Positions 1 to 64,000 of a stretch of 64,000 bases of DNA are shown here, in pieces. This DNA is from Candidatus Omnitrophota bacterium. Lineage in GTDB: Bacteria; Omnitrophota; Gorgyraeia; Zapsychrales; Zapsychraceae. The notes beneath the pieces were generated by a model, which was not told the origin of the DNA, searched no databases, and saw only the letters and a list, made by a program, of their open reading frames with translations. The first letter of the stretch is position 1. Each line of letters begins with the position of its first letter. Location of the stretch: NCBI GenBank assembly GCA_029261065.1, contig JAJDCB010000029.1, forward strand, positions 15,448 to 79,447. Direction: 5' to 3'. The position numbers were made by a program, and so were the translations under genes.

Positions 1-257
1 TGCCTTCAAAAACACCAGGGCGAGAGAAAGAGGTGTTAACAGATTGGGAAGGGTTAGAAGAGCCTAAAAGAGGGATGCGAGGTTTTCTAGTGTCTCCGCC
101 AACGGTACCTCATCGTATTTATCTTAGAGAAAATTGTTTATCCTGTCATGGGCCTAAGAATCCGAATATGCGTTTAAGGACTTCGCACCCAGAGCGTAGT
201 AGATGTTTACAGTGTCATGTGCCTAATGTGGATCAAGAATTTCAAACATACCCTTAA
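1..257 (+). CDS. c-type cytochrome, C-terminal fragment (gene starts upstream of window)
   Basis: Translation contains two CXXCH heme-binding motifs (CLSCHG, CLQCHV). The ORF is open to the window edge. Confidence 0.45.
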   Translation, partial: PSKTPGREKEVLTDWEGLEEPKRGMRGFLVSPPTVPHRIYLRENCLSCHGPKNPNMRLRTSHPERSRCLQCHVPNVDQEFQTYP

Positions 258-271
258 AAACGATTAGTGAT

Positions 272-712
272 ATGAGTCAAGAATTAACGATTGATGATGC
301 CAAAAAAGCGATGGGCGTGCATGTCCTTGAAAAAGGGTACATGTTAAGAGAGAAGTATGGGACTTTTATTGATTATGGCATTTTATTGAAAATTATGACT
401 GATGACAATTTTGTTCGATTTCCAACGCGTATAGAATTTTGTTCTGCTAAAATAGAAAAAGGTTTCTTTGCTCTAGCTGAAAAGATATCTAAAGATAGCA
501 GTGATGGCTATGTTATTTATGTGCATGATCATTTTAAGAAACGATTAGGGGATGTGCCTGCATTGGTTTTGTATCATTTGGTGACAGTCAATTATGGTGA
601 TTTTGCCTCTTCAAATGATGCCGAACTTTTTGCTTCAGCAGCCTTAGGGATGAAGCAAGATGAATACTATGAGCACATTTGTCATCTAGCTGATCAAATT
701 CCGTATAAATAA
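272..712 (+). CDS. hypothetical protein
   Basis: 146-aa ORF with no recognisable motif. Sits between the cytochrome fragment and tatA. Confidence 0.3.
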   Translation: MSQELTIDDAKKAMGVHVLEKGYMLREKYGTFIDYGILLKIMTDDNFVRFPTRIEFCSAKIEKGFFALAEKISKDSSDGYVIYVHDHFKKRLGDVPALVLYHLVTVNYGDFASSNDAELFASAALGMKQDEYYEHICHLADQIPYK

Positions 713-727
713 TAGAGGGGGTCTAAT

Positions 728-1030
728 ATGTTTGGTTTAGGTTTTCCAGAGTTGCTCGTAATATTTTTTGTTATTTTTCTTCTTTTTGGAGCTAAGGCTT
801 TACCAGAGGTGGCTAAAGGTTTAGGGCAGGCCATGCAAATTTTTAAAAAACAAGCTCGAGAGATAAGTGACGATATCGAAATAAGTTCCAATAAACCCCG
901 TTTAGCGCCAGATTCAAAAGAGGAATCAACTAAAGCCTCAGATGTGGTTGGTGAAAGTAACGACTTTGACAGCTCTAAACGTAAAGACAATTGGCGAGAT
1001 CAGACAAAAACAAAAGATACTAACGCTTAA
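728..1030 (+). CDS. tatA: twin-arginine translocase subunit TatA/E
   Basis: N-terminus MFGLGFPELLVIFFVIFLLFGAKALPE is the canonical TatA TM helix plus hinge, followed by a charged amphipathic C-terminal tail. Confidence 0.7.
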   Translation: MFGLGFPELLVIFFVIFLLFGAKALPEVAKGLGQAMQIFKKQAREISDDIEISSNKPRLAPDSKEESTKASDVVGESNDFDSSKRKDNWRDQTKTKDTNA

Positions 1031-1074
1031 ATAATATTATTTGTTAATATGGAAAAATCCCGAAAGGATAAATC

Positions 1075-1578
1075 ATGCTTCCTATAGATAATTTTGATAT
1101 TCGACATTTGTTAAAAGATGTCAAAGTCAAAGATGTTATGACAGCGCCATGCGCAACAATTAATAAAGAGGAAAATTTGAGTCTTGTAGAGGAGATGTTT
1201 ATTGAAAAACGCATACGGCATTTACCCGTTGTCGATTCAGCGCATAGATTGGTTGGCCTGATCACCAAAAGAGATTTATTTAGAACGGTTTCTCCAAGAA
1301 AATCAATAGATGGGAAAGTTTCTTATTCAAGTGACAAATTGATTGAAAAAAGTGGCGTTTTTTACGAAAAAGAAACTTTGGATAATTTTATTTTAAGCAA
1401 GATCATGATTCAAAGTGTTTTAACTCTTAAAGAAAGCAGTTCTATTGCTGATGCTATTCATTTAATGGTCGCAAAAAAATTAGGTTGTATCCCTGTTGTT
1501 AGTGAGGAGAATAAAGTTTTAGGGATCATCACCCGTTTTGATATTTTAAAGATGGCCGATCAAATTGTGCAATCTTAA
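1075..1578 (+). CDS. CBS domain pair protein
   Basis: Two CBS-like modules (HLPVVD...LVGLITKRDL and CIPVVSEENKVLGIITRFDIL). Confidence 0.65.
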   Translation: MLPIDNFDIRHLLKDVKVKDVMTAPCATINKEENLSLVEEMFIEKRIRHLPVVDSAHRLVGLITKRDLFRTVSPRKSIDGKVSYSSDKLIEKSGVFYEKETLDNFILSKIMIQSVLTLKESSSIADAIHLMVAKKLGCIPVVSEENKVLGIITRFDILKMADQIVQS

Positions 1579-1783
1579 ACGTCATTGTTTAGTTTATGGT
1601 ACTGACGAAATTGGGCAAATAATAAAGCTGGTAATTTTTCTAGATTTTAATAAAATACAACCAGCTTTGCAGGCAAATTTTTTATAAGCATTTTTAAAGA
1701 GAGGAATGAGTTGAAAGACTCAATGTAATAATTATTTTAAAGTAAGGGGTGGCTTAGACTCTTTAAGTCCCCCTTTTTTCATT

Positions 1784-2422
1784 ATGAATAAGATAAAAAT
1801 TGCGATATTTATCAATTTAGTTTTTAATGGCATTCTCGTTTATTCGTGCACCTTAGCCGGTATTAATAAAGGGGATGCCTTTTTTTTATTTGAAGAAAAA
1901 CAAGCCGTAACTTTTTTCTCAGCATTATTTTTGGGTTCAACTTCTTTGAGTGCTGCTTATAGATCATACGTTCACTATAAATATGAGGAAGGCAAAAAGT
2001 TCTTTAACTTTTGGGGACTTTCATCTCTTGGTTTTTTCTATCTATGTATGGATGAATATTTTATGGCTCATGAAGGGATTGCTGCTGGTCTTGTGGAGAT
2101 GGTTGGGGGAAATGCACGAGGAACACATTTTGATGGTCTGACGTTAGCTTTTTTTGGTTTAATTGCCTTAGGTGTCTGTATCTATTTTCGTAAACAAATA
2201 TTATTTAATAAAAATTTTATCATTTTATGTGTGCTGGGAGCGTGTGGTTTATGCGGAACGGTTGTTTTCGATCAACTGGAATATCGAGGGGCCGTGATTT
2301 ATAAACTGATTGAAGAAACTTTTAAAATTGTTGGAGTGACGTTTTTTCTTAGTGCCTACATTATCGCTTTGACAGATTTTCTTGCTACCTTAAAAGGGAG
2401 GGTGACAGATGTTTCGATTTAA
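1784..2422 (+). CDS. hypothetical polytopic membrane protein
   Basis: About 6 hydrophobic segments. Overlaps the next gene by 14 nt (operon). Confidence 0.4.
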   Translation: MNKIKIAIFINLVFNGILVYSCTLAGINKGDAFFLFEEKQAVTFFSALFLGSTSLSAAYRSYVHYKYEEGKKFFNFWGLSSLGFFYLCMDEYFMAHEGIAAGLVEMVGGNARGTHFDGLTLAFFGLIALGVCIYFRKQILFNKNFIILCVLGACGLCGTVVFDQLEYRGAVIYKLIEETFKIVGVTFFLSAYIIALTDFLATLKGRVTDVSI

Positions 2423-3161
2423 TAATCACAATACAATTCCTCAAGTAAATGACGCTTATAGTTATTCCTCGTATTCAAAGAAACCTCCACTAGAAGATGT
2501 TGTTTTGGACTGGAATGTTGCTGTCATTCAACCAACAAAACAAATGCTTGGATCCGTAGTTGCTTATATACCAGATTTGATTGCCGCTGTTTATACTTTA
2601 GTCTTTGGATGGATATTTGCAAAAATAGCGATGATAATCGTTAAGAAGTTTTTAACAGCAATTCAATTTGACAAAATTGCTGATAAAGTTGGCATCAAAG
2701 CGATGTTTGATGATGCTGGTATATCGGTTACGGCTACACAGTGGTTAAGTAACCTTATGTTTTGGATTATCATTTTTATCGCAGGCGTTTTGTGTCTCGA
2801 TAAATTAAGGTTGGACACCGCTTCTTACCATTTAAATTTCTTTTTCTCTTATAGTATTTCTATTACGCTTGCGTTTGTTATTTTTATACTAGGATTATTT
2901 TTAAGCACGATTTTATCAAAAATTGTCCTAACAACAGCCAAGGCCTTAAAATTGAGCAAGCCCAATGTTTATGCTGGGATTATGCGGTATGGGATTATCG
3001 GATTTACAACAATGCTGGCCTTAAGTCAGTTTGCAATTCCTGGTGAGGCTATTTTGATCATAATTGGAGTTACTTTTATTACTCTATGCCTTACGTTTAT
3101 CGTAGCTTTTGGGATTGGGGGAAGGCAGTGGGCAGGAAAAATTTTGGATAAAATTGCCTAA
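2409..3161 (+). CDS. membrane protein with repeated 'conserved TM helix' (MscS-N-terminal-like) modules
   Basis: Two about 45-aa repeats of the form hydrophobic helix plus KKxL (e.g. AAVYTLVFGWIFAKIAMIIVKKFL), resembling PF05552-type repeats. No MscS beta domain. Confidence 0.4.
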   Translation: MFRFNNHNTIPQVNDAYSYSSYSKKPPLEDVVLDWNVAVIQPTKQMLGSVVAYIPDLIAAVYTLVFGWIFAKIAMIIVKKFLTAIQFDKIADKVGIKAMFDDAGISVTATQWLSNLMFWIIIFIAGVLCLDKLRLDTASYHLNFFFSYSISITLAFVIFILGLFLSTILSKIVLTTAKALKLSKPNVYAGIMRYGIIGFTTMLALSQFAIPGEAILIIIGVTFITLCLTFIVAFGIGGRQWAGKILDKIA

Positions 3162-3301
3162 AATTGTCATTTGATTAGTTTCGAAAAAATAGGCTCGAAT
3201 TATCGAATATTTCTGGACAGCCTATAAAAACTCTGTTATAAATGAACCCAGCTTTCGTAGAATTTCTTCAACTTTGATTTTTTTCTTTACCATTTCTTTG
3301 G

Positions 3302-3676
3302 ATGACCATAATTTCAAAAGATAATGATGTTTTTACAGTGATTGTCCGCATGAGCGTAGGGCCGCAGCATATGGCTGAATTACTCAAAGCGCACACAAAG
3401 ACAATTCCTGTTATGCAAAAACTCCCAGGATTCCTATCACTTTCATCACATAAAACTCATGACGATACTCAACTCATTGTATATTTCCAATGGCAATCTC
3501 AAAAAGATCATGAGAACTGTATGTCAAACCCAGTTTGGCAAGAACCTGGGAATAATGATGTGATGCGTATGAAAGAAGAAGGGATTATAAATATGGATAT
3601 CTCGACGTGTGATGTTTTTGTAGCGGTGGGAGACTCGTCATCTCAGGATGCTGAGGTAATAAATGATCATGCTTGA
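3302..3676 (+). CDS. ABM (antibiotic-biosynthesis-monooxygenase-like) domain protein
   Basis: Size about 120 aa. Pattern FTVIVRMSV...LPGFLSLSSHKTHDDTQLIVYFQWQSQKDHEN is typical of the ABM ferredoxin-like fold. Confidence 0.45.
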   Translation: MTIISKDNDVFTVIVRMSVGPQHMAELLKAHTKTIPVMQKLPGFLSLSSHKTHDDTQLIVYFQWQSQKDHENCMSNPVWQEPGNNDVMRMKEEGIINMDISTCDVFVAVGDSSSQDAEVINDHA

Positions 3677-3702
3677 GATTCTATTTTGGCGGGTAATAAA
3701 AA

Positions 3703-3775
3703 TGGGCCATGCAAGACTCGAACTTGCTACCCACTGATTAAGAGTCAGTTGCTCTACCAGATGAGCTAATGGCCC
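3703..3775 (-). tRNA. tRNA-Lys (anticodon CTT)
   Basis: Reverse complement GGGCCATTAGCTCATCTGGTAGAGCAACTGACTCTTAATCAGTGGGTAGCAAGTTCGAGTCTTGCATGGCCC-A folds as a cloverleaf: 7-bp acceptor stem, D-arm AGCTCA/TGGTAGAGC, anticodon stem ACTGA/TCAGT with loop CTCTTAA, T-arm GTTCGAGTC. The 3' CCA is not encoded. Confidence 0.8.
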
Positions 3776-3909
3776 AGATGAAAAATTTAATTTTTCAAAG
3801 AGCACCTTTATATCAAAGTTTTTTAACGCTGTAAAGCAATTAATTAAGTGAATTCCTTGGATCTCCTCATAGCTTGGCTGTAAGGATATTCACACTTGAA
3901 AGACGAAAA

Positions 3910-4731
3910 ATGACAATTCAAACATTTGAAAAAGAAGCTTTAAAGAAAAAGGCTGTTTTATTTCGTAAAGAAATTCTTCAAGTTACGAATGCCGCCGGAT
4001 CTGGTCATCCAGGTGGATCTTTATCTGCTGTTGAGATATTAATCGCATTATATGATTATAAAATGAATCATAAACCCGATGACCCGCAATGGGAGGATCG
4101 TGATCGATTAATCATCTCAAAAGGCCATGTGACGCCTGTGACTTATGTGACTTTGGCGAATTATGGTTACTTTCCCAAGGAAGAGTTAAAAGGATTTAGA
4201 AAGTTTGATAGTATTCTGCAAGGACACGTGCATCGCAAAGTTCCTGGGGTTGAATTTAATACAGGCTCCTTGGGGCATGGATTGTCAGTGGTAAATGGTA
4301 TCGCGCTTGGAGCAAAACTCCAAAAGAAGAGTTTTCGTAGCTATTGTGTTATGGGGGATGGTGAGATCCAAGAGGGTTCAGTTTGGGAAGCTGCGATGAG
4401 TGCTGCTCATTTTAAGTTGGATAATGTTTGCGCTATTGTTGATTATAATAAAGTTCAAGAGAATGGTCCTACAAATGAAATCAAAAATTTAGAACCTTTA
4501 GCTGAGAAATGGCGTAGTTTCGGGTGGCATGCCATTGAGGTGATTGGTCATAATTTTGATCAATTGATAGCCGCCTTAGATCAGATAGATACGATAAAAG
4601 ATAAACCTTGTGTCATTATTGCTCATACCATAAAAGGAAAAGGTATTTCTTTTATGGAAGGAGAGCGTGGTTGGCATGGAAAAGCTCCTAATGATGAGCA
4701 ATTAGCAGAAGCCTTAAAAGAACTGGAATAA
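3910..4731 (+). CDS. tktA: transketolase, N-terminal (TPP-binding) subunit
   Basis: GHPGGSLSAVEIL TPP-binding motif and GHG...GDGE motifs; about 270 aa split-type transketolase. The ORF opens at TTG 3874; ATG 3910 (MTIQTF...) is the likelier start. Confidence 0.8.
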   Translation: MTIQTFEKEALKKKAVLFRKEILQVTNAAGSGHPGGSLSAVEILIALYDYKMNHKPDDPQWEDRDRLIISKGHVTPVTYVTLANYGYFPKEELKGFRKFDSILQGHVHRKVPGVEFNTGSLGHGLSVVNGIALGAKLQKKSFRSYCVMGDGEIQEGSVWEAAMSAAHFKLDNVCAIVDYNKVQENGPTNEIKNLEPLAEKWRSFGWHAIEVIGHNFDQLIAALDQIDTIKDKPCVIIAHTIKGKGISFMEGERGWHGKAPNDEQLAEALKELE

Positions 4732-4761
4732 TTAATACATTTACCTTTGGAGTGCTTAAAT

Positions 4762-5718
4762 ATGTCAGAAAAAATGGTTCCTACGCGTGATGGATTTGGT
4801 AAAGAGTTGGTTGAAATAGGAAAGGCGAATGAAAAGGTCTTAGTTGTTTCAGCTGATTTAGAAGATGCCACAAGAGCAGAATATTTTAAAAACGAATTTC
4901 CTCAACGTTTCTTTTCGGTTGGAATCGCTGAACAAGATATGGTTGGAACAGCGGCTGGTTTAAGTCTTCAAGGTTTTGTTCCCTTTGTTAATTCTTTCGC
5001 CGTATTTATGACAAATCGTGCTTATGATATGATTCGTATCGATGTTTGTTACAATGATTGTAATGTCAAAATTATTTGTTCGCATGCTGGTGTTACTGTA
5101 GGACCTGACGGTGCGACAGCGCAATGTTTAGAGGATTTTGCTTTAATGAGAGTGTTGCCTAATTTAAAAGTTGTTTGTCCGGTTGATGAATTGGAAGCTC
5201 GAAAAGCAACACAGGTATTTGCAAAAGAGATAGGTCCTATGTATATGCGCACAAGTCGTTGTGCTTTTCCTGTACTCACAAAACCAGAGGATCCTTTTGT
5301 GATAGGAAAAGCGAATATTATGAGAGAAGGAAAAGATGCAACGATTATTGCTTGTGGGGTGCATGTGAGTGAAGGGTTAAAGGCCGCTGATATTTTGGCT
5401 CAAGAGGGTGTTGAGGTAAGGGTCGTGAATATGCATACGATCAAACCTATTGATGAAGAGATGATTATTTCATGTGCCAAGGAAACAGGCGCCATCATTA
5501 CAGCTGAAGAACATCAAAAGCATGGTGGATTAGGCAGTGCAGTTGCTGAGGTGGTTGTTAAACAATGTCCCGTTCCAATGGAGATGGTTGCTGTTGATGA
5601 TAGTTTTGGAAGGTCTGGTTCCCCTGAGGAATTACTTAAAGCTTATCATCTAAAAGATGTTGATATCGTTGAATCCATTAAGAAAGCTATCAAACGTAAA
5701 ACATTACAATCCGTTTAA
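4762..5718 (+). CDS. tktB: transketolase, C-terminal (pyrimidine-binding) subunit
   Basis: Homology pattern of the transketolase Pyr and C-terminal domains (AEQDMVGTAAGLS, FMTNRAYDMIR). The ORF opens at TTG 4747; ATG 4762 is preceded by GGAG. Confidence 0.8.
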   Translation: MSEKMVPTRDGFGKELVEIGKANEKVLVVSADLEDATRAEYFKNEFPQRFFSVGIAEQDMVGTAAGLSLQGFVPFVNSFAVFMTNRAYDMIRIDVCYNDCNVKIICSHAGVTVGPDGATAQCLEDFALMRVLPNLKVVCPVDELEARKATQVFAKEIGPMYMRTSRCAFPVLTKPEDPFVIGKANIMREGKDATIIACGVHVSEGLKAADILAQEGVEVRVVNMHTIKPIDEEMIISCAKETGAIITAEEHQKHGGLGSAVAEVVVKQCPVPMEMVAVDDSFGRSGSPEELLKAYHLKDVDIVESIKKAIKRKTLQSV

Positions 5719-5784
5719 GTGTCATTTTACCTCTCGAATAAATTCTAAAATAAAAGTGTTAAATTATTGTAAAGGGGAAGCTAG

Positions 5785-6912
5785 ATGTCAAAGAGTACCA
5801 TTGAACAATTAGCAGAATTTGGGCAAAGTGCCTGGTTGGATTATATTAGTCGTTCGTTATTGGAATCTGATAAATTTAAAAATTTGATGGATCAAGGATT
5901 GCGTGGCATGACATCGAATCCTTCTATTTTTCAAAATGCGATTGGTGACTCTTCTGAATATGATCATGAAATTGTTCAATTAAAACAAAGTGGTAAAAGT
6001 TCTTTTGAGATCTATGATGCGTTAAGCATAGAGGATATTCAAAGAGCGGCAGATCAATTTAAAGGTGTGTACGAGGTGACAAATAAATTAGATGGTTATG
6101 TGAGTTTAGAGATAAATCCTTTATTAGCTAATAAAGTGGATGAGCAGATTGCTGAAGGCAAACGTTTATTTGAGAAAGTTGATCGAAAAAATGTCATGAT
6201 TAAAGTGCCTTCCACAGAAGAGGGCTTTGAGGTTATTGAAGAGTTGATTGCCAGTGGCATTAACGTTAATGTCACATTAATTTTTTCTTTAGAACAATAT
6301 ATTAAAACGGTTGAAGCTTACTTAAAAGGTTTAGAACGTTTGTCTCAAACCGATTTTGATTTAAATGATATCCGATCCGTGGCTAGTGTCTTTGTAAGTC
6401 GAGTTGACTCTACTGTTGATAAGCTATTAGATGATAAAATTGCAAAAACAACGGAAGAGACAAAAAAGACAGAGCTTTCTTGTTTAAAGGGAAAGACGGC
6501 CGTTTCTAACTCGCGCATTATTTTTGAAAAATACAAGGAGTTGTTTAACTCTGATCGATTTAAAGAGTTGGCCGCAAAAGGCGCGCAAGTTCAACGTGTC
6601 CTTTGGGGATCAACAAGTACAAAGAACCCTGCTTATAGTGATGTAAAATATGTAACAGAATTAATTGCACAACCTACTGTGAATACCATTCCAGAAAAAA
6701 CTCTTATTGCCTTTCTTGACCATGGTGAGGTAAAAGATGCCTTTACTTGGGATGCTGATAAAGCTTTTGAGACGATAGAGGCTCTTAAGAAAAACGGTAT
6801 TGACTGTGATGAGGTTTGTTCAAAATTATTGAATGATGGTTGTGTGGCCTTTAACCAAGCTTTTGAATCCTTGTTGGATTCTATTGAGAAGAAGGCCGCT
6901 CAATTAGTATAA
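5785..6912 (+). CDS. tal: transaldolase (long form)
   Basis: 375-aa ORF with transaldolase-family N-terminus (AEFGQSAWLDYISRSLL...GMTSNPSIF). Follows tktAB. Confidence 0.75.
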   Translation: MSKSTIEQLAEFGQSAWLDYISRSLLESDKFKNLMDQGLRGMTSNPSIFQNAIGDSSEYDHEIVQLKQSGKSSFEIYDALSIEDIQRAADQFKGVYEVTNKLDGYVSLEINPLLANKVDEQIAEGKRLFEKVDRKNVMIKVPSTEEGFEVIEELIASGINVNVTLIFSLEQYIKTVEAYLKGLERLSQTDFDLNDIRSVASVFVSRVDSTVDKLLDDKIAKTTEETKKTELSCLKGKTAVSNSRIIFEKYKELFNSDRFKELAAKGAQVQRVLWGSTSTKNPAYSDVKYVTELIAQPTVNTIPEKTLIAFLDHGEVKDAFTWDADKAFETIEALKKNGIDCDEVCSKLLNDGCVAFNQAFESLLDSIEKKAAQLV

Positions 6913-6960
6913 AAGTGTCTCTATCATGAGCTCATTTATAGAGATACTTTGGATAAGCTT

Positions 6961-7887
6961 ATGATAAATTCATCTTCCCACCACATACAAGATGCCAATT
7001 GGCTCAATACCCCTACCCAAGATAAACGTGGATACATTGAACCCCAAACATTAAAAGAACTCTGGTTTCATACAGGAACGATTTGTAATTTAAGTTGTCC
7101 CTTTTGTCTAGAGGGATCAAAGCCTGGAGATGATCGTCTGAATAAGATTACATTAGATGATGTAAAACCTTTGGTTGAAGAAGCTCTTGAGGTGGGAGTG
7201 GAACGATTTTCTTTTACAGGTGGCGAGCCGTTTGTAATTAAGGATATGGTTAAGATACTAGACTATTGTTTGGATTTTCGTCCTTGTTTAGTTCTTACCA
7301 ATGCCACAGCCCCGCTGCAGAAGAGATTGGATGATATTAAACCTCTTCTTGATAAAAAGCATGATCTTAATTTTAGAGTGAGTTTCGATTATCATGATTC
7401 CAAAAAACACGATCAAGGCCGAGGAGAAGGTAATTTTGAGGTGGCTTTACAAACGCTTGGCAAATTAAATGCCTTAGGCTTTAATGTCTCCATTGCAAGA
7501 CAACGTGAGAAAGAAGAGCAGGTTGATGAAGTTGAAGCTGCCTATCATAATCATTTTAAGCGTGTGGGTGTGGCTGATAATACGCGTATTGTCAGCTTTC
7601 CTGACTTTTTAACGCCGGGTTCCATTCCCCATGTTCCTCATATTACAGAAAATTGTATGACAACATATCACAGTCAAGAATCTCGAGATAATTTTATGTG
7701 TAATTTTAGTAAGATGATTGTCAAAAAAAATGGTAAAATGCGTGTCTATGCTTGTACATTGGTGGATGATGATGAAAATTATGATTTAGGCTCAACATTA
7801 AAAGACTCTATGAAATATCGTGTGATGATGAAACATCACAGATGTTATTCTTGTTTTGCGCAAGGGGCGAGTTGTAGTGAAATTTAA
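6961..7887 (+). CDS. radical SAM protein with C-terminal Cys-rich tail, candidate ArsS-like (TIGR04167-type) enzyme
   Basis: CNLSCPFC is a CX3CX2C radical-SAM cluster motif near the N-terminus. GGEPF glycine-rich SAM motif is present. C-terminus CYSCFAQGASCSEI is Cys-rich. The ORF opens at TTG 6949; first ATG is at 6961. Confidence 0.5.
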   Translation: MINSSSHHIQDANWLNTPTQDKRGYIEPQTLKELWFHTGTICNLSCPFCLEGSKPGDDRLNKITLDDVKPLVEEALEVGVERFSFTGGEPFVIKDMVKILDYCLDFRPCLVLTNATAPLQKRLDDIKPLLDKKHDLNFRVSFDYHDSKKHDQGRGEGNFEVALQTLGKLNALGFNVSIARQREKEEQVDEVEAAYHNHFKRVGVADNTRIVSFPDFLTPGSIPHVPHITENCMTTYHSQESRDNFMCNFSKMIVKKNGKMRVYACTLVDDDENYDLGSTLKDSMKYRVMMKHHRCYSCFAQGASCSEI

Positions 7888-7907
7888 TTTTTAATATTTA
7901 TGAAGTG

Positions 7908-8693
7908 ATGATTATGAATCTAAAACAAAAAGTTCTTATCTTTGAAACACCTTACGACATTTCAAACTATTTGTTAAAGCAATGGTCTTTGATCGCGGAA
8001 AAAACGTTAGAAAATCAAGATCATTTTCGAGTGGCCTTAGCAGGTGGGAAGACACCACAGGAGTTTTACAGTCGTCTTTCAGCTTTTCGTGCTTATGATC
8101 AATGGCATCGGACGCACGTGTGTTTAACAGATGAACGGTATTGTCAAGAAGATGATCCAAACAATAACTATCGAATGATAAAAGAAAAGCTTCTTAATTA
8201 TGTATCTATACCAGAGGAAAATAGTTATTCCATATCTCAGGATCAGAAAGACGCGCAACAAGCGGCTGACAATTATCAAACGTTTTTAAAGGGAATGTTT
8301 CAAACAGAAAATCAAGAATTTCCTTCTTTTGATTTTATGCTATTAGGAATGGGGAGTGATGGGCATACAGCTTCTTTATTTCCTGGGGACTCAGCGATAA
8401 GTGAAGATACGTCATGGACACTAGCTGTTAAGCAGCACGCGCTTACTTATGAAAGAATTAGTTTAAGTTTACCTGTCCTTAATCATGCCAAAAATATATT
8501 TTTTTTAATTTGTGGTCAAGATAAAGCGGAGATGGCTGAGAAAATTTTTATCCAAAAATTAAGGTTTCCTGCTGGATGTATTAATCCTGTTGATGGTATG
8601 TGTCATTATTTATTGGATCGCCAAGCAGCGGCTCGTTTACCCTATTTGGATTCATTCGTGGAAGAAGAAGGTGGGCTTGTTGTTGAGCTTTGA
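7908..8693 (+). CDS. pgl: 6-phosphogluconolactonase
   Basis: NagB/Pgl family motifs ALAGGKTPQEFY and LGMGSDGHTASLFPG. Completes the tkt-tal-pgl block. GTG 7905 is an alternative start. Confidence 0.75.
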   Translation: MIMNLKQKVLIFETPYDISNYLLKQWSLIAEKTLENQDHFRVALAGGKTPQEFYSRLSAFRAYDQWHRTHVCLTDERYCQEDDPNNNYRMIKEKLLNYVSIPEENSYSISQDQKDAQQAADNYQTFLKGMFQTENQEFPSFDFMLLGMGSDGHTASLFPGDSAISEDTSWTLAVKQHALTYERISLSLPVLNHAKNIFFLICGQDKAEMAEKIFIQKLRFPAGCINPVDGMCHYLLDRQAAARLPYLDSFVEEEGGLVVEL

Positions 8694-8735
8694 TGAATAT
8701 AAAAGGGGGATGATTTGATTCGCCGGCATGGCCAA

Positions 8736-8933
8736 ATGGCTCCAGAAGAAGTTTTCACACGATGTGTCTTTGCTTTTATCATGATATTTGCCGCTTTTTT
8801 TAGTTGGGGGCGATGGGTGACTTTAGTATTGGGTTTACTCTTTTTGCTTTCCGCTTTTCAAGGGATATGTGTGACATGTATTATTTATAAGAAGTATTTT
8901 CAGAAAGAAAACCCTTCCAATAACCCTTCTTAG
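8736..8933 (+). CDS. small membrane protein, DUF2892 (YgaP-like) family
   Basis: Two hydrophobic helices and a C-terminal FQGICVTCIIYKKYF motif typical of DUF2892. The ORF opens at TTG 8715; ATG 8736 is likelier. Confidence 0.35.
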   Translation: MAPEEVFTRCVFAFIMIFAAFFSWGRWVTLVLGLLFLLSAFQGICVTCIIYKKYFQKENPSNNPS

Positions 8934-9003
8934 ATATCCATAAATTATTGTAATTTTAATTGTCTGCTGATGCCTTTCAGGTATACTTAATAGTAGTGCA
9001 TTT

Positions 9004-9059
9004 GTCATTCCGGCTTAAAGAGCCGGAATCTCATAGATTCCCGATGCCTCGGGAATGAC
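9004..9059. repeat. pair of GC-rich hairpins sharing ATTCC...GGAAT arms (REP-like or terminator-like element)
   Basis: First hairpin attccggct-taaag-agccggaat (9-bp stem). Second hairpin attcccga-tgcc-tcgggaat (8-bp stem). Both are enclosed by gtcattcc...ggaatgac. GC-rich island in an AT-rich intergenic region. Confidence 0.4.
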
Positions 9060-9101
9060 AAGCTCAAAACAAAAGCAATAAGAAGTTGAGCGAAGGAACT
9101 C

Positions 9102-10571
9102 ATGGATCCGTGGAAAAGTATTTCAGGTTTGTCTCAAGAAGAATGTCGAGCTTCTCAAAGTAAAAAATTACACACCTTTTTAAATCAATATATCTATCCT
9201 TTTAGCCCGCATTACAGAGCACTTTTTGATAAGCATAAAATTAATCCTAAGAAAATTAAAACCATCTCAGATTTAAAGCATATTCCCTTTACATCAAAAG
9301 CAGATTTTGTGGAATCGGATCCAAAAGACTTTGTCTTGCAACCGGATGCCGATAAGATAAAAAAAGCTTGGCCGCTTCCGAAGATATCCCAAATGGCTTT
9401 CCAGAAAATATTTCGTGGTGAGAAATACTTGCAGCATAATCTTTCAAAAGAATTTCGCCCTGTCTTTATGACATTTACAACAGGGACAACGAATAAGCCC
9501 GTGCCATTTTTTTACAGCAACTATGATATTAAAAATTTAGAAACCTCCGGTGCTCGTTTGTTGGGTCTGTTTGATGTGGATCAAAATCAAAAATTCGTTA
9601 ACATGTTTCCCTATGCGCCACATTTGGCTTTTTGGCAAGTTGTTTTAGGTGGGTTTGCTTCTTGTAATTTGATACTCAGTACAGGTGGGGGGAAGGTTAT
9701 GGGGACAGATGGTAATATTGCGGCCATTGAAAAGATGCGACCGACACTTATTTTGGGTGTTCCAAGTTATGTCTATCATGTGCTGCGAACAGCGAAAGAG
9801 CGTGGCATTAACATGGATTATATGAAAAAGATTGTATTAGGGGCTTCAAAGGTAACAACAGCATTTAAGATAAAGCTTGCGCAATTATTAGAGTCTATGG
9901 GAGCGCGTGATGTGTCTGTATTTGGAACTTACGGATTTACAGAGTCGCGAGCAGCATGGGGCGAATGCCCGACAGCGTTAGACATCTCAAGTGGATACCA
10001 TCTTTATTCAGATAAAGAAATTTTTGAGGTTATTGATCCAAAGACAGGGGAAGTTAAAGGAGAAGGTGAAGATGGTGAGTTGGTATATACCTCCCTTGAT
10101 TCGCGCGCGAGCAGTGTTATACGTTATCGCACGGGTGATTTTGTAAAGGGCGGCATTGTTTTTGGTGAATGTCCGCATTGCAAACGTATTACTCTTCGTA
10201 TCTCAAGTGACATTACACGGCTTTCCGATGTGAAAGGTTTAAATCTTTCAAAGGTTAAAGGGTCTTTAGTCAATCTTGGAAATTTTGCAGCGATTTTTTC
10301 TGAACTTGATTTAATTGAAGAATGGCAAATTGAATTGCGTAAAAAAAATAATGATGCTTTTGATATGGATGAGTTAGTTATGTATGTGTGTGCGAAGGAT
10401 AATTGTGTGGAAGAGGAGTTAAGAAACGAAATTGTTAAAGTTATGTCATTAGCAACGGAGGTGTCTCCTAATGAAATTATTTTTGTATCAATGAAAGAGA
10501 TGGTGGCTCGTTTGGAGATTGAAACCGCAAATAAAGAAAAAAGGATTATCGATAATAGGCCAAAGGCTTAG
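9102..10571 (+). CDS. adenylate-forming enzyme, PaaK/F390-synthetase-like acyl-CoA ligase
   Basis: TTGTTNKP matches the PaaK-family P-loop-like motif (SSGTTGKP). About 490 aa. First gene of a beta-oxidation block. Confidence 0.5.
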   Translation: MDPWKSISGLSQEECRASQSKKLHTFLNQYIYPFSPHYRALFDKHKINPKKIKTISDLKHIPFTSKADFVESDPKDFVLQPDADKIKKAWPLPKISQMAFQKIFRGEKYLQHNLSKEFRPVFMTFTTGTTNKPVPFFYSNYDIKNLETSGARLLGLFDVDQNQKFVNMFPYAPHLAFWQVVLGGFASCNLILSTGGGKVMGTDGNIAAIEKMRPTLILGVPSYVYHVLRTAKERGINMDYMKKIVLGASKVTTAFKIKLAQLLESMGARDVSVFGTYGFTESRAAWGECPTALDISSGYHLYSDKEIFEVIDPKTGEVKGEGEDGELVYTSLDSRASSVIRYRTGDFVKGGIVFGECPHCKRITLRISSDITRLSDVKGLNLSKVKGSLVNLGNFAAIFSELDLIEEWQIELRKKNNDAFDMDELVMYVCAKDNCVEEELRNEIVKVMSLATEVSPNEIIFVSMKEMVARLEIETANKEKRIIDNRPKA

Positions 10572-10585
10572 AAGAGGATCACACT

Positions 10586-11872
10586 ATGGAAAAAATAGTT
10601 GTCGTTAATGGAATTCGCACGCCGTTTTGTAAGATGGGAACAGATTTTAATAATCTTTCGGCCCAAGAGTTAGGACGCATTGCCTTAAGAGAGTTGATTG
10701 AACGAACCCCTTTTGAATTGTCTGAATTAGATGAAGTAATCATCGGCTGTGTAGGACAGCCAGCTGATGCTGCTAATTTGGCTCGCGTTGTGGCCCTTTT
10801 AGCAGGGATACCAAACGAAATTCCTGCTTTTACTGTTCATCGTAATTGTGCCTCGGGTATTGAAGCTGCCGTTCAAGCTGCGATAAAAATTAGAGCGAAT
10901 GAGGGGACTTGTTATTATGTCGGTGGAACAGAGTCGATGTCGAACATTCCTTTTTATTTAAAGAAATCTCTGCAAGATCAATTGGCTCTCCTTCAACGGG
11001 CCAAGACAATGGGGCAGCGTCTTAAAATTATGGTGCCTTTTTTTAAGAGATATTTAAATCCGATGGCTTCATTAGAAATTGGTTTGAAACTTGGGTTAAC
11101 TGATCCTGTCTGTGGATTAAATATGGGCCAGACGGCAGAGGTCTTAGCTAAAGAATTTGGAATTACAAGAGAAGAACAGGATGATTTTGCCCTTTTAAGT
11201 CATCAAAGAGCGATTGAGGGACGTGAAGTTTTAAAAGAAGAAATTGTCCCTGTGATTCCTGCTCCCAAATTTAAAAAAGGTGTTGAGTTTGATAATGGAC
11301 CACGTGAAGGACAATCAATGGAAGCGTTACAAAAGTTGCGCCCCTTTTTTGATAGACGCAGTGGGTCGGTGACAGCCGGAAATTCAAGTCAAATTACAGA
11401 TGGTGCAGCGATGTTATTAATCATGACAGAATCCAAGGCGCGCGATCTTAATTTGGAAATTCTTGGAACGATTAAGGAGTTTGCCTTCTCAGGGGTAGAA
11501 CCCAATCGTATGGGCATAGGTCCAGCCCATGCCATTCCAAAAGTTCTAAAAAAAGCTAATATGAAATTATCGGATATTGAAGCTGTCGAAATCAACGAAG
11601 CCTTTGCCGCTCAAGTTCTCGCTTGTCTGCGCGCCCTTGAATCTGATCAATTTACAAAAGATTTTGGTTGCGAGGGATACACAGGTGTCATTGATCCATC
11701 TATTTTAAATGTCAATGGTGGCGCGATTGCATTAGGACATCCCGTTGGAACAACAGGAGCGCGATTGATTTTAACAATGTTGAAACATTTAGAACGTAAA
11801 AATCTTAACACCGGTTTAGTATCGTTGTGTATTGGTGGCGGTCAAGGGGCTGCTGTCATTCTTGAGCGTTAG
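10586..11872 (+). CDS. fadA: acetyl-CoA C-acyltransferase (thiolase)
   Basis: Thiolase signatures: NRNCASGIEA (active-site Cys) and C-terminal CIGGGQGAAVILE. Confidence 0.85.
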   Translation: MEKIVVVNGIRTPFCKMGTDFNNLSAQELGRIALRELIERTPFELSELDEVIIGCVGQPADAANLARVVALLAGIPNEIPAFTVHRNCASGIEAAVQAAIKIRANEGTCYYVGGTESMSNIPFYLKKSLQDQLALLQRAKTMGQRLKIMVPFFKRYLNPMASLEIGLKLGLTDPVCGLNMGQTAEVLAKEFGITREEQDDFALLSHQRAIEGREVLKEEIVPVIPAPKFKKGVEFDNGPREGQSMEALQKLRPFFDRRSGSVTAGNSSQITDGAAMLLIMTESKARDLNLEILGTIKEFAFSGVEPNRMGIGPAHAIPKVLKKANMKLSDIEAVEINEAFAAQVLACLRALESDQFTKDFGCEGYTGVIDPSILNVNGGAIALGHPVGTTGARLILTMLKHLERKNLNTGLVSLCIGGGQGAAVILER

Positions 11873-11887
11873 GGTAAGAATAACCAA

Positions 11888-12083
11888 GGTACAAGATACA
11901 AGAAATCCCACCTATGGGTGGGATCCCGCTTTTAGCGGGGCAAAAAAGAGACAATAACCAATAAACAAAAATAAAATGTTTGGTTATTTAATTATTGGGT
12001 TTTGATTATTTTTTGCCCGGCATCTAGAGATGCCGAGGTCCCGCCAACGGCGGGATATCTTGTAACTTGTTTCTTGTATCTTT
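11888..12083. repeat. structured intergenic element: imperfect inverted repeats flanking four GC-rich hairpins
   Basis: Outer arms ggtacaagatacaagaaatccc and gggatatcttgtaacttgtttcttgtatcttt are mutual reverse complements (imperfect). Inner hairpins: cccacc-tatg-ggtggg, cccgc-tttta-gcggg, cggcatc-taga-gatgccg, cccgcc-aac-ggcggg. Confidence 0.4.
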
Positions 12084-12117
12084 GTTAAACTATTAAAAGT
12101 ATAAAAAGGATTCGATT

Positions 12118-14253
12118 ATGGGTTTAACGTATAACGAGAAAAATAATGTTGGTGTTATTGTTTTTGATCATGACGATTCAAAGGTGAATATACTTAGTTC
12201 AGATGTGATTAAACAGTTATCAGCTGCACTTGATCAGTTAAAGGATAGAGAAGATCTTACGGCGTTGTTAATTGTGAGTATGAAAAAAGATGTTTTTATT
12301 GCTGGGGCAGATATTAAAGAAATTGAAAAGATTGTGGAGCCGGATGATGGTGCAAAGAAAGCCAAGGCCGGACAAGATGTCTTAAACAAAATTGAAGAAT
12401 TACATTTTCCAACGATTGCAGTGATCGACGGTGTTGCTTTAGGGGGCGGCTGTGAGTTAGCCTTAGCGTGTGATTATCGCTTGGCCACATTTAATCCAAA
12501 AGTGCGTATTGGTTTGCCGGAAGTTAACCTTGGTTTTATTCCTGGTTTTGGTGGGACGTATCGATTACCGCGCATTGTTGGATTGCAAGAAGCGCTAAAG
12601 ATGATTTTAGCTGGTCGTCCCATTGACGGTGCTAAAGCGTTAAAGATTGGATTATTTGATAAAATTGTTACCCAAAAAGGATTGGATCAGCATATTGAAG
12701 AGTTTGTAAAAGATATCACAGAGGGGAAGTTAAAAAAATCAAAATATGAACGACGCAAAAAGAAAAAAGGGTTTCCCGGGTTTTTAGATCATAACCCCAT
12801 AGGTAATAGGATCGTTTTTGATCAATCCCGAAAAAATGTCTTAAAGCTAACGAAAGGCTTTTATCCAGCCCCCTTAAAAGCTGTTGATGTTGTTGCCTCT
12901 AATTTTTATATGGATCGTAAACGTGGACTTGCCTTAGAGGCTCGTGGGTTTGGCGAGTTGGCTGTTACGGACATTTCAAAAAATTTGGTTTACATTTTTT
13001 ATTTATCCGAAAAATATCGTAAACTTTCCATTAAGGGAACAGAGTCTATCAAACCAGCTAACATTACGAAATGTGGCGTTCTTGGGGCCGGTGTTATGGG
13101 GGGCGGAATAGCGCAGTTATTAAGTTCAAAAGGAATATGGACACGTATGAAAGATATTAGTCTTGATGCGATTGCAAAAGGTTTTCAGGCCGCTGGAAAA
13201 GTTTATACTCAAGCTGTGAAAAAAAGAAAATTGACTAAGGCGGTTGCTGCCGAACGAATGGCCCATATAACAGGCTCTCTTGATTACTCTGGGTTTGCAA
13301 ATGCTGATTATGTGATTGAAGCTGTTGTGGAGAATATGGATATTAAAAAAAGTGTTTTTAAGGAGTTAAGTGAGAAGTGTTCAGAGCATACGATACTTGC
13401 GAGTAATACCTCCGCATTAAGTGTTACCGAAATGTCTTTAGAAGTTAAAGACCCCTCCAAGGTCATTGGATTTCATTTTTTTAATCCCGTGCATCGTATG
13501 CCGTTAGTTGAAATTATTACAACAGCTCAAACATCCAATGAAACTTTGGTGACTAGTTTAGCTTTAGTGAAACGGTTGGGTAAAACGCCTATTGTTGTTA
13601 AAGATTCCCCTGGATTTATTGTTAATCGTATTTTGTTAGGTTATATCTGCGAAGCTGGACACATTTTAGAGGAGACAGGAGAGTTAGAAGAGGTGGACCT
13701 TGTTATGACAGATTTTGGTATGCCCATGGGGCCTTTTCTTCTTTCAGATGAGGTTGGTTTAGATGTAGGGCTTAAGGTTATGCATATTTTGGAAGAAAGT
13801 TTTGGTAAGCGTTTTAAAGCAGCTTCAATATTTGAGAAGATTTTGGAGACTGGTAAATTGGGAAAAAAATCTGGTAAGGGGTTTTATGATCACACCATAA
13901 AAGATCGACAGGTTAATACAGAGGTTTGGGATTTAATGGATTCACAGTTCACAAGATTGGATAAGCAGGAGTGTTTGGATCGTTTGGTACTAACTATGAT
14001 TAATGAGGCAGCTAAGTGTCTTGAAGAAAAGATTGTCGAAGATCCTGGTGCTATCGATGTAGGTATGATTTTTGGGACAGGCTTTCCTCCTTTTAAGGGT
14101 GGCTTACTTAAATATGCCGATTCCTTAGGAATTGCGCATGTTGTAGATCAATTAGAGAAACTTCAAAAAGAATTAGAGGCTGAACGTTTTGCTCCTTGCC
14201 AATATCTTCTTAATTTAAAAAATCAAAATAAGACTTTTTTTGCAAAAGATTAA
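12118..14253 (+). CDS. fadB: fatty-acid oxidation complex alpha subunit (enoyl-CoA hydratase / 3-hydroxyacyl-CoA dehydrogenase)
   Basis: N-terminal crotonase fold (AGADIKE, DGVALGGGCELALACD). Central NAD-binding GVLGAGVMGGGIA. 711 aa. Confidence 0.85.
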   Translation: MGLTYNEKNNVGVIVFDHDDSKVNILSSDVIKQLSAALDQLKDREDLTALLIVSMKKDVFIAGADIKEIEKIVEPDDGAKKAKAGQDVLNKIEELHFPTIAVIDGVALGGGCELALACDYRLATFNPKVRIGLPEVNLGFIPGFGGTYRLPRIVGLQEALKMILAGRPIDGAKALKIGLFDKIVTQKGLDQHIEEFVKDITEGKLKKSKYERRKKKKGFPGFLDHNPIGNRIVFDQSRKNVLKLTKGFYPAPLKAVDVVASNFYMDRKRGLALEARGFGELAVTDISKNLVYIFYLSEKYRKLSIKGTESIKPANITKCGVLGAGVMGGGIAQLLSSKGIWTRMKDISLDAIAKGFQAAGKVYTQAVKKRKLTKAVAAERMAHITGSLDYSGFANADYVIEAVVENMDIKKSVFKELSEKCSEHTILASNTSALSVTEMSLEVKDPSKVIGFHFFNPVHRMPLVEIITTAQTSNETLVTSLALVKRLGKTPIVVKDSPGFIVNRILLGYICEAGHILEETGELEEVDLVMTDFGMPMGPFLLSDEVGLDVGLKVMHILEESFGKRFKAASIFEKILETGKLGKKSGKGFYDHTIKDRQVNTEVWDLMDSQFTRLDKQECLDRLVLTMINEAAKCLEEKIVEDPGAIDVGMIFGTGFPPFKGGLLKYADSLGIAHVVDQLEKLQKELEAERFAPCQYLLNLKNQNKTFFAKD

Positions 14254-14332
14254 ATATTACAAAAATTTGCAAAAATGATGAATTGTATTAGAATATTGTA
14301 ATCAAAAAATTATGAATAAGGAATCTTTCTAA

Positions 14333-14914
14333 ATGGGAATATCAAAACATAAACGTTTAACTCTGCTTTATTATCTTGTGACTTCTTTGGCTGTGCTTGT
14401 TTCTGCCTTGACGATTTATATGCATATCACAAAAGATGATGAGGATTATTCCGTTTTTGTTAATGAGGATGTTGGTGTAAGTATTAAATATCCAACAGAT
14501 TGGGATATTCAAGAATATATTCAAAATACAGTTGTTACTTTTATTTCACCTTATGATAGTGAAATTGATACTGTTTTAGAAAATTGTAATGTTGTTGTAG
14601 AACCTATACCACCAAGAACGACGAACTTAGATGAATATACCGAGCTGATTAAAAATCAAATGAATTCTGTGTTTAAGCATTATATTGAAGTAAAAGAATC
14701 TAAAAGTATCCGCTTTGGAGGGCGCCGTGGTCATCGTTATATATATGCAGGCCGGTCACCTGAAGAAGGGGCCCAACAATATCAGTATATTCTTAACTGG
14801 ACCGTTTATGATGGGCTAGGTTATCAATTCACATGTGTTACTATCGAAGAAGATTTTCCTCTTTTCGAGAGAACATTTAATTCCATGCGAAAGTCGTTTA
14901 AAATTTTAAAATAA
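14333..14914 (+). CDS. hypothetical membrane-anchored protein
   Basis: N-terminal signal-anchor helix, then a soluble domain with no recognisable motif. Confidence 0.3.
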   Translation: MGISKHKRLTLLYYLVTSLAVLVSALTIYMHITKDDEDYSVFVNEDVGVSIKYPTDWDIQEYIQNTVVTFISPYDSEIDTVLENCNVVVEPIPPRTTNLDEYTELIKNQMNSVFKHYIEVKESKSIRFGGRRGHRYIYAGRSPEEGAQQYQYILNWTVYDGLGYQFTCVTIEEDFPLFERTFNSMRKSFKILK

Positions 14915-15967
14915 ATGGTTAGTTTTACTCAAAATATAGATAAACCATCCGAGATACCTTTGTGCCCAGTGTTTGGTGAGTGTGGGGGGTGTAAGTATCA
15001 GGATGTTTTGTACGAAGAAGAGTTGAAAATTAAAGAAACTCAACTTAAAGAGCTATTTAAATCTGATTTCGCTTGTGATGAAAAATTATTTGAACCTATC
15101 GTTGGATCGGTTGATCATTATTGGTATCGTAATCGTTTAGATTTAAAGCTTATTAAAACAAAGGATGATCGTGTATTGATAGGTTTTACACCTTTGTCTG
15201 GACGAGGAATTATCCCTGTAGACGCCTGTCCTATTGCAATGAAACCTATCAGTGAATTTATTCCTGAATTAAAGGTTGAGGCAATTAAGAAATTGGGTCT
15301 TAAATATCGAAGAGCTAATTTAGTCGTAAGGACTGGCGAAGAATTAAAGGTTCGTTGGGGTGGTGTGGGGCGGCGCTCTTGTCAGCTATCCGAAGATGAA
15401 TATTTTTATATAAAAATTAATAATCGGAAAATCTTTTATTCTTTAGATACTTTTTTTCAAGCCAACCTTTCCATTCTTCCTAAATTATTTGAATACTTAA
15501 AAACGCTTCCCTTTATATCAAAGGAGTCGATATTTTTTGATCTTTATGGTGGAGTAGGTTTGTTTTCCGTTGGATTATATGATTTTTTTCAACATGTTGT
15601 CCTCATAGAAGATAGTTCGCAATCGGTAACTCTGGCTAATTATAATAAAACTTACCATCAACTTAATAATTTGACGATTATTGAAGGTCGGGTGGAGGAT
15701 GTATTAAGCCGGCAATTAGACAAATGCTCTCATAATTCATTAGTTGCGATGATTGATCCTCCACGTGCTGGCTTATCAAAAGAGGCAAAGAGTGTTTTAA
15801 CAGAAAAAAAAGCGTTTAAACATTTGCTATATCTATCATGCAATCCTGAGTCATTGGTTCGTGATTTAAAAGAGTTGGGTGAGGCGGGTTGGGCAATGAA
15901 GAAGATTATTCCTTTTGATTTTTTTCCGCGAACGAAACATCTAGAAACGTTGGTTATCTTAGAGTAG
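14915..15967 (+). CDS. RNA (uracil-C5)-methyltransferase, RlmD/RumA/TrmA family (no TRAM domain)
   Basis: N-terminal Fe-S Cys cluster CPVFGECGGCKYQD. SAM motif I DLYGGVGLF. Motif IV region IDPPRAGL. Confidence 0.55.
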   Translation: MVSFTQNIDKPSEIPLCPVFGECGGCKYQDVLYEEELKIKETQLKELFKSDFACDEKLFEPIVGSVDHYWYRNRLDLKLIKTKDDRVLIGFTPLSGRGIIPVDACPIAMKPISEFIPELKVEAIKKLGLKYRRANLVVRTGEELKVRWGGVGRRSCQLSEDEYFYIKINNRKIFYSLDTFFQANLSILPKLFEYLKTLPFISKESIFFDLYGGVGLFSVGLYDFFQHVVLIEDSSQSVTLANYNKTYHQLNNLTIIEGRVEDVLSRQLDKCSHNSLVAMIDPPRAGLSKEAKSVLTEKKAFKHLLYLSCNPESLVRDLKELGEAGWAMKKIIPFDFFPRTKHLETLVILE

Positions 15968-15973
15968 GTTTAT

Positions 15974-16261
15974 ATGAAAGAGGAAAAAATTCCTTATGAT
16001 AAACAAATTTTTGTTTGCACGCATGATTTAAAAGGTGAGAAACCGAGCTGTGGTGACCACCAAGGCGCTGCGATATTCAAAGAATTAAGGCGCGTGGCTA
16101 AGGAGAAAGGATTGCATCCTAGGATACGTGTTGCGCAAGCCACATGCCTTGGGCAATGTGATAGTGGTACCTCTATTATGGTCTATCCCGATGACATTTG
16201 GTTTAAAAACGTTCAATTAAAGGATGTGGATGAGCTTATTAAAAAATTTTTTCCTGAGTGA
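15974..16261 (+). CDS. thioredoxin-like [2Fe-2S] ferredoxin
   Basis: Four Cys in a CX8C...CX3C arrangement (CTHDLKGEKPSC...CLGQCDSG), typical of NuoE-like 2Fe-2S ferredoxins. Confidence 0.45.
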   Translation: MKEEKIPYDKQIFVCTHDLKGEKPSCGDHQGAAIFKELRRVAKEKGLHPRIRVAQATCLGQCDSGTSIMVYPDDIWFKNVQLKDVDELIKKFFPE

Positions 16262-16394
16262 AATGTTCCTCGTCAGATTATCCTTCATTTGCCCCTTCCT
16301 AAAGTTATAAAATAATCCATTTGTTGATTCTAAAAGTATATATTCTGTAATAAAATACTATCATTATTAATATCTCTCACAAGGAGAAAGACTT

Positions 16395-18236
16395 ATGAGC
16401 ATGTATGACAAAAATATCAGTAAAGAAAAATTAGCATCGTTAGAATTTGCAGAAGAACAACGCCAAGCCGAATGGACCCATCCTAGCTTTGCTTTACAGT
16501 TATTTCATGGAAATCCGGATTGGTCTTTAATACATCCATTTCCCAGACAATCGGAGGCTGAGAAAAAAGAGGGTGATGAATTATTAAAAAAATTTGAAGA
16601 TTTCTTGCGCCAAAATTTAGATCCTAATGAGGTGGATAAGACAGGGATTATTCCAGAACATGTGATGAAGGGGCTTGGAGAGTTGGGTGGTTTTGCTATT
16701 AAGATTCCAAAAGAATACGGAGGTTTAGGTCAGGGGCAGACAAATTATAATCGTATCATGCATTTGGTATCTAGTTATTGTGGTTCAACGGCCGTGTTAA
16801 TGAGTGCTCATCAAAGTATTGGAGTTCCTCAACCTTTAAAATTGTTTGGGACAGATGAACAAAAGAAAAAATATTTTCCTATGTTTGCTAAGGGTGCTGT
16901 TTCTGCTTTTGCTCTCACAGAACCTACGGCAGGTTCTGATCCAAGACAGATGTTAACAACCGCAACTCCTATTGAGGATGGAAAGTTTTTTCTTATCAAT
17001 GGAGAAAAATTGTGGTGTACTAATGGTCCAGCGGCTGATGTTATTGTTGTTATGGCGGTAACACCTCCGAAGATTAAAAAGGGCAAAGAGATTAAGCAAA
17101 TTACGGCGTTTATAGTTGACACCAACTCTCCAGGTTTTGAAGTGGTTCAACGTTGTAGATTTATGGGGTTAAATGGTATTCAAAATGGTTTGTTACGTTT
17201 TAAAGATTTAAAAGTTCCACGTGAAAATATAATTTTAGGTGAGGGAGAAGGTTTAAAGTTAGCTTTAACAACACTAAACACAGGGCGATTAACATTGCCT
17301 GCGGCATCCGTTGGGATTAGTAAATGGTGTTTGTATGTATCGCGTGAGTGGTCATCGCAAAGAAAGCAATGGGGGGCGAATATTGGTGAACATGAAAGTG
17401 TTGCTTTGAAGTTAGGTTATATGGCGAGTCATACCTTTGCTATGGATGCGATGACATGGATCACCGCTGCGATGGCTGATGATAAATCCAAAGATATTCG
17501 TATTGAAGCTGCGATTGCAAAATATTTTTGCACCTTTCATGCATGGATCATTGTTGATGAAACCCTTCAAATCAGAGGGGGCCAAGGTTATGAAACGCAT
17601 GATTCTTTAAAATCGCGCGGCATGGAAAGTTGGCCGGTAGAGCGCGTTTTAAGGGATGTTCGTATCAATTTAATTATTGAAGGAACAACAGAAATTATGC
17701 ATCTGTTTATTGCGCGAGAAGCGTTGGATCCTTATTTAAGTAAAGTTATTCCTTTAATGAGTCCGAAAACAAATATCTTTAAGAAATTGGGAATTGTCTT
17801 TGGAATGGGCTTAGGTTATTTTAAGTTATGGTTACCTAATTTAACGCAAGTCGATGAGATCGATGAAACCTTAACAGAACATATGGTCTATGTGCAGGAT
17901 GTCAGTAAACGTTTAGGTCGAGAAATTTTCCACAATATGACACGTTATCAAAAGAAACTCGAATCTCATCAAGCGATCCTAAATCGTATTGTTGATATTG
18001 GAACTGAGTTATTTGCGATGGCGACAACCTGCTCGTATGCCGATATGCTTATGAAAGAGGATAAGGATAAAGAAGGCGCTCTTGAACTTGCTGATCTTTT
18101 TTGTAAAGCAGCAAGAAAACGCATTGATGCAGCCTTTGATGAAAATTCTAATAATTTTGATAAAGAAAGTATTGCCGTTTCAAAACAAGTTTTGTCTGGA
18201 AAATTGAAGTGGATGGAAACAGAAATAATGACATAA
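16395..18236 (+). CDS. acyl-CoA dehydrogenase (long-chain type, about 610 aa)
   Basis: ACAD N, middle and C domains (YGGLGQ, FALTEPTAGSDP, TNGPAADV, IRGGQGY) plus a C-terminal extension. Confidence 0.8.
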   Translation: MSMYDKNISKEKLASLEFAEEQRQAEWTHPSFALQLFHGNPDWSLIHPFPRQSEAEKKEGDELLKKFEDFLRQNLDPNEVDKTGIIPEHVMKGLGELGGFAIKIPKEYGGLGQGQTNYNRIMHLVSSYCGSTAVLMSAHQSIGVPQPLKLFGTDEQKKKYFPMFAKGAVSAFALTEPTAGSDPRQMLTTATPIEDGKFFLINGEKLWCTNGPAADVIVVMAVTPPKIKKGKEIKQITAFIVDTNSPGFEVVQRCRFMGLNGIQNGLLRFKDLKVPRENIILGEGEGLKLALTTLNTGRLTLPAASVGISKWCLYVSREWSSQRKQWGANIGEHESVALKLGYMASHTFAMDAMTWITAAMADDKSKDIRIEAAIAKYFCTFHAWIIVDETLQIRGGQGYETHDSLKSRGMESWPVERVLRDVRINLIIEGTTEIMHLFIAREALDPYLSKVIPLMSPKTNIFKKLGIVFGMGLGYFKLWLPNLTQVDEIDETLTEHMVYVQDVSKRLGREIFHNMTRYQKKLESHQAILNRIVDIGTELFAMATTCSYADMLMKEDKDKEGALELADLFCKAARKRIDAAFDENSNNFDKESIAVSKQVLSGKLKWMETEIMT

Positions 18237-18315
18237 TTTTCACCCGGCGTCTTTTTGACGTTGAGGTGTTATCTCTGCCTTTTTAGCGGCGGTGAGTTAT
18301 AAGGCTTTAGTGACC

Positions 18316-20403
18316 ATGTCTGGAATAACCTCTTTTCTACATAGTTTAAATCTTATCAAACAAATTCCAATTTTTGCTAAACTCAATTGGTTTGAACAGC
18401 AAAAGATTGCGCGTAAGTCTGTCATTGTTGAGTATAAAAAGGGAGAGACTGTTCGTCGTGTGGGGGATCCCGCGGATTATTTTTATTGTTTGATAACGGG
18501 CCGTTTACAAGCGTTCACGTTAAACAATGAAAGAATCAAAGAGAATGTAGAATTTATTCATCGGGGCATGCATTTTGGAATTATTTCTGTATTTACGGGA
18601 GAAACACACTCCTTAACATTTGAGGCGATTAATGACTCCATTATTTTAAAAATTGCTAAAGCAGATTTCCATTCTATCCTCAAATCGATTCCTACCCTTG
18701 GATTAGAATTTAGTCAAAGTTTATCACAGCGTGTTCGAAGTCATCGGGAGGGTCAGAAATCTATTTTCGAAAGTACGATTATCTCGATCTACAGCCCTGT
18801 CATAGGAACGGGAAGTTCCACTTATGCGATGAATTTTGCATTAAGTTTACAAATTGAAACCAATAAAAAAGTTATGCTTCTTAATATCCATACGGCTCAG
18901 AATTTGGACGATAAATCAGAGTCTACTAAGGATAAGCCTGTTCCTAAATGGAAGAAGCCACCTATTGAGTTAAAAGACATTGTTGGCGATCATGATAAAA
19001 TTTTTGATAGCATTATTAAAGAAGAGTTAGCCATAGATTTGCTTAATGTGATGTTTGATGCCTCAGACAGCGATTTAAAGAAACAAATTAGTCCTTTGGT
19101 AAGTACTTTGGTTGGAGATTATCATTATGTTATTGTTGATTTGCCGAATGATATGGATGATTTTGTTTTGCAAACGCTGACACAGTCGGATTATGTTCAT
19201 CTGTTATCTTTAGATCGGAAAAAAGATTTAGAGCAAATGCGTTCGGTCATTGATCGTTTAGAATTGACATTTAAAGAAAGGTTTAATGAAGATAGGCTTC
19301 GTGTAATTATCCGAGGGATTCATGATCAGGTTTATTTGTCCTTTGAGGATATTAGTAAAGTTATCGATTTTAAAGTCGATCATGTTATTCCGCATATTCA
19401 TGCTGATCAGCTCAAGGAAGATATTCATTCCTCTAGTGTTACGGTTTATCGAAGTGATGAAAATAGCGAATATAATAAAGTCCTTAGACGTATTGCCCGT
19501 CAAGTTGGCGGCGTTATGGTGGGTGTTGTCTTAGGCGGTGGCGCGGCTTTAGGCATTGCTCATGTGGGAGTTATTCGAGTTTTAGAAGAAGAGAACATCC
19601 CTGTTGATATGGTTGTGGGTAGTAGTATGGGGGCTTTAATTGGAGCGTTATGGGCGACGGGAAAAAATGCGAAAGAATTAGAGGAGATTGCTCGTGAATT
19701 TGAGAAGAAAGGTAATATGTTAAAATTGTTCGACCCGCCATTATTTCCCATCTCAGGACTAATTAAAGGTAATGCGATTAAGCGATGGTTAGCTAAACAT
19801 TTAGGAACTAAAACATTTTATAGTTGCGATATTCCTTTTAAAGTTGTTTCATATGATTTAATACGAAGAGAAGAGTTGATCCTTGAGCGAGGTTCCTTGG
19901 TGGATGCTGTTCGTGAAAGTATTGCCATTCCAGGTGTCCTTAAGCCTGTCTTGACTCAAGATCGTGTGATTATTGATGGGGGCGTGCTCAATCCTTTACC
20001 GACGAATGTTCTTGCTGGTCGTGGCATTAAAAAAATTATTGCTATCAATGTTCTTCAATCTCCAGATGAAGTTTCTCAAGGTCATGACCTCCATCAACGT
20101 CGAGAAGAAGAGAAGTTGTCGCGTTCATTTCTAAAGGCACCATTAAGTTATATATCTCATCGTATTATGAGAACGTTAGCCAAACCTTTCAAACCAAATA
20201 TTTCTGACATTTTAGTACGAACCCTTCAAGCTTCCGAATACGTCATCGCCGAACAGAGCGCCCAACAAGCCGATGTCTTAATCCATCCCGATCTTGTAGG
20301 CATCGACTGGTTCGAACTCTATCGTGTTGATGATCTCATCCGCAAAGGTGAGGAGGCGACCCGCGCTTTAATTCCCGATATTAAAGCTTTAGTGAAGAAA
20401 TAA
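18316..20403 (+). CDS. cNMP-binding domain / degenerate ParA-MinD-like domain / patatin-like phospholipase (NTE-like)
   Basis: N-terminal CAP-family cNMP-binding fold (IPIFAKL...YKKGETVRRVGDPADYFYCLITGRLQ). Middle IISIYSPVIGTGSSTYAMNFALSL resembles the Walker A region of MinD/CpaE but lacks GKT. C-terminal patatin motifs GGGAALGIAHVG, GSSMGA (GXSXG), DGGVLNPLP (DGG). The ORF opens at GTG 18292. Confidence 0.7.
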   Translation: MSGITSFLHSLNLIKQIPIFAKLNWFEQQKIARKSVIVEYKKGETVRRVGDPADYFYCLITGRLQAFTLNNERIKENVEFIHRGMHFGIISVFTGETHSLTFEAINDSIILKIAKADFHSILKSIPTLGLEFSQSLSQRVRSHREGQKSIFESTIISIYSPVIGTGSSTYAMNFALSLQIETNKKVMLLNIHTAQNLDDKSESTKDKPVPKWKKPPIELKDIVGDHDKIFDSIIKEELAIDLLNVMFDASDSDLKKQISPLVSTLVGDYHYVIVDLPNDMDDFVLQTLTQSDYVHLLSLDRKKDLEQMRSVIDRLELTFKERFNEDRLRVIIRGIHDQVYLSFEDISKVIDFKVDHVIPHIHADQLKEDIHSSSVTVYRSDENSEYNKVLRRIARQVGGVMVGVVLGGGAALGIAHVGVIRVLEEENIPVDMVVGSSMGALIGALWATGKNAKELEEIAREFEKKGNMLKLFDPPLFPISGLIKGNAIKRWLAKHLGTKTFYSCDIPFKVVSYDLIRREELILERGSLVDAVRESIAIPGVLKPVLTQDRVIIDGGVLNPLPTNVLAGRGIKKIIAINVLQSPDEVSQGHDLHQRREEEKLSRSFLKAPLSYISHRIMRTLAKPFKPNISDILVRTLQASEYVIAEQSAQQADVLIHPDLVGIDWFELYRVDDLIRKGEEATRALIPDIKALVKK

Positions 20404-20526
20404 GAATAATTTTCTTCAAAGTCTCGTTTGTTCCCTCATACTTCTATCAAACTTGACGTGCATAGAAATTAAATGATATGATAAAAATCATGCATTAGTA
20501 TGAAACCAAATGAGTTTAATATTTAG

Positions 20527-21156
20527 GTGTTTATTTTGAAAAAATTTCATTTCAAAACGTCAGAAGTTCTCCAAGGTGATTATGAACTCAAGCGTATAAA
20601 TTTGATGATCGTCTTTCAAGTCAATTGTCCGGGATGCTTTTTGTATTCTTTGCCGCTAGTTAATCGTGTGAATGAGAAATATGCAGAGAAGGGGCTTCAG
20701 GTTTTGGGGTTATCAACAGCGTTTGAGGATTTTGAATTTAATACTGTTGATAATACGCGTTTGTTACTTAATGAAGGTGAGGTTGTAGGGGAAACGAAGA
20801 AGGCGTTGAGTCAAATGGGGCATGAAAAGTTTCCCCTTCAAATGGATTTTCCTGTTGCTTTTGATTTATTAGGAAAAGGAAGCGAAATTTTTGATCAAGA
20901 GGATGCCTTGATTGTTTCCGAACTTGTGCCAGATTTTCAAGCTCGAACAGAGGAAGAGCAAAAAAAGATTGTTACAGAAATTGATAAGCATTTAAAAGGG
21001 AGAAAATTAGCCTCTTATAGTTTTACCGTTAACGATATGCGAGGTACACCCTCCTGGTTTCTTTTTCGTGAAGATCTAAGTATTGATGAACTGTGGTTTG
21101 GACATAAAACGGAAGAGGATGTAATGGCGTTATTGGATTCTTGTATTACCCGTTAG
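20527..21156 (+). CDS. thioredoxin-fold protein (CPGC motif)
   Basis: VNCPGCF CXXC motif in a redoxin-like context. GTG start. Confidence 0.35.
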   Translation: MFILKKFHFKTSEVLQGDYELKRINLMIVFQVNCPGCFLYSLPLVNRVNEKYAEKGLQVLGLSTAFEDFEFNTVDNTRLLLNEGEVVGETKKALSQMGHEKFPLQMDFPVAFDLLGKGSEIFDQEDALIVSELVPDFQARTEEEQKKIVTEIDKHLKGRKLASYSFTVNDMRGTPSWFLFREDLSIDELWFGHKTEEDVMALLDSCITR

Positions 21157-21175
21157 GAAAGTTAGGAGAGTCATT

Positions 21176-22576
21176 ATGAAAGTTACATTTTTAGGAGCCA
21201 GTCAGAATGTCACGGGTTCAAGGTTTCTTTTGGAAACAGAATTTTCTCGTATTCTTATAGATTGCGGACTTTTTCAAGAACGAGATTTACGTGATCGTAA
21301 CTGGGAAAAATTTCCTGTCGATCCAAAAAGTATTTCTCATCTCCTCTTAACACATGCTCACATTGATCATTGTGGGTATTTACCACGTTTTGTCAAAGAT
21401 GGGTTTCAAGGAAAAATTATTTGTACGCCTCCCACCGCTGATATAGCCAAAATTAGTTTGATTGATACCGCACACATTCAAGAATCAGATGCCGCTTACA
21501 AAAAGAAACGGCATAAAAAAGAAAAACGTAAGGGACGTCATCCTGAGGTTCCTTTATTTACAGAAGTTGATACATTTCGCGTGTTTTCTCATTTTAGAAC
21601 CCATGATTATGAAGTGACCTTTGATGTGACTAAAGATATTAAAGCCACTTATTATGATTCTGGTCATATTTTAGGTGCCGCATCGATTGAATTAAAGATT
21701 AAAGAGGGGGGCAAAGAAATTATTTGTATTTTTTCTGGAGACATAGGCCGTTGGGATCGTCCGATTCTTAATGACCCTCATCTTTTTAAACAAGCAGATT
21801 ATGTGTTTATGGAAGCCACTTATGGTAATCGTGTTCATGAAGATGCCATCGCTTCTATTGATAAATTGGAGCAAGTCATCAACGCTACTGATAAATCAGG
21901 TGGCAATGTGGTTGTCCCAACATTTTCTATTGGACGAGCGCAGGAGCTTTTGTATGATTTAAACATCCTTGTTAAAGAAAAACGTATTCCTCAATTAATG
22001 ACTTTTGTTGATAGCCCGATGGCAATGAAGATAACAGAGGTCTTTCGTCGTTATTCTCAATATTTTGATGAAGAAGCGCAAGAGTTCCTAGACCAATATG
22101 AATCTTTATTTGATTTTCCTTTATTAAAATTTACAAAGACCTCAGATGAGTCAAAGGCCATTAATCATATTAAGGGAACCGCTGTTATTTTGGCTGGATC
22201 TGGAATGTGTACAGGCGGCCGGGTTAAACATCATTTGCTTAATAATATTTCAAGGCCCGAGAGTACGGTTTTATTTGTTGGTTATCAGGCTCAAGGAACA
22301 TTAGGACGTCAGATTCTGGAACGCCCTGAAAAGGTACGGATTTTGGGTAAAAGGGTGGATGTTTTATCTAAAATTGAAAAAATTAATGGTTTATCTGCTC
22401 ATGCCGATAAAAATGAACTTGCCCAGTGGCTCAAATCTTTCAAGCCACCAGCCAAGAAAGTATTTATCATTCATTCTGAAAAAGAAGCCGCGGAAGGGTT
22501 TGTAAATGCCGTAAAAGAGGAGATTAGCACAGATTTTCATATTCCAAAATATTTAGAAGAAGTTGAAATTGGTTAG
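21176..22576 (+). CDS. MBL-fold beta-CASP ribonuclease (CPSF/RNase J-like)
   Basis: HAHIDHCG metallo-beta-lactamase motif plus beta-CASP-like region. About 465 aa. Confidence 0.65.
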   Translation: MKVTFLGASQNVTGSRFLLETEFSRILIDCGLFQERDLRDRNWEKFPVDPKSISHLLLTHAHIDHCGYLPRFVKDGFQGKIICTPPTADIAKISLIDTAHIQESDAAYKKKRHKKEKRKGRHPEVPLFTEVDTFRVFSHFRTHDYEVTFDVTKDIKATYYDSGHILGAASIELKIKEGGKEIICIFSGDIGRWDRPILNDPHLFKQADYVFMEATYGNRVHEDAIASIDKLEQVINATDKSGGNVVVPTFSIGRAQELLYDLNILVKEKRIPQLMTFVDSPMAMKITEVFRRYSQYFDEEAQEFLDQYESLFDFPLLKFTKTSDESKAINHIKGTAVILAGSGMCTGGRVKHHLLNNISRPESTVLFVGYQAQGTLGRQILERPEKVRILGKRVDVLSKIEKINGLSAHADKNELAQWLKSFKPPAKKVFIIHSEKEAAEGFVNAVKEEISTDFHIPKYLEEVEIG

Positions 22577-22657
22577 CTTATTTTCTAATTGACAATATAG
22601 TTTTCCAAGGTAAAATGACTCAATCAATTCAATATCAATCATTTATGAGGGGGCGTC

Positions 22658-22809
22658 ATGAAAGCAAAGAAATTATTATCGTTATTTGTAGGCCTAATTG
22701 TGCTAGTTGCTTTAGCAAGTGGATGTGAAAAAAAGAGTGATTTAGAGAAAAGTGCTGATAAAGCGGGAAAAGATGCTAGTAAAGCTATTGATGGTGCTTT
22801 AAACAACTA
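22658..22809 (+). CDS. small secreted lipoprotein (50 aa), not in the ORF track
   Basis: ATG 22658 preceded by GAGGGGG. Signal peptide with lipobox LASGC. Lys-rich mature part. Followed by a strong terminator. Confidence 0.4.
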
Positions 22810-22837
22810 AGAATTTCCAGATTTTGTTATAGAATTA

Positions 22838-22897
22838 GAGGTGATGGTCGATTTTAACGTTATTTTTAAGGTTAAAACGATCATCACCTTTTTTTAA
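22838..22897 (+). terminator. rho-independent terminator
   Basis: aggtgatggtcg ... cgatcatcacct forms an about 12-bp stem with an inner ttttaac/gttaaaa stem, followed by TTTTTTT. Confidence 0.6.
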
Positions 22898-22961
22898 TTT
22901 TTTTATAAAATGATGGTATAATTAACCTTCCATAAATTACGAATTTTAAAAAGAAATACAG

Positions 22962-23615
22962 ATGAATAAAAAAGACAATAAATTTAAATATGTCCTAGTC
23001 GAATTAGCCCATCATTTGCCTTATTCGATTTTTGGGGTAACGGTTGGGATCATTGCTATGGGGGTGTTGACGTTTTTTGCAACGCTGATGAAGGCTGAAG
23101 ATATGCTTCCGCATGCCTCTGAGGAACTCTTTCATGTGTTTCATCCTGCTCACGTTTTATTTAGTGCCGTTGCCACCACAGCGATGTTTTGGAAGCATGA
23201 GAAGAATATGATTAAAGCGATCATTATTGGATTTTTGGGATCCATTACGATATGCGGTATTAGCGATGTTTTTTTTCCATTTGCTGGTGGGCTCATTCTT
23301 GGTCAAGAGATGCATTTGCATGTTTGTATTCTAGAGGAGCCAGGGCTTGTGTTACCATTTGCCGTAGTCGGTGTGATCGCGGGACTTGCTGTGACCAAAA
23401 GTTTTGAGAAATCGACGGAATATTCCCATTCGGCGCATGTTTTTATTAGTAGTGCGGCATCCATTTTATATTTGTTAAGTTACGGTCTTCAAGATTGGAC
23501 TCATGCGGTAGGTGGCGTTTTTCTTGTCACTATCTTTGCTGTTATGATTCCTTGTTGCGCGAGTGATATTGCCCTTCCCATCTGCTGTGCGCACGTCAAT
23601 TGTGATCATGAATAA
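22962..23615 (+). CDS. His/Cys-rich polytopic membrane protein
   Basis: About 6 TM segments, several conserved-looking His (HHLPYS, HVFHPAH, HLHVC). C-terminus CCASDIALPICCAHVNCDHE. Its stop overlaps the hemC-fusion start (ATGAATAA). Confidence 0.35.
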   Translation: MNKKDNKFKYVLVELAHHLPYSIFGVTVGIIAMGVLTFFATLMKAEDMLPHASEELFHVFHPAHVLFSAVATTAMFWKHEKNMIKAIIIGFLGSITICGISDVFFPFAGGLILGQEMHLHVCILEEPGLVLPFAVVGVIAGLAVTKSFEKSTEYSHSAHVFISSAASILYLLSYGLQDWTHAVGGVFLVTIFAVMIPCCASDIALPICCAHVNCDHE

Positions 23616-25656
23616 ACCTCTCAAACAAATCAAGGTCGGTACCAGAGGCAGTCCGCTTGCCCTTGTGCAGATTCAAGAGATTAAAAATCTTATAGACAAT
23701 GAAGGATTTTCTCTTGATTGGCAGTCCATCACTTTTCAAACAGCAGGTGACCAAGATAAAGTAACACCCCTTGTTGATCAACTACCTGATGATTTTTTTA
23801 CCAATACCATTGATCAAGCTCTCCTCGATAAAAAAATTAATTTGGCCATCCATAGTGCCAAAGATCTAGCAGAATGCCTTACTCAGGGATTAAAGATATT
23901 TGCACTTACCGAAAGTAAAGATAATAGCGATTGTTATGTTGGGAAAACAAAAATTAAAGATTTAGCTCAAGGGGCTAAGATTGGAACAAGTAGTCATCTA
24001 AGACAAGAAGCTTTAAAAAATTTAAATCCTAGAATTGAAATTGTGAACATTCGTGGAACCATTCAAGAGCGGTTAGAGTTGCTTGAGCAGGGAGAGGTTG
24101 ATGGGATTATTGTGGCAACCATTGCTTTAAAGCGATTAGGATTAGAGGATCGTATTAGCGAAATCATGCCATGGGAGACCACAGCTCTACAAGGTCAGTT
24201 GGCTGTTGTCGGACGAGCTGACGATCTTGAATTAGAAAAAATATTTTCCACAATCGATGTTCGCGAAGATTATGGAACCGTCACCCTCCTTGGCGCAGGT
24301 CCAGGGGATCCTGAATTGATTACGGTTAAGGCTATTAAAGCATTGGGGCGTTCTGATTGTGTTTTTTATGATTATCTGATTCATCCATCTCTATTAGATT
24401 ACTGTCCGCAAGCTAATAAAACTTATGTGGGAAAAAGAAAAGGCAAGCACTCCATGCCGCAGGCTGAACTTTCACGCCTTCTAAGAGATGCCGCTTTTTT
24501 AGGAAAAAATATCGTCAGGCTTAAAGGAGGCGATCCTTTTATTTTTGGACGAGGCGCTGAGGAGTTTGACTATTTAAGATCTTATCACATTCCAATCGAG
24601 GTGATACCTGGGATTAGTTCAGCTACAGGTATTCCTGCAAGTTTAACGTTGCCTCTGACATCACGTGACGAATCGAATTCCGTGGCTTTCATTAGTGGGC
24701 ATAAAAAAGATGAAGCCCAGGATGCGAATTCTTTATTAGAGATTCCTTGTGTGGATACGATAGTCTTTTTAATGGGATTAACAAAACTAGATATCATCTT
24801 AAAATCACTTCTTAAGGCGAATTGGAAAGAGGAGACATCAATCGTTATCATTTCCAAAGGGACATGTATCGATGAAGATATTCTCATTGGAACACTAAAA
24901 GAGATTAAAAATACATTAGACTCTCATCCCGTTATGCCACCTGCTCTTATTATTGTTGGAAAAAGTGTGGGGCATTGGAAAACATATTATCAACAGAAAC
25001 AAAAAATCCTTTTTACAGGGACGAATCCAGACAAATATCGCTCAAAAGGACAAATCATTCATTGGCCTATGATTGAAATAAAAGAACATGTTTTAGATCA
25101 GAAAGAAGCAGCAAGGATCAAGAATAAAATGGATCAATATCATGTTTTAATACTGACGAGTCGATTTGCCGTTCGTTATTTTTTCAAATGGCTAAAAGAA
25201 CAGAATGTGGGGGTTGATCAGATAAAGAAAATGACGATTTGCGTTATTGGTCAAGTAACGCAGAGAAGTTTAAAAGAATTTAATCTTGATGCTGGTATTT
25301 TACCTTCTGTTGAAACAAGTGAAGGTTTATTTGAGAGCCTCGATGAGGCTATTGATCTTAAGGGAGTAGAAATTTTGTTTCCGCGTTCCTCTTTATCAAA
25401 TCCATATCTAAAAGAAAAGTTAACGAAAAGTGGTGCTTTAGTTGATGAAATGACGATATATGAAAATTTAAAGCCAGAGAAGAAAGATTTGCCTCAAATG
25501 ACGATGGATGCGATTTTTATGACTAGTCCTTCACAAGTAAAGAATTTCTTAGAAGATTATGGTACAATCCCTAAAACTTGGAAAATTTACAGCAAAGGTC
25601 CACACACAGCTAAGTCATTAAAAGAGCAGGGTTATGAAAGTGAGTTATTAAATTGA
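23608..25656 (+). CDS. tri-domain fusion: HemC-like (domains 1-2 only) / uroporphyrinogen-III C-methyltransferase (CobA) / uroporphyrinogen-III synthase (HemD)
   Basis: HemC motifs GTRGSPLALVQ and IGTSSHLRQ, ending near ...AVVGRADDLELE. Then CobA motifs LLGAGPGDPELITVKA and VVRLKGGDPFIFGRG. Then a HemD-like C-terminus (VLILTSRFAVRYF). Confidence 0.7.
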   Translation: MNKPLKQIKVGTRGSPLALVQIQEIKNLIDNEGFSLDWQSITFQTAGDQDKVTPLVDQLPDDFFTNTIDQALLDKKINLAIHSAKDLAECLTQGLKIFALTESKDNSDCYVGKTKIKDLAQGAKIGTSSHLRQEALKNLNPRIEIVNIRGTIQERLELLEQGEVDGIIVATIALKRLGLEDRISEIMPWETTALQGQLAVVGRADDLELEKIFSTIDVREDYGTVTLLGAGPGDPELITVKAIKALGRSDCVFYDYLIHPSLLDYCPQANKTYVGKRKGKHSMPQAELSRLLRDAAFLGKNIVRLKGGDPFIFGRGAEEFDYLRSYHIPIEVIPGISSATGIPASLTLPLTSRDESNSVAFISGHKKDEAQDANSLLEIPCVDTIVFLMGLTKLDIILKSLLKANWKEETSIVIISKGTCIDEDILIGTLKEIKNTLDSHPVMPPALIIVGKSVGHWKTYYQQKQKILFTGTNPDKYRSKGQIIHWPMIEIKEHVLDQKEAARIKNKMDQYHVLILTSRFAVRYFFKWLKEQNVGVDQIKKMTICVIGQVTQRSLKEFNLDAGILPSVETSEGLFESLDEAIDLKGVEILFPRSSLSNPYLKEKLTKSGALVDEMTIYENLKPEKKDLPQMTMDAIFMTSPSQVKNFLEDYGTIPKTWKIYSKGPHTAKSLKEQGYESELLN

Positions 25657-26615
25657 AGCGATTTCGCCGATTAAGACAAAGTGCAGCCATTCGTAATTTG
25701 GTGCAAGAAACGACACTTACAAAGCACGATCTCATTCAACCATTTTTTGTGATTGAAGGAAATAATAAAAGAGAAGAGATTGAATCCATGCCTGGTATAG
25801 CTCGTTATAGTGTTGATCTTCTGCTTAAAGAGGTTGAAGCCTATATAAAACAAGGTGCACAAGCGGGATTATTTTTTGGTCTTCCTAAGAAAAAAAATGA
25901 AACAGCGATGGGGAGTTATGCGAGTAATGGTATCATTCAAAAAGCGGTAAAAGCTTTAAAGAAGGAGTTTCCCGAATTCTGTGTCATTACGGATGTGTGT
26001 TTGTGCGCCTATACAAGTCATGGGCATTGTGGCATTGTGAAAAATAAAAGCGTTGATAATGATAAGACTGTTTCAATTTTAGCCAAAGCAGCTTTATCGC
26101 ATGCAACAGCAGGTGCTGATATTGTTGCTCCCTCAGATATGATGGATTTTCGTGTTAAAGCGATACGTGAGTCTCTTGATAGCAATTCTTATGAAAATGT
26201 TCCTATTATGTCATATGCCGTTAAATACAATTCTGCTTTTTATGGCCCTTTTAGAGAAGCTGCTGATTCTGCTCCTCAATTTGGTGATCGTAAAACCTAT
26301 CAAATGGATCCAGCTAATAGTGATGAAGCCCTCAGAGAAGCCAAGCAAGACCTTAAAGAGGGTGCTGATTTTATTATGGTGAAACCAGCTTTGGCTTATT
26401 TGGATATTGTTGCACGTTTAAAACAAGAATTGGCAGCACCTCTTGTGGCTTACAATGTGAGTGGGGAATATGCCATGGTTAAGGCGGCGGCAATCAAGAA
26501 ATGGGTTGATGAAGAATCTGTTGTATTAGAAAGTTTATTGGCGATGAAAAGGGCTGGGGCCAATATGATTATTTCTTATCATGCCAGTGAGGCGTTGGGG
26601 TGGCTGACCCCTTAG
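25653..26615 (+). CDS. hemB: porphobilinogen synthase (delta-aminolevulinate dehydratase)
   Basis: N-terminus RFRRLRQSAAIRNLVQETTL aligns with the HemB RPRRLR motif. Active-site region with Cys cluster CLCAYTSHGHCG. TTG start overlapping the upstream stop. Confidence 0.85.
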   Translation: MKRFRRLRQSAAIRNLVQETTLTKHDLIQPFFVIEGNNKREEIESMPGIARYSVDLLLKEVEAYIKQGAQAGLFFGLPKKKNETAMGSYASNGIIQKAVKALKKEFPEFCVITDVCLCAYTSHGHCGIVKNKSVDNDKTVSILAKAALSHATAGADIVAPSDMMDFRVKAIRESLDSNSYENVPIMSYAVKYNSAFYGPFREAADSAPQFGDRKTYQMDPANSDEALREAKQDLKEGADFIMVKPALAYLDIVARLKQELAAPLVAYNVSGEYAMVKAAAIKKWVDEESVVLESLLAMKRAGANMIISYHASEALGWLTP

Positions 26616-27928
26616 CTGTCATTCCTGGGGATGACATGATTACTTTAATGAAAACTTCCAAATCGCAAATACATTTCGATAAAGCAAAAAAAGTTCTAGT
26701 CGGCGGCGTTAACAGCCCCGTCCGCTCCTTTAACGGTGTTGGTGGTCAAGCGTTGGTCATGAAGTATGGCCAACGAGAGAAGATGTTTGATGAAGATGGT
26801 CAAGGGTATACGGATTATTGTCTTTCCTGGGGATCATTGATTCTAGGACATGCTCATCGAAATGTTGTTTTAGCTGCCAAAAAAACACTGGAGCGTGGAA
26901 TAAGTTTTGGGACAACGACGCGTGCTGAAATTGATATTGCATCTTTAATTGTAGAACGCGTGCCTTCCATCGATTTAATTCGTTTTGTCAATTCTGGAAC
27001 AGAAGCCACTATGAGTGCTATTCGTTTAGCGCGCGGCTATACACAACGTGATTGTCTAGTCAAATTTGATGGTTGTTATCACGGTCATTTTGATGATTTG
27101 TTAACGACAGCCGGTAGTGGTGTTGCTCAACTTAAGGAATCTTCTTCTGATGGCATTCCTGCCTCGCATATTGAAAATACAATAAGCCTTCCCTATAACA
27201 ATATCGAAACCTTAACGAAAACATTAACTCAACATAAGAATCGTATTGCTTGTGTCATTTTAGAACCTGTTGCGGGTAATATGGGTGTTATTCCCGCGAG
27301 CCAAGAGTTTTTACAAACGCTTCGCGATTTAACAAAGAAGTTTAATATTGTTCTTATTTTTGATGAAATCATGACGGGTTTTCGTACCGCTGTGGGTTGT
27401 GTTCAATCAGAATATAATATTATTCCTGATATGACATGTTTGGGTAAGATTATTGGGGGTGGTTTTCCCATGGGGGCGTATGGGGGACGTGAAGATATTA
27501 TGAAGTGTTTAGCGCCGCTTGGCGGGGTTTATCAGGCTGGAACGTTTTCTGGTAATCCAGCCGTGATGAGGGCTGGATATGCAACGCTTAAGCTTTTAAA
27601 TCAAGATTTTTATTGCAGTTTAAATAAAAGATGCGAAGATTTTAGTAATAAGATAAATGCCTTTTTTAACGATAAAAATTGTGGCGTGCATCTTTCGAGT
27701 TATAAATCTATGATGAGCCTTCGTTTTAGAAAGGAGCCTGTTCTTAACTATAAAGATGCAGGGCAGGCTTCAGGTGGGGAGCGCTACAGCGCGTTATTTC
27801 ATCATTTGTTAAAAGCGGGAATCTATTGGCCTCCAGCTGATCTTGAAGCTTTTTTTGTCAGCGGGGCGCATCGAGAGAAAGATTTGAAATTATTATTTGA
27901 TCAATTGCAGTTATTTTTTAATCCGTAA
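26600..27928 (+). CDS. hemL: glutamate-1-semialdehyde 2,1-aminomutase
   Basis: GGVNSPVRSF, class-III aminotransferase fold, PLP-Lys region. Overlaps hemB by 16 nt. Confidence 0.85.
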   Translation: MADPLAVIPGDDMITLMKTSKSQIHFDKAKKVLVGGVNSPVRSFNGVGGQALVMKYGQREKMFDEDGQGYTDYCLSWGSLILGHAHRNVVLAAKKTLERGISFGTTTRAEIDIASLIVERVPSIDLIRFVNSGTEATMSAIRLARGYTQRDCLVKFDGCYHGHFDDLLTTAGSGVAQLKESSSDGIPASHIENTISLPYNNIETLTKTLTQHKNRIACVILEPVAGNMGVIPASQEFLQTLRDLTKKFNIVLIFDEIMTGFRTAVGCVQSEYNIIPDMTCLGKIIGGGFPMGAYGGREDIMKCLAPLGGVYQAGTFSGNPAVMRAGYATLKLLNQDFYCSLNKRCEDFSNKINAFFNDKNCGVHLSSYKSMMSLRFRKEPVLNYKDAGQASGGERYSALFHHLLKAGIYWPPADLEAFFVSGAHREKDLKLLFDQLQLFFNP

Positions 27929-27957
27929 GAAGTATATTCATTAGGAAAGGGGAGAAC

Positions 27958-28353
27958 ATGATGAGGAAGTTAAAAAGTTGTTTGATGGCGTTAATATTGT
28001 CATTAGCCGTATTTACCAATTCTGGTTGTTATGCGGTTGTTCTGGGAGCCGCAGCGGGAGCTGGTAGTGTTGCTTATGTAAAGGGACGCATTGAGAAAAA
28101 TTTTGATCGACCTGTCAAAAAAGTAAACGCGGCAACCTTGTCGGCTTTAAAAGGTCTTGATATTTTTGTCATTTCAGATGAATTAACCACGCATGAATCT
28201 GAAATTAAAGGGGAATATGATGATGGAAAAGAAGTTAAAATCAAAATTATCGCCCTTACAGAAAAAAGTTCTAAAATTACTATTCGCGTGGGTGTTTTAG
28301 GGAATGAAGAAAAATCGCTTGAAGTCCTTAACGCAGTTATAAAAAAGTTATAA
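27958..28353 (+). CDS. lipoprotein (DUF3568-like)
   Basis: Signal peptide plus lipobox NSGC, 131 aa. Confidence 0.45.
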   Translation: MMRKLKSCLMALILSLAVFTNSGCYAVVLGAAAGAGSVAYVKGRIEKNFDRPVKKVNAATLSALKGLDIFVISDELTTHESEIKGEYDDGKEVKIKIIALTEKSSKITIRVGVLGNEEKSLEVLNAVIKKL

Positions 28354-28448
28354 ACAGATACTAGTCGTTTTTGAAGGTTAGCTAGAAATTGATTTTAATA
28401 AAAAAGATCCAGTTCTAGTTAACCTCTAGAGCGTTGTGATTCTCAAAT

Positions 28449-29159
28449 ATGAATGAGCTTTCTGAAAATTCTTATATTTCAGTTATAATTCCTGCCTTCA
28501 ACGAAGAAGTCTCCTTACCCAAAGTCATCAATGACATTCCCAAAAATATTGTTAAAGATATTATTGTCGTTAACAATGCCAGTACAGATAATACTCCTGA
28601 AGTGGCTCGTAACATGGGATGTATTGTCGTTGAGGAGCTTAAAAAGGGTTATGGACAAGCGTGTCTTGCTGGAATTGCTGCCTTAAACCCTAAAACAGAC
28701 ATTGTTGTTTTTTTAGATGGTGATCATAGTGATCATCCTGAGCAAATGCAAAAACTCATTGATCCTATGGGTCGAGACGGTATTGATTTTGTTATTGGAT
28801 CACGTGCTTTAGGAGAAAGAGAGCGGGGAGCAATGGCTCCTCAGGCTTTTTATGGCAATAAGCTTGCGTGTTTCTTAATGAAATTGTTTTGGGGCTACAC
28901 GTACACAGATCTCGGACCATTTAGAGCCATTAATTATCAAGCCCTTAAGCGTTTAAATATGATCGATCAGGATTTTGGCTGGACAATCGAAATGCAGATT
29001 AAAGCGATTGAATGTGGTTTAAAAATTAAAGAAGTCCCTGTCGATTATCGTAGACGTATAGGTAAATCTAAGATTTCAGGTACATTTAAAGGAACGCTTT
29101 TAGCAGGTGAGAAGATATTGCGTACTATTTTTAAGTATAAATTTTTCGTAAAAAAGTAA
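28449..29159 (+). CDS. GT2 polyprenyl-phosphate sugar synthase (Dpm1/Ppm1-like)
   Basis: SVIIPAFNEE, DGDHSD (DXD), 236 aa. Soluble GT-A. Confidence 0.65.
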   Translation: MNELSENSYISVIIPAFNEEVSLPKVINDIPKNIVKDIIVVNNASTDNTPEVARNMGCIVVEELKKGYGQACLAGIAALNPKTDIVVFLDGDHSDHPEQMQKLIDPMGRDGIDFVIGSRALGERERGAMAPQAFYGNKLACFLMKLFWGYTYTDLGPFRAINYQALKRLNMIDQDFGWTIEMQIKAIECGLKIKEVPVDYRRRIGKSKISGTFKGTLLAGEKILRTIFKYKFFVKK

Positions 29160-29165
29160 TCTAAA

Positions 29166-30725
29166 ATGACAGACCACTTGAATAAAAAGATTGTCTTACT
29201 GGGAACCCTCTCAACCCTAATTTGGGTTTTTGTGATGATGATGTCTAAGGGATTGCCTGTGTTTTTTTGTCAGTGGTTAGATGCTATTTCCTTTCAGATG
29301 TTGACCAAAGAAATTATGCAAATGACTCATGGTTTTTATTATCAGGTCAACAACAATGATATGCCTACCGTTATTTATATCGGTTTTTTTATGATATGCT
29401 TTTTAATTATGCTTTATTTAGTGCGACGTCTTGAGAAGAATAAAAGACAAGATTTTGTTTTGGGTTGGATTGTATTGTTTTCCATACTCTTTCGCTGTGT
29501 CTTACTTCCTGCAGAACCTATCCATGAAAATGATTTTTACCGGTATCTGTGGGATGGAAAATCAGCCAATCACGGTATAAACCCTTTTAAATATGCTCCG
29601 GCTGATTTATCAATCTATGAAGCTCAGCTTAATGAAGATTTCTTAGATTTTGACAGCGAGGAGGTTCAAGAAATAAAAGAATTTAGAGAAGATGATTTTA
29701 AAAAACTGGATCATCTTATTGAATTACGCGATCAGAATTACCTTTTTTATGAGCGTATCGGGCATCAAGAAGTACCAACCATTTATCCACCTGTAGCCCA
29801 AGGAATCTTTGCAGGCATCACATTCTTATGGGAAGATCACTTTGTTTTTATGAAGATAATTTTTATGCTTTTTGATATAGGTGTGATATTTCTTATCATC
29901 GCTTTATTGTCGCATCTTAAATTAAATCCCTGCATGGTTATTATTTATGGTTGGTCGCCATTAGTTTTAAAGGAATTTGCTATCTCCGGACATTATGATT
30001 CTATCCCGATATTTTTTACCACTTTAAGTTTGTTTTTATTAGTAAAAGGCAAACAGTTAGGAGGCTCTGTGTTTTTGGCCATGGCTGCGTTATCAAAGTT
30101 TTTCTCAGGGTTATTGTTGCCCTTGTACTTTCGAAAAATGAAGTTTATTTATCTTTTTTGTTTTGCTCTTATTTGTGTGGTGTTTTATGTGCCCTATGTG
30201 CTTTGGAATGATACAGGTCTTCATGGCGTTTTTAAAGGGTTACATGTTTATAATCAAGAATGGAATTATAACTCTAGTGTTTTCGCGGGCGTTTATCTAT
30301 TGTTAGATAAGTTCATGCCGCAACTAACAAATGAGCTATTAAACGTTAAATTAATTGTAGCGGGGATATATGGCTTGATTGTCTTAACAATGGCTGCTAT
30401 CGCGCATCGAAACGATTTAGACTTTTTACATAAGTGCTTCCTTGCTATAGCTTTACTGTTTATTTTTAACCCAGTAGGAGATCCATGGTATTTTTGCTGG
30501 GCGATTCCATTGTTGTGCCTTTTTCCTTATAGATCTTGGATTTGGTTGTCTGGTTTATTAATTTTGAGTTATTTGAATTTTCATAGTGATTTGGGTGTTA
30601 TTAATGATAGATGGTTAGATATTCCAATAATCAGTTGGGTCATATACATACCTTTTTTCTTATATGTATTATTTGAGTTAGTGACAAAAAAATGTAAGGT
30701 TAATGATATTTTGACGACTAAATGA
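29166..30725 (+). CDS. GT-C-type integral membrane glycosyltransferase (DUF2029/PimE-like)
   Basis: 519 aa, more than 10 TM segments. Immediately downstream (7-nt gap) of the Dpm1-like GT2. Confidence 0.4.
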   Translation: MTDHLNKKIVLLGTLSTLIWVFVMMMSKGLPVFFCQWLDAISFQMLTKEIMQMTHGFYYQVNNNDMPTVIYIGFFMICFLIMLYLVRRLEKNKRQDFVLGWIVLFSILFRCVLLPAEPIHENDFYRYLWDGKSANHGINPFKYAPADLSIYEAQLNEDFLDFDSEEVQEIKEFREDDFKKLDHLIELRDQNYLFYERIGHQEVPTIYPPVAQGIFAGITFLWEDHFVFMKIIFMLFDIGVIFLIIALLSHLKLNPCMVIIYGWSPLVLKEFAISGHYDSIPIFFTTLSLFLLVKGKQLGGSVFLAMAALSKFFSGLLLPLYFRKMKFIYLFCFALICVVFYVPYVLWNDTGLHGVFKGLHVYNQEWNYNSSVFAGVYLLLDKFMPQLTNELLNVKLIVAGIYGLIVLTMAAIAHRNDLDFLHKCFLAIALLFIFNPVGDPWYFCWAIPLLCLFPYRSWIWLSGLLILSYLNFHSDLGVINDRWLDIPIISWVIYIPFFLYVLFELVTKKCKVNDILTTK

Positions 30726-30778
30726 CAGTATTTTTAGAAAACGGAAAATCATAACAATATTTAGCTCAGGAGAAAGTA

Positions 30779-31570
30779 ATGAAAAATTGGCATGTCGTTG
30801 TTATTTGTTCATTGGGTCTTTTTTTGATATCTTGTAATCAGCCGACTAAAGTGTCTTCTCAGGAAAAGGTTGTTAGCTCATCAAAAATACTCGTTGACTA
30901 TAATATTTGGAATAATGTCTTAAGGACATACGTTAATGATGAAGGGCTGGTGAATTATGATGGTCTTAAGGCGAATCGTGGGAAGCTCGATCAATTCGTT
31001 GCTCAAGTGAAAACGGCAAATATAGACTCATTAAGCTCAAATGAAAAAAAGACGTTTTGGATTAACGCCTATAATGCTTTAACCTTAAATCTTATTGTTG
31101 ATAATTATCCTCTAAAATTTGGTGGGATTCGAACGATTAATTGGGGTAGGCCATGGAGTATTAAGATGAAGGTGGCTAACCAAGATTTGACATTAGGCGA
31201 GATTGAGCATGAGATTTTAAGAAAATGGGATCCCATTGATCCTCGTATTCATTTTGCCATCAATTGCGCCTCTATTGGATGTCCTAAATTACCCAATAAA
31301 CCCTTCTACCCTGAAACCTTGGATGAACAGTTAGAGTTTGAAGCCAAACGTTTTATCAATGATAAAGAAAAAATTCGGTTAGATAAAACTACAAATATCC
31401 TTCATTTCTCGGCTATTCTCGATTGGTTTAAGGATGATTTCTTGGTTGTGGAAGAGGACATCTTAAGTTATATTAAGAGATATCTTAACGAGGAAGATGT
31501 GAACTATTTAGAGAGCCATGAGGTAACATTAAAGGCGTCAAAGTATGATTGGGGTTTAAATAAAAAATAG
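30779..31570 (+). CDS. DUF547 domain lipoprotein
   Basis: Lipobox LISCNQ. YNALTLNLIVDNYPL and IHFAINCASIGCP match DUF547. Confidence 0.5.
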   Translation: MKNWHVVVICSLGLFLISCNQPTKVSSQEKVVSSSKILVDYNIWNNVLRTYVNDEGLVNYDGLKANRGKLDQFVAQVKTANIDSLSSNEKKTFWINAYNALTLNLIVDNYPLKFGGIRTINWGRPWSIKMKVANQDLTLGEIEHEILRKWDPIDPRIHFAINCASIGCPKLPNKPFYPETLDEQLEFEAKRFINDKEKIRLDKTTNILHFSAILDWFKDDFLVVEEDILSYIKRYLNEEDVNYLESHEVTLKASKYDWGLNKK

Positions 31571-31595
31571 TACGGATAAGATGAAGGAGAGGGAT

Positions 31596-32648
31596 ATGGA
31601 AACGTTTACACATCAAAAAGTATCAGAATATTACGGGAAGGTATTAAAGACAAAAAATGATTTAAAAACAAGTGCGTGTTGCACGTTAGATAAATTGCCG
31701 GTATATGTCAGAGAGCCTTTAAAGCTTATAGAAGATGAAATTCAAACAAAATTTTATGGGTGTGGATCGCCTTTTCCATTAGTGCTGGATGGTATGAAAG
31801 TTCTTGATTTAGGTTGTGGGACGGGGCGTGATTGTTTTGTCCTAAGTTATTTTGTAGGTGAAAAAGGTGAGGTTGTTGGGGTTGATATGACAAAGGAGCA
31901 GCTTGAGGTTGCCCATCGATATACGTCCATTCAGATGGAGAAGTTTGGATATAAGAAACCGAATGTTAAATTTTTTCATGGGTATATTGAAAATCTTCAA
32001 GAAATTGAGCTGCCAGATAATTATTTTGATATTGTTATTTCTAATTGTGTTGTGAACTTATCACCGGATAAACCTTCTGTTTTAAAAGAAGTTTTTCGTG
32101 TTTTAAAAGAGGGGGGCGAGTTCTTTTTTTCTGATGTCTATGCCGATCGTCGTTTGCCTCAGTGGGCGCGTGAAGATCAAGTTCTTTTGGGAGAGTGTTT
32201 GGGAGGGGCTTTGTATTGGAAAGATTTTGAACGGTTGGCTAAGAATACAGGCTTTAATGATCCGCGCGTCTTTGCCTGCTCTAAAATTGATTTACATGAT
32301 CAAGAAACTATTGATAAAATTGGATTTGCACATTTTAATTCTATTACATATCGCCTTTTTAAATTAAAAAATCTTGAAGATGCCTGTGAAGATTTTGGTC
32401 AGGTCGCAACATACAAGGGAACAATTAAAGAAAGCAAGCATCAGTTTATGTTAGATAATCATCACCTCTTTGAAGAGGGAAAGCCGATGCTTGTCTGTTC
32501 GAACACAGCCAGTATGCTAGAAGATACGCGTCTTAATAAACATTTTGATATTGAAGGAGATCTTTCTACACATTACGGGTTATTTGAAGGGTGTGGTGAA
32601 TCTCCTATTGAAAGTGATTCTGATAAACCAGCTGGAGGGTGTTGTTAG
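31596..32648 (+). CDS. arsM: arsenite S-adenosylmethionine methyltransferase (ArsM/AS3MT family)
   Basis: SAM motif I VLDLGCGTGRDCF. ArsM-conserved Cys contexts TSACCTLD (N-terminal Cys pair), ISNCVVNLSPDK and LLGECLGGALYW. ATG 31596 preceded by AAGGAGAG; the ORF opens at 31581. Confidence 0.65.
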   Translation: METFTHQKVSEYYGKVLKTKNDLKTSACCTLDKLPVYVREPLKLIEDEIQTKFYGCGSPFPLVLDGMKVLDLGCGTGRDCFVLSYFVGEKGEVVGVDMTKEQLEVAHRYTSIQMEKFGYKKPNVKFFHGYIENLQEIELPDNYFDIVISNCVVNLSPDKPSVLKEVFRVLKEGGEFFFSDVYADRRLPQWAREDQVLLGECLGGALYWKDFERLAKNTGFNDPRVFACSKIDLHDQETIDKIGFAHFNSITYRLFKLKNLEDACEDFGQVATYKGTIKESKHQFMLDNHHLFEEGKPMLVCSNTASMLEDTRLNKHFDIEGDLSTHYGLFEGCGESPIESDSDKPAGGCC

Positions 32649-32666
32649 CTTTAGATCATATATCAC

Positions 32667-33317
32667 ATGCCCATTGATATCATCATCCCCATTCTCAACG
32701 AAGAAAAAATTCTTACCGAAAAAAAAGACTACTATTCCAAACTACAGAAATTTTCCAATGTTGTCTTTGTTGATGGCGGTAGTTCTGATCGTTCTATAGC
32801 AGTGGCAGCCCAGTATGGAGAGGTTATTGAATCAAAGAAGGGACGAGCCTTTCAGAAAAACTTTGGTGCCAAACATACCCAATCCGAATTCCTCCTATTT
32901 TTACATGTTGATTCTTTTATAAATACAAAAAGTCTTAAAAAAATTGTTTCTCTATTAGAAAAGAAGAGTGTGGCTGGATGTTTTCAAATGAAAATTTTAG
33001 ATACGAGATTGATTTTTCGGTTATATGAATGGGCAGTCAATACAAGAGCGAAAACTTTAAAAGTCCTTGATGGCGATTTAGGCTTGTTTATCAGGCGTGA
33101 CGTTTTTGAAGGTTTAAATGGCTATGATCAATTGCCAGTGATGGATGACATTGTCTTTTCTAAACGTTTGCGAGATAAAGGAGAAGTTGCCATATTAGAT
33201 GACGCGATTTATGTCTCTAGCCGTAAATGGCATGAAAGTGGTTTTTATATCACGTTATTTCAATATTCTTGGGCGTATTTGAAACTGTGGTTTGGCATTC
33301 TAAGGCCTTCAAAATAA
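32667..33317 (+). CDS. glycosyltransferase, TIGR04283-like (rSAM/selenodomain-associated transferase 2 type)
   Basis: IIIPILNEE...FVDGGSSD GT-A signature. 216 aa. 19 nt downstream of arsM. Confidence 0.5.
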   Translation: MPIDIIIPILNEEKILTEKKDYYSKLQKFSNVVFVDGGSSDRSIAVAAQYGEVIESKKGRAFQKNFGAKHTQSEFLLFLHVDSFINTKSLKKIVSLLEKKSVAGCFQMKILDTRLIFRLYEWAVNTRAKTLKVLDGDLGLFIRRDVFEGLNGYDQLPVMDDIVFSKRLRDKGEVAILDDAIYVSSRKWHESGFYITLFQYSWAYLKLWFGILRPSK

Positions 33318-33423
33318 AGAGTAAAGCACAAAAAATTGATTATTTCTTGCCTTTTGCTGATATCATTTTATATTATTAATAAGAGATAAATCTTAGATTA
33401 ATCTATCATGATTGGATAAAACA

Positions 33424-34077
33424 ATGAAACTAGAAGACGTAACACAAATTTTATCATTAGCATTTACGAATGCTATACTAGAAATTTTTCAAACAACGGT
33501 TCAAATACCAGTGAAAGAAACGGAAGATGATTGCCTTCCATCTGGAGATATGTCTCTGGTTAGTTCTATTGGGATAACAGGAGGCATTTCTGGGAATGTG
33601 AGTGTCTGTTGTTCAAAAGAGTCAGTAGCTAAGGTTATTTCTAAAATGCTTGGTACGGAGGTTACGGCGGATTCTGAAGATTTGAAAGATGGGCTTGCAG
33701 AGATTGTCAATATGGTTGCAGGCTCAACAAAGAATAAATTGGAAGTCACACGTTTTCTTATAAATTTAAGTATTCCAACAACCTTGATGGGGAATCAAAT
33801 TTGTATAGAAAAGTCTAAGAATACAGAGCTTATTGAGAAAGATTTTGTTAATGATTTAGAAGGTGTTGCAATAAAAACATATTTTGCTTTTAAAATAGTT
33901 CCTGATGAAGAAGCTAAAAAAGCACAAGAGGCTATAGCTAATGCGGGGAATGCTGAGCTTAATGAGATGGAAAGTTTAATGAAATTATCGGAAGGAGCGG
34001 CTTTAGCAGAACTGGCTGAAGAGACTCCGAAAGACGATACACCGCCACCACCAACACAACCACCTCCTGCGAGTTAA
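33424..34077 (+). CDS. CheX/CheC-family protein with Pro/Ala/Glu-rich C-terminal extension
   Basis: CheX-like core (LSLAFTNAILEIFQTTVQIPV...GISGNVSVCCSKE...EIVNMVAGSTKNKL). Tail ...DDTPPPPTQPPPAS. The ORF opens at TTG 33412. Confidence 0.5.
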   Translation: MKLEDVTQILSLAFTNAILEIFQTTVQIPVKETEDDCLPSGDMSLVSSIGITGGISGNVSVCCSKESVAKVISKMLGTEVTADSEDLKDGLAEIVNMVAGSTKNKLEVTRFLINLSIPTTLMGNQICIEKSKNTELIEKDFVNDLEGVAIKTYFAFKIVPDEEAKKAQEAIANAGNAELNEMESLMKLSEGAALAELAEETPKDDTPPPPTQPPPAS

Positions 34078-34119
34078 ATATTATATCACCTTTAGATATG
34101 TTCCATTTTTTCTTTGATT

Positions 34120-34527
34120 ATGTCTGCTGAGAGCGAGAATAAAATAAATTCTGTGCGAGTTGACAAATGGTTGTGGTCTGTGCGCATTTGTAAGACGCGT
34201 AGAATTGCTTTGGATTTGTGCAAGAAGGGAAAAGTGTTTATCAATGATCAGCCAGTTAAGCCATCGCGAGATGTTAGAGTAGGAGATATTCTGTCAGTGA
34301 GACGCGACGGGATTTTATTTACTTTTGAGGTCTTAAAATGCATTGATAAGAGGGTTGGCGCACCGATTGCTGAAACTTGCAGAAAAGATAAGACTACTAA
34401 AGAAGAACTCGAAAAAATTGTCATGATTAAAAAGGGGTGGGTTCCGCGTAGAGAAAAAGGTGCTGGTCGCCCTACTAAGAAAGATCGAAGAGATATGGAA
34501 GCTTTTTTGGATCCAGATCGAGAGTAG
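34120..34527 (+). CDS. S4 RNA-binding domain protein (Hsp15/HslR-like)
   Basis: VRVDKWLWSVRICKTRRIA...GKVFINDQPVKPSRDVRVGDIL S4 motif. Basic C-terminal tail. The ORF opens at TTG 34114. Confidence 0.55.
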   Translation: MSAESENKINSVRVDKWLWSVRICKTRRIALDLCKKGKVFINDQPVKPSRDVRVGDILSVRRDGILFTFEVLKCIDKRVGAPIAETCRKDKTTKEELEKIVMIKKGWVPRREKGAGRPTKKDRRDMEAFLDPDRE

Positions 34528-34535
34528 AATAAATT

Positions 34536-35378
34536 ATGAATAGAACATCAGAACCGGTTAGAGCCCATGATACCCCTTGGCGGGCGAGTCTTTACAAAGT
34601 CATATTTGAAGCTGAAACACCAGCAGGAAAAAATTTTGATGTCGTTTTGTTGTGGGCGATTTTGATAAGTGTGATAGCTGTACTTTTAGAAAGCGTGCAG
34701 TCTATTGGCGCCCAGTATGGGGCTACTTTACGTGCCATAGAATGGATATTAACCATTCTGTTTTCAATTGAGTATTTGGTGCGATGTCTATGTGTTAAAA
34801 AGCCATTTCAATACATGAAGAGTTTTTTAGGCGTCATCGATTTTTTCGCCATTATCCCAACATTTCTCAGTTTAATTATGATAGGAGCGCAATCACTATT
34901 GGTGATTCGAGCGCTTCGTTTGTTGCGTGTTTTTCGTGTGCTTAAATTGGGGCGTTATTTAAAAGAATTTAATATCTTAATCAAAGCCCTAAAGAGTAGT
35001 TACGACAAGATTATGGTTTTTTTGTTTTCAATCCTTACCTTAACTCTCATTGCCGGAACCGTGATGTATCTCGTTGAAGGTGAGTCTAGTGGTTTTACGA
35101 GTATTCCTCGTAGCATTTATTGGGCGATTGTAACGATGACCACGGTCGGTTATGGTGATATTGCCCCAAAAACGGTTCTTGGTCAATGTATAGCCTCGAT
35201 AATTATGATTTTGGGTTATGCTATTATCGTTGTTCCCACCGGTATCTTCTCTGTTGCTCTTACGCGTGCGACATTAGAGGAGGGTTCCAAAAAATATTGC
35301 CCTCATTGTAAGATTTCCGCTTATGGTCACGACGCATATTATTGTCGCATTTGCGGGACAGCCCTGGATCTTGGTTAA
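34536..35378 (+). CDS. voltage-gated K+ channel (6TM, Kv-like) with C-terminal zinc-ribbon
   Basis: S4 voltage sensor RALRLLRVFRVLKLGRYLK. Selectivity filter TTVGYGD. C-terminus CPHCK...CRICG (CXXC...CXXC). Confidence 0.75.
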   Translation: MNRTSEPVRAHDTPWRASLYKVIFEAETPAGKNFDVVLLWAILISVIAVLLESVQSIGAQYGATLRAIEWILTILFSIEYLVRCLCVKKPFQYMKSFLGVIDFFAIIPTFLSLIMIGAQSLLVIRALRLLRVFRVLKLGRYLKEFNILIKALKSSYDKIMVFLFSILTLTLIAGTVMYLVEGESSGFTSIPRSIYWAIVTMTTVGYGDIAPKTVLGQCIASIIMILGYAIIVVPTGIFSVALTRATLEEGSKKYCPHCKISAYGHDAYYCRICGTALDLG

Positions 35379-35433
35379 CTCATTTTCCACATCCTAAGTA
35401 GAATCGATTTATTATTGTGCTATAATATGCGCT

Positions 35434-37842
35434 ATGCATAAACGGATACCTAAGTTTCTTTTTGTTTTTTTCTTTCTATCTGGGGCTAGTGCGTTGATGT
35501 TTGAGATCGTCTGGCAACGCTTAATGGTTCTTATATTTGGGTCGAGTGCTCCGGCAACTACGGCTATTCTGACGGCTATTTTCTGTGGTTTTGCCTTAGG
35601 CAGTTGGGTGGGAGGAAAACTTTTACGGAAGATTAAACGTGTTTATCTTTTTTACGCGGCCATTGAGATTTGGATTTGCCTTTGGGGTATTTCGGTTCCG
35701 CATCTTCTTAAAGGGGCTGATGCCCTACAATTGATTATGTTTAAAAGTGCTTCGATGGGGAGTTTGTCATTCTTTTTTGGTCGTTTTGCGTTGGCAATTT
35801 TGGCTGTTCTTCCCGCGACATTTGGGATGGGGGCTACCATCCCAGTCATGAACAAAATTTTAACACAATTTCGATCCATTGGACCTGGAATTGCTTTGGC
35901 TTATGGAGTCAATACGATTGGCTCAGTGGGGGGCTGCCTCTTAACAGGGATCGTATTGATACCAACGTTGGGCATCAACCATTCTTTGATGGTCGCTGGA
36001 AGCATGAACTTAATTGTTGGATTTGGGTTATGGATTTATTCCGTGGCAGGCCAAGAACGCGTTCTGGCTATTGCTAGCGAGGATAAGATTTCTGAGCAGA
36101 AAACACAGCCTAAGCTTAAATCTTCTCTTACATCGCAGTTAATGTTTTTTTATTTTATTTCTGGCTTTTTAGCCCTTGGTTACGAAATTGTTTGGTTTCG
36201 TTTGATGGGGATGTTGACCACAAACTCTATGATCACCTTTACCGTAGGTCTCGCGGTTTACCTTTTGGGTTTTTCTTCCGGAAGCCTTCTTCTTTATCCA
36301 GCGCTTTCAAAACGTTTATCAGCAGGGTGGATTTTTTTCTATTCCAATGTTGGTGCTGGTCTGATGACGTTATGTTTGATTCCTCTCTATTATTATTTTT
36401 CTGATATTAACCATTTACGCTTTTTAGATCAATGGTTTGATGCGTGGCAGTTAACACCTTATTTACGTATAGTCCTAGAGGAAGGTTTTTTTGCCTTCAT
36501 CATTATGTTGATTCCACCTGTTTTTATGGGGCTCGCCTATCCATCCATTTGTGCCTTAACGATTTCTGATGTAAGTCAAACACCCAATCGAAGTGGTTGG
36601 ATTTATTCTCTTGGCACCTTTGGCGCGGCTTGCGGTGCGATTTTGGTGGGGTTAGGTATTGTGCCGATTTTTGACATTATGATGAGTTTAGCTCTTTTGT
36701 GTTTAATGAGTTTTATATTATCTTTTGCCACAATGATGAGTATTGATTCTGATTTTCGAAAAGTAAAAGGGTCTTTATCAACAGTTCTGATTTTTTTGAT
36801 CATCATCGCATTAAGTTACGGTTTTTTAGCTCATCCCATTATTAGGGGAGGAGGTCGTTTGACTAAGAGCGGGGATCACTGGTTATTTAAAGATCCTCAT
36901 CCGGAATTCCCTAACGCTAAACGAAGTTTGCATCGCTATAAATCGGGTGGTGTTGGAAATGTTAGTGTGGATCAATTTGAAACGAGAAAAGAAACATTTC
37001 GACGGTTGTTAATAGACGGACAGAGAGTTGCTTCAACAAGGTTTGGGCCAAAGGTCGATGCCAAGATGCTCGCGCATGTTCCGTTAGCCATTCATCCCCA
37101 ACCAGAACGTGCTTTAAGTGTGGGTTTTGGTAGTGGAGGTACATCTTGGTCGATGACACGTTACGGCATTGAAGTGGATTGTGCAGAGATCGAACCAGAG
37201 GTTGTCCGTTCCGCTCATCTATTTTCTGATCAAAATTATAATATTTTAGAGGAGCCTAACTACCGTGTTATCATGAATGATGTTCGTAATTATCTTCATT
37301 TAACGGAGCAACGTTATGATGTCGTTTCAACGGATGTCACAAATTTGCAGTATAAACAAAATGGGAGTTTATATACTAGAGAATACTTTCAATTAATAAA
37401 AGATCATTTGACTAGTGATGGTGTGGCTGCCGTATGGATGCCGATGCTTTGGAGTAATGTTTATGATTTTCAAATATTACTTAAGACCTTTCAAACAGTC
37501 TTTCCACATAGTTCTGTTTGGTATTTTGACAGTTATTATGTGATCCTCATTGGCACCCCTGAGCCATTAGAAGTTGATGAAAAACGTTTAGCCTCTCTTT
37601 TCCGTGATCCTAAAATTGCTGCTGATCTAAAGGAAATCAATGTTACAACTCCTGAGCAATTTCTTGAATTTTTGATTATGGATGAAGAGGGGGTGAGTAA
37701 AATTTCAGAAGGGATGCCGATACATACCGATGATTATCCCATTTTAGAATTTAGAAATATTCCTCATCTCTATTATGGACAAATGGTGACACTTAAGGAT
37801 ATTGCCCCTTTTCTCATCGATTCTACATCAATTGCGGAATAA
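35434..37842 (+). CDS. fused polytopic membrane domain / spermidine-synthase-like aminopropyltransferase
   Basis: About 14 N-terminal TM helices. C-terminal SpeE-like fold (ALSVGFGSGGTSWSM, VIMNDVRNYL, YDVVSTDV). Confidence 0.55.
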   Translation: MHKRIPKFLFVFFFLSGASALMFEIVWQRLMVLIFGSSAPATTAILTAIFCGFALGSWVGGKLLRKIKRVYLFYAAIEIWICLWGISVPHLLKGADALQLIMFKSASMGSLSFFFGRFALAILAVLPATFGMGATIPVMNKILTQFRSIGPGIALAYGVNTIGSVGGCLLTGIVLIPTLGINHSLMVAGSMNLIVGFGLWIYSVAGQERVLAIASEDKISEQKTQPKLKSSLTSQLMFFYFISGFLALGYEIVWFRLMGMLTTNSMITFTVGLAVYLLGFSSGSLLLYPALSKRLSAGWIFFYSNVGAGLMTLCLIPLYYYFSDINHLRFLDQWFDAWQLTPYLRIVLEEGFFAFIIMLIPPVFMGLAYPSICALTISDVSQTPNRSGWIYSLGTFGAACGAILVGLGIVPIFDIMMSLALLCLMSFILSFATMMSIDSDFRKVKGSLSTVLIFLIIIALSYGFLAHPIIRGGGRLTKSGDHWLFKDPHPEFPNAKRSLHRYKSGGVGNVSVDQFETRKETFRRLLIDGQRVASTRFGPKVDAKMLAHVPLAIHPQPERALSVGFGSGGTSWSMTRYGIEVDCAEIEPEVVRSAHLFSDQNYNILEEPNYRVIMNDVRNYLHLTEQRYDVVSTDVTNLQYKQNGSLYTREYFQLIKDHLTSDGVAAVWMPMLWSNVYDFQILLKTFQTVFPHSSVWYFDSYYVILIGTPEPLEVDEKRLASLFRDPKIAADLKEINVTTPEQFLEFLIMDEEGVSKISEGMPIHTDDYPILEFRNIPHLYYGQMVTLKDIAPFLIDSTSIAE

Positions 37843-37902
37843 TTCGTTTAAGCTTAGGAAGAGAAAATGCATGAGTTTGGCATGGCGTCTAAGAGTCTCA
37901 AA

Positions 37903-37911
37903 TGTTATAAT
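37903..37911 (+). promoter_or_regulatory. extended -10 promoter element (TGtTATAAT) upstream of the GGDEF gene
   Basis: tgttataat at 37903-37911, 42 nt upstream of ATG 37953. Confidence 0.3.
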
Positions 37912-37952
37912 CCTTCCAGAAAACCGACCAATCTTTTTCAAATTTTGATCCT

Positions 37953-39401
37953 ATGGGTAGTTTTAATAAAAAGAAAAAATTTTCAGAAGTTTTAGCAAAA
38001 GAATCAACGGGTAAATATGTACGGCCTGAAGATTCTAAAATGTATAAACGTTTGATGGATCGCGCGCATAGCGGGGTTTATATTGCTGATGAGCGTGGTT
38101 TAATATTTTATGTCAATGATGCCTTGGTCCGTATGTTGGGCTATAGTTCGCAAAAGGAAATATTGGAACGAAGTCTGATCGAAGTCTTATATGGTAGTCC
38201 TGAGGCTGGTTTTGAATTTTATGATGCCATGGAGGAGCTGGGATTTATTAATGATTATGAAATAGCTAACAAAAAGGCTGATGGTTATGAAATTGTGTTG
38301 TCTGTCACTAGTCATTTTATTCGAGAGGGTGCTGGAAAGGTTAAAGGGGTTGAGGGGATCGTGTATGACAGGACAGAGACAAAGAAGATAGAGAAATCTT
38401 TAACAAAAGAAAAACAAAAATTAGAGGAAATATTAAACCTTGGTGATAAGGTTACAACAATAAGAGAGTTTCAGGAGTTGATTGATTTTGTTGTAGATCG
38501 TATAGCCGTTATTTTAGAGGCGAGGGTTTGTTCGATCCTATTGGTTGATGAGAACAGCGGAACCCTTAAGATTGCAGGGGCATTTGGTCTTGATAAGGAA
38601 ATTATTGAGAAAACAGAAATTAGTGTGGGCGATCCGATAGCCGGTGTTGTCGCTAAAGATTTAATTCCTATCTTAGTTAAAAATATTGAATACGACGAAC
38701 GTTTTAAACGCGCCAATCGTGAAGGTTACACCAATCAATCTTTTATGATTGTCCCCATTTTAGTAGGTGATGAGTTATTAGGGGTGATTGATGTAGCTGA
38801 TAAGATTTCGGATGTCTCGATCGGTGCATCATTTGATGAGATCGATCTCAAAATTCTTGCCTCTTTAGCCCGCGAAACAGCTGTTGCCATTGATAATTTA
38901 AAGGTCATCACAGATCTAAATTTACAAACGGTAACAGATCCTTTAACGCGAATATACAATTACAGAAAGTTTTCTGATAGTTTGGAACATGAAATTAAGC
39001 GTCTAGGACGGACCAAGGGCAATTTGTGTGTGATGATGCTCGATCTTGATAATTTTAAATCTTATAACGATAGTTTTGGTCATTTAGAAGGCGATACTCT
39101 TCTAAGAGGTATTGGCGAAATCTTAAGAAAAAATTTACGTGACACAGATATTGTATGTCGTTATGCTGGTGATGAGTTTGTCATAGTCTTACCTGATACT
39201 AACATCGAAGGTCTAAAAGAATCTGCCACTAAAGTTATTCGTGAAGTTTCGGCTCACCCTTTTAAACGTCAGGTTACTGTAAGTTTAGGAGCTGCTCGTT
39301 ATCAAGAGGGAATGACGTCCAATGAGTTGATGCTTAAAGCGGATAAATCACTTTATGAGGCAAAGGAAAAAGGTAAGAATCAGTTTTATATATTAGAGTA
39401 A
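37953..39401 (+). CDS. PAS-GAF-GGDEF signalling protein (diguanylate cyclase, AGDEF variant)
   Basis: PAS region (SGVYIADERGLIFYVNDAL). GAF region. GGDEF domain with RYAGDEF active-site variant and LDLDNFKSYND. Confidence 0.65.
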   Translation: MGSFNKKKKFSEVLAKESTGKYVRPEDSKMYKRLMDRAHSGVYIADERGLIFYVNDALVRMLGYSSQKEILERSLIEVLYGSPEAGFEFYDAMEELGFINDYEIANKKADGYEIVLSVTSHFIREGAGKVKGVEGIVYDRTETKKIEKSLTKEKQKLEEILNLGDKVTTIREFQELIDFVVDRIAVILEARVCSILLVDENSGTLKIAGAFGLDKEIIEKTEISVGDPIAGVVAKDLIPILVKNIEYDERFKRANREGYTNQSFMIVPILVGDELLGVIDVADKISDVSIGASFDEIDLKILASLARETAVAIDNLKVITDLNLQTVTDPLTRIYNYRKFSDSLEHEIKRLGRTKGNLCVMMLDLDNFKSYNDSFGHLEGDTLLRGIGEILRKNLRDTDIVCRYAGDEFVIVLPDTNIEGLKESATKVIREVSAHPFKRQVTVSLGAARYQEGMTSNELMLKADKSLYEAKEKGKNQFYILE

Positions 39402-39493
39402 TGCTACGAGTTAAATGAAACACCACTTTTAATTATCAAATACCCCACCCTTGTAAAATGTCTGAGATCTCCAATAAAGCGAATAAGAATAAT

Positions 39494-40951
39494 TTATTGT
39501 TCTTGGTATAAACTATAATTGTAAAATGTCGCTACCTTTTTAGTTTGTAGAAATAATTCTCTAGGTAAATCATAGATGTTGTCATCGTTGATCGCAAAGA
39601 AATCTTTTTTGTTGTCTTTAAGATAAGGAAAATAATATTTATGCTCAATGATAGGGGTGTCTACGGCACTACCTTGAGCATAAAAATCTGCTGAGTAAGG
39701 CATGTGATCCACATACACAAGTTGACTAGCTACATCGGGTCGCAGTTCTTTATATTTATTAACGATATCGACTTGAGAAGATTGACGGCCTACTGAGGGT
39801 AAAATGGTTATGGCCGCAATAATTAAGGCTAGTGGAGCAAGGAGTGATGTTATGAGAAATGTGTTTGGTTTAGCGGGCCAAGATAATGGCTTTGATTGCT
39901 GTTTTTCTAATAATAAGATGAGACGTGCCGTAATTAATGCAAAGGCCGGTAAAGCGGGTATCAGATAAGTCATTAAGATGTTACTAGCAATAGTAAATAA
40001 AATAAGAGGGGAAAGTAACCATAAGAGTATTAAAATCCAGATTTCATTTTCAAAAATGGCTTTAAATTTTACTTTTGCTTTCTTTAAATACATCAAAGCG
40101 CCAACCATAATAATGGTCCAGGGCATGGTGACGGGAATGGCAAATAACCAAATCATTCCTTTAGGTTGTGAATGTCCTTTACCATATAAATCCCCTTCCC
40201 AACCGCTTACCGTAAAACGTTTGAAATGTTCGCCCACAATAAAATAATTAAGAAATCCGGGAGTTTTCATCTCAGCTAAGACGTACCAAGGAATTGCGAT
40301 TAAGGCTGTTAAGAGAAGGCCTGTAATCCAAGGTAGGGAAAGCCAGAGTCGTTTCCATTGGCGATATATGATAAGCCATAAAACAATCGGGATAAAAATT
40401 AAAACAGCGCCAACGGGACCTTTGGCTAATAAACTTAAAGCCAGTCCGATAAAAAAAAGATAACCCCAATATTTCGAAGGGTGTGGCGATTGTAAACAAA
40501 AAATTAAAGAGATCATACTTAGTGTAATGGCTGTTGAAAGGGCCGGATCTGTCATAACACTACCGGCATTAACAAAAAACATACCTGTTGTTGCCAGAAT
40601 ACAACCAGCCATTAGCCCATATTTAGGGTTGATTAAGTGTTTACCAAGTAGATATGTAAAATATAGCATCAGGATGGCTAGAAGAAAGGAAGGAAGACGG
40701 GCTGAGAATTCACCTTCACCTAAAAGTTGAAAGCTGATCGCTGTTAACCAAAAAGAAAGTGGGGGTTTCCCCCAAAAGGGTAATCCTTGTTCTAGCTGAG
40801 GGGTGACCCAGTTTTGGGTGGCAACCATTTCTCGGCCTATTTCGGCATAACGAGCCTCAGTTTTATCCATTAAGGGATAGGTGCCTAAAGATATGAGGCG
40901 TGCGATGCAGGCAAGCAATATGAGTGTAATGAAAAGTTTTGGTTGATTCAT
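39494..40951 (-). CDS. GT-C membrane glycosyltransferase, ArnT/PMT (GT39/GT83) family
   Basis: N-terminus ...DKTEARYAEIGREMVATQNWVTPQL matches the ArnT/PMT first periplasmic loop. About 12 TM segments. Confidence 0.6.
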   Translation of the reverse strand: MNQPKLFITLILLACIARLISLGTYPLMDKTEARYAEIGREMVATQNWVTPQLEQGLPFWGKPPLSFWLTAISFQLLGEGEFSARLPSFLLAILMLYFTYLLGKHLINPKYGLMAGCILATTGMFFVNAGSVMTDPALSTAITLSMISLIFCLQSPHPSKYWGYLFFIGLALSLLAKGPVGAVLIFIPIVLWLIIYRQWKRLWLSLPWITGLLLTALIAIPWYVLAEMKTPGFLNYFIVGEHFKRFTVSGWEGDLYGKGHSQPKGMIWLFAIPVTMPWTIIMVGALMYLKKAKVKFKAIFENEIWILILLWLLSPLILFTIASNILMTYLIPALPAFALITARLILLLEKQQSKPLSWPAKPNTFLITSLLAPLALIIAAITILPSVGRQSSQVDIVNKYKELRPDVASQLVYVDHMPYSADFYAQGSAVDTPIIEHKYYFPYLKDNKKDFFAINDDNIYDLPRELFLQTKKVATFYNYSLYQEQ

Positions 40952-40957
40952 GGACTG

Positions 40958-41683
40958 TTAAATGTTTTTCTTCATGTTGCGTTTTATTGAAATAATTTCT
41001 CGAAGAACGCCAAGGGCATTGTGATGCGGTAAAACGCGACTGTCAGGATCGCTTTTCCAAGTGACAGGAAACTCTAAAACGCGATATCCATGTTTAAAGG
41101 CTAAAAGTAAGATTTCAATATCAAACATAAATTCATGACTTTGACAGAGAGAAAATAATTGATGAGCCGTTTTTTTCGTATAGATTTTAAATCCACATTG
41201 AGTGTCTGTAAAAGATTGCGGTAGGCCGATGTAAAGATTAATAAAGGTTCGAAAGGCTTTTGAAAGGAATTGTCTAGACGGAGATTGTTGGTGTTTGATA
41301 ACACTATTTTTGTGTCGGCGGGTTCCTATGGCAATATCACATTCCTTATTATTAATGAGACTTAATCCTTTAAGCGCATAATCGTAGGGAATACACAGAC
41401 CACTATCAGCAAACATAATGATATTACCTACAGCTGCTAGCATGCCTGTTTTCACAGCAAAACCTTTGCCTTTATTGTTTTCGTAGCGAATGACTTGAAT
41501 TTTGACTTGGTTTGAGGTTTCAACTTCGCGAGCCTTTTTCGCAGTATCATCCTGACTGCCATCATCAACAACGATGATTTCACCTTTTAGCCCCTGTTTG
41601 GTGAGAAAATGGTTGGCTGCATTTACATCATCTTTTATTTTGTGAGCTTCATTATAAGCTGGAATAACAATTGAAAAATCCAT
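40958..41683 (-). CDS. GT2 polyprenyl-phosphate sugar synthase (ArnC/Dpm1-like)
   Basis: FSIVIPAYNE, VVDDGSQD. 241 aa. 6 nt upstream of the ArnT-like gene on the same strand. Confidence 0.65.
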   Translation of the reverse strand: MDFSIVIPAYNEAHKIKDDVNAANHFLTKQGLKGEIIVVDDGSQDDTAKKAREVETSNQVKIQVIRYENNKGKGFAVKTGMLAAVGNIIMFADSGLCIPYDYALKGLSLINNKECDIAIGTRRHKNSVIKHQQSPSRQFLSKAFRTFINLYIGLPQSFTDTQCGFKIYTKKTAHQLFSLCQSHEFMFDIEILLLAFKHGYRVLEFPVTWKSDPDSRVLPHHNALGVLREIISIKRNMKKNI

Positions 41684-41829
41684 GTATTCTTTCGTTTTGT
41701 CTCAAAAATGTGAGTTTGATACTCATTATAGGGAAAAATTCTTAATATGAAACATAATTATTGACCTTTTATCTTAAGAATAAGAAGCATTTTTATATTT
41801 TGGGGTCTTTGTGTTATACTTAGTACCCT

Positions 41830-43059
41830 ATGGGGAAATTCTGCACTAGACCATTTGAATGGATTGAGATCCAGAATAAAGACGCTTATCTGTGTTGTCC
41901 GGGTTGGATGAAGGACATAAAGGGGGTAAGTATTGAGGGTAAGAGTGTCAATGAGATATGGAATGACCCTCATTTTCAGGATATCCGAGCATCCATTTTA
42001 GATGGTTCCTTTCGATACTGTGATTCTCAGTTTTGTCCGTTTATGAAGCAGCCAGATATGCCTCATTGGGAGGAGAGTGGTTCGCCTTTCAAAGATAAGG
42101 ATGGTATAAAAGATCCAGCCTTGCGTCATATTATTGAGCAGAAAATCACTCATTTAGAATCTCCCCCATTGATTTGGAATTGTGGTCATGATAGGACGTG
42201 TAATTTGTCATGTCCTTCTTGTCGCAGCAAGATTTTTGCGTTAGCCCAGCAATATGTTCAAAAAGAAATAGCCTTTAGTGATTTCGTTTTATCGGAAATT
42301 GGTCAAGACTTGAAATATCTTTATATCACCGGAACAGGTGATCCTTTCGCCAGTCAAGTTTATCGAGAACTTTTATCACAGTTATCATCAGAACAATATC
42401 CAAAATTAGAGGTGCATCTGCATACCAATGCTGTTTTATGGACGAAAAAGAATTGGGAGACCATGAGTGGCATTAATCAACGTATCACATCAACACATAT
42501 CTCTATGGATGCGGTAACGGCACAGACGTATGGCATTGTTCGTCGAGGAGGCGACTTTGGTATCTTGATGGAAAATCTTAAGTTTGTGGCACAGTTAAGA
42601 AAAGAAGGGCCGTTGAAATACGTTATGATTAGTTTTGTTGTTCAAGATGCTAATTTTCGTGAGATGCCTCGCTTTATTGAAATTTGTGAAGAGTTTGGTT
42701 TTGATTTGGTTTTGTTTACGAGGGTAAGAAATTGGAATCTTTTTACACCCTATGAGTTTGATCAACTAGCTGTTGATCAACCCATTCATCCCGATCATAA
42801 TGCATTTTTAGATATCTTAAAGCAGCCCTGTTTTGACAAACCTCATGTTGGTATTGGAAATTTTTCAGGATTAAGAAAGAAAGCTTTGGCTCAATCTTCG
42901 CAAAAGAAAATCGTTTCGGTTACAGAGAATATGGTTTATCGATATCAGTGGTATGTTAGACGATTGAAACAATGGTTCATTGAGCACTTTCCAATTCTTG
43001 CCAAACAATTGATTCATTTGAAACAACGGATTTTAAGAAAGGGAAAGCTCGCAGCGTGA
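41830..43059 (+). CDS. radical SAM protein with N-terminal Cys-rich extension
   Basis: CNLSCPSC (CX3CX2C) at about aa 120. N-terminal extension with 5 Cys (CTRPFEW...YLCCPGW...RYCDSQFCPF). Stop overlaps the next gene's start (GTGA). Confidence 0.5.
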   Translation: MGKFCTRPFEWIEIQNKDAYLCCPGWMKDIKGVSIEGKSVNEIWNDPHFQDIRASILDGSFRYCDSQFCPFMKQPDMPHWEESGSPFKDKDGIKDPALRHIIEQKITHLESPPLIWNCGHDRTCNLSCPSCRSKIFALAQQYVQKEIAFSDFVLSEIGQDLKYLYITGTGDPFASQVYRELLSQLSSEQYPKLEVHLHTNAVLWTKKNWETMSGINQRITSTHISMDAVTAQTYGIVRRGGDFGILMENLKFVAQLRKEGPLKYVMISFVVQDANFREMPRFIEICEEFGFDLVLFTRVRNWNLFTPYEFDQLAVDQPIHPDHNAFLDILKQPCFDKPHVGIGNFSGLRKKALAQSSQKKIVSVTENMVYRYQWYVRRLKQWFIEHFPILAKQLIHLKQRILRKGKLAA

Positions 43060-43727
43060 AGAAGGTTCATTCTCTCATTATTTTTGCAAGGGAACCGCGA
43101 GAGGGGAAAGTTAAAACGCGATTAGCCAAAGATTTATCAAAGCCAGTTGTTTTAAGTTTGTATAAAAATTTTATTAAAGATGTTCTAATTGTTGCCAAAA
43201 AAGTCTCCTCTCAGAGGCGCTATATTTTTTATGTGGGATTAAGCCGCTCCATTCCATTTTTAAGATCTTATCAAAAGTCATTTATATTAAAACGTCAATT
43301 TGGTAAAGACTTAGGAGAGAGGATGTTAAGAGCCTTTCTTTGTGCTGCCCGGGAAGGGGCCCATTCGACCATTATTATCGGAACGGACTGTTTGACGATC
43401 ACAGCGAAAGATATTGAAGCGGCTTTTGCCAAACTAAAAACGCATGATTGTGTCTTAGGCCCAAGCATTGATGGTGGGTATTACCTAATAGGTCTAAATA
43501 AACCCTGTCCCAGCTTATTTAATGATATAGTTTGGAGCACGGAAAAGGTTCTTGATCAAACGTTAAAACGGGCAAAGAGCAATAATATGAAGGTGGCTTT
43601 ATTATCCAAAAAAGAGGATATCGATACGATTTCTTCTTTTAGGAAATATGCTAAAAAGGTTGTCAATTCTTCTGAGGATTCGTATACTAGGAGACTAATT
43701 AAGACTCGTTTATTGAGCGAAATTTAG
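43056..43727 (+). CDS. DUF2064 / TIGR04282-like nucleotidyl-transferase-fold protein (rSAM/selenodomain-associated transferase 1 type)
   Basis: N-terminus SLIIFAREPREGKVKTRLA is the hallmark DUF2064 motif. GTG start overlapping the upstream TGA. Confidence 0.5.
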   Translation: MKKVHSLIIFAREPREGKVKTRLAKDLSKPVVLSLYKNFIKDVLIVAKKVSSQRRYIFYVGLSRSIPFLRSYQKSFILKRQFGKDLGERMLRAFLCAAREGAHSTIIIGTDCLTITAKDIEAAFAKLKTHDCVLGPSIDGGYYLIGLNKPCPSLFNDIVWSTEKVLDQTLKRAKSNNMKVALLSKKEDIDTISSFRKYAKKVVNSSEDSYTRRLIKTRLLSEI

Positions 43728-43795
43728 TTGTATAGTATTAAAGTGATTCTTAATTACTCTTCTAGAGTTATGAATGAGGCCATTAAATATCTATT

Positions 43796-44794
43796 ATGAA
43801 AATTTTACATCTGTATTCTCAAAAAAGTGAACATCTATCCGCGTTTATTGACGATTTATCGCAAAAACTGTTTGCCAGTGATGTTGTTGTTGAACAAATG
43901 TGTTTGAAAAAAGCAAATGGTTTAAAAGCGATTTGGGATTTGTCTCGGAAAATTAAAAAAGAGAAGATCGATTGTGTGCACAGCCATGATCGATCTTCTT
44001 TAATTATAGGAACATTAGCCGCACGTCTGGCCGCTTCTTTGGCGATAAGTACGGTTCATCAGGTTTATCCAAAGAAGGTTTCTTCTTTTATTTGGAATTT
44101 AAATAAAAACGTTGTTTTTGCCACACGCTACATTAAGACGAGAATGTTAAGAAGAAATCGTATGGCTGCTCATCGTATTTCTGTTATTTATCGAGGAATA
44201 GAGATAGAGACAAATGGCGTGTTTGATAAAAATCAGGAACGAGCACAGTGGGGGGTAAATCCTGAGAGTTTTATTATTGGCAGTGCTGGGCCGTTAGAAT
44301 TTAATGAGGATCAAACAACCTTGTTAAAGGCTTTTCGTAAATTACGCAAAAAGAATTTAGATTCTCAATTGGTTTTTGCAACAAAGGGTTCTTTAAAAGA
44401 TCATTTAAAGACAAAGGCCAAAGAATTTGATGTTTTAGATCGTGTTGTATTTTTAGATGGAAAATCAGATCTTAATCAATTTTTACAATCCATCGATTTA
44501 CTAGTTGTTTCCGCTATTGATGGGCCAAGACCTGAGATGTTGTTGCAGTCGATGAGGGCAGGAACGGCTGTGATTGCGACTAATATTTTTGGGCATGATG
44601 AATATGTTGAGCATAATAAAACAGGCTATTTGGTTCCTTGTGGATATCCTGAGAAAATTGATACATCCATTATGCGTTTGAATGCGATTAAAACATTGCC
44701 AGCTCAAATGGGCGAGGCCGCTCGAGAAAGAGGTCAAGAAACTTTTAATTTAGGTCATATGTCTGAATCTTATTTAAAGCTGTATACGCAATAG
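43796..44794 (+). CDS. glycosyltransferase family 4 (GT-B)
   Basis: C-terminal GT1/GT4 motif region (LLVVSAIDGPRPEMLLQSMRAGTAVIATNIFGHDEYV...GYLV). Confidence 0.55.
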   Translation: MKILHLYSQKSEHLSAFIDDLSQKLFASDVVVEQMCLKKANGLKAIWDLSRKIKKEKIDCVHSHDRSSLIIGTLAARLAASLAISTVHQVYPKKVSSFIWNLNKNVVFATRYIKTRMLRRNRMAAHRISVIYRGIEIETNGVFDKNQERAQWGVNPESFIIGSAGPLEFNEDQTTLLKAFRKLRKKNLDSQLVFATKGSLKDHLKTKAKEFDVLDRVVFLDGKSDLNQFLQSIDLLVVSAIDGPRPEMLLQSMRAGTAVIATNIFGHDEYVEHNKTGYLVPCGYPEKIDTSIMRLNAIKTLPAQMGEAARERGQETFNLGHMSESYLKLYTQ

Positions 44795-44887
44795 GTATGG
44801 TTAGAACATTTGGGTTTCTGGTGCTTTTGTTATTTTGTGATATACTTATCCAAAAATATCAGATTTAAGAAAGAAAGGAATTAGGGA

Positions 44888-45247
44888 ATGGATATTCAAA
44901 TTAATACGTCAGAACGCCCTTGGGGGTATTACATAAAATTTTTACAAGAAGAAGGTGTTTGGGTTAAACGTGTGGAAGTTAAGCCTGGATGCCGGTTAAG
45001 CCTACAAAAACATGCTCATCGATCAGAAAAGTGGAATATTGTCACAGGCGTTGGTGTTGTCACCTTAGATGATCAAGAAATCCCAGTCAAAGCGGGATCC
45101 ATCATAGATGTCCCCTTAGGCGCTGTACACCGGATTGCCAATACAGGAGATTCAAAACTTGTATTTATTGAAGTCGCTTGCGGTGATGAATTATCCGAAG
45201 ATGACATTATTCGCATTCAGGACGATTATAATCGCGAAGATGCTTAA
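44888..45247 (+). CDS. cupin domain protein (mannose-6-phosphate isomerase type II C-terminal-like)
   Basis: Cupin motifs RLSLQKHAHRSEKWNIVTG and GAVHRIANTGDSKLVFIEV. Confidence 0.5.
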   Translation: MDIQINTSERPWGYYIKFLQEEGVWVKRVEVKPGCRLSLQKHAHRSEKWNIVTGVGVVTLDDQEIPVKAGSIIDVPLGAVHRIANTGDSKLVFIEVACGDELSEDDIIRIQDDYNREDA

Positions 45248-45372
45248 TCAGTAAGCATATTTAACAATTTTCTCCTTCCTCAATCAAGAATTAAGCTCAA
45301 AAGTTGCCTCATATCAAAAGTTTAGCATCTTTCCAAGATTAGGGTATAATAGTCTAACCTTAGGAAGATACT

Positions 45373-47007
45373 ATGATTTATCAAATTTCTATATCATTTG
45401 TAATGGCTTTTTTGTTCTTTGTGCTCTTTTTTGCTGTTTTTACAAAAGGGGCGCATAGTGCTACATCTAGAACGTTTAATGTGCTGATCTTAAATATGGC
45501 TTTGTGGTCGTTGGCCATCGCGATGTTTTATTTTAGTGAAACGCCTTCCTCTGAGATGTTTTGGACGAATGTCTTATATGTTACAGGTAGTATGATTCCC
45601 TCCTCATTTTATCAATTTTCTTTTATTTTTCCTTTTGGTTCTGTCGCCATTTCTCGCTTTAAACGATTTATGATATTTGTTCCAAATATTATATTGTTTG
45701 GGCTGTTCTTTTTTACACCTTGGATGGTCAAAGATATTGTTGTCATTGATGGTGTTAAAAATTTTATATATGGGCCCGCGGGTTTTTTATTTAATATTCA
45801 ATTTATTGTTACTTTTTTTCTCGCCTATTTAAGATTGTTTCCTTTAATGAATACTTCTTCTGGTGTTTTAACCAGCCGACTGCGTTATATTATTTTTGCA
45901 TCTCTCTCAGGTGTTATTCTTGCCGGAACCACCAACGTGATTATGCCAGCATTAGGACGTTTTGAAATGGTGTGGTTGGGACCACCATTAACGATTACGT
46001 GGTTAGTGGGTGTTGTGTATGCGATTCTTAAATATAAAATTATTGATATGCGTTTTATTATTCGACGTAGTCTTATTTATTCGTTTTCAGTAACAATTAT
46101 TTCCGTAACGTTTTTAATTTGTGTTATGACATTTGAGAGGGTGTTTCAAGGCATTGTGGGCTATGAGAACTTTATTGGTTCAACGATTGCAGCTACAATT
46201 ATTGCTTTAATGTTTACGCCTATTAAGAATAAGGTTCAATATTGGATTGATCGCTTGTTTTTTAAGGGATCACAAGTAGAAATTGCTGAACAAAATGTGC
46301 GTCTGCGTGAAGAGATAGCACGGGCTGAGAAATACAAGTCTTTGGCTAACATCGCAAGCGGGGTTGCTCATGAAATCAAAAATCCACTAACAGCCATATA
46401 TACTTTTTCTGAATATTTGCCGCATAAATTACATGATGAGCAGTTTTTGAATAAGTTTTCAAAAATTGTTCATAAAGAGGTTCATCGGATTAATGATTTA
46501 GTTCATCAACTTCTTGAATATGGAAAACCAGCGCCTCTTTGTGAGAAGCAATGCGATGTCAATAAACTCATCGCTGATACGTTGTTGATGTTAAAAAGTA
46601 AGTTTTATGATCGAAATATCCATCTTAAGACAATTTACTCTCATGAAGATTTGTCTATTCAAGTAGATCCCAATCAAATTCGTCAGGCGTTATTAAATGT
46701 TTTACTTAATGCGATAGATGCGATGCCTGAGGGGGGGTATCTTTGGGTTGAAACCAACGTCAATCGTTTACATTTTTGTATATCTATTCGTGATTCTGGT
46801 ATTGGGATTGCTCAAAATCGTTTAACACATATTTTCGAACCTTTTTATACTAAAAAGGATGAGGGGACAGGATTGGGGTTATCTATTACACAGTCCATTA
46901 TAGAAAACCATGAAGGCCGTATAAAAGTTAAAAGCGCCCCAAATGCGGGTGCGGAATTTATCATAGAATTACCACTAGATTTAGATGTTTATAAAGTAGG
47001 TATTTAG
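45373..47007 (+). CDS. sensor histidine kinase with polytopic N-terminal membrane domain
   Basis: About 8-10 TM segments. H-box GVAHEIKNPLTAI. N-box LLNVLLNAIDA. G-boxes RDSGIGI and GTGLGLSI. Confidence 0.7.
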   Translation: MIYQISISFVMAFLFFVLFFAVFTKGAHSATSRTFNVLILNMALWSLAIAMFYFSETPSSEMFWTNVLYVTGSMIPSSFYQFSFIFPFGSVAISRFKRFMIFVPNIILFGLFFFTPWMVKDIVVIDGVKNFIYGPAGFLFNIQFIVTFFLAYLRLFPLMNTSSGVLTSRLRYIIFASLSGVILAGTTNVIMPALGRFEMVWLGPPLTITWLVGVVYAILKYKIIDMRFIIRRSLIYSFSVTIISVTFLICVMTFERVFQGIVGYENFIGSTIAATIIALMFTPIKNKVQYWIDRLFFKGSQVEIAEQNVRLREEIARAEKYKSLANIASGVAHEIKNPLTAIYTFSEYLPHKLHDEQFLNKFSKIVHKEVHRINDLVHQLLEYGKPAPLCEKQCDVNKLIADTLLMLKSKFYDRNIHLKTIYSHEDLSIQVDPNQIRQALLNVLLNAIDAMPEGGYLWVETNVNRLHFCISIRDSGIGIAQNRLTHIFEPFYTKKDEGTGLGLSITQSIIENHEGRIKVKSAPNAGAEFIIELPLDLDVYKVGI

Positions 47008-48668
47008 AGTTGATTATTTTGATGGAGCCATTGTTTGGCCTTGTTATGACCAAGAGAAGCCGCCATATTGGCATCCTTTAGGGCTTCGGCGTGTTTATTG
47101 AGGTGATGATAAATCTTGGCCCTATTATAGTAGATGGTCGCATCTTTAGAGTTAAGTTTTAGAGATGATTGATAATCTTTAAGCGCTTGTTCAAAGTTAT
47201 TTAGAAGAGCAAAGGTATTCGCACGATTCATATAAGCACTTTCATAATCAGGGTCTAGTTTGATAGCTAAACTATAATCCGTAACGGCCTTTTTGTACTG
47301 TTTTAAGGCTGCAAACGCGTTAGCTCGATTATTGTAAGCTCGTGCATGATCCAGTTTTAGTCTTATAGCGTTATCGTAGTCTCCAATCGCTTCTTTAAGT
47401 TGTTTGCGTTTTTTATATTCAATTCCCCGATTGTTATAAGCCATCCAACATTCAGGATTCTTTTTTAGGACATCTGTAAATAAAACAAGATTATTTTTAT
47501 AGACTAATGTTTGTTGCCAAGATAAAAAAGAAAAACTTGTAATGAGGAATGAAAAAACAACGATTCTTGCCTCTAAGTTAAATCGTTTAGTTATGTATTG
47601 ATAGATAAAACTTATCAATCCTACTAATACGCCAATACTGGCTACATATTGAAGATGGTCGGCAACAAAGGTATAGCGCATTAAATAAAAATTGATAAAT
47701 CCGAGTGCTGGTAACAATAAAACGATAAAGAATAAAATAGCAACAATTGGACCCTTGCCTAGTTTGTTTCTCTTCCAGAAAAACCACGAGATAACAGCAG
47801 CTGTAGCCAATATAAAAAGATATCCACGGAAATCCGCAACATCAACATTCCATTTAGTGTAAACAAAGCTGATCGGATAAGGGAAAAGAATCTTTCCACC
47901 ATAAAACCAAAGCGCTTTGCTCGCTATCAAACAACGTTGGATCCACGATAAATCCCAATCTGCTCCTTGAGCACCCACATGATTTTTTTCCATCCAGATC
48001 GTAAATAACCCTAATACTAAAGAAATGAGGAAATAGGGAGCTAGTAGTAAACAATCTTTAAATTTAATTTTTTCTTTTTTCCACCACAAAATTCCAAGCA
48101 AAGCAATTGGAAAGGTGCAAAAAGCGGTTTTGCTAAATAAACATAGGATAAATAAGAGAAGAGATAGAAAATAGTATTTTTTCTTTTGAAGATTACAGAA
48201 GTTAGTGGCGTAAGCTTTAAGATAGCTTAGGAGAGAGGCTAATAAAAAGACAGCTGATAAAACATTTTTTCTTTCTGCAACCCAAGCAACAGATTCTACA
48301 TATACAGGGTGGACGGTAAATAAAGCAGCGCAGACCCAGGCTCCGTGTATATTTAAGTGCAGGAGAATCAAGTACAGCAAAATAGCACTGATACTATGAA
48401 TCAAAATATTTATAAGGTGCGAATAAAAGGGGGTGTGATCAAAAAAATAATTTTCCAGCCAAAAAGAACTGTGTGTTAAGGGGTAATAGGGGTGTTCTGT
48501 TATTGTTGGCTGTAGCCATATGTTTTTAAGGCCATCAACAGTTGTTAGATGGGCATCTGTTAGATAAACATCGTCATCCCAAACATAATCGTTAAATGGG
48601 GCTTTTGAATAGGTGAGGAGTGTGAGAAAGATGATGATAAATATTTTAAAAGCGATTTTCATATTCAC
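47004..48668 (-). CDS. TMTC/PMT-like membrane protein with C-terminal TPR repeats (putative protein O-glycosyltransferase)
   Basis: N-terminal about 11 TM segments. C-terminal tandem TPRs (AYNNRGIEYKKRKQLKEAIGDYDNAIRL..., AYNNRANAFAAL..., AYMNRANTFALL..., YYNRAKIYHHL...). Confidence 0.5.
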   Translation of the reverse strand: MNMKIAFKIFIIIFLTLLTYSKAPFNDYVWDDDVYLTDAHLTTVDGLKNIWLQPTITEHPYYPLTHSSFWLENYFFDHTPFYSHLINILIHSISAILLYLILLHLNIHGAWVCAALFTVHPVYVESVAWVAERKNVLSAVFLLASLLSYLKAYATNFCNLQKKKYYFLSLLLFILCLFSKTAFCTFPIALLGILWWKKEKIKFKDCLLLAPYFLISLVLGLFTIWMEKNHVGAQGADWDLSWIQRCLIASKALWFYGGKILFPYPISFVYTKWNVDVADFRGYLFILATAAVISWFFWKRNKLGKGPIVAILFFIVLLLPALGFINFYLMRYTFVADHLQYVASIGVLVGLISFIYQYITKRFNLEARIVVFSFLITSFSFLSWQQTLVYKNNLVLFTDVLKKNPECWMAYNNRGIEYKKRKQLKEAIGDYDNAIRLKLDHARAYNNRANAFAALKQYKKAVTDYSLAIKLDPDYESAYMNRANTFALLNNFEQALKDYQSSLKLNSKDATIYYNRAKIYHHLNKHAEALKDANMAASLGHNKAKQWLHQNNQL

Positions 48669-48670
48669 TA

Positions 48671-49426
48671 TTATGCAGACTTAGCAATGATTTTTGGTTC
48701 TTGTGAATTTTTCAAATGATGTCTATTTCTCCAAAGGGAGTAGATGCTTTTAGCATAGTGGCTACCTAATTCTTTAAATTTAAAACGTGTTTGACCAAAT
48801 TTTCGAGCATACCACTGGGTTGGAATAACACAATAGCGATATCCGCGTAATATAGATTTCAGTGGCATCTCAACGGTAATATTAAATTTTTCAGCCTCAA
48901 GTGGCTGTATGTCTGTAATCACTTCCCGAGAATAGCATTTAAAAGCGTTTGATAAGTCCCGATAAGGCAATCGAAAAATCAGAGCAAGCCATTCATTAAC
49001 GAAGCGATTTAATAGAAATTTTAGTACAGGGTAACCCTTAGGGGATGTTTCTTTGCTCCAGCGCATCCCAAAGCAACAATCATATCCTTCTTCTGCCTTT
49101 TGAATATAGTGAATGATGTCTTTAGGGTCATCAGAGGCATCGGCCATTGCAATGATACAATAATCACCATTGAAATGTTTAAGGCCTGTTTTAATAGCAT
49201 GACCAAAACCGAAAGGTGGGGGATTTACAATTAAGTGGATGCGGGTGTCTTTTTGGGATAGTTGTTTAACAGCGGAAGATGTTAAATCTGTTGAACCATC
49301 ATCAATAACAAGAATTTCAAATGACGTTTGATTATTGTGAAGTTCATTAATTATGTTTTTAATGGTTGTTGAAATGTTATTGGCTTCGTTTTTCGCTGGG
49401 ATGATTATTGAAAAATGATGTGACAT
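48671..49426 (-). CDS. GT2 polyprenyl-phosphate sugar synthase (Dpm1-like)
   Basis: FSIIIPAKNE, VIDDGSTD. 251 aa. 2 nt upstream of the TMTC-like gene. Confidence 0.6.
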   Translation of the reverse strand: MSHHFSIIIPAKNEANNISTTIKNIINELHNNQTSFEILVIDDGSTDLTSSAVKQLSQKDTRIHLIVNPPPFGFGHAIKTGLKHFNGDYCIIAMADASDDPKDIIHYIQKAEEGYDCCFGMRWSKETSPKGYPVLKFLLNRFVNEWLALIFRLPYRDLSNAFKCYSREVITDIQPLEAEKFNITVEMPLKSILRGYRYCVIPTQWYARKFGQTRFKFKELGSHYAKSIYSLWRNRHHLKNSQEPKIIAKSA

Positions 49427-49499
49427 GAATTTAAGGGGGGTGTTAAAAATAAATTGAAATTATGACTTATCTTATAACCACATGAGGTAAAGTTCAAAC

Positions 49500-50888
49500 T
49501 TATTCTTTGCGTAAATGGGAGGGGAGGATATTTAGGTTTTGACGATATTTGCTAATGGTACGCCGGGCAATTTTCATGTCCTTCGATTCAAAATAATTTT
49601 GAATTTCTTGGTCAGAAAGAGGTTTGGATTTATTTTCATTCATGATTAAATCCTTTAATTCTTCTTTCATGCTTCTTGAAGAAATATCGCTATTAGCGCA
49701 TTTTGAGAGACCTTGTGAGAAGAAAAATTTTATGGGGAGTAGTCCGTGTGGGGTATCGATATATTTATTGTTTATTGCACGGCTGACGGTTGATTCATTG
49801 CGATCGATGGATTGGGCCACATCTCGAAGAACCATGGGTTTGATGGCAGTTGATCCTTGAAAAAAGAAGTCTCTTTGGTGCTCTAAGATGTAGTTTGCAA
49901 TGTTCTCGATAGTTTGATGACGTTGTTCAATGCTGCGTATAAACAATATTGCATTTTTAATTTTTTCTCTAATAAATTCTTGTTCTTCTTGAGTGCTATT
50001 GGGATTGTGAAGCATTCTTTGATAAATTTTGTTGATACGTAGTTGAGGAACATGTTTTTTGTTAATAGTGACAGTAAAGTTTTTGTTGTCTTCATTTTTT
50101 GTAATAATGATGTCTGGTTTAATGTAAATATTTTCCGTGATGGGACGAAAATTCCTCGCAGGTTTAGGTTCGAGGGAAGCAATAATCTCTGTGAGTTGTT
50201 TGACTTTTTCGATGGAGAGTTTTGTTTTTCTGGCAATATCAGCGTATTTTTTTTTGCTAATTTCAGTTAAAAATTCGGTAATAAGTTTGCTTAGCAAGAT
50301 GCTATTACCATTATATCGATAGAGAACTTGGTTAAGCAAACACTCTTGAAGATTGCGCGAGGCAATGCCTGGTGGATCGAAATTTTGAACTTTACTAAGA
50401 ATTTTCTCAACTAGTGTTATGTTATTGATGTGCAGGGTTTCATTAATCTCTTCACAACTCAATAATAAGTATCCTTCTTCGTTGAGGTTTCCGATTATAA
50501 ATTCTCCTATTTCTAATTCAATGGGATCATCACATTCAAATCGTAACTGCTCGAGCAAATAGTCTTCTAGGGGGGCGCTGCGTGTAATTGGCTTTTGTTC
50601 CATGATTTCATCATCAATGGTGCCATCATAAAAATTTTCAAAAGGGGACTCTTTGATCTGAGATATTCTTTGTTCTATGAGGGCATCAAGAGATTCTTTT
50701 TCAGATAACGTTTTTTCATCGTCAACTTCAAGAAGGGGGTTTTCTTGTAATTCTTGCTCTATGGCAGAGTTTAACTCCGTAATGGGTAGCAACAATATCT
50801 CTATAGATTGCTGCATAATAGGGGCAAGCGTTTGCTTTTGTATTTGTGAGGGCGATAATTTAATTCTCATATGCAAGAAGTATACCAT
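49500..50888 (-). CDS. rpoN: RNA polymerase sigma-54 factor
   Basis: Region I (LSPSQIQKQTLAPIMQQSIEILLLPITEL). Core binding region. C-terminal RpoN box ARRTISKYRQ. Alternative start at 50870 (MRIKL...). Confidence 0.8.
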   Translation of the reverse strand: MVYFLHMRIKLSPSQIQKQTLAPIMQQSIEILLLPITELNSAIEQELQENPLLEVDDEKTLSEKESLDALIEQRISQIKESPFENFYDGTIDDEIMEQKPITRSAPLEDYLLEQLRFECDDPIELEIGEFIIGNLNEEGYLLLSCEEINETLHINNITLVEKILSKVQNFDPPGIASRNLQECLLNQVLYRYNGNSILLSKLITEFLTEISKKKYADIARKTKLSIEKVKQLTEIIASLEPKPARNFRPITENIYIKPDIIITKNEDNKNFTVTINKKHVPQLRINKIYQRMLHNPNSTQEEQEFIREKIKNAILFIRSIEQRHQTIENIANYILEHQRDFFFQGSTAIKPMVLRDVAQSIDRNESTVSRAINNKYIDTPHGLLPIKFFFSQGLSKCANSDISSRSMKEELKDLIMNENKSKPLSDQEIQNYFESKDMKIARRTISKYRQNLNILPSHLRKE

Positions 50889-51104
50889 ATGATATAAAAT
50901 GTAACAAATAATTCTTAGTTCGTAAATTATTCAAATAAAATAAGTTATGTTTAATTTGTGAATTATTATGTTTTAATGTCATATAGCGTTACTGTGACAT
51001 GCTTAGAAAGACTAGGACAACGCAGAAATAGGAGGCTACGCAGGATACTTCTCTATATACTTCTGAATTTAAGTGTAAAAACGCAATTTGGGATGGTGAT
51101 AAAA

Positions 51105-51134
51105 TTGGACAAAGCAGTAAATCATTGCTATAAT
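51105..51134 (+). promoter_or_regulatory. sigma-70-like promoter (TTGGAC-18-TATAAT)
   Basis: ttggac at 51105-51110, 18-nt spacer, tataat at 51129-51134. About 315 nt upstream of the first gene of the EPS locus. Confidence 0.4.
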
Positions 51135-51308
51135 ACGCGTTTCCATGAATGTCCGGGTGTGTCTAGGACAGAGATGTTCAATCTTTTAAACATTGTTACA
51201 AAGCCTGAAAGTCTATGCTTTTTTGTCTCCATAACGCTTAATCTTATAAGTCGTTGCAAATAAAAGCTTTATAATCTTATAAAAAATGAAAATATATCTC
51301 ATCGAATC

Positions 51309-51324
51309 TGGCATGGTATTTGCT
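51309..51324 (+). promoter_or_regulatory. sigma-54 (-24/-12) promoter
   Basis: TGGCATG-GTAT-TTGCT versus consensus TGGCACG-N4-TTGCW. GG at 51310-11 and GC at 51322-23 with exact 10-nt spacing. Points toward the EPS locus; rpoN is the divergent neighbour. Confidence 0.6.
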
Positions 51325-51449
51325 TCATGTAAGGGTATAGATTGTCCTACAGGCTCATAGCCAGTGTTCATCGTAACAATACAGAGTAGCAAAGGATGGA
51401 CATCAGTTAGGAGTAAATATTTCAAAGAGTAAACATAGGAGGAATTAAG

Positions 51450-51635
51450 GTGAAAAAGCGAATGACGATTACCGAAGTAGCAGAAATCGTTGGGATTAGT
51501 CCTAAAACGATTGTACGCTGGGAGAAGGTCGGAAAGGTCAAAAAGGCTAAGCGGGATTGGAGAGGCTGGCGAGTTTATGACGAAGAAGATCTACATGGAA
51601 TTAAATTGTTTCATGAAACAGTGTTTGAAATTTAA
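51450..51635 (+). CDS. small MerR/excisionase-type HTH protein (61 aa)
   Basis: MTITEVAEIVGISPKTIVRWEKVGKV HTH. GTG start 8 nt after AGGAGG. Confidence 0.5.
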   Translation: MKKRMTITEVAEIVGISPKTIVRWEKVGKVKKAKRDWRGWRVYDEEDLHGIKLFHETVFEI

Positions 51636-51668
51636 TTTGGGAGAAAAATTTTTTTTGGAGGATGTATC

Positions 51669-52487
51669 ATGAAAATACTTATAAATAGTATTAAAAATGT
51701 AAGAGTTCTTGTTTTAGCGGGTATGTTTGTAGCCCTTTCAACACATGTGACGAATGCTCAAAATTTTTCTAATTTGAAACCAACGGAAGATCAAGCTGCG
51801 TTGGATGAGCAAATCACACAACAAGAAATTGAACGGATTTTAGCAAATGAAATCTATAGCTCACCTAATACAGGTGAAGTTGGCATAGATTTTAGCGCGA
51901 TGAGCAACTACACGTTGGGAACTAATGATGTGATTGAAATAGCTGTATTAAGACATCCCGAAGTGAGTGGTCAGTATGTTTTAAATTCTGAAGGAAAAAT
52001 ACAATATGATTTTGTTGGAGATGTATCTTTGTCTGGATTAACAAAATCAAAATCAAAAGAAATTATAGCTGAGAAATTATCTTCTTATATTATTTCGCCA
52101 GAGGTGACAGTAAAGATTGTAGGGTATAACAGTAAAGTTGTTTATGTGATTGGTGAGGTTGGACGTCCAGGTAAGGTTTTTATGCGTGGAGATACGATTA
52201 CCGTCAAAGAAGCTCTTATGCAAGCAGGCCTTCCTTTATTATCTGCCAAGATGAAGAAAAGTTCGGTTGTGACACCTTCCGATTCTGGAAAAATGGAAGT
52301 TAAGCCTGTTAATGTACATAAATTGCTTGTAAAGGGTGACTTAAGAGAAAACTTAGTTATGAAGCCAGGTGATACTTTATATTTACCACCAACGGTTATG
52401 ACTAAAGTCATGAGAACGATATCACCTGTTGCTGCTCCTATTGGAACGGCTGCTGGGACTGGACGAACGCTTACGACTGGTTTTTAA
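51669..52487 (+). CDS. polysaccharide export protein (Wza/PEP-CTERM-locus exporter type)
   Basis: Signal peptide. Poly_export motif GTNDVIEIAVLRHPEVSGQYVLNSEGKIQYDFVGDVSLSGLT. SLBB-like region. Confidence 0.7.
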   Translation: MKILINSIKNVRVLVLAGMFVALSTHVTNAQNFSNLKPTEDQAALDEQITQQEIERILANEIYSSPNTGEVGIDFSAMSNYTLGTNDVIEIAVLRHPEVSGQYVLNSEGKIQYDFVGDVSLSGLTKSKSKEIIAEKLSSYIISPEVTVKIVGYNSKVVYVIGEVGRPGKVFMRGDTITVKEALMQAGLPLLSAKMKKSSVVTPSDSGKMEVKPVNVHKLLVKGDLRENLVMKPGDTLYLPPTVMTKVMRTISPVAAPIGTAAGTGRTLTTGF

Positions 52488-52534
52488 TGGTCGTGTTTTT
52501 GAAGTTTAAATATTATTTTTAGAAAGGAAAGATT

Positions 52535-53818
52535 ATGCAATCTTCAGTTGAGAATACAGCAACACCAATGACTTATTTAAAAGTCTTTTTTAGGCGCAAA
52601 GAACTCGTTGTTATTCCTATGTTTGTTGGATTGGTTCTAGGTGTGTGTACAGGAATGACGTTACAAAAGAAATATCGTTCTTCCACTGTTATTTTGGTAG
52701 AAGAAGGAAAAAGTGATAATCCTCTTTTTGACAGGTTGGCTGTATCTACAACTGTTGGCCAAAGGCTTTCTACAATTCGTGAGTCTATGTTGGGTTGGAA
52801 TAGTTTGTTAAAGCTTGTTAAGAGATTAGATATGGATCGAGAAGTTGAAACGGCGCGTGATTTGGAAAATTTAGTTTTAGGGATTAGAAGTAATATCGAC
52901 ATTAAACTTCGTGGGCGTAATATTATCGATTTAGCCTATATGGGAGAAGATCCAGAGCTCACACAGGCTGTTGTTCAAAATATTACAGATATTTTCGTAG
53001 AACGAAATCGTGAGATTCAAGATGAAGAAACTAGTGACGCTATTACATTTATAGAAGAGCAATTAAAGGTGTATCGAGGTAAAGTTAAATCCGGAGAAAT
53101 TGCTGGATTAAAAGATCAGTTAAAGGTTCTTCTGGTTGATTCAACAGACAGTCATCCTCGTGTAAGGCAACTTCGAGAGCAAATAACGGCTAAAGAAAAA
53201 GAATTAAGAGAGCAAAATCTTGATTATACAGAAACGATTGCAGCAGAGTCTCAAAAGTCCAATCCTATTATAAGTGAAATCAAAAATGCTTTAGAAAATA
53301 TAGAAAGCAATTCTTCTTTAGGGAGCCAAGAAGATTCGGAAAAAGAATATTATAAGTTTATGTTAATCAATAAATTAGATAATGTTATGGCTCGTGATGC
53401 GAATGTTAATAATCAGATTTATAACATGCTTTTACAGCGATTGGAGACAGCAAAGATTACGCAACGTTTGCAGGCTTCAAAAGAAGGAACAAAATACACT
53501 GTCCTTGACCCACCCCGAATTCCACTACATCCTGTTAAGCCAAACAAAATATTAGTAGCTCTTTCAGGATTATTTCTTGGAGGCTTATTAGGATTTGGAT
53601 TAGTTTTTGCTACTGAATTTTTAGATAAGTCATTTCTAGATGTAGAAGAAGCCAATGAATATTTAGGTGCTCCACTGTTAGGTGCTATTTCAAAAATTAA
53701 TACAGACACAAGTCTAAAGGAAGCACGTGAGAAAGCTGGTTGGTTTTATGGGTTAACAGCAGTTGTAGGTGTTGTTGTAGTTGTTTTAACCAAGGCTATA
53801 TCAAATTTTATGCAATAA
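52535..53818 (+). CDS. polysaccharide chain-length determinant (Wzz/GumC-like)
   Basis: N-terminal TM, long coiled-coil periplasmic region, C-terminal TM. Proline-containing motif DPPRIPLHPVKPNK preceding TM2. Confidence 0.65.
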   Translation: MQSSVENTATPMTYLKVFFRRKELVVIPMFVGLVLGVCTGMTLQKKYRSSTVILVEEGKSDNPLFDRLAVSTTVGQRLSTIRESMLGWNSLLKLVKRLDMDREVETARDLENLVLGIRSNIDIKLRGRNIIDLAYMGEDPELTQAVVQNITDIFVERNREIQDEETSDAITFIEEQLKVYRGKVKSGEIAGLKDQLKVLLVDSTDSHPRVRQLREQITAKEKELREQNLDYTETIAAESQKSNPIISEIKNALENIESNSSLGSQEDSEKEYYKFMLINKLDNVMARDANVNNQIYNMLLQRLETAKITQRLQASKEGTKYTVLDPPRIPLHPVKPNKILVALSGLFLGGLLGFGLVFATEFLDKSFLDVEEANEYLGAPLLGAISKINTDTSLKEAREKAGWFYGLTAVVGVVVVVLTKAISNFMQ

Positions 53819-53857
53819 AAGATTAAGTCGTTATTATTATCAGGAACAGGTGATTAT

Positions 53858-54709
53858 ATGTATCAAAACTTTTACGGATTTAAAGAGCCTCCATTTAACT
53901 TAACACCAAACTCAAAGTTTTTCTTTTCAAGCGAAAAACATACAGAGGCGTTAAGTACCTTATTATATGCTATTAACCAGAGAAAAGGTTTTGTAGTTAT
54001 AACAGGTCACATTGGTTCTGGAAAAACGACAGTATGTCGTGCGTTGATAAATCAACTTGATAAGAATACACAAACAGCGCTTATCACAAATACGCATATG
54101 AGCGGAAAAGATTTGTTGATGGCAATTTTGGAAGATTTGGAAGTTGATTTTGTTCCTGGCTCTAAATCGAAATTGCATTCTCAGCTAAATACTTATCTTA
54201 TTGAACAACTTCGTAGAAATAACAACGTGGTTCTTATCATTGATGAAGCTCAAAATTTGACGCCATCCGTATTAGAAGAGGTGCGAATGTTATCCAATTT
54301 AGAAACGGAGAATGAAAAGCTGATACAAATTCTTTTTATAGGACAACCTGAGCTAAAGAAAAAGTTGGCTCTTCCAAGGTTAGAACAGTTGCGTCAACGT
54401 ATAGCTGTTTATTTCCAGTTAACGCCTTTGGATTTCAAAGATGCTAAAAATTACATTTTGCATCGTCTTAAAGTAGCCAGTGGCAGCAATAAAGTTTTTT
54501 TTACGGATACGGCTATTGAAATGATTTATCAATTTTCAAAAGGGATTCCTCGTTTGATAAATCAAATATGCGACAGCGCATTTTTAACAGGGTATATCGC
54601 TGAGGTTAAGTTGATTGATGAGAAAATAATGGAAGAAGTTATTAATGAATCGCCTATGAAACAAATAGGTGGTAGAGAATTAGAGAACACAAACGAAATT
54701 TCCGTATAA
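53858..54709 (+). CDS. AAA ATPase, ExeA-like (TIGR03015 PEP-CTERM-locus secretion ATPase type)
   Basis: Walker A ITGHIGSGKTT. Walker B VVLIIDEAQNL. Confidence 0.65.
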   Translation: MYQNFYGFKEPPFNLTPNSKFFFSSEKHTEALSTLLYAINQRKGFVVITGHIGSGKTTVCRALINQLDKNTQTALITNTHMSGKDLLMAILEDLEVDFVPGSKSKLHSQLNTYLIEQLRRNNNVVLIIDEAQNLTPSVLEEVRMLSNLETENEKLIQILFIGQPELKKKLALPRLEQLRQRIAVYFQLTPLDFKDAKNYILHRLKVASGSNKVFFTDTAIEMIYQFSKGIPRLINQICDSAFLTGYIAEVKLIDEKIMEEVINESPMKQIGGRELENTNEISV

Positions 54710-54725
54710 ACGAAGAAGGTGAATA

Positions 54726-55133
54726 ATGATGAAAAATTTTCCTATTGATAATCAGATGTTTTGGACAGATGAGTTAAGAGATGACGTATTTGAGTTATGG
54801 AGAACGTCCTTGATGTTTTTTAATAAAGCTTGTGAATTGACTAAACAATTTCCAAAAAACGTTCCTTTTGATATTGATATTCAAGTTCGGGAGGCGTCAT
54901 TTACAATTTCTGAAAAGATTGCTAAAGCATCAAAGGCCGATGACATTGAGATTTATCAGGATTACTTAATGGACTCTGTAGATGCTATTCATAATGCCTT
55001 AGCAAAAATGTATATTGCTAATAAATGGGGATACATGAGGCTTGACAATTATATTGAAACCCATAGTCAAGCAAGACGTTTGGCCGCTCAAATTAAAGAG
55101 TTGATGTGGTTTCATGGGTTACAAGTTGCTTAA
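54726..55133 (+). CDS. hypothetical protein (possible four-helix-bundle family)
   Basis: 135 aa, helical, no clear motif. Confidence 0.25.
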   Translation: MMKNFPIDNQMFWTDELRDDVFELWRTSLMFFNKACELTKQFPKNVPFDIDIQVREASFTISEKIAKASKADDIEIYQDYLMDSVDAIHNALAKMYIANKWGYMRLDNYIETHSQARRLAAQIKELMWFHGLQVA

Positions 55134-55158
55134 ATAATAGGGAAAGAAGGTATAAAAA

Positions 55159-55761
55159 ATGAGTAAGATGTTGAAGTTATTACTAAAGACAAACAAAGAG
55201 ACGCAGATAGAGAAGAAAGATGCTCTTGTTTTAAATGAGGGTGCCGTGACTATCGCTCAGGCATCGTTGCAATCTAAAGGGTATTCTATAAATCATATTT
55301 CTTTTGTTTTTAATATTTTTATTGCGCTCATTGTTTTGCTGACATTTAAATCTAATTATCGCATTTTAGAACAATTATCTTCAAATCAGATTTCAGCATC
55401 ACAGATGCATGAAAACATTGCTTATCAAAAATCACAAATATTAAAAATGGAATCGAATCTTTTGGGGTTTGAAAATGAGAAAAAGACTAGTCAAAGAAGT
55501 ACAAATTTACGAATATCAGCTTTGAATGAAAAAGAAAAGATAATTGAAAATAATTTGAAAAATTTATCAAAGGACCAACGATTGACTAAAGATACAGCCA
55601 TGAATTTGAAATTATCCAATCAATTGCTGGTTACTAAGCTAACATCTGTAAATCAAGAACTTAAAGCATTAAGTCAAACATATGATGAGCAACAGGGAAG
55701 CCTTGAGCAATTGCATAAAAGGTTAACTCGATTGAGTGAGTCTAAGGAGGAGTTAGAATAA
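55159..55761 (+). CDS. coiled-coil protein with N-terminal TM anchor
   Basis: One hydrophobic helix (FVFNIFIALIVLLTF), then heptad-rich sequence. Confidence 0.3.
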   Translation: MSKMLKLLLKTNKETQIEKKDALVLNEGAVTIAQASLQSKGYSINHISFVFNIFIALIVLLTFKSNYRILEQLSSNQISASQMHENIAYQKSQILKMESNLLGFENEKKTSQRSTNLRISALNEKEKIIENNLKNLSKDQRLTKDTAMNLKLSNQLLVTKLTSVNQELKALSQTYDEQQGSLEQLHKRLTRLSESKEELE

Positions 55762-56549
55762 TGGGTAAAATAACTAAGGCACTAAAAAAGGCAACAGAAG
55801 ATAGGCTAGGGCGAATTGAAAAAATTACAAAAATAAAAGAAAGAGATCAACTCATTGTTAAAAAGATTGGTGAATCCGAAATTGATCCTAATATTGTTTC
55901 TTATTTTGATCCTAAAGCGCTAATATCAGAGCAATATAAAATATTAAGAACAAACATTCTTTCGATGAATAAGGGTAGACCTCCTAGAACTCTTGTTATC
56001 ACAAGTTCGATTCACTCTGAAGGAAAAACGGTGACATCGTTAAATTTGGCTTTCTCACTTGCTCAAGCGGTTCATAAACCTCGTGTCCTTTTGGTAGATG
56101 CGGATATGAGAAAGGGAAAGGTGTCAAGGTACTTAGGTGTAGATAATAAAGAAGGTTTATCTGAAGTCTTAAGTGGACAGCGTAAAGCGAGTGAAACATT
56201 ATTTCATATAGCAGATCAACCAAACTTAACATTTATGGATTCGGGATCAGTTCCTGAAAATCCATCAGAGTTACTTTCTTCAAATGAAATGAAAGAATTT
56301 ATCACAGAGATGGAATCAAACTATGATCATATACTTATAGATACACCACCCATTATTTCTGTAACTGACTCAGGCATTGTTGGAGCGATGGTTGATGGTG
56401 TCATTATGGTCATTCAAGCGGGACGTACTCAACGCGGTATTGTTAAACGAGCTGAAGAGCTTTTGTTTCAAGCGCATTCAAAAGTATTGGGACATGTATT
56501 AACAAACATTGAGTATCATTTACCTGAATATATATACAGGTACCTATAA
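55761..56549 (+). CDS. BY-kinase (exopolysaccharide tyrosine autokinase, cytoplasmic catalytic subunit)
   Basis: Walker A SSIHSEGKT. Walker A' VLLVDADMRKG. Walker B ILIDTPP. C-terminal Tyr cluster EYHLPEYIYRYL. Confidence 0.7.
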   Translation: MGKITKALKKATEDRLGRIEKITKIKERDQLIVKKIGESEIDPNIVSYFDPKALISEQYKILRTNILSMNKGRPPRTLVITSSIHSEGKTVTSLNLAFSLAQAVHKPRVLLVDADMRKGKVSRYLGVDNKEGLSEVLSGQRKASETLFHIADQPNLTFMDSGSVPENPSELLSSNEMKEFITEMESNYDHILIDTPPIISVTDSGIVGAMVDGVIMVIQAGRTQRGIVKRAEELLFQAHSKVLGHVLTNIEYHLPEYIYRYL

Positions 56550-56713
56550 TATTGGAATTGCTGGTCATAATTTTAGATATTATGATCAAAAAGCTCCCAG
56601 AGTTTATAGGAACTGACATTTTGCTCAACTAAGAGATTTTACTAGAGCCTTAATGTTGGGGACAAAAACTCTGGGATTTTTGTAAATACAAGTAAAAGAA
56701 AGGAAGAGGAAAA

Positions 56714-57667
56714 ATGAAGAAGTTTTTAATTGCAGGTGGAGCAGGATTTATTGGGTCAAATATTGCAGAGTATCTTATAAAGGAAGGACATTATGTTAGA
56801 GTCTTAGATAATTTCTTTTCAGGTAAAGAAGAGAATCTTGATTTTGCTAAAGGTCTAGGAAAAGATAAATTTGAGCTTATTCGAGGTGACATTCGGGATA
56901 TAGATGCTTGTGAGAAAGCGTGTGAAGGTATTGATTATATTTCTCTTCAAGCTGCGTTACGTTCAGTACCTCAATCAATGGTTAATCCAGAAGATTATAA
57001 TGATGTGAACATCAATGGTGTTTTAACGATGTTAAAAGCAGCCTCTAAGAAGAAGGTGAAACGTCTTGTGTTTGCCTCTTCAAGTTCTGTTTATGGAGAT
57101 ACAGATAAGTTTCCACAAGTCGAATCTCATTATCCTCTTTTGATTTCTCCTTATGCGTTAAGTAAATTAGCAGGCGAGTACTATTGCCGTATTTTTTCAG
57201 AGCATTTTAATGTGGAAACAGTCTGTTTAAGATATTTTAACGTTTTTGGTCCTAAACAAGCATTAGATGATGAATATGCCGTTGTTGTGCCAAAGTTTAC
57301 ACACAGTATTTTAAACGATGAAAAACCACCCGTATTTGGAAATGGTGAACAATCACGGGATTTTACTTTTATTGAGAATGTTGTGTCAGCTAATGTTCTC
57401 GCAGCAACAACTCCCGGCATTAAACATGAAGTGTTTAATGTGGCAAATGGAAAAGACACATCAATTTTAGAACTCATCGCATCTTTAAATAAAATTATTG
57501 GAAAAAATATAGAGCCAAATTTGTTGCCGGTTCGTGCAGGTGATGTTTTTAAAACGCATGCTGATATTTCCAAGATTCAAGAAAAGCTTGGGTTTAAGGT
57601 TTTGTTTAATTTTGAGGAAGGCTTAGAGAAGACAGTAGCTTATTTTAAAGAAGCATTTGGAAAATAA
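56714..57667 (+). CDS. NAD-dependent sugar-nucleotide 4-epimerase (SDR; WbpP/GalE-like)
   Basis: GGAGFIGSN Rossmann motif. Catalytic YALSKLAGE. Confidence 0.75.
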   Translation: MKKFLIAGGAGFIGSNIAEYLIKEGHYVRVLDNFFSGKEENLDFAKGLGKDKFELIRGDIRDIDACEKACEGIDYISLQAALRSVPQSMVNPEDYNDVNINGVLTMLKAASKKKVKRLVFASSSSVYGDTDKFPQVESHYPLLISPYALSKLAGEYYCRIFSEHFNVETVCLRYFNVFGPKQALDDEYAVVVPKFTHSILNDEKPPVFGNGEQSRDFTFIENVVSANVLAATTPGIKHEVFNVANGKDTSILELIASLNKIIGKNIEPNLLPVRAGDVFKTHADISKIQEKLGFKVLFNFEEGLEKTVAYFKEAFGK

Positions 57668-58715
57668 AAAGCTATTGATTCATAAAACAAAAATGCAAGG
57701 CATGAAATCATTTATCAAATTGTGTGTTTGTTATGTGCTTTTTTATTCAGGAGCCATGCATTTATATATAAAAGGTGTCCTGTTAAAAAGAAATCGGTTT
57801 CCTGCTCTTATCATAAACTATCATAGCTTTGTAAAGAGTTTAGAGAACGTGATGGAGACACATCCAACAGTCACACATTTGATAGATGACTTTGAAAAAG
57901 AAGTCATCTTTCTTAAAAAATATTTTGATATTGTGTCTTTAAGTGAAGTTGTAGATACATTAAAAGAAGAAAAAGTGTTTTTAAAACCGACCATTGTCAT
58001 TACGGTTGATGACGGCTTTAAAGATAACTTTGATTTGCTTTTTCCTGTTTTAGAAAAACACAATATTTCTGTAACGATCTTTCTCTCAACTGGGGTTATT
58101 AATACGAATAAGCGATTGTGGGTTAATCGATTAGATCAAATGATTGGGCAAGCCAAAGGGGGAGAGCTTAATCTTAATAATTTGTTTAATAATCAGAGAT
58201 TTACGTTGCAGTCAGTAGATGAGAAACGAGAGGCCTATAAGCAAATAGTGGGTGCTTTAAAAGATGTCAAGATAGAACAGCGAGATGAAAGCCTTAAGGA
58301 CATTGAAAAACAGTTAGGTTCGCCTAATGAGAATAAGCCTTTAATGTTAAGTTGGGATGAGATAAAGCTGATGAATGAATCGCTTGTTGAGTTTGGAGCG
58401 CATACTGTTAACCATCCCATTTTAACAAGTGTATCTTTATCTGAAGCTCAGCAAGAAATATTTGATTCGAAGTTGGAAATTGAAAAACATCTTAAAAAAG
58501 AAGTTAAACATTTTGCCTTTCCAAATGGCCGGCCTCAGGATTTTTCGGAAGAATTAAGAGATTATTGCAAGGAAATAGGTTTTCAAAGTGTGAGTAGTTG
58601 TGATTTTGGAGTTAATATAAAAAAAGTTGATAATTTCAATCTTAAAAGAGTAGGATCTGAAGTTCCTATGAGTTTGTACGCGTTTAATGTTGTTCGTGTA
58701 TTTTCTAAAATTTGA
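57657..58715 (+). CDS. polysaccharide deacetylase (NodB-homology; PEP-CTERM-locus subfamily-like)
   Basis: TVDDGFKDNFD (NodB motif 1). HTVNHPIL (His motif). N-terminal signal-anchor. TTG start; alternative ATG at 57693. Confidence 0.6.
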   Translation: MENKKLLIHKTKMQGMKSFIKLCVCYVLFYSGAMHLYIKGVLLKRNRFPALIINYHSFVKSLENVMETHPTVTHLIDDFEKEVIFLKKYFDIVSLSEVVDTLKEEKVFLKPTIVITVDDGFKDNFDLLFPVLEKHNISVTIFLSTGVINTNKRLWVNRLDQMIGQAKGGELNLNNLFNNQRFTLQSVDEKREAYKQIVGALKDVKIEQRDESLKDIEKQLGSPNENKPLMLSWDEIKLMNESLVEFGAHTVNHPILTSVSLSEAQQEIFDSKLEIEKHLKKEVKHFAFPNGRPQDFSEELRDYCKEIGFQSVSSCDFGVNIKKVDNFNLKRVGSEVPMSLYAFNVVRVFSKI

Positions 58716-58731
58716 GTTTTAGGTTTTTACA

Positions 58732-61053
58732 ATGAATATAAAAAGTCAAAAAAATAATGTTAGTGCTGTTGTTTTAGGAATGGGTGTGAATGGTCTTGGA
58801 GTGGTGCGCAGTTTATCGAAGGAAGGGGTTAAAGTCTATGCCTTTGATGAAGATAGAAATCAACCAGCCATGGCCACTTCTTTAGCTGTCGTTAAAGAAT
58901 GTCCTGATGTTAAACATCAAGCTAAGGCATTATTAACGTTTTTGATAGAGTTTTCAAAATCAGAAGGTAACTGTCCTGTCCTATTTCCATGCACTGATGC
59001 TCATAATGAGTTTCTTCATCGTTATCGTGATCAACTCAAAGAATATTTTCGATTTATTAACTCTGAGGATGAGGTGATGAAGAAATTGTTAGATAAAAAT
59101 GGTCAATATCAATTAGCACAAGAACATAATGTCGCAACAGCTAAAACTTTTAGTCCAAAGTCCATTGAAGAGATAGATGCCATTTCAAAAAAAATACAAT
59201 TTCCTGTGATTATTAAGGGTTTAAATCCTATGCCATGGAGAGCCGTTTTTGGAGATCAAAAGGTAATTGTTATTAAAAACGCAAAAGAGTTAACAGATGA
59301 ATATCTAAAATTATTTAAAACAAATTTACATACGGTTATACAAGAGATAATTGTTGGAGATGATACGCGGCATTATAAATTTTGTGCCTACATTAATAAA
59401 GATGGAAAGGCTCTTTTAACTTTTACTCTTCAAAAAGTAAGACAATTTCCGTGTCATTTTGGAATCGGTTCCTGTGTCGTAAGTGTATTTGAACCTGAGG
59501 TTGCTGAGAAAGGATTGCAGTTTATGCGTGATATGGGCTATCGAGGCATCGGTTCCATTGAGTTTAAGCGAGATAAGAGGGATGAAAAATTAAAGATGAT
59601 TGAGCTCAATGCTCGATTATGGGCTCAAAATAGTTTAGCGACGGCCTGTGGTCAAAATTATCCATGGGTTGCTTATCGTGATTTAATCGGAGAAGAAGTG
59701 CCTTTGAGTTCAAAGTTTAAAGAAGGCATTAAATGGATTGCCTCTAAAGAAGATCGGGCTTCCTTTTATGGTTATTTTAGGGAAGGGTCGATGAGTTTTA
59801 AAACATGGTTTAAAAGTTTTTGTACAGGGAGGAGAGTTTGGTCCTTATTTAATTGGGATGATCCAATGCCATTTTTAAAAGAGACTAAATTTGGATTTAT
59901 TGTGTTTATAAAGGTATTTAAAAAATTTATTGGGGTCTTTAACCAAAAGCAAACGAACAAAATAAATCAATTTGGAAATCTACATTTGCATGTGATTCAA
60001 GGTTGGGATGAGTTTTTTAGTTTACGTAAAGAATGGAATGATATTTTAGACAACAATCACATCTCAAATCCTTTTATAAGACATGAATGGTTATGTTCAT
60101 GGTGGAAAGGTTATGGGGCAGAGAAAAAAATGTACATTGTTAAATTTAGCGAAAATGGTCGAACTTTAGGTTTTGCGCCATTGATGAGATATAAAACAAA
60201 ATTATGCTCTTTTCCAACAGAAGCACTTGGATTTATTTCGAATCATTGGACTAGGATGGACTTTGTTATTGCTGATAAAGCTAAAGAATGCATGGAAAGT
60301 TTAGCTGAGCACATTAAATCTGAAAAATATATATGTATATTAGCTCAAATGGATTGCGAGGGTGAAAATGTTAATGTTTTGGAAAAGCAGCTAAAGAAAA
60401 ATAGAATTTCTTTTACTAAAGATGAAAAATTGCATGCTTATATTCCTGTAAAAGGGGCTTGGCGTGAATACTTTCAAAGTCAATCATCTAATTTTAGGAT
60501 GGATTCCAATAGGAAAATTAAACGATTAGAAAAGCAGGGTGAGATTGTTTTCTCAAGAGGGTTATCAAAAAATGGAACTTCTGTAGATAAAATAAGAGAA
60601 GTTGCTCAAAATTCTTGGCAATCAAGAGATAACGTGAATATCGTAACGACACCAGAAGGGCGCGTTTTTTATGATGAGATTATTAAGCAGTGGAAAGGCG
60701 AAGGTAGGCTTGATTTTTCTATTCTTGAAGTTGATGGAAAACCAATTTCCTATTTAGTAGGTGTGGAAAATGAAGGTTGCTACTATGCATTTGATACCGC
60801 GTATGATAAAGAGTTTCAGAAATTTTCTCCAGGACTAATTATGCATAATCATATTCTTAAGAATACATTTGATAAGGGCTTGAAAAAATTTGATTTTGGC
60901 TATAACGCTAGTTATAAAAAGCGTTGGTCAGAAGAACAAATAGAGATGTTAGACATAACTGTTTTTCCTAAGACATTGGGAGGACAGTTTTTTTTAATTT
61001 TGAATACAATAAAAAGATTTATTAAACGAAGAAAGGAAGAACGTATATGTTAA
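58732..61053 (+). CDS. fusion: ATP-grasp ligase domain / FemAB-CelD-like (TIGR03019-type) acyltransferase domain
   Basis: N-terminal about 380 aa with ATP-grasp pattern (FPVIIKGLNP, IQEIIVGDD, ELNARLW). C-terminal about 370 aa with FemAB/CelD-like motifs (WDEFFSLRKEWNDIL...NPFIRHEWL, FDFGYN). Confidence 0.55.
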   Translation: MNIKSQKNNVSAVVLGMGVNGLGVVRSLSKEGVKVYAFDEDRNQPAMATSLAVVKECPDVKHQAKALLTFLIEFSKSEGNCPVLFPCTDAHNEFLHRYRDQLKEYFRFINSEDEVMKKLLDKNGQYQLAQEHNVATAKTFSPKSIEEIDAISKKIQFPVIIKGLNPMPWRAVFGDQKVIVIKNAKELTDEYLKLFKTNLHTVIQEIIVGDDTRHYKFCAYINKDGKALLTFTLQKVRQFPCHFGIGSCVVSVFEPEVAEKGLQFMRDMGYRGIGSIEFKRDKRDEKLKMIELNARLWAQNSLATACGQNYPWVAYRDLIGEEVPLSSKFKEGIKWIASKEDRASFYGYFREGSMSFKTWFKSFCTGRRVWSLFNWDDPMPFLKETKFGFIVFIKVFKKFIGVFNQKQTNKINQFGNLHLHVIQGWDEFFSLRKEWNDILDNNHISNPFIRHEWLCSWWKGYGAEKKMYIVKFSENGRTLGFAPLMRYKTKLCSFPTEALGFISNHWTRMDFVIADKAKECMESLAEHIKSEKYICILAQMDCEGENVNVLEKQLKKNRISFTKDEKLHAYIPVKGAWREYFQSQSSNFRMDSNRKIKRLEKQGEIVFSRGLSKNGTSVDKIREVAQNSWQSRDNVNIVTTPEGRVFYDEIIKQWKGEGRLDFSILEVDGKPISYLVGVENEGCYYAFDTAYDKEFQKFSPGLIMHNHILKNTFDKGLKKFDFGYNASYKKRWSEEQIEMLDITVFPKTLGGQFFLILNTIKRFIKRRKEERIC

Positions 61054-61823
61054 TGCCATTATTTAAATATCGAGATTTATTAGCAATGCTTGTGGTGCGT
61101 GATATACGCGTGAGATATAAGCAGGCGGCGATGGGGTTTATGTGGGCCATTTTTATGCCTATGGTTGCTGTGTTAGCAGGTATTATCGTAAAAAAGGCAA
61201 TGGCCGTTATCTCGGGAGGTGATTTAGAACTTTTAGGAATTGTTTCTATGTCGGTTAAGATATTGCCATGGACATTTTTCTCAAGTGCTATTCGTTTTTC
61301 AGTTTCAAGTTTGGTGTCTAACAGTAATCTTGTTACCAAAATATATTTTCCAAGAGAGGTTCTTCCCTTAGGAGCGATCTTGGCTTGTACGTTTGATTTT
61401 CTAGTAGCTATTTTAGTTCTTTGTGTCCTTTTAACGATGGCACAGGTTGGTGTGAGTATACAGCTCTTGTGGTTGCCTTTTATCTTTCTTATGCTGTTTT
61501 GTTTAACAGCGGGATTAGGGTTTTTGTTGGCCGCGGCTAACTTGTTTTTTAGGGATGTAAAATATATTGTTGAGATCATTTTAACGTTTGGTATCTTTTT
61601 TACTCCTGTATTTTATAGCTCGGATGAATTAGGGCAATACGGTATATTTATGTTACTCAATCCCATTGGAAGTATATTAGAATCAATTAGTCAAGTTGTT
61701 GTCCTTAAGCAAGCTCCAGATATGTTGTGGCTTTTATATTCTTCTGTTTGTTCGATAGCCATATTTATTTTTGGGTTTATTATTTTTAAAAAGAAAGAAT
61801 CTGTATTCGCTGAGAATATTTAA
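61047..61823 (+). CDS. ABC-2 type polysaccharide exporter permease (Wzm-like)
   Basis: 6 TM segments, ABC-2 pattern. Overlaps the upstream gene by 7 nt. Confidence 0.7.
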   Translation: MLMPLFKYRDLLAMLVVRDIRVRYKQAAMGFMWAIFMPMVAVLAGIIVKKAMAVISGGDLELLGIVSMSVKILPWTFFSSAIRFSVSSLVSNSNLVTKIYFPREVLPLGAILACTFDFLVAILVLCVLLTMAQVGVSIQLLWLPFIFLMLFCLTAGLGFLLAAANLFFRDVKYIVEIILTFGIFFTPVFYSSDELGQYGIFMLLNPIGSILESISQVVVLKQAPDMLWLLYSSVCSIAIFIFGFIIFKKKESVFAENI

Positions 61824-61864
61824 ATACAACTATTTTGTAAATAAGAAAGAATGGAGTCGATTAT

Positions 61865-63109
61865 ATGAAATATGCAATAGAATTTAATCATGCATGGAAG
61901 AAGTTTAAAAAAGGGGAGAAATTTGATTCTCTTCGAGATGCCGTGCCGAACTTTTTTAAAAATATTATTAAACCAAAAAAATCTACTGAGGATTTAACTG
62001 ATCGTGAATTCTGGGCTGTGCGCGATGTCGATTTTCAGGTCAAAAAGGGAGAGGTTGTTGGGATTATTGGTCCAAATGGTGCTGGTAAAAGTACAATCTT
62101 AAAGATGCTCTCAGGGATCCTTATTCCTAATAAAGGTGACATGAAAATACACGGTCGGCTTTCTGCCCTTATTGAGGTAACAGCGGGATTTCACCCAGAA
62201 TTAACGGGTCGGGAAAATGTTTATCTCAATGGAACTATTTTGGGTATGAAGAAAAAGGAATTAGATGCCAAGTTTGAAGATATTGTTGAGTTCTCAGGCA
62301 TAAGAGAATTTATCGACACACCTGTTAAACGTTATTCTTCGGGGATGTATTCCCGTTTAGGTTTTTCCGTTGCGGCTCATGTTAATCCTGATGTATTGCT
62401 TGTTGATGAAGTTTTAGCCGTTGGTGACATCTCCTTTCAGGCGAAATGCGCACAAAAAATGCGTGAGATGTTAAAAAGTGGCGTCACAATTGCGATTGTT
62501 TCTCATAGCTTACCGCTGATTCAAAGTTTATGCGAACGTGTTATTTTAATTGATAAGGGGCAAGTGCTCAAGGAAGGAAGTCCAGAGGAAGTAATTCCGT
62601 TTTATGAAAAGATTGTTTTTAATCAACAAGAAGAAGAGCTTAAGAATAAACTAAAAAAATCGACCTTTAAGGTTGCACCAACAGACAATAAGCCTTTAAT
62701 TACCATTAATAAAGTTGATATAATTGATGGAAAAGGTGAATCAAAAGATGACTTTCCTTTTGGCTCAAATTTAACAATAAATGTGGAATATAATGCCGAT
62801 AAGAAAATTGAAAAACCAGTATTCTCTTTAGTCCTTTTTCGCTCAGATGGCGTTGTATGTTTTGAATCTGATACAAAACGCAGAGGGGTGTCTGTTGAAA
62901 GTATTGAAGGAAAGGGTAAATATATTGCCCAATTAGGTGAGCTTAAGTTGTCACCTGGAATTTATATTCTTCAGCTATCTATTCTTGATAGAGATTTGGT
63001 CCATCCGTATGTCATTAGGAAAGAAGATGTTTTTAAAATTGAAACAGACAGTGTTCACAAACAAACATCCTCCGTGTTTTGGAAGGATGTTGAGTGGAGA
63101 ATGAATTAA
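61865..63109 (+). CDS. ABC transporter ATP-binding protein (Wzt-like, with C-terminal substrate-binding extension)
   Basis: Walker A GPNGAGKST. Signature YSSGMYSRLGFS. Walker B LLVDEVLAVGD. About 170-aa C-terminal beta-rich extension. Confidence 0.75.
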   Translation: MKYAIEFNHAWKKFKKGEKFDSLRDAVPNFFKNIIKPKKSTEDLTDREFWAVRDVDFQVKKGEVVGIIGPNGAGKSTILKMLSGILIPNKGDMKIHGRLSALIEVTAGFHPELTGRENVYLNGTILGMKKKELDAKFEDIVEFSGIREFIDTPVKRYSSGMYSRLGFSVAAHVNPDVLLVDEVLAVGDISFQAKCAQKMREMLKSGVTIAIVSHSLPLIQSLCERVILIDKGQVLKEGSPEEVIPFYEKIVFNQQEEELKNKLKKSTFKVAPTDNKPLITINKVDIIDGKGESKDDFPFGSNLTINVEYNADKKIEKPVFSLVLFRSDGVVCFESDTKRRGVSVESIEGKGKYIAQLGELKLSPGIYILQLSILDRDLVHPYVIRKEDVFKIETDSVHKQTSSVFWKDVEWRMN

Positions 63110-63122
63110 GAAAGTAAGTCTT

Positions 63123-64000
63123 ATGCATAAAGTTAAATATATTCATCATCATATCAAGCATCATTCAAATCATTCGGGTTACAATCGAATTTTGGATTAT
63201 GTGGATAATGATTTTAAAAGAGATGGTTTTGTTGAGAAAATATATCGAAAAATTCCCTACAAGGTTAAAGATATATTTTTAAAGAAATCGCAGGTGAAAT
63301 GGTATAACGTTGAGCGATTATTAAATGAAACAATAGTAATGAGTAAGGGACTAGGTTTATCAAAAGAGGTATACCATTTTCTTTATGGTGATGATTCTTA
63401 TTGTTTTTCAGGTATGACACCTCGACTTTCAAATAAGAAGTTGGTTGCCACTTTTCATCAGCCACCAAAGTTGTTTGATGAATTTATAAAGCGTAAAAAT
63501 CATATTCAAGCTCTAGATGCTGTCATTGTAGTTGGTTCGAACTTAAAGGAACATCTTCAAAAGATTACGGGTAAAGATAATGTCTATGTTGTTCCTCATG
63601 GTATAGATTTAGAGTTTTTTAAACCTCTAGAAGATGAAAATCGTTTTAAGGAAAAGAGATGTTTGTTTGTTGGACAATGGCTAAGGGATTTTGAGACGTT
63701 AGTTAGGGTTATTGAGATTGTTAACAAGAATTCTTTAGATGTTCATTTTGATGTTGTTAGCTTTGAAGATAAAAAATCACATTTTGAAAATTTTAACAAT
63801 GTCACATTTTATTCATCTACTGAAGAGTCAAAACTATTAGAACTTTATCAGAAAGCCTCTTTACTCGTATTGCCATTAACCGATTGTACGGCCAATAATT
63901 CTGTTTTAGAAGCCATGGCTTGTGGATTGCCCATTTTGACAACAAGAGTGGGTGGGGTTATGGATTATGTGGATGAACATTGTGCAGCCCTTACTGATCC
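63123..64000 (+). CDS. glycosyltransferase family 4 (GT-B), truncated at window end
   Basis: ORF open to the window edge. C-terminal ...EAMACGLPILTTRVGGVMDYVDE matches the GT4 E-X7-E region. Confidence 0.5.
   Translation, partial: MHKVKYIHHHIKHHSNHSGYNRILDYVDNDFKRDGFVEKIYRKIPYKVKDIFLKKSQVKWYNVERLLNETIVMSKGLGLSKEVYHFLYGDDSYCFSGMTPRLSNKKLVATFHQPPKLFDEFIKRKNHIQALDAVIVVGSNLKEHLQKITGKDNVYVVPHGIDLEFFKPLEDENRFKEKRCLFVGQWLRDFETLVRVIEIVNKNSLDVHFDVVSFEDKKSHFENFNNVTFYSSTEESKLLELYQKASLLVLPLTDCTANNSVLEAMACGLPILTTRVGGVMDYVDEHCAALTD

Follow-up and report, generated by a model that had tools for sequence, protein, structure and literature searches.

Within the 64-kb stretch of DNA analyzed here (the window), three genes for small GT2 glycosyltransferases each lie directly ahead of a gene for a multi-pass membrane protein, raising the question of what these pairs, gathered within 21 kb, do and whether they belong together. 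A preliminary description had read each as a module that makes a lipid-linked sugar in the cytoplasm and transfers it in the periplasm; the coordinates and strands it gave for the six open reading frames are all exact (Table 1). Each of the three GT2 genes is located 2–8 nt upstream of its partner on the same strand, with spacers, read from the sequence, of 6 nt between GT2a and GTCa, 6 nt between GT2b and GTCb, and 2 nt (to a GTG start) or 8 nt (to an ATG start) between GT2c and GTCc. Three same-strand junctions of at most 8 nt, always GT2 then GT-C, cannot be a product of chance, and such short spacers imply that each pair is co-transcribed. The GT2 enzymes (236, 241, and 251 aa for GT2a, GT2b, and GT2c, respectively) are only 24–29% identical to one another, and the three membrane proteins, which show no detectable relationship when compared with each other, are GT-C enzymes (for GTCc, probably) of three unrelated families; the pairs are thus independent modules rather than duplicates. 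Modules of GT2 plus GT-C are a well-known type of machinery, whereas their three-fold clustering is peculiar to this genome. Most likely, all three load a lipid carrier with a sugar in the cytoplasm and transfer that sugar outside the inner membrane, and we consider it probable that pairs a, b, and c are three independent units, each consisting of a soluble GT2 synthase and a co-transcribed, periplasm-facing GT-C transferase.

Table 1. Positions in the window of the three gene pairs, the surrounding conserved block, and the segments that interrupt it.
Feature	Position	Strand	Description
DUF3568 lipoprotein-like gene	27958..28353	+	Pfam DUF3568, 97 bits; upstream of pair a
GT2a	28449..29159	+	TM-less GT2; putative polyprenyl-phosphate hexose (possibly mannose) synthase
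GTCa	29166..30725	+	GT87/PimE-like GT-C membrane glycosyltransferase
DUF547 protein	30779..31570	+	Pfam DUF547; N-terminal signal/lipoprotein-like segment; conserved-cluster member
ArsM-like SAM methyltransferase	31581..32648	+	NF008823 arsenite methyltransferase, 176.6 bits, below cutoff 263
GT2d	32667..33317	+	TIGR04283-family GT2; TIGR04283, 192.6 bits, above cutoff 182
Segment 1	33412..43059		CheX, S4-domain protein, ion channel, MFS/spermidine-synthase-like fusion, PAS-GAF-GGDEF, pair b, radical SAM
GTCb	39494..40951	-	ArnT-family (GT83/PMT_2) GT-C transferase
GT2b	40958..41683	-	TM-less GT2; putative polyprenyl-phosphate sugar synthase, GTCb partner
Radical SAM/twitch-like protein	41830..43059	+	NF033640, 72 bits, below cutoff 170
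TIGR04282/DUF2064 protein	43056..43727	+	TIGR04282, 191.7 bits, above cutoff 134
GT4	43796..44794	+	GT-B cytoplasmic glycosyltransferase; Pfam Glycos_transf_1, 96 bits
Cupin	44888..45247	+	Mannose-6-phosphate isomerase C-terminal type; PF01050, 100 bits
Segment 2	45373..49426		Histidine kinase and pair c
GTCc	47004..48668	-	TMTC-like GT-C membrane domain (~residues 1–390) and four C-terminal TPRs
GT2c	48671..49426	-	TM-less GT2; putative polyprenyl-phosphate sugar synthase
rpoN (sigma-54)	49500..50888	-	All three Sigma54 Pfam domains; end of conserved block

GT2a, GT2b, and GT2c match Pfam Glycos_transf_2 (PF00535) at 82, 84, and 90 bits, respectively, against a gathering score of 23.3. AglJ, DPMS, PpgS, PgfS, ArnC, and GtrB make up their top NCBIfam and PDB matches, although none of the three reaches an NCBIfam equivalog cutoff and every score lies far below it; the best NCBIfam match of GT2a, to AglJ, gives 127.7 bits over residues 10–230 against a cutoff of 325. 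In the PDB, the best match of GT2a is the DPMS structure 5MLZ, that of GT2b is the same structure (1.2e-13) followed by GtrB and ArnC, and the matches of GT2c span the whole catalytic domain (ArnC, 2.7e-15; DPMS, 4.8e-14; GtrB, 1.9e-11). GpgS, a soluble enzyme, is matched by GT2a and GT2b about as well as ArnC is. A canonical DxD motif (DGD) is found in GT2a only, the corresponding residues being D-S-G in GT2b and D-A-S in GT2c. Hydropathy analysis detected no TM segment in GT2a or GT2c and merely a weak core-strand peak, with no convincing TM helix, in GT2b, so that the C-terminal TM helices of the GtrB/ArnC/PfDPMS subtype are missing from all three. Polyprenyl-phosphate synthases without TM helices exist, among them human DPM1, mycobacterial PpgS, and the catalytic domain of Ppm1, and the three enzymes fit a TM-less subtype of the DPM1 or PpgS kind.

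Functional coupling of GT2 to GT-C is best supported for pair b, is supported also for pair a, and is weakest for pair c. GTCb matches Pfam PMT (92.7 bits) and PMT_2 (64.4 bits), and aligns with the ArnT structure 5EZM both as a single sequence (8.5e-28, residues 9–344) and as a family profile (9.3e-45). Its residues D29, K62, D135, E241, H242, R245, and Y329 correspond to D55, K85, D158, E266, H267, R270, and Y345 of ArnT (C. metallidurans numbering), for which roles in lipid-phosphate binding and catalysis have been described (as quoted in PMC7801869); these equivalents are invariant in the GTCb family, as seen for D29, K62, D135, R245, and Y329 in 23 members. The two proteins of pair b are linked by a natural fusion (P0246), whose cytoplasmic N-terminal part is orthologous to GT2b (52% identity, E=2e-90) and whose remainder is orthologous to GTCb (48% identity), and by another locus (L170) at which the genes of a GT2b ortholog (46% identical) and the GTCb ortholog share 4 nt. 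No GT2 adjoins the closest relatives of GTCb (P0247, P0249, and P0273). Pair b resembles ArnC/ArnT, the undecaprenyl-phosphate Ara4FN synthase (GT2) and the lipid A Ara4N transferase (GT83), in that the gene for an ArnT-family GT-C comes after a GT2 gene, but differs in that two of the three ArnT Zn ligands (E84 and H265 of ArnT) are replaced by Gly in GTCb, its C-terminal periplasmic domain is shorter, and GT2b has none of the TM helices found in ArnC. Against the ArnT equivalog NF009784, GTCb reaches 146 bits, short of the cutoff of 567, and no arnA-, arnB-, arnD-, arnE-, or arnF-like gene is present among the annotated ORFs of the window; variants of the ArnT family add other sugars to lipid A. 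Pair b would, most likely, add a sugar other than Ara4N to lipid A/core or to a different glycolipid of the envelope. The preliminary description had suggested lipid A or lipids, and proteins, as acceptors, an assignment that is not supported, Ara4N and lipid A genes being absent from the neighborhood.

GTCa has no Pfam match even at E<=1 and does not itself reach the threshold of GT87 (PF09594); however, a homolog with 52% identity (P0003) scores 37.3 bits against GT87, above the gathering cutoff of 25, and many other homologs are annotated PF09594/PF26314. The top 14 PDB matches found by Foldseek with its AF2 model (pLDDT 91.5) are all GT-C proteins, headed by PIG-U, PimE (9DM5), GPI-MT-I, ALG6, and ArnT; for PimE, GPI-MT-I, and PIG-U the probability is 1.0 with E-values of only ~3e-3, and the match to PimE (probability 1.00) has a TM-score of 0.63 on the target. 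H120-E121-x-D123...R126-Y127 is an invariant motif, whose conserved acidic part (H120, E121, and D123) is predicted to sit in the core's first periplasmic loop. Relative to PimE, GTCa is predicted to have two more helices at the N terminus and an acidic periplasmic loop of 95 residues. GT2a orthologs (55–76% identical) adjoin GTCa orthologs, an arrangement found in seven of the eight closest relatives, and a GT2a ortholog is adjacent to or within ~0.8 kb of a GTCa ortholog in 14 of 80 species from several phyla, in both gene orders. The pair of a TM-less GT2 and a GT87-like GT-C is reminiscent of mycobacterial Ppm1 and PimE, as is the presence in its cluster of a GT4 enzyme (compare the cytoplasmic PimA/PimB of the PIM pathway) and a mannose-6-phosphate isomerase-type cupin. 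Unlike in that system, the host is Omnitrophota-like rather than an actinobacterium, and PIM synthesis has no counterparts of the ArsM-like methyltransferase and the TIGR04283/TIGR04282, DUF547, and DUF3568 proteins encoded in this cluster. By analogy with Ppm1/PimE, the product of pair a would most likely be a type of glycolipid extended with mannose; the GT-C1 cluster that contains PimE and PigM, structural neighbors of GTCa, consists entirely of mannosyltransferases (PMC8476585).

The membrane domain of GTCc has neither a direct Pfam match nor a sequence match in the PDB, and a profile search against the PDB and an HHalign comparison with the ArnT family were both negative. Two homologs (P0137 and P0172, 42–44% identical) and two tandem paralogs match PMT_2 at 28–31 bits (gathering score 26.1), and membership of GTCc in the GT-C/PMT clan is thus suggested transitively. 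The AF2 model (pLDDT 91.8) contains 11 long TM helices followed by TPRs at residues 391–551 (TPR_1, 98 bits), an architecture like that of the metazoan TMTC1-4 proteins (GT105 O-mannosyltransferases of proteins, with luminal TPRs), which work with DPM1, a synthase that, as GT2c, lacks a TM helix. Conserved residues of GTCc, W28-D29-D30 (invariant), K178, R329, and F115-x-x-H118-P119, correspond to motifs of the TMTC proteins, namely the DD of loop 1, the F-x-V-H-P helix, the Lys of M4, and the Arg of M3 and M7. On the other side, DUF1736 (PF08409) has no match in GTCc or nine relatives, the metal-binding Glu of M4 is replaced by Thr (K178-T179), the DW position in M5 is not conserved, the PxxP of M6 is absent, there are just four TPRs, and the donor would be a bacterial polyprenyl phosphate. 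Of the family calls made earlier (PimE/DUF2029-like, ArnT/PMT-like, and TMTC-like with TPR), which HMM, structure-prediction, and motif tests uphold, the last stands for architecture and several motifs but not for DUF1736, the M4 Glu, or the DW motif; HMMs match the GT2s and GTCb directly, and for GTCa and GTCc it is homologs that pass GT87 and PMT_2. A positive-inside count gave no clear sidedness for GTCc, and its TPR domain is presumed to lie on the non-cytoplasmic side. Its family comprises 98,021 clusters at 50% identity, and a polyprenyl-phosphate-type GT2 adjoins GTCc relatives in seven of 80 loci; these GT2s are not GT2c orthologs (22–30% identity), and the closest relatives (P0122 and P0127) have no adjacent GT2. 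Pair c would most likely glycosylate a periplasmic protein recruited by the TPRs, or possibly a polysaccharide.

The order and synteny of the genes, their assignment to families and folds, the conservation of catalytic residues, and the fusion are observed, whereas the lipid-linked donor and its flipping, as well as the sugar and the acceptor of every pair, are inferred. In the scheme that we favor, a soluble GT-A (GT2) enzyme at the cytoplasmic face would move a sugar from a nucleotide sugar to polyprenyl phosphate, the lipid-linked sugar would be translocated across the inner membrane, and the GT-C enzyme would pass the sugar on to an acceptor at the periplasmic face. Pair a would work within a cluster comprising GT4, the mannose-6-phosphate isomerase-type cupin, the ArsM-like methyltransferase, and TIGR04283/TIGR04282 proteins. 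Division of labor between a lipid-linked-sugar synthase and a periplasmic transferase, as originally proposed, is the best explanation for the pairs in light of the Rosetta-stone fusion for pair b and the conserved adjacency for pair a.

TPR domains are also known in polysaccharide-export proteins such as PgaA, whose model is weakly matched by the TPRs of GTCc, and ~2 kb from pair c, beginning at 51669, lies a locus for the assembly and export of a polysaccharide (Wza, Wzz/GNVR, a ParA-like kinase, an epimerase, a deacetylase, Wzm, and a Wzt that carries a Wzt_C domain). The TPRs do not single out a specific acceptor, and one or more of the pairs might instead be Gtr-like modifiers that act after polymerization on this neighboring polysaccharide rather than on lipid A or protein, the TPRs of GTCc binding or scaffolding glycan or the export machinery. 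A GT2 synthase, a flippase, and a GT-C enzyme constitute an established route for the addition of side chains to O-antigen, and in such three-component systems (GtrA/GtrB/Gtr*; PPPRS/MATE/GT136 of C. youngae) the synthase and GT-C genes are side by side, as they are here (PMC11127046). However, the synthases described here are soluble rather than membrane-anchored, and no flippase (GtrA, SMR, or MATE) accompanies any pair or occurs among the annotated ORFs of the 64-kb window, the intergenic gaps between 28 and 50 kb being too short to hide such a gene. Moreover, between pair c and the polysaccharide locus lie rpoN and a gap of 780 nt, the relatives carry pair a in a conserved cluster of its own at loci where no Wza or Wzz ortholog was found, and GTCb retains ArnT-type residues; modification of the adjacent polysaccharide is accordingly a rather unlikely role.

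Less probable again, and in our view deserving little credence, is the suggestion that the GT2s do not supply donors to their GT-C neighbors but work in the cytoplasm as ordinary glycosyltransferases, with soluble or lipid-PP-linked acceptors, while the GT-C enzymes draw on a shared housekeeping polyprenyl-phosphate sugar whose synthesis is encoded elsewhere in the genome. It would account for scores so far under the equivalog cutoffs, the GpgS matches of GT2a and GT2b, the missing GtrB- and ArnC-type helices, and the absence of a neighboring GT2 from most GTCb and GTCc relatives. Against it stand the GT2b-GTCb fusion and the 4-nt ortholog overlap, the adjacency of GT2a and GTCa across phyla in either order, the alignment of GT2c over its whole catalytic domain, the precedent of TM-less synthases, and three independent 2–8 nt junctions, which are unlikely to be a meaningless arrangement.

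Whether the three modules nonetheless act as an ensemble can be judged from Omnitrophota-like relatives, which share a collinear block hemCD-hemL-DUF3568-GT2a-GTCa-DUF547-ArsM-like-TIGR04283-TIGR04282-GT4-cupin-rpoN. Pair a is ancestral, whereas pairs b and c sit in two lineage-specific interruptions of this block, so the trio is not a conserved unit. None of the genes of segment 1 is present at the corresponding loci of the relatives (L002–L009), where the TIGR04282 gene directly follows GT2d; neither flanking repeats nor a GC anomaly was found for this segment. Its radical SAM gene, likewise not found in the relatives' clusters, encodes a CxxxCxxC motif at residues 124–131 (read from the sequence) and runs 4 nt into the TIGR04282 gene. 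In two relatives (L007 and L008), the cupin gene is followed directly by a convergent rpoN, with no histidine kinase, GT2c, or GTCc; in the window, rpoN is upstream of GT2c on the same strand. The functional ensemble implied in the preliminary description fails because the block of the relatives contains pair a alone, and it is very improbable that the pairs form a coordinated island with a common target or pathway, despite the presence of a fourth GT2, GT4, and the cupin inside the same 21 kb and of interspersed rpoN and signaling genes (histidine kinase, GGDEF protein), since relatives with the same gene order from hemCD to rpoN lack pairs b and c together with the genes that flank them, the genes in between have unrelated functions (CheX, S4-domain protein, ion channel, spermidine-synthase-like), orthologs of pairs b and c occur elsewhere in unrelated contexts, and sigma-54 promoter matches are not enriched (48 versus 38 +/- 6 expected).

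Three independent modules remain our preferred reading, and the one in the collinear block has conserved neighbors. The DUF3568 protein, with a single N-terminal hydrophobic segment followed by a Cys, is encoded upstream of GT2a in L002–L005 and L007–L009, and DUF547 orthologs are found in L005, L007–L009, L013, and L022. GT4 orthologs occur in L002–L004, L008, and L009, and the cupin is 70–81% identical in L002 and L007–L009. GT2d is syntenic in the relatives. The most conserved gene of the cluster is the ArsM-like one (70–81% identical in relatives), whose product has invariant cysteines at positions 33/34, 61, 156, and 206. Both TIGR04283 and TIGR04282 bear the NCBIfam name "arsenosugar biosynthesis glycosyltransferase."

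The three gene pairs reported in the preliminary description, each a small GT2 protein (GT2a, GT2b, GT2c) followed by a membrane GT-C partner (GTCa, GTCb, GTCc), were all recovered as open reading frames with exactly the same coordinates, and they probably represent three independent modules. In each, the GT2 synthase would produce a lipid-phosphate sugar and the GT-C partner would then transfer the sugar from the lipid carrier to an acceptor, a logic common to ArnC/ArnT, Ppm1/PimE, and DPM1/TMTC; we can only infer the acceptors of pairs a, b, and c. Measured on the sequence, the spacer is 6 nt in both pair a and pair b, and in pair c it is 2 nt to a GTG start or 8 nt to an ATG start, the latter being the GTCc start in the public gene call.

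Features of the window, in window coordinates
Feature	Coordinates	Strand	Content
Fused ORF, 697 aa	23563-25656	+	porphobilinogen deaminase, SUMT-type tetrapyrrole methylase, uroporphyrinogen-III synthase
DUF3568 lipoprotein-like gene	27958-28353	+	precedes GT2a
GT2a / GTCa	28449-29159 / 29166-30725	+	ORF pair a
ArsM-like/TIGR04283/TIGR04282 cluster	31581-33317 and 43056-45247		ArsM-like methyltransferase, TIGR04283 GT2, TIGR04282/DUF2064 protein, GT4, PMI-type cupin
Segment 1	33412-43059		CheX, S4-domain protein, ion channel, fused MFS/spermidine-synthase-like protein, PAS-GAF-GGDEF protein, pair b, radical SAM gene
802-aa protein	35434-37842	+	about 12 or more hydrophobic segments, spermidine-synthase-like domain
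GT2b / GTCb	41683-40958 / 40951-39494	-	ORF pair b
Radical SAM/twitch-like protein, 409 aa	41830-43059	+	CxxxCxxC
Segment 2	45373-49426		histidine kinase, pair c
GT2c / GTCc	49426-48671 / 48668-47004	-	ORF pair c
Polysaccharide assembly/export locus	51669-63109	+	Wza, Wzz/GNVR, AAA_22 ATPase, ParA-like kinase, NAD-dependent epimerase, polysaccharide deacetylase, 773-aa ATP-grasp/GNAT protein, Wzm, Wzt with Wzt_C domain

All three GT2 proteins pass the Pfam Glycos_transf_2 threshold, and hydropathy gives no convincing TM helix in any of them, in agreement with their initial description as soluble Dpm1/ArnC-like enzymes. Their mutual identity is just 24-29%, indicating that they are not recent duplicates. 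The top curated-family and solved-structure matches are in each case polyprenyl- or dolichyl-phosphate glycosyltransferases: AglJ (127.7 bits, residues 10-230) and DPMS (5MLZ) for GT2a; DPMS 5MLZ (1.2e-13), GtrB, ArnC, and PpgS for GT2b; and, over the entire catalytic domain, ArnC (2.7e-15), DPMS (4.8e-14), and GtrB (1.9e-11) for GT2c. All three score well short of every equivalog cutoff, and for GT2a and GT2b GpgS, a soluble enzyme, is a further match; we therefore infer both their activity and their sugar. The canonical DxD is found only in GT2a (D-G-D), the other two carrying D-S-G (GT2b) and D-A-S (GT2c).

Pair b has the strongest support as a putative functional unit. Judged by its sequence, GTCb is clearly an ArnT-family enzyme; Pfam detects both PMT and PMT_2 in it, and its match to ArnT (5EZM) has E=8.5e-28, or 9.3e-45 when the family profile is used, in keeping with its earlier designation as ArnT/PMT-like. 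With ArnT numbering shifted to account for the +3 offset of the deposited chain, the alignment equates ArnT D55, K85, D158, E266, H267, R270, and Y345 with GTCb D29, K62, D135, E241, H242, R245, and Y329, all seven of which are invariant in 23 family members; roles for ArnT K85, H267, and R270 have been described (PMC7801869). In contrast, GTCb has Gly in place of the ArnT Zn ligands E84 and H265. A score of 146 bits against the ArnT equivalog model, whose cutoff is 567, rules out GTCb as the ArnT equivalog itself, and no Ara4N pathway genes are present alongside it. The partners are joined in a single 734-aa polypeptide, P0246: its first 241 residues share 52% identity with GT2b (E=2e-90), and the rest shares 48% identity with GTCb. 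At two other loci (L170 and L171) a GT2b ortholog (46% identical) and the GTCb ortholog overlap by 4 nt; three other close GTCb relatives have no neighboring GT2.

GTCa itself matches no Pfam domain; GT87/MptA_B annotations are carried in its family, and a homolog 52% identical to it (P0003) passes the GT87 threshold. The top 14 PDB matches of its AF2 model (pLDDT 91.5, pTM 0.92) are all GT-C or GT-C-like, among them PIG-U, PimE (9DM5), GPI mannosyltransferase I, ALG6, ArnT, ALG9, PglB, and EmbB, with probabilities of about 1 and marginal E-values; together with the GT87 match of P0003, these uphold its description as PimE-like. An invariant H120-E121-x-D123...R126-Y127 motif opens a 95-residue acidic loop. 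A GT2a ortholog (55-76% identity) adjoins the GTCa ortholog in seven of the eight closest relatives, and in 14 of 80 species it is a direct neighbor or no more than about 0.8 kb away, with both gene orders represented; it is missing from more distant Verrucomicrobiota and Nitrospinota clades. The structural neighbors of GTCa fall within the GT-C1 cluster, all of whose members are mannosyltransferases (PMC8476585), and this, together with the PMI-type cupin and GT4 encoded nearby, suggests that the sugar of pair a would most likely be mannose.

The designation of GTCc as a TMTC-like enzyme with TPRs is supported by indirect evidence. Its AF2 model (pLDDT 91.8) contains 11 long helices and then TPRs (residues 391-551), which equals the architecture described for TMTC enzymes (PMC7801869), and conserved residues fit TMTC motifs M1 (W28-D29-D30), part of M2 (Y59-Y60-P61), M3 (R131), M4 (K178), and M7 (R329-Y330); a helix bearing F115-x-V-H118-P119 also resembles LLFAVHPIHT of TMTC3. 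However, GTCc differs from TMTC in that it lacks a DUF1736 match, a Glu in M4, and a conserved DW motif. Searches of the PDB with the membrane domain (approximately residues 1-390), by phmmer and by profile, returned nothing or TPR matches only, and this domain had no Pfam match in nine family members; the PMT_2 gathering score is passed by two homologs 42-44% identical to GTCc (P0137 and P0172) and by two tandem paralogs. The membrane-domain family comprises 98,021 clusters at 50% identity (E<=1e-3), and no characterized bacterial member of the TPR-fused GT-C family was found. Tandem paralog arrays are frequent in the family, with up to six copies in L087 and L088, which suggests diversified acceptor specificity; divergent TPR-fused paralogs occur in tandem in these and three further peat or soil metagenome contigs (L151, L146, and L086). 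Neither of the two closest relatives has a GT2 adjoining its GTCc homolog, and the GT2s found next door at 7 of 80 family loci belong to other lineages (22-30% identity), some with C-terminal TM helices, indicating a modular, not an orthologous, GT2-GTCc association. Members with N-terminal extensions showed no GT2 fusion. The practical value of pair c lies in the putative dedicated donor synthase encoded alongside GTCc, as expressing the two genes from one construct could reveal sugar and acceptor. Comparison of the three GT-C families by HHalign detected no relationship among their profiles (2.7% and 6.3% probability), a result that may be due in part to shallow alignments.

The main alternative is Gtr-like modification of an adjacent exported polysaccharide. 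Gtr-type three-component systems follow the same synthase plus GT-C logic (PMC11127046), and a polysaccharide assembly and export locus sits downstream of rpoN; the 64-kb window yielded no flippase of the GtrA, SMR, or MATE type. A less likely possibility is that the pairs dispense with a separate flippase, their TM-less GT2s docking on the GT-C partners as in P0246 to form self-contained synthase-transferase complexes. If the modules work as proposed, this uncultivated Omnitrophota-like bacterium would have three different lipid-linked sugar routes for decorating its envelope. Neither the principle of GT2 plus GT-C nor any of the three family types is new, and the region is otherwise a routine example; it is mildly unusual that all three synthases lack TM helices, that no flippase is encoded, and that pair a lies inside an ArsM-like/TIGR04283/TIGR04282 cluster.

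This cluster, which also holds GT4 and cupin genes, is conserved in loci L002-L009; with pair a, a GT-C enzyme is linked to a gene set of wide conservation. Its GT2 (GT2d) passes the cutoff for TIGR04283 and its DUF2064 protein that for TIGR04282, both named "arsenosugar biosynthesis glycosyltransferase" in NCBIfam. Conservation within the cluster is highest for the ArsM-like methyltransferase (70-81% identity), which in the closest relatives invariably occurs together with pair a and has invariant Cys at four positions (33/34, 61, 156, and 206), whose spacing corresponds to that of the catalytic cysteines in characterized ArsM. No ArsS-type radical SAM gene was found in the pair a cluster, nor any radical SAM gene inside the relatives' clusters. 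The 409-aa radical SAM protein of the window, whose gene is missing from all of the latter, does not match ArsS or any Pfam domain, and its NCBIfam matches all fall below threshold; the end of its gene and the start of the TIGR04282 gene overlap by 4 nt. Literature searches yielded nothing functional on TIGR04282/TIGR04283, bacterial TMTC-like enzymes, or Omnitrophota GT-C enzymes. We consider it improbable that pair a is the periplasmic arm of a conserved ArsM-type/TIGR04283/TIGR04282 pathway whose product is an envelope glycolipid, either organoarsenical (arsenosugar-type) or methylated in a similar manner, to whose synthesis the lipid-linked sugar and GT-C enzyme would contribute.

The window is collinear with relatives, mostly Omnitrophota MAGs, over a block ordered hemCD-(hemB)-hemL-DUF3568-GT2a-GTCa-(DUF547)-ArsM-like-TIGR04283-TIGR04282-GT4-cupin-rpoN. 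In the window, segments 1 and 2 break into this block at two places. None of the genes of segments 1 and 2 was found in the relatives' loci; hence the three-pair cluster is lineage-specific rather than a conserved ensemble, and the comparative data, with pairs b and c absent in collinear relatives, do not support the reading, implicit in the original description, of the three pairs as one coordinated glycosylation island. Recent mobile insertion of the segments is ruled out by the lack of flanking repeats, integrase, and GC or compositional shift around both. Scans for sigma-54 promoters, sigma-70 promoters, and terminators gave results not above shuffled expectation, and Rfam and tRNA scans found one tRNA-Lys only, distant from the region. 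A near-consensus sigma-54 element, TGGCATGGTATTTGC (one mismatch), lies at 51309-51323 (+) between rpoN and the Wza gene; sigma-54 matches are not enriched across the window overall. Strand bias is strong, with nearly all genes on the plus strand and GC skew positive throughout, the sole minus-strand coding blocks being pair b and rpoN-GT2c-GTCc. The 802-aa protein of segment 1 passes NCBIfam NF037959 (fused MFS/spermidine synthase). Upstream of the cluster, the 697-aa porphobilinogen deaminase fusion is kept in relatives, and the DUF3568 protein could be an accessory factor or acceptor of pair a; in relatives its gene lies without exception upstream of GT2a, and two Omnitrophota MAGs (L003 and L004) carry it in duplicate.

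Follow-up and report, generated by a model that had tools for sequence, protein, structure and literature searches.

The 64-kb stretch of Candidatus Omnitrophota DNA that was analysed as a whole (the window) probably encodes a variant of an arsenosugar-type organoarsenical pathway, as judged from its genes and from comparison with related loci. An arsenite methyltransferase (ArsM) and two transferase families, TIGR04283 and TIGR04282, appear to form the ancestral core of the system in this Omnitrophota lineage, and a radical-SAM enzyme related to ArsS is encoded at some distance from them. The product would be an arsenosugar or an arsenolipid.

The arsM gene and the transferase genes around it

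The arsM gene (31596-32648, forward strand) codes for an ArsM/AS3MT-type As(III) S-adenosylmethionine methyltransferase of the long form, 350 aa with GGCC at its end, as assigned by profile and structure matches. Its open frame spans 31581-32648; the start was placed at 31596, because an AAGGAG Shine-Dalgarno sequence lies 8 nt before the ATG and because the protein has 350 aa in relatives. An earlier note on this DNA, made from the letters alone, had claimed this gene with the correct start and a glycosyltransferase ORF after it, and both are present. Among solved structures the protein matched ArsM 5evj (E 7.5e-112, residues 8-342) and CmArsM 4fr0 (E 2.2e-88, residues 8-332; 48% identity), and in the HMMER alignment C28, C56, C151 and C201 correspond exactly to C44, C72, C174 and C224 of CmArsM. 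The cysteine contexts quoted in the note were recovered and, with this tetrad complete, the protein is not the generic methyltransferase that had been considered as the alternative. The Methyltransf_31 domain scored 126.6 bits. By sequence, the protein is judged a bona fide ArsM with a complete set of As(III)-binding and catalytic cysteines.

The top NCBIfam match was PRK11873, arsenite methyltransferase, at 176.3 bits and thus under its cutoff of 263; this model of 272 positions covers residues 6-250 only. The AsSugarArsM model (NF038099) was failed with 106.7 bits against a cutoff of 400 (Flavobacterium control 564.6), and the AST ArsM model gave 137 bits against 500. Scores below cutoff are expected because these models take in short or specialised ArsM types, and the PRK11873 shortfall is read as a limit of model scope, not as evidence against ArsM membership.

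The protein shares its three-domain length, the four cysteines and the SAM-binding fold with detoxifying ArsM enzymes (CmArsM 4fr0, Chlamydomonas ArsM 5evj, human AS3MT). Unlike those, it is set among biosynthetic transferases and not in an ars resistance operon. A family scan of ORFs at 5.8-8.7 kb and 20.5-63 kb gave no match to arsR, arsB, acr3 or arsC, in agreement with the earlier statement that no resistance genes lie nearby; for the rest of the window their absence was judged through synteny only. This also applies to four ORFs inside the second range, at 23563-25656, 25653-26615, 26600-27928 and 27958-28353, which were named HemCD, HemB, HemL and DUF3568 by synteny only.

A TIGR04283-family GT-A (GT2) transferase is encoded on the same strand at 32667-33317, directly following arsM as had been noted, after a gap of 18 nt (32649-32666) instead of the 19 nt given before. 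It scored 192.6 bits against the TIGR04283 equivalog cutoff of 182 (residues 4-211, model positions 2-212 of 221), which bears out the family assignment, and it has 29 of the 29 invariant columns of a 16-sequence family alignment in which it is itself included. ArsM followed by this glycosyltransferase was found in every Omnitrophota relative examined. Taken by itself, the 18-nt gap suggests that the two genes may be co-transcribed. A promoter and terminator scan of 26-45.5 kb counted 80 promoter-like sites where 60 were expected and 22 terminator-like sites where 14 were, with no convincing terminator 3' of the glycosyltransferase gene, a result that speaks neither for nor against a joint transcript. 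Rfam and tRNA scans gave a tRNA-Lys as the sole match and no riboswitch near the cluster.

The TIGR04282/DUF2064 protein, which has a CofC/MobA-like nucleotidyl-transferase fold, is encoded at 43056-43727 (forward strand), 9.7 kb from the TIGR04283 gene. Its assignment in the earlier note holds: it scored 191.7 bits on TIGR04282 against a cutoff of 134 and 106.7 bits on DUF2064 (PF09837), and matched PDB 3cgx with E 3.8e-24. The TIGR04282 gene lies directly 3' of the TIGR04283 gene in relatives L001-L005, L007 and L011, and the order ArsM-TIGR04283-(0 or 1 gene)-TIGR04282 is kept in relatives with ArsM 70-83% identical, the inserted genes varying. The two transferase genes of the window are parted by a lineage-specific block (33412-41683) together with a radical-SAM gene (41830-43059). 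The block holds genes for CheX, S4, a K+ channel, an MFS-spermidine-synthase fusion and a PAS-GAF-GGDEF protein and, on the reverse strand, an ArnT-like GT-C and a GT2; none of these was present near the related Omnitrophota clusters, in which both transferases adjoin. The earlier description of a scattered gene set is accurate for the window, with the correction that most of the dispersal stems from a local insertion of 9.7 kb, which splits a cluster whose genes lie together in relatives.

The radical-SAM protein at 41830-43059 (forward strand) carries a TCNLSCPSC motif (CX3CX2C) and an N-terminal twitch/SPASM-like segment, scoring 72 bits on N_Twi_rSAM (cutoff 170) and 19 bits, below cutoff, on Radical_SAM. 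The end of its gene and the beginning of the TIGR04282 gene share 4 nt (GTGA). The note had counted it among the families that usually accompany ArsM, which was not upheld: no homolog was found in about 170 compared loci or in the PDB. It was set aside as a true partner of the set, no compared locus having a homolog, and is kept as an unproven candidate member of the system.

The link to arsenic chemistry extends past adjacency in the window, and the general reading of the earlier note gained support from neighbourhood counts. In 62 TIGR04283-anchored loci from GTDB genomes of different phyla, TIGR04282 was found within 10 kb in 43, canonical ArsS in 26, PNP in 18, any ArsM in 16 and AsSugarArsM in 14; one example locus was verified with NCBIfam (ArsS 455 bits, AsSugarArsM 565 bits, PNP 347 bits). 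Nineteen of these loci have DUF547 at a distance of 10 kb or less, mostly directly 5' of TIGR04283.

The DUF547 lipoprotein of the window (30779-31570, forward strand; PF04784 87.5 bits) is encoded immediately 5' of arsM. It has a CxxxxC pair (C163, C168), which together with the lipobox LISC is invariant in 30/30 cluster-linked homologs. Two possible accessory genes lie further upstream on the forward strand. The first (28449-29159; GT2 82 bits) codes for a Dpm1/AglJ-like polyprenyl-phosphate sugar synthase-type GT2, with AglJ as its top NCBIfam match (128 bits, below cutoff); it is 55% identical to a Flavobacteriaceae GT2 located 5-9 kb from TIGR04283 and is missing from one relative (L172). 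The second (29166-30725) codes for a GT-C type membrane glycosyltransferase (MptA/B, GT87-like) with a weak MptB match; its orthologs in relatives bear PF26314/PF09594, and Flavobacteriaceae loci have a GT-C with weak similarity next after the GT2. On the other side, 3' of TIGR04282, a GT4 glycosyltransferase is encoded at 43796-44794 (forward strand; Glycos_transf_1 96 bits), and the position after DUF2064 is likewise occupied in relatives L001-L005. The earlier note had described the DUF547, Dpm1-like GT2 and GT-C genes as surroundings in which the set is embedded; they are present, and more than mere background, as they recur beside TIGR04283 in Flavobacteriaceae.

The Flavobacteriaceae cluster, with the order ArsS-TIGR04282-PNP-(MIP)-AsSugarArsM-...-DUF547-TIGR04283, is named through NCBIfam and no experimental test of it was found. 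The window shares with it TIGR04282, TIGR04283, a DUF547 gene on the 5' side of TIGR04283, an ArsM, and the Dpm1-like GT2 and GT-C nearby. It differs in having a long AS3MT-type ArsM in place of the short type and an alternative radical-SAM clade in place of ArsS, and in its split by the insertion. The PNP/MTAP, MIP, OlsE-like hydroxylase and MetA-like channel genes of the Flavobacterium cluster were not found in the 64-kb window, nor were MTAP, PNP or ArsS in the 8-10 kb recovered past its ends, on short Logan contigs reached through the end genes; the contig that holds the window is 92 kb long. The Logan contigs contained napDAB on the upstream side and further glycosyltransferases on the downstream side.

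A radical-SAM clade related to ArsS

The radical-SAM gene at 6949-7887 (forward strand) has its probable start at ATG 6961, and the database copy of the protein is 308 aa. The CX3CX2C core with C46, C50 and C53 is invariant, PF04055 scored 59.6 bits and the C-terminal cysteine pattern is common to ArsS. On the ArsS model TIGR04167, the protein reached 55.7 bits against an equivalog cutoff of 300 (ArsS controls 410 and 455), and DUF3641 (PF12345) gave no match at E<=10 (control ArsS 165.5 bits). An HMM of its own, unnamed clade gave 208 bits against 48 on an ArsS HMM. Alignment with ArsS by hhalign extended over the full length at 98.7% probability (268 columns), the C-terminal cysteine motifs included. 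A PDB search yielded nothing useful, ArsS being without a solved relative, and membership of the Rv1681 family was rejected (103 bits against a cutoff of 380). The protein is accordingly classed here, on profile comparison, as a full-length ArsS homolog from a separate small sister clade. Where the earlier note had an ArsS-like enzyme at 6961-7887, the homology to ArsS was confirmed; a canonical ArsS it is not, as it fails TIGR04167 and shows no detectable DUF3641.

The clade comprises about 71 representatives at 50% clustering (E<=1e-30). In an all-against-all clustering of clade neighbours, antisense ORFs from high-GC contigs were mixed in, and the clustering served for candidate picking only. 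TIGR04283 or TIGR04282 lies within 5 kb in 14 of the 55 clade loci with usable flanks. By NCBIfam, the neighbours at clade loci are TIGR04283 (214-267 bits), TIGR04282 (145-175 bits) and MTAP (425-519 bits), in addition to a long ArsM. Identity between the window protein and those clade members whose genes adjoin TIGR04283 and TIGR04282 is only about 33%. A 62%-identical ortholog is part of an rSAM-ArsM-MTAP operon in two MAGs, in which the radical-SAM gene overlaps arsM by 4 nt and MTAP comes next. Fusions also occur in the clade, namely ArsM+rSAM, rSAM+ArsM, DUF2064+rSAM, metallophosphoesterase+rSAM and rSAM+HD 5'-deoxynucleotidase-like proteins; the ArsM-rSAM fusion is 53% and the rSAM-ArsM fusion 48% identical to the window protein.

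In the present lineage the radical-SAM gene is located beside transaldolase, 19-24 kb from arsM (24 kb in the window), and its tie to arsM would here run through family association, not local adjacency. It is quite possible, and is proposed tentatively, that this unnamed sister family of ArsS represents a second type of adenosyltransferase that forms carbon-arsenic bonds, partnering the long AS3MT-type ArsM. The proposed partnership spans Omnitrophota, Alphaproteobacteria and other lineages.

The closest described counterpart is the ArsM-ArsS arsenosugar pathway of Synechocystis sp. PCC 6803 (Xue et al. 2019, with the ArsS biochemistry from Cheng et al. 2021; both through PMC12159101 and PMC13598754). 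Each of the two systems combines an As(III) methyltransferase with a radical-SAM enzyme, the radical-SAM proteins are homologous from end to end, and the expected logic is alike. Unlike the Synechocystis ArsS, which is counted as TIGR04167 type by NCBI naming, the window protein fails that model, has no detectable DUF3641 and is not encoded next to arsM. Synechocystis arsS is described as co-transcribed with arsM and as acting on the methylarsenite that ArsM supplies (bioRxiv 10.1101/2022.09.23.509062, citing Xue et al. 2019).

Proposed pathway and alternative readings

ArsS converts DMAs(III) to DDMAA by adenosylation (PMC13598754). In the proposed pathway, ArsM would first convert As(III) to dimethylarsenite. 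The ArsS-related enzyme would then, as canonical ArsS does, move the 5'-deoxyadenosyl group of SAM to arsenic, giving 5'-deoxy-5'-dimethylarsinoyl-adenosine. Adenine would be removed by an MTAP/PNP-type phosphorylase, for which the window has no gene but which is clustered with the system elsewhere, to yield arseno-ribose-1-phosphate. The CofC-like TIGR04282 protein could activate this sugar phosphate with a nucleotide, and the GT-A enzyme of TIGR04283 could pass the arseno-ribosyl unit to an acceptor. More speculatively, the DUF547 lipoprotein, the Dpm1-like GT2, the GT-C and the GT4 might hand the product to an envelope lipid or glycan.

The arsinothricin pathway (ArsL/ArsM) offers a likeness, as there too the enzyme that makes a carbon-arsenic bond is a radical-SAM protein, with an ArsM-type methyltransferase as its partner. 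ArsL is a noncanonical radical-SAM enzyme that moves a 3-amino-3-carboxypropyl group. Since the clade described here has MTAP and HD-nucleotidase partners, an adenosyl product is expected of it, unlike that of ArsL.

It is unlikely that ArsM serves arsenic detoxification or volatilisation only, with transferase neighbours that reflect inherited gene order and a radical-SAM protein at 6949-7887 that has an unrelated job. In characterised systems ArsM by itself is enough for tolerance through methylation, and a 60%-identical ArsM of Pseudobdellovibrionaceae adjoins a MIP aquaglyceroporin with no TIGR04283. Relatives keep the gene order of the whole 50-kb region from tkt-tal-rSAM via hemCD-hemL to arsM, so that local order by itself carries little functional weight, and the radical-SAM gene lies between pentose-phosphate genes. 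However, the ArsM-TIGR04283-TIGR04282 trio stays together while the intervening and flanking genes change, clusters of these families recur in unrelated phyla, and the fusions of the radical-SAM clade to ArsM and to DUF2064 are not explicable through inherited synteny.

Slightly less probable still is a genuine pathway in which the carbon-arsenic step is performed by a canonical ArsS encoded elsewhere or by the 41830-43059 protein, taken as translationally coupled to TIGR04282, leaving the 6949-7887 protein as a paralog with a different chemistry on a related substrate. The genome is visible over 64 kb only, so that a canonical ArsS gene could lie elsewhere, and TIGR04283, TIGR04282 and ArsS (410 bits) are contiguous in another Omnitrophota MAG; the overlap of the 41830-43059 gene with TIGR04282 points the same way. 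Against this, the 41830-43059 protein is without a counterpart in any compared cluster, the operon and fusion ties of the 6949-7887 clade to ArsM are direct and involve proteins 48-62% identical to that of the window, and canonical ArsS does not occur near the loci that have this clade beside TIGR04283 and TIGR04282.

Action on Sb, Se, Te or a non-metalloid thiol-bound molecule is very improbable. In its favour, the TIGR04282 and TIGR04283 'arsenosugar' names, which would then mislead, are annotation by association, derived from co-occurrence only and with no paper found that tests them, and ArsM stays under every NCBIfam ArsM cutoff. Against it, such scores are what models for short or specialised types would give, and all four As(III)-handling cysteines of CmArsM are kept in a full-length alignment of 48% identity. 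Literature searches on TIGR04283, DUF2064 or DUF547 with arsenosugar, and on ArsM-rSAM fusions, returned nothing relevant.

A variant arsenosugar-type pathway, with the ArsS-related enzyme as its putative adenosyltransferase, is the preferred reading.

Significance for organoarsenical biosynthesis

To our knowledge, arsenosugar synthesis has experimental proof for the ArsM and ArsS steps only. The locus and its relatives provide a testable list of enzymes, consisting of ArsM, an ArsS-like radical-SAM enzyme, MTAP/PNP, a CofC-like nucleotidyltransferase and a GT-A enzyme. They also indicate a second radical-SAM clade, at present annotated merely as 'radical SAM protein', for which the natural ArsM-rSAM fusions are ready constructs for biochemistry. 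If the proposal is true, such a fusion would pass the toxic dimethylarsenite straight between active sites. The clade with MTAP, TIGR04282, TIGR04283 and the secreted CxxxxC DUF547 protein would then make up a pathway to arsenosugars or arsenolipids more complete than the one described so far, and arsenic-containing sugars might be delivered to the cell envelope. Organoarsenical biosynthesis would extend to the Omnitrophota, an uncultured phylum, and the potential for making complex organoarsenic compounds would be underestimated wherever a survey counts arsM and canonical arsS alone.

The ArsM methyltransferase and the transferases

The ArsM ORF (31581/31596-32648) and the TIGR04283 glycosyltransferase ORF downstream of it (32667-33317) lie on the forward strand, which carries nearly all genes of the window. 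Because an AAGGAG box precedes the ATG at 31596 by 8 nt and homologues are 350 aa long, the arsM start was placed at 31596, and 18 nt separate the two genes. The G+C content (33-41%) is uniform across the window and the GC skew positive all along. Nearest database proteins come from Candidatus Omnitrophota MAGs. A tRNA-Lys(CTT) at 3702-3776 on the reverse strand was the sole RNA gene detected.

A search of solved structures with ORF 31596-32648 returned a full-length match to the ArsM 5evj (E 7.5e-112), CmArsM (4fr0 and related entries, E about 2e-88) and 8xt7 (E 1e-76), generic methyltransferases first appearing at E 1e-10. In a HMMER alignment (48% identity), C44/C72/C174/C224 of CmArsM fell exactly on C28/C56/C151/C201. 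Judged from its sequence, this ORF is a genuine ArsM, as the earlier note had claimed, and of the long AS3MT-like form. It scored under every NCBIfam ArsM cutoff (PRK11873 176/263; AsSugarArsM 107/400); these models cover short or specialised types. The nearest structure to this bacterial protein, 5evj, is a eukaryotic algal ArsM, and its homologues include a Plasmodiophora brassicae protein (P0053, 631 bits). Among relatives, ArsM is far more conserved (83%) than the adjacent glycosyltransferase (57%).

Both transferase assignments were borne out as well. ORF 32667-33317 passed the TIGR04283 cutoff (192.6/182) and the CofC-like ORF 43056-43727, in the pair at 41830-43727, that of TIGR04282 (191.7/134), with a DUF2064 domain and a match to PDB 3cgx. 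The 'arsenosugar biosynthesis' names of both families are annotation by association, and no paper on either was found in the literature. The other member of the pair, a radical-SAM gene (41830-43059) encoding a CX3CX2C motif and an N-terminal twitch/SPASM-like segment, has no homologue in about 170 compared loci or in the PDB. Its stop overlaps the TIGR04282 start; the two are translationally coupled.

A sister clade of ArsS

For the radical-SAM gene at 6949-7887, described earlier as ArsS-like, a canonical ArsS identity was ruled out (TIGR04167 55.7/300). DUF3641 was not detected at E<=10 (control ArsS 165 bits), and the best named match was the Rv1681 family (103/380). The likeness itself stood: the protein is collinear with ArsS and shares its C-terminal cysteine pattern, and when profiles of its clade and of ArsS were aligned, the match covered 268 columns, almost the whole length, at 98.7% probability. 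The clade HMM scored the protein at 208 bits against 48 bits for the ArsS HMM. It is a small family: of 1.84 billion representatives searched exhaustively, 71 matched at E<=1e-30.

An alphaproteobacterial relative (34% identity, E 3e-47) has a long ArsM two genes off and TIGR04283-TIGR04282 5 kb off. A metagenome scan seeded with it yielded 80 loci, 55 with usable flanks, and TIGR04283 or TIGR04282 lay within 5 kb in 14 of these, often overlapping the radical-SAM gene. Neighbours identified by NCBIfam were TIGR04283 (214-267 bits), TIGR04282 (145-175) and MTAP (425-519), alongside long ArsM. In two MAGs, an ortholog with 62% identity shares a 4-nt overlap with a long ArsM (53% identical to that of the window); next comes an MTAP (277 bits, above cutoff).

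Fusions with ArsM occur in both orders: ArsM+rSAM in P0362 (48% and 53% identity to the two window proteins) and P0381, rSAM+ArsM in P0363 (48% and 51%) and rSAM+ArsM-like in P0498. Other partners are DUF2064 (DUF2064+rSAM, P0419), metallophosphoesterase (metallophosphoesterase+rSAM, P0411 and P0425) and an HD 5'-deoxynucleotidase-like domain (rSAM+HD, P0440). The sources examined give no functional name for any of these proteins. The ArsM fusions and nucleoside-processing partners argue that the clade would work on the ArsM product, yielding an adenosyl-type arsenical. In this Omnitrophota lineage the gene always adjoins a transaldolase, 19-24 kb from arsM; it is tied to the window arsM by family, not by local adjacency.

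Gene order and accessory genes

Families within 10 kb of TIGR04283 were counted in 62 good loci from GTDB genomes, scanned with a TIGR04283 alignment. TIGR04282 was found in 43, canonical ArsS in 26, DUF547 in 19, PNP in 18, AsSugarArsM in 14, a Dpm1-like GT2 (at least 200 bits to window 28449-29159) in 12, an OlsE-like hydroxylase in 12, GT-C in seven and long ArsM in two. The hydroxylase hints at a lipid-linked product. A Flavobacterium cluster (L027), verified with NCBIfam, reads ArsS (455 bits)-TIGR04282-PNP-MIP-AsSugarArsM (565 bits)-channel-hydroxylase-DUF547-TIGR04283, with the MIP aquaporin at 5921-6577, a MetA-pathway-like outer-membrane channel at 7602-8426 and the OlsE-like fatty-acid hydroxylase at 8430-9302. 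One Omnitrophota MAG has TIGR04283-TIGR04282-ArsS (410 bits).

In Flavobacteriaceae as in the window, DUF547 lies directly upstream of TIGR04283, and a GT2 (55% identical) has a GT-C close by; these 'background' genes may therefore be part of the system. Since they are absent from the relative L172, they are rated possible accessories only. TIGR04283-linked DUF547 proteins are secreted or lipoproteins, with a CxxxxC pair (NCAS.GCP) in 30/30 examined; the genes lie at 30779-31570 in the window (C163, C168), L027:9306-10001 and, in another compared locus, L049:9118-9918. Such a vicinal-thiol periplasmic protein beside arsenic enzymes could bind trivalent arsenicals.

Omnitrophota relatives (ArsM 77-83% identical) show hemCD-hemL-DUF3568-GT2-GT-C-(DUF547)-ArsM-TIGR04283-TIGR04282-(GT4), and a farther one (70%) VTT-ArsM-unknown-TIGR04283-DegT-TIGR04282-cupin; the ArsM/TIGR04283/TIGR04282 trio is thus kept while its surroundings vary. 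In the window the two transferases are parted by the stretch at 33.4-43.05 kb (CheX, S4, K+ channel, MFS-spermidine-synthase fusion, GGDEF, ArnT-like GT-C, GT2 and the orphan radical-SAM gene), none of whose genes occurs in the neighbourhoods of the related clusters. The dispersed layout proposed earlier is thus a contiguous cluster broken up in this lineage. A second local block (45.4-49.4 kb) parts the cupin gene from sigma-54. The fusion in the first block (35434-37842, 802 aa) joins a multi-pass membrane (MFS-like) region to a spermidine-synthase domain (NF037959, 90 bits).

Further out, a predicted fatty-acid beta-oxidation set (acyl-CoA ligase, thiolase, enoyl-CoA hydratase/3-hydroxyacyl-CoA dehydrogenase, acyl-CoA dehydrogenase) lies between the radical-SAM and heme genes (9102-18236), by synteny with the relative L171. 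A polysaccharide export/synthesis region (51669-63109) holds Wza/Wzz-like genes, ATPases, an epimerase, a deacetylase, a Wzm/Wzt ABC transporter, a 773-aa ATP-grasp/GNAT fusion and a 23S rRNA intervening-sequence protein family gene (54726-55133); past the window end (L177) six further glycosyltransferases come after it. A Logan contig of this organism (L178) places napD, napA and napB (periplasmic nitrate-reductase-type) immediately before the window start.

Proposed pathway

ArsS adenosylates DMAs(III) to 5'-deoxy-5'-dimethylarsinoyl-adenosine (PMC13598754; likewise Cheng et al. 2021, as cited in PMC12159101). In Synechocystis, arsS takes the product of ArsM and the two genes are co-transcribed (Xue et al. 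2019, as cited in bioRxiv 10.1101/2022.09.23.509062). From this chemistry and co-transcription an order may be proposed for the window: ArsM would act first, followed by the ArsS-like radical-SAM enzyme, phosphorolysis by MTAP/PNP, nucleotide activation by the CofC-like TIGR04282 protein and transfer by TIGR04283. We infer every chemical step in this organism; the family identities alone are established. Neither MTAP nor PNP was found in the window or the recovered flanks.

In line with the earlier note, arsR, arsB, acr3 and arsC had no match among the scanned window ORFs; hemCD-hemB-hemL-DUF3568 (23.5-28.4 kb) and the other unscanned ORFs were judged by synteny only. By comparison, a bdellovibrio-type ArsM beside an aquaglyceroporin represents a detoxification-like setting. 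The earlier observation is confirmed and its interpretation supported, with the corrections made here. This variant set in Omnitrophota combines a long-form ArsM with a radical-SAM protein from the unnamed sister clade of ArsS, and the extended partner list provides testable candidates for the later, so far undescribed, steps in making arsenosugars.

Follow-up and report, generated by a model that had tools for sequence, protein, structure and literature searches.

Closest described systems

Two described systems are among the closest points of comparison for the locus analysed here. The first is BtrN, a 2-deoxy-scyllo-inosamine dehydrogenase with a carbohydrate-like substrate, whose auxiliary domain is of the twitch type. 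Twitch domains contain one auxiliary [4Fe-4S] cluster, SPASM domains contain two. The second is the arsenosugar cassette, in which ArsS is the radical SAM (rSAM) partner of TIGR04282 and TIGR04283 proteins. The name “arsenosugar glycosyltransferase” given to TIGR04282 derives from genomic association.

The window, i.e. the whole 64-kb stretch of DNA analysed, resembles an arsenosugar cassette in that an rSAM gene is encoded beside a TIGR04282 gene. The protein resembles BtrN in having one Cys-rich auxiliary-cluster domain, predicted to consist of a β-hairpin followed by a helix. To our knowledge, no member of the rSAM family concerned, or of its sister family NF033640, has an experimentally determined function, and none was found in the searchable literature. 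Literature searches on DUF2064 together with radical SAM, on TIGR04282, TIGR04283, NF033640 and TIGR04167, and on N-terminal SPASM or twitch domains retrieved nothing relevant beyond database names.

The gene pair and its overlap

The following features define the gene pair:

41830..43059, plus strand: rSAM enzyme of 409 aa, with a putative N-terminal twitch/SPASM-type domain, the core, and a clade-specific C-terminal helical tail
43056..43727, plus strand: DUF2064/TIGR04282 protein (PF09837, TIGR04282) with a CofC/MobA-like nucleotide-diphospho-sugar-transferase fold
43056..43059, plus strand: 4-bp GTGA overlap of the GTG start of the DUF2064 gene and the TGA stop of the rSAM gene, read from the sequence

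The initial annotation had described two open reading frames, with the TGA of the rSAM gene overlapping the GTG of the DUF2064 gene, and this arrangement was confirmed. The rSAM gene starts with ATG, and the DUF2064 gene, encoding 223 aa, starts with GTG at position 43056. The sequence of the junction is ...gcagcGTGAagaag..., and the TGA of the rSAM gene is at 43057-43059.

Genes are closely packed throughout the window: of the 52 pairs of adjacent genes on the same strand, 8 overlap and another 14 are separated by no more than 20 nt. One further overlap of 4 bp exists, between the hemC/cobA/hemD fusion gene and hemB, and hemB in turn overlaps hemL by 16 bp, so that both pairs consist of heme-pathway genes. 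In a window of this density, a 4-bp overlap is no rare event, but it is a reasonable sign of co-transcription. The rSAM and DUF2064 genes are thus probably co-transcribed in the Omnitrophota genome studied, and the overlap possibly implies translational coupling. When the surroundings of the pair were scanned for promoters and terminators, the counts did not differ from those in shuffled sequence. The view that the overlap means little, overlaps being common, is weakened by the other overlapping pairs identified, which are functionally related heme genes. Because the other pair with a 4-bp overlap is of this kind, the rSAM and DUF2064 genes may have acquired a new, lineage-specific functional link.

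The rSAM protein belongs to a sister group of NF033640

Three regions of the rSAM protein were delimited:

41836..42045, plus strand: putative auxiliary Fe-S (twitch-type) domain, residues ~3-72, with Cys5, Cys22, Cys23, Cys64, and Cys69
42199..42222, plus strand: CX3CX2C motif (C124, C128, C131), predicted to bind the SAM-cleaving [4Fe-4S] cluster
42856..43056, plus strand: basic helical C-terminal tail, residues 343-408, from the AlphaFold2 (AF2) model, in the closest subclade only

The CX3CX2C motif had been placed near residue 120, and it is indeed formed by C124, C128, and C131, which are invariant in all 120 rSAM homologues. Three further Cys residues are present at positions 118, 286, and 334. 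The match of the window protein to the radical SAM profile PF04055 reaches 19.3 bits, under the gathering threshold of 29.5, and most of the homologues carry a precomputed match to this profile. The AF2 model (pLDDT 93.1, pTM 0.89) was compared with known structures using Foldseek, which gave a probability of 1.0 for the cores of viperin, DesII, BlsE, SuiB, NifB, and anSME, with E-values down to 7e-08. By its motif as well as by the predicted fold of its core, the protein is a member of the radical SAM superfamily.

The top NCBIfam match is NF033640 (N_Twi_rSAM, “twitch domain-containing radical SAM protein”), with 72 bits compared to a curated cutoff of 170. The alignment is nevertheless end to end, with residues 3-388 matching positions 3-392 of the 398 in the model. 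All 33 homologues that were sampled likewise have NF033640 as their highest-ranking NCBIfam family, the top E-value being 5e-24, consistent with all 33 falling below the cutoff. As judged from these sequence comparisons, the rSAM family is a sister group of NF033640 that has no NCBIfam model of its own. Helices of the C-terminal tail comprise residues 343-357, 361-386, and 388-408 in the AF2 model, and residues 360-400 are aligned by only 10 of the 120 homologues.

The N-terminal extension resembles a twitch domain

The five N-terminal Cys residues are essentially invariant, as C5 is conserved in 116/116 homologues, C22 in 116/117, C23 in 117/117, and C64 and C69 in 120/120 each. The Pfam SPASM profile (PF13186) matched all 20 N-termini of the family that were compared, with a best E-value of 5e-12. 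The N-terminus of the window protein scored 17.3-20.6 bits, slightly under the cutoff of 21.5, and precomputed matches to PF13186 exist for the majority of the 120 homologues listed. A profile of the family N-termini matched the twitch domain of BtrN (4m7s, residues 169-240) weakly (E = 0.07), and this marginal alignment puts Cys5 and the CC pair on Cys positions of BtrN. In the AF2 model, the domain consists of a β-hairpin (residues 11-20) followed by helices (residues 40-57). In addition, a BLAST comparison of the N-terminal domain with the C-terminal twitch domain of the rSAM protein of locus L128 gave an E-value of 6e-07, and the C-terminal twitch domains of the rSAM proteins of L111 and L128 match positions 4-69 of NF033640.

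The evidence thus favours a SPASM/twitch-type auxiliary Fe-S domain ahead of the core. An auxiliary-cluster domain had been one of two options considered initially, and the SPASM matches, the weak BtrN match, and the full-length alignment with NF033640 all point to it. The extension had also been called novel, a description that does not hold, given the existing NCBIfam model of the sister family and the 1652 homologues returned by a search with the rSAM protein. The five conserved Cys residues suggest one putative auxiliary cluster.

The position of the domain differs from the canonical one of PF13186, i.e. C-terminal to the core, as residues 3-72 precede the CX3CX2C motif at 124-131. The twitch domain is C-terminal in BtrN but N-terminal in the window protein, which has five conserved Cys residues. 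The permuted order, with the auxiliary domain before the core, is common to the window protein and NF033640. The N-terminal Cys domain is of a known auxiliary-cluster type, and its placement ahead of the core is already represented in NCBIfam.

In the expected mechanism, the core cluster would reductively cleave SAM, and the resulting 5′-deoxyadenosyl radical would abstract a hydrogen atom from the substrate. The cluster of the N-terminal domain, which is probably a single [4Fe-4S], might aid substrate binding or take an electron, as in the BtrN-type twitch enzymes.

The rSAM protein is not of the ArsS type

The initial annotation had noted that the C-terminal Cys tail expected for ArsS is missing, and this was borne out. 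No match to TIGR04167 (ArsS) was found for the window protein at E ≤ 0.01, and it has neither DUF3641 nor a C-terminal Cys tail, its C-terminus being helical, basic, and free of Cys. A genuine ArsS from locus L100, used as a control, scored 395 bits (TIGR04167 cutoff 300) and contains DUF3641. Neither the 64-kb window nor any of the seven related Omnitrophota cassette loci contains an ArsS gene. The possibility that another rSAM gene of the window, at 6949..7887, encodes an overlooked ArsS was considered. Its product has a similar Cys tail and aligns with TIGR04167 over the full length, albeit weakly (55.7 bits versus the cutoff of 300). This candidate was rejected, because DUF3641 is missing and its BLAST similarity to genuine ArsS is confined to the core.

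The DUF2064 protein belongs to a conserved Omnitrophota cassette

The assignment of the downstream protein to DUF2064/TIGR04282 proved correct, as it passes both curated thresholds, with 106.7 bits for PF09837 (cutoff 25.8; E = 8.5e-31) and 191.7 bits for TIGR04282 (cutoff 134). Its N-terminus is (V/M)KKVHSLIIFAREPREGKVKTRLA, in agreement with the sequence quoted initially. The family profile matched PDB entry 3cgx, named “putative nucleotide-diphospho-sugar transferase”, over almost the full length (E = 2.5e-47). The nearest available orthologue is 61% identical. The protein itself is thus ordinary for the TIGR04282 family, and it is only the upstream neighbour that differs from that in relatives.

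The surrounding features are as follows:

28449..31570, plus strand: upstream part of the cassette, i.e. GT2, MptA/B-like membrane protein, and DUF547 (Pfam and NCBIfam), colinear with loci L083, L085, and L087
31581..32648, plus strand: ArsM-like SAM methyltransferase (176.6 bits to NF008823, arsenite methyltransferase, below the cutoff of 263)
32667..33317, plus strand: TIGR04283-family GT2 (192.6 bits, cutoff 182)
33412..43059, no single strand: lineage-specific segment of ~9.7 kb with eight genes, between TIGR04283 and TIGR04282
39494..41683, minus strand: divergent pair of a polyprenyl-phosphate glycosyltransferase-like GT2 and an ArnT/PMT-like GT-C protein, 146 bp from the rSAM start
43796..45247, plus strand: GT4 glycosyltransferase and ManC-C-terminal-like cupin (Pfam), following DUF2064 and belonging to the ancestral block

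The order of the cassette in Omnitrophota is GT2, MptB-like, DUF547, ArsM-like, TIGR04283 GT2, TIGR04282, (GT4), cupin, and rpoN. The genes at 26600-33317 and from 43056 onward are colinear with those of relatives. The ArsM-like protein shares 70-81% identity with its orthologues from four relatives, and the Cys pattern is conserved among them. Downstream, the order DUF2064-GT4-cupin is also found in L175, and the cupin gene follows DUF2064 in L085, L088, L173, and L174.

In six of the seven related loci, a TIGR04283-type GT2 gene abuts DUF2064 on the upstream side (L083, L085, L087, L173, L174, L175), with a 4-bp overlap in L173 and L175. A DegT aminotransferase gene lies directly upstream of DUF2064 in L088, which indicates that this position tolerates unrelated insertions. 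In the window, the TIGR04283 member is present, but it is non-adjacent, being located 9.7 kb upstream. The eight genes in between encode a CheX-like protein, an Hsp15-like protein, a K+ channel, an MFS/spermidine-synthase fusion, a PAS-GAF-GGDEF protein, the ArnT-like protein and the GT2 (both on the minus strand), and the rSAM protein, and none of them has a counterpart in the four syntenic loci compared. The segment was also searched for flanking repeats, direct or inverted, which revealed only short, imperfect, AT-rich matches and no mobile-element signature.

As the ArsM-like/TIGR04283/TIGR04282/DUF547 cassette of Omnitrophota lacks an adjacent ArsS, the “arsenosugar” label is doubtful for the genes of this phylum.

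The two families do not co-occur in the loci sampled

Co-occurrence of the two families was analysed from both sides. Neither tblastn nor an HMM derived from 120 sequences of DUF2064 detected DUF2064 in any of the 80 rSAM-family loci (species representatives, ±10 kb). Conversely, the rSAM family was present in none of 66 metagenomic DUF2064 loci, i.e. those with a called DUF2064 ORF among 80 that were fetched, and in none of the seven syntenic loci from Omnitrophota. The best matches to the rSAM family in DUF2064 loci did not exceed 65-69 bits, compared to 260-605 bits for true members. The canonical partners found within the 66 DUF2064 loci were TIGR04283 (26), ArsS (11), ArsM-like (8), and DUF547 (6), so that ArsS occurs in 11 of these loci but the rSAM family of the window in none. 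The proposal that the rSAM protein could be a second, distinct rSAM partner of DUF2064 is therefore not supported by the co-occurrence analysis. The two genes do not constitute an evolutionarily conserved functional pair, and their adjacency is confined to the genome studied.

The rSAM family has a genomic context of its own. The 133 immediate neighbours of its members include Methyltransf_24 (13), GT2 (11), GT4 (9), DUF6473/sulfotransferase (8), polysaccharide deacetylase (6), and NodS (5), and about half belong to no recurrent class. The closest homologues are flanked by genes for GT2 and GT4 enzymes, GT11, UDP-GlcNAc 2-epimerase, and capsule synthesis. Fusions of rSAM and GT2 domains exist in both orders (P0008, P0076). 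This prevalence of neighbours that build or decorate glycans, together with the occasional GT2 fusion, suggests that the substrate is most likely a sugar, an oligosaccharide, or a lipid-linked glycan intermediate. Given the fusions to GT2 and the Nod-factor-like neighbours, the wider family might carry out an undescribed radical modification of glycans. Because it is large, uncharacterised, clustered with glycan genes, and sometimes fused to GT2, it is a reasonable target in the search for a radical sugar- or glycan-modifying reaction.

Explanations for the gene arrangement

Taken together, it is likely that two unrelated modules, the rSAM protein with its N-terminal twitch domain and the DUF2064 protein of the cassette, were juxtaposed by a lineage-specific rearrangement. 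In the ancestral state, the TIGR04283 gene would have stood directly upstream of DUF2064 and been translationally coupled to it, as in the relatives. With eight extra genes between TIGR04283 and DUF2064, of which the rSAM gene is the last, the latter would have taken the upstream position with the 4-bp overlap. The direction and timing of the rearrangement, i.e. insertion here versus loss elsewhere, are read by parsimony. The gene pair would then be an accident of local rearrangement that matters little, the DUF2064 protein being a standard TIGR04282 member.

It is possible, albeit doubtful, that the rSAM protein instead partners the divergent GT2 and ArnT-like pair and modifies a polyprenyl-phosphate-linked sugar before its transfer across or outside the membrane, with DUF2064 as a bystander. 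The rSAM and GT2 genes share the divergent intergenic region of 146 bp, the GT2 (PF00535) is similar to the polyprenyl-phosphate sugar synthases PpgS and ArnC, its neighbour (PF02366; NF009784 ArnT 146 bits, below cutoff) is similar to GT-C proteins of the ArnT/PMT type, and GT2 recurs as a neighbour or fusion partner of the rSAM family. More speculatively, the basic helical tail of the closest subclade could bind to the membrane. However, an ArnT-like gene beside a member of the rSAM family was found only in the contig of the window itself. A specific resemblance of the window GT2 to the rSAM-fused GT2 domains was considered and rejected, because only a generic motif is shared (E = 0.002-0.013). 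The DUF2064 protein has no similarity to the rSAM-fused GT2 domains.

We consider it improbable that a partnership has been newly recruited, with the rSAM protein acting in an ArsM-like/TIGR04283/TIGR04282 pathway, e.g. performing the radical step of ArsS, and hence being co-translated with DUF2064. This would fit with the GTGA overlap, with the tendency of overlapping pairs in the window to be true operon partners, with the lack of ArsS described above, and with the retention of the ArsM-like Cys pattern in the methyltransferase. It is at variance with the absence of co-occurrence elsewhere (0/80 and 0/66 loci) and with the relatives, which have the same cassette without an adjoining rSAM gene. 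Moreover, seven unrelated genes separate the rSAM gene from ArsM/TIGR04283, the protein lacks the ArsS signature (TIGR04167, DUF3641, Cys tail), the context of its own family consists of glycosyltransferases, and DegT fills the same slot in L088. The stricter version, in which the rSAM protein was captured into the cassette, coupled to DUF2064, and became a non-orthologous replacement for the radical step of ArsS, is no less improbable; if true, it would link DUF2064 chemistry to a second radical SAM family.

That the rSAM protein is a maturase of ribosomal peptides (RiPPs), like many SPASM/twitch enzymes, is highly improbable and was rejected on genomic context: the NCBIfam and Foldseek similarities to WgkB, StsB, SuiB, SkfB, and anSME that speak for it are weak, sub-threshold, and confined to the core, the upstream gap of 146 bp and the overlapping downstream gene leave no room for a precursor gene, and among the 133 immediate neighbours no peptidase or exporter genes recur, whereas glycan enzymes do, in line with the GT2 fusions within the family.

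The overlapping gene pair

Two forward-strand ORFs with an overlapping TGA and GTG had been proposed in the initial annotation, and both were found:

41830..43059, +, radical-SAM (rSAM) ORF, 409 aa, ATG start
43056..43727, +, DUF2064 ORF, 223 aa, GTG start

The junction sequence is gcagcGTGAagaag, in which the DUF2064 start codon (GTG) runs into the rSAM stop codon (TGA) and the two ORFs overlap by 4 bp; the DUF2064 protein starts with ...SLIIFAREPREGKVKTRLA. Among the 52 same-strand adjacent pairs in the window, 8 overlap and another 14 are ≤20 nt apart. The second pair with a 4-bp overlap (hemC/cobA/hemD fusion and hemB) and the hemB-hemL pair (16-bp overlap) are heme-pathway partners, and the rSAM/DUF2064 overlap is therefore fair evidence of co-transcription rather than noise. 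The fusion (23563-25656, +) is one 697-aa ORF with hemC (hydroxymethylbilane synthase), cobA/cysG C-terminal (uroporphyrinogen-III C-methyltransferase) and hemD (uroporphyrinogen-III synthase) regions.

Judged by profile scores, the DUF2064/TIGR04282 assignment is secure, as initially annotated (PF09837, 106.7 bits; TIGR04282, 191.7 bits, cutoff 134); the relationship to CofC is weaker. A profile of 30 relatives matched PDB 3cgx, entitled "putative nucleotide-diphospho-sugar transferase", over almost the full length (E 2.5e-47).

A lineage-specific segment probably splits an ancestral gene pair

The nearest DUF2064 relatives belong to Candidatus Omnitrophota. Seven distinct related loci (L083, L085, L087, L088, L173, L174, L175) share a block of hemL, DUF3568, GT2, MptA/B-like, DUF547, ArsM-like methyltransferase and small GT2 genes, continued by DUF2064, (GT4), cupin, rpoN (reverse strand), MerR, Wza and Wzz. 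In 6 of the 7 loci the small GT2 immediately precedes DUF2064; the junctions vary between an overlap of 14 bp and a gap of 6 nt, and the overlap is exactly 4 bp in L173 and L175. A DegT aminotransferase gene occupies this position in L088. An rSAM gene directly upstream of DUF2064 was found in 0 of the 7. In the window, the block covers 26600-33317 and 43056-53818, adjoining rpoN and Wza/Wzz, and includes:

26600..27928, hemL
28449..29159, GT2
29166..30725, MptB-like
30779..31570, DUF547
31581..32648, ArsM-like methyltransferase (NF008823, 176.6 bits, cutoff 263; conserved Cys pattern)
32667..33317, TIGR04283 member (192.6 bits, cutoff 182)

Gene-by-gene comparison showed that the window is colinear with the related loci to 33317 and again from 43056, and that the eight window genes at 33412-43059 have no counterparts in the four syntenic loci compared. 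These are CheX-like, Hsp15-like, K+ channel, MFS/spermidine-synthase fusion and PAS-GAF-GGDEF genes, then ArnT-like and GT2 genes on the reverse strand, and the rSAM gene. The latter is thus the final gene of a lineage-specific segment of ~9.7 kb that splits TIGR04283 from TIGR04282, an ancestral pair with translational coupling. Neither repeats at its borders nor genes of a mobile element set this segment apart, and we therefore describe it as a rearrangement or gene gain, not as a defined mobile element. By parsimony, the seven loci and the general adjacency of TIGR04283 and TIGR04282 point to gain in the window lineage, not loss elsewhere. In one Omnitrophota lineage (L088/L089, 4789-5988), a DegT/DnrJ/EryC1 aminotransferase gene lies between TIGR04283 and TIGR04282, so that this junction was invaded independently at least twice.

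ArsS (TIGR04167), the rSAM partner in arsenosugar cassettes, was not found within the examined flanks of the block in the window and the seven loci. The "arsenosugar glycosyltransferase" label of the DUF2064 family derives from genomic association, and the "arsenosugar" label of TIGR04282/TIGR04283 may not fit the product of the Omnitrophota cassette. By analogy with its relatives, DUF2064 most likely still acts with the TIGR04283 protein and the ArsM-like methyltransferase.

The rSAM family and DUF2064 do not co-occur in the sampled loci

The rSAM had been suggested to be a second, distinct partner of DUF2064. For 80 species-representative loci of the rSAM family, with flanks of up to 10 kb on each side, DUF2064 was absent from all 80, both by tblastn and with an HMM of 120 DUF2064 sequences. 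Conversely, 80 metagenomic DUF2064 loci were fetched, and none of the 66 with a called DUF2064 ORF contained a member of the rSAM family. The strongest matches reached only 65-69 bits, versus 260-605 bits for true members, and are rSAMs with a C-terminal twitch domain. The same data set recovered the expected partners:

Partners recovered in the 66 DUF2064 loci
TIGR04283 GT2: 26/66, directly adjacent in 19 (representative 265 bits)
ArsS: 11/66 (395 bits, with DUF3641)
ArsM-like methyltransferase: 8/66
DUF547: 6/66 unrelated loci

The proposed partnership is therefore not upheld: the position of the rSAM gene beside DUF2064 is probably an accidental juxtaposition of two genes of known kinds. 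Conventional rSAMs with a C-terminal twitch domain are present in three DUF2064 loci (L111:2220-3476, L128:9414-10472 and L164:2175-3269), in L128 and L164 ~0.7 kb downstream of DUF2064.

The rSAM carries an N-terminal twitch-type domain

The rSAM matched PF04055 (19.3 bits) and, with residues 5-64, Pfam SPASM (17.3 bits), both sub-threshold. Its top NCBIfam match was NF033640, "twitch domain-containing radical SAM protein" (72 bits, cutoff 170), aligned end to end (residues 3-388 versus model positions 3-392 of 398); ArsS was not among its NCBIfam matches. A search yielded 1652 homologues at E ≤0.001, most with precomputed PF13186 (SPASM) and PF04055. NF033640 was the top family for 33 of 33 sampled members, yet the best E-value was only 5e-24, which by sequence makes this a sister family of NF033640 without a curated model of its own.

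The core motif CX3CX2C (C124/C128/C131) is preceded by five N-terminal cysteines. Among non-gap residues of the best 120 of the 1652 homologues, these are conserved in 116/116 (C5), 116/117 (C22), 117/117 (C23) and 120/120 (C64 and C69), and each core cysteine in 120/120.

All of 20 N-terminal segments of family members matched Pfam SPASM (best E 5e-12). Among solved structures, their profile best matched BtrN in its C-terminal twitch domain (4m7s 169-240); the E-value, 0.07, is marginal, and in this alignment Cys5 and the CC pair coincide with BtrN cysteines. The window N-terminus also matched the C-terminal Cys domain of the ordinary L128 rSAM (BLAST, E 6e-07), and the L111 and L128 rSAMs match NF033640 model positions 4-69 with their last ~70 residues. 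From these similarities we assign the first ~100 residues to a twitch/SPASM-type domain, homologous to conventional C-terminal twitch domains. The extension is thus not novel, and the alternative of an auxiliary-cluster domain gains support. In BtrN the twitch domain is C-terminal, whereas here it is N-terminal, and the architecture resembles a permutation of the usual domain arrangement. The match of the C-terminal twitch of the L111, L128 and L164 rSAMs to the start of NF033640 (positions 4-69) suggests that enzymes with a C-terminal twitch gave rise to the N-twitch families through permutation or domain shuffling.

The AlphaFold2 model, based on a 33-sequence alignment, is confident (pLDDT 93.1, pTM 0.89). 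Its N-domain has a beta-hairpin (11-20) and then helices (40-57), which we take to be the characteristic twitch layout. Beyond this domain lie the barrel and, behind it, three long helices (343-408), a tail common to only 10 of 120 homologues. Foldseek against the PDB retrieved only rSAM cores (viperin, DesII, BlsE, NifB, SuiB, SkfB, anSME) with query-normalised TM-scores of 0.32-0.40, and thus no solved structure with the complete architecture.

Glycan-related neighbourhood and possible function

A Pfam scan of 133 immediate neighbours at 68 rSAM-family loci gave the following recurrent families, all of them glycan-related:

Neighbours of rSAM-family genes (of 133)
Methyltransf_24: 13
GT2: 11
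GT4: 9
DUF6473 (with sulfotransferase domain): 8
Polysaccharide deacetylase: 6
NodS-type methyltransferase: 5

The same-strand downstream gene is a GT2 in 12 loci, and the upstream one Methyltransf_24 in 11. Two homologues are fusions, GT2 then rSAM in P0008 (694 aa) and twitch-rSAM then GT2 in P0076 (664 aa), by sequence a Rosetta-stone link of the family to glycosyltransferases. The genes of the closest homologues (44-54% identity) lie beside a GT2/GT4 fusion and GT11 (L002), a GT2/GT4 fusion and UDP-GlcNAc 2-epimerase (L090), capsule and Wzy genes (L091), or between GT4 and GT2 (L092, an Omnitrophota genome).

In a subset of the family loci L003-L082 (e.g. L023, L010, L036), rSAM is flanked by genes for polysaccharide deacetylase, NodS-type methyltransferase, sulfotransferase/DUF6473 and GT2, a set resembling NodB/NodS/NodH/NodC, the enzymes for decoration of chito-oligosaccharides. 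The family is also present in several genomes of the anammox genera Brocadia and Scalindua. Two window genes fall within or close to the glycan-related region:

35434-37842, +, 802-aa fusion of an MFS-like membrane domain and a spermidine-synthase-like domain
47004-48668, -, 554-aa membrane protein carrying TPR repeats at its C-terminus; a GT2 gene is adjacent

Directly established for the rSAM are the canonical motif, the conserved N-terminal twitch/SPASM-type Cys domain and the glycan-enzyme context. The core cluster would cleave SAM, and the resulting 5'-deoxyadenosyl radical would abstract hydrogen from the substrate, whether a sugar, an oligosaccharide or a lipid-linked glycan. The five cysteines suggest that the N-terminal domain probably holds a single [4Fe-4S] cluster, which might position the substrate or accept an electron, as in BtrN-type dehydrogenases. 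Candidate reactions are oxidation, epimerisation, deoxygenation and C-C/C-X bond formation.

The rSAM may be tied specifically to the GT2 and ArnT-like genes that diverge from it at a distance of 146 bp; this reading is plausible, if tentative, and agrees with an accidental position beside DUF2064 as the main explanation. Specific similarity of this GT2 to the rSAM-fused GT2 domains was not found. Recruitment into the ArsM/TIGR04283/TIGR04282 pathway in this lineage only would fit the co-expression implied by the overlap and the failure to find ArsS in the window or related loci, but it is improbable, as the relatives have no rSAM at that position, the window rSAM lacks the features of ArsS, and the position upstream of DUF2064 also takes DegT. 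A role as RiPP maturase is very improbable from the genomic context. Glycan modification remains our preferred function.

A second radical-SAM gene lies between transaldolase and 6-phosphogluconolactonase:

6949-7887, +, 312 aa, CNLSCPFC at aa 46-53

Within NCBIfam it best matches the Rv1681 family (103 bits, with a cutoff of 380), and it matches ArsS weakly over the full length (55.7 bits, cutoff 300). In contrast to genuine ArsS, it is without DUF3641, and its BLAST similarity to genuine ArsS is confined to the core; its C-terminal tail, RCYSCFAQGASCSEI, is similar to the ArsS tail.
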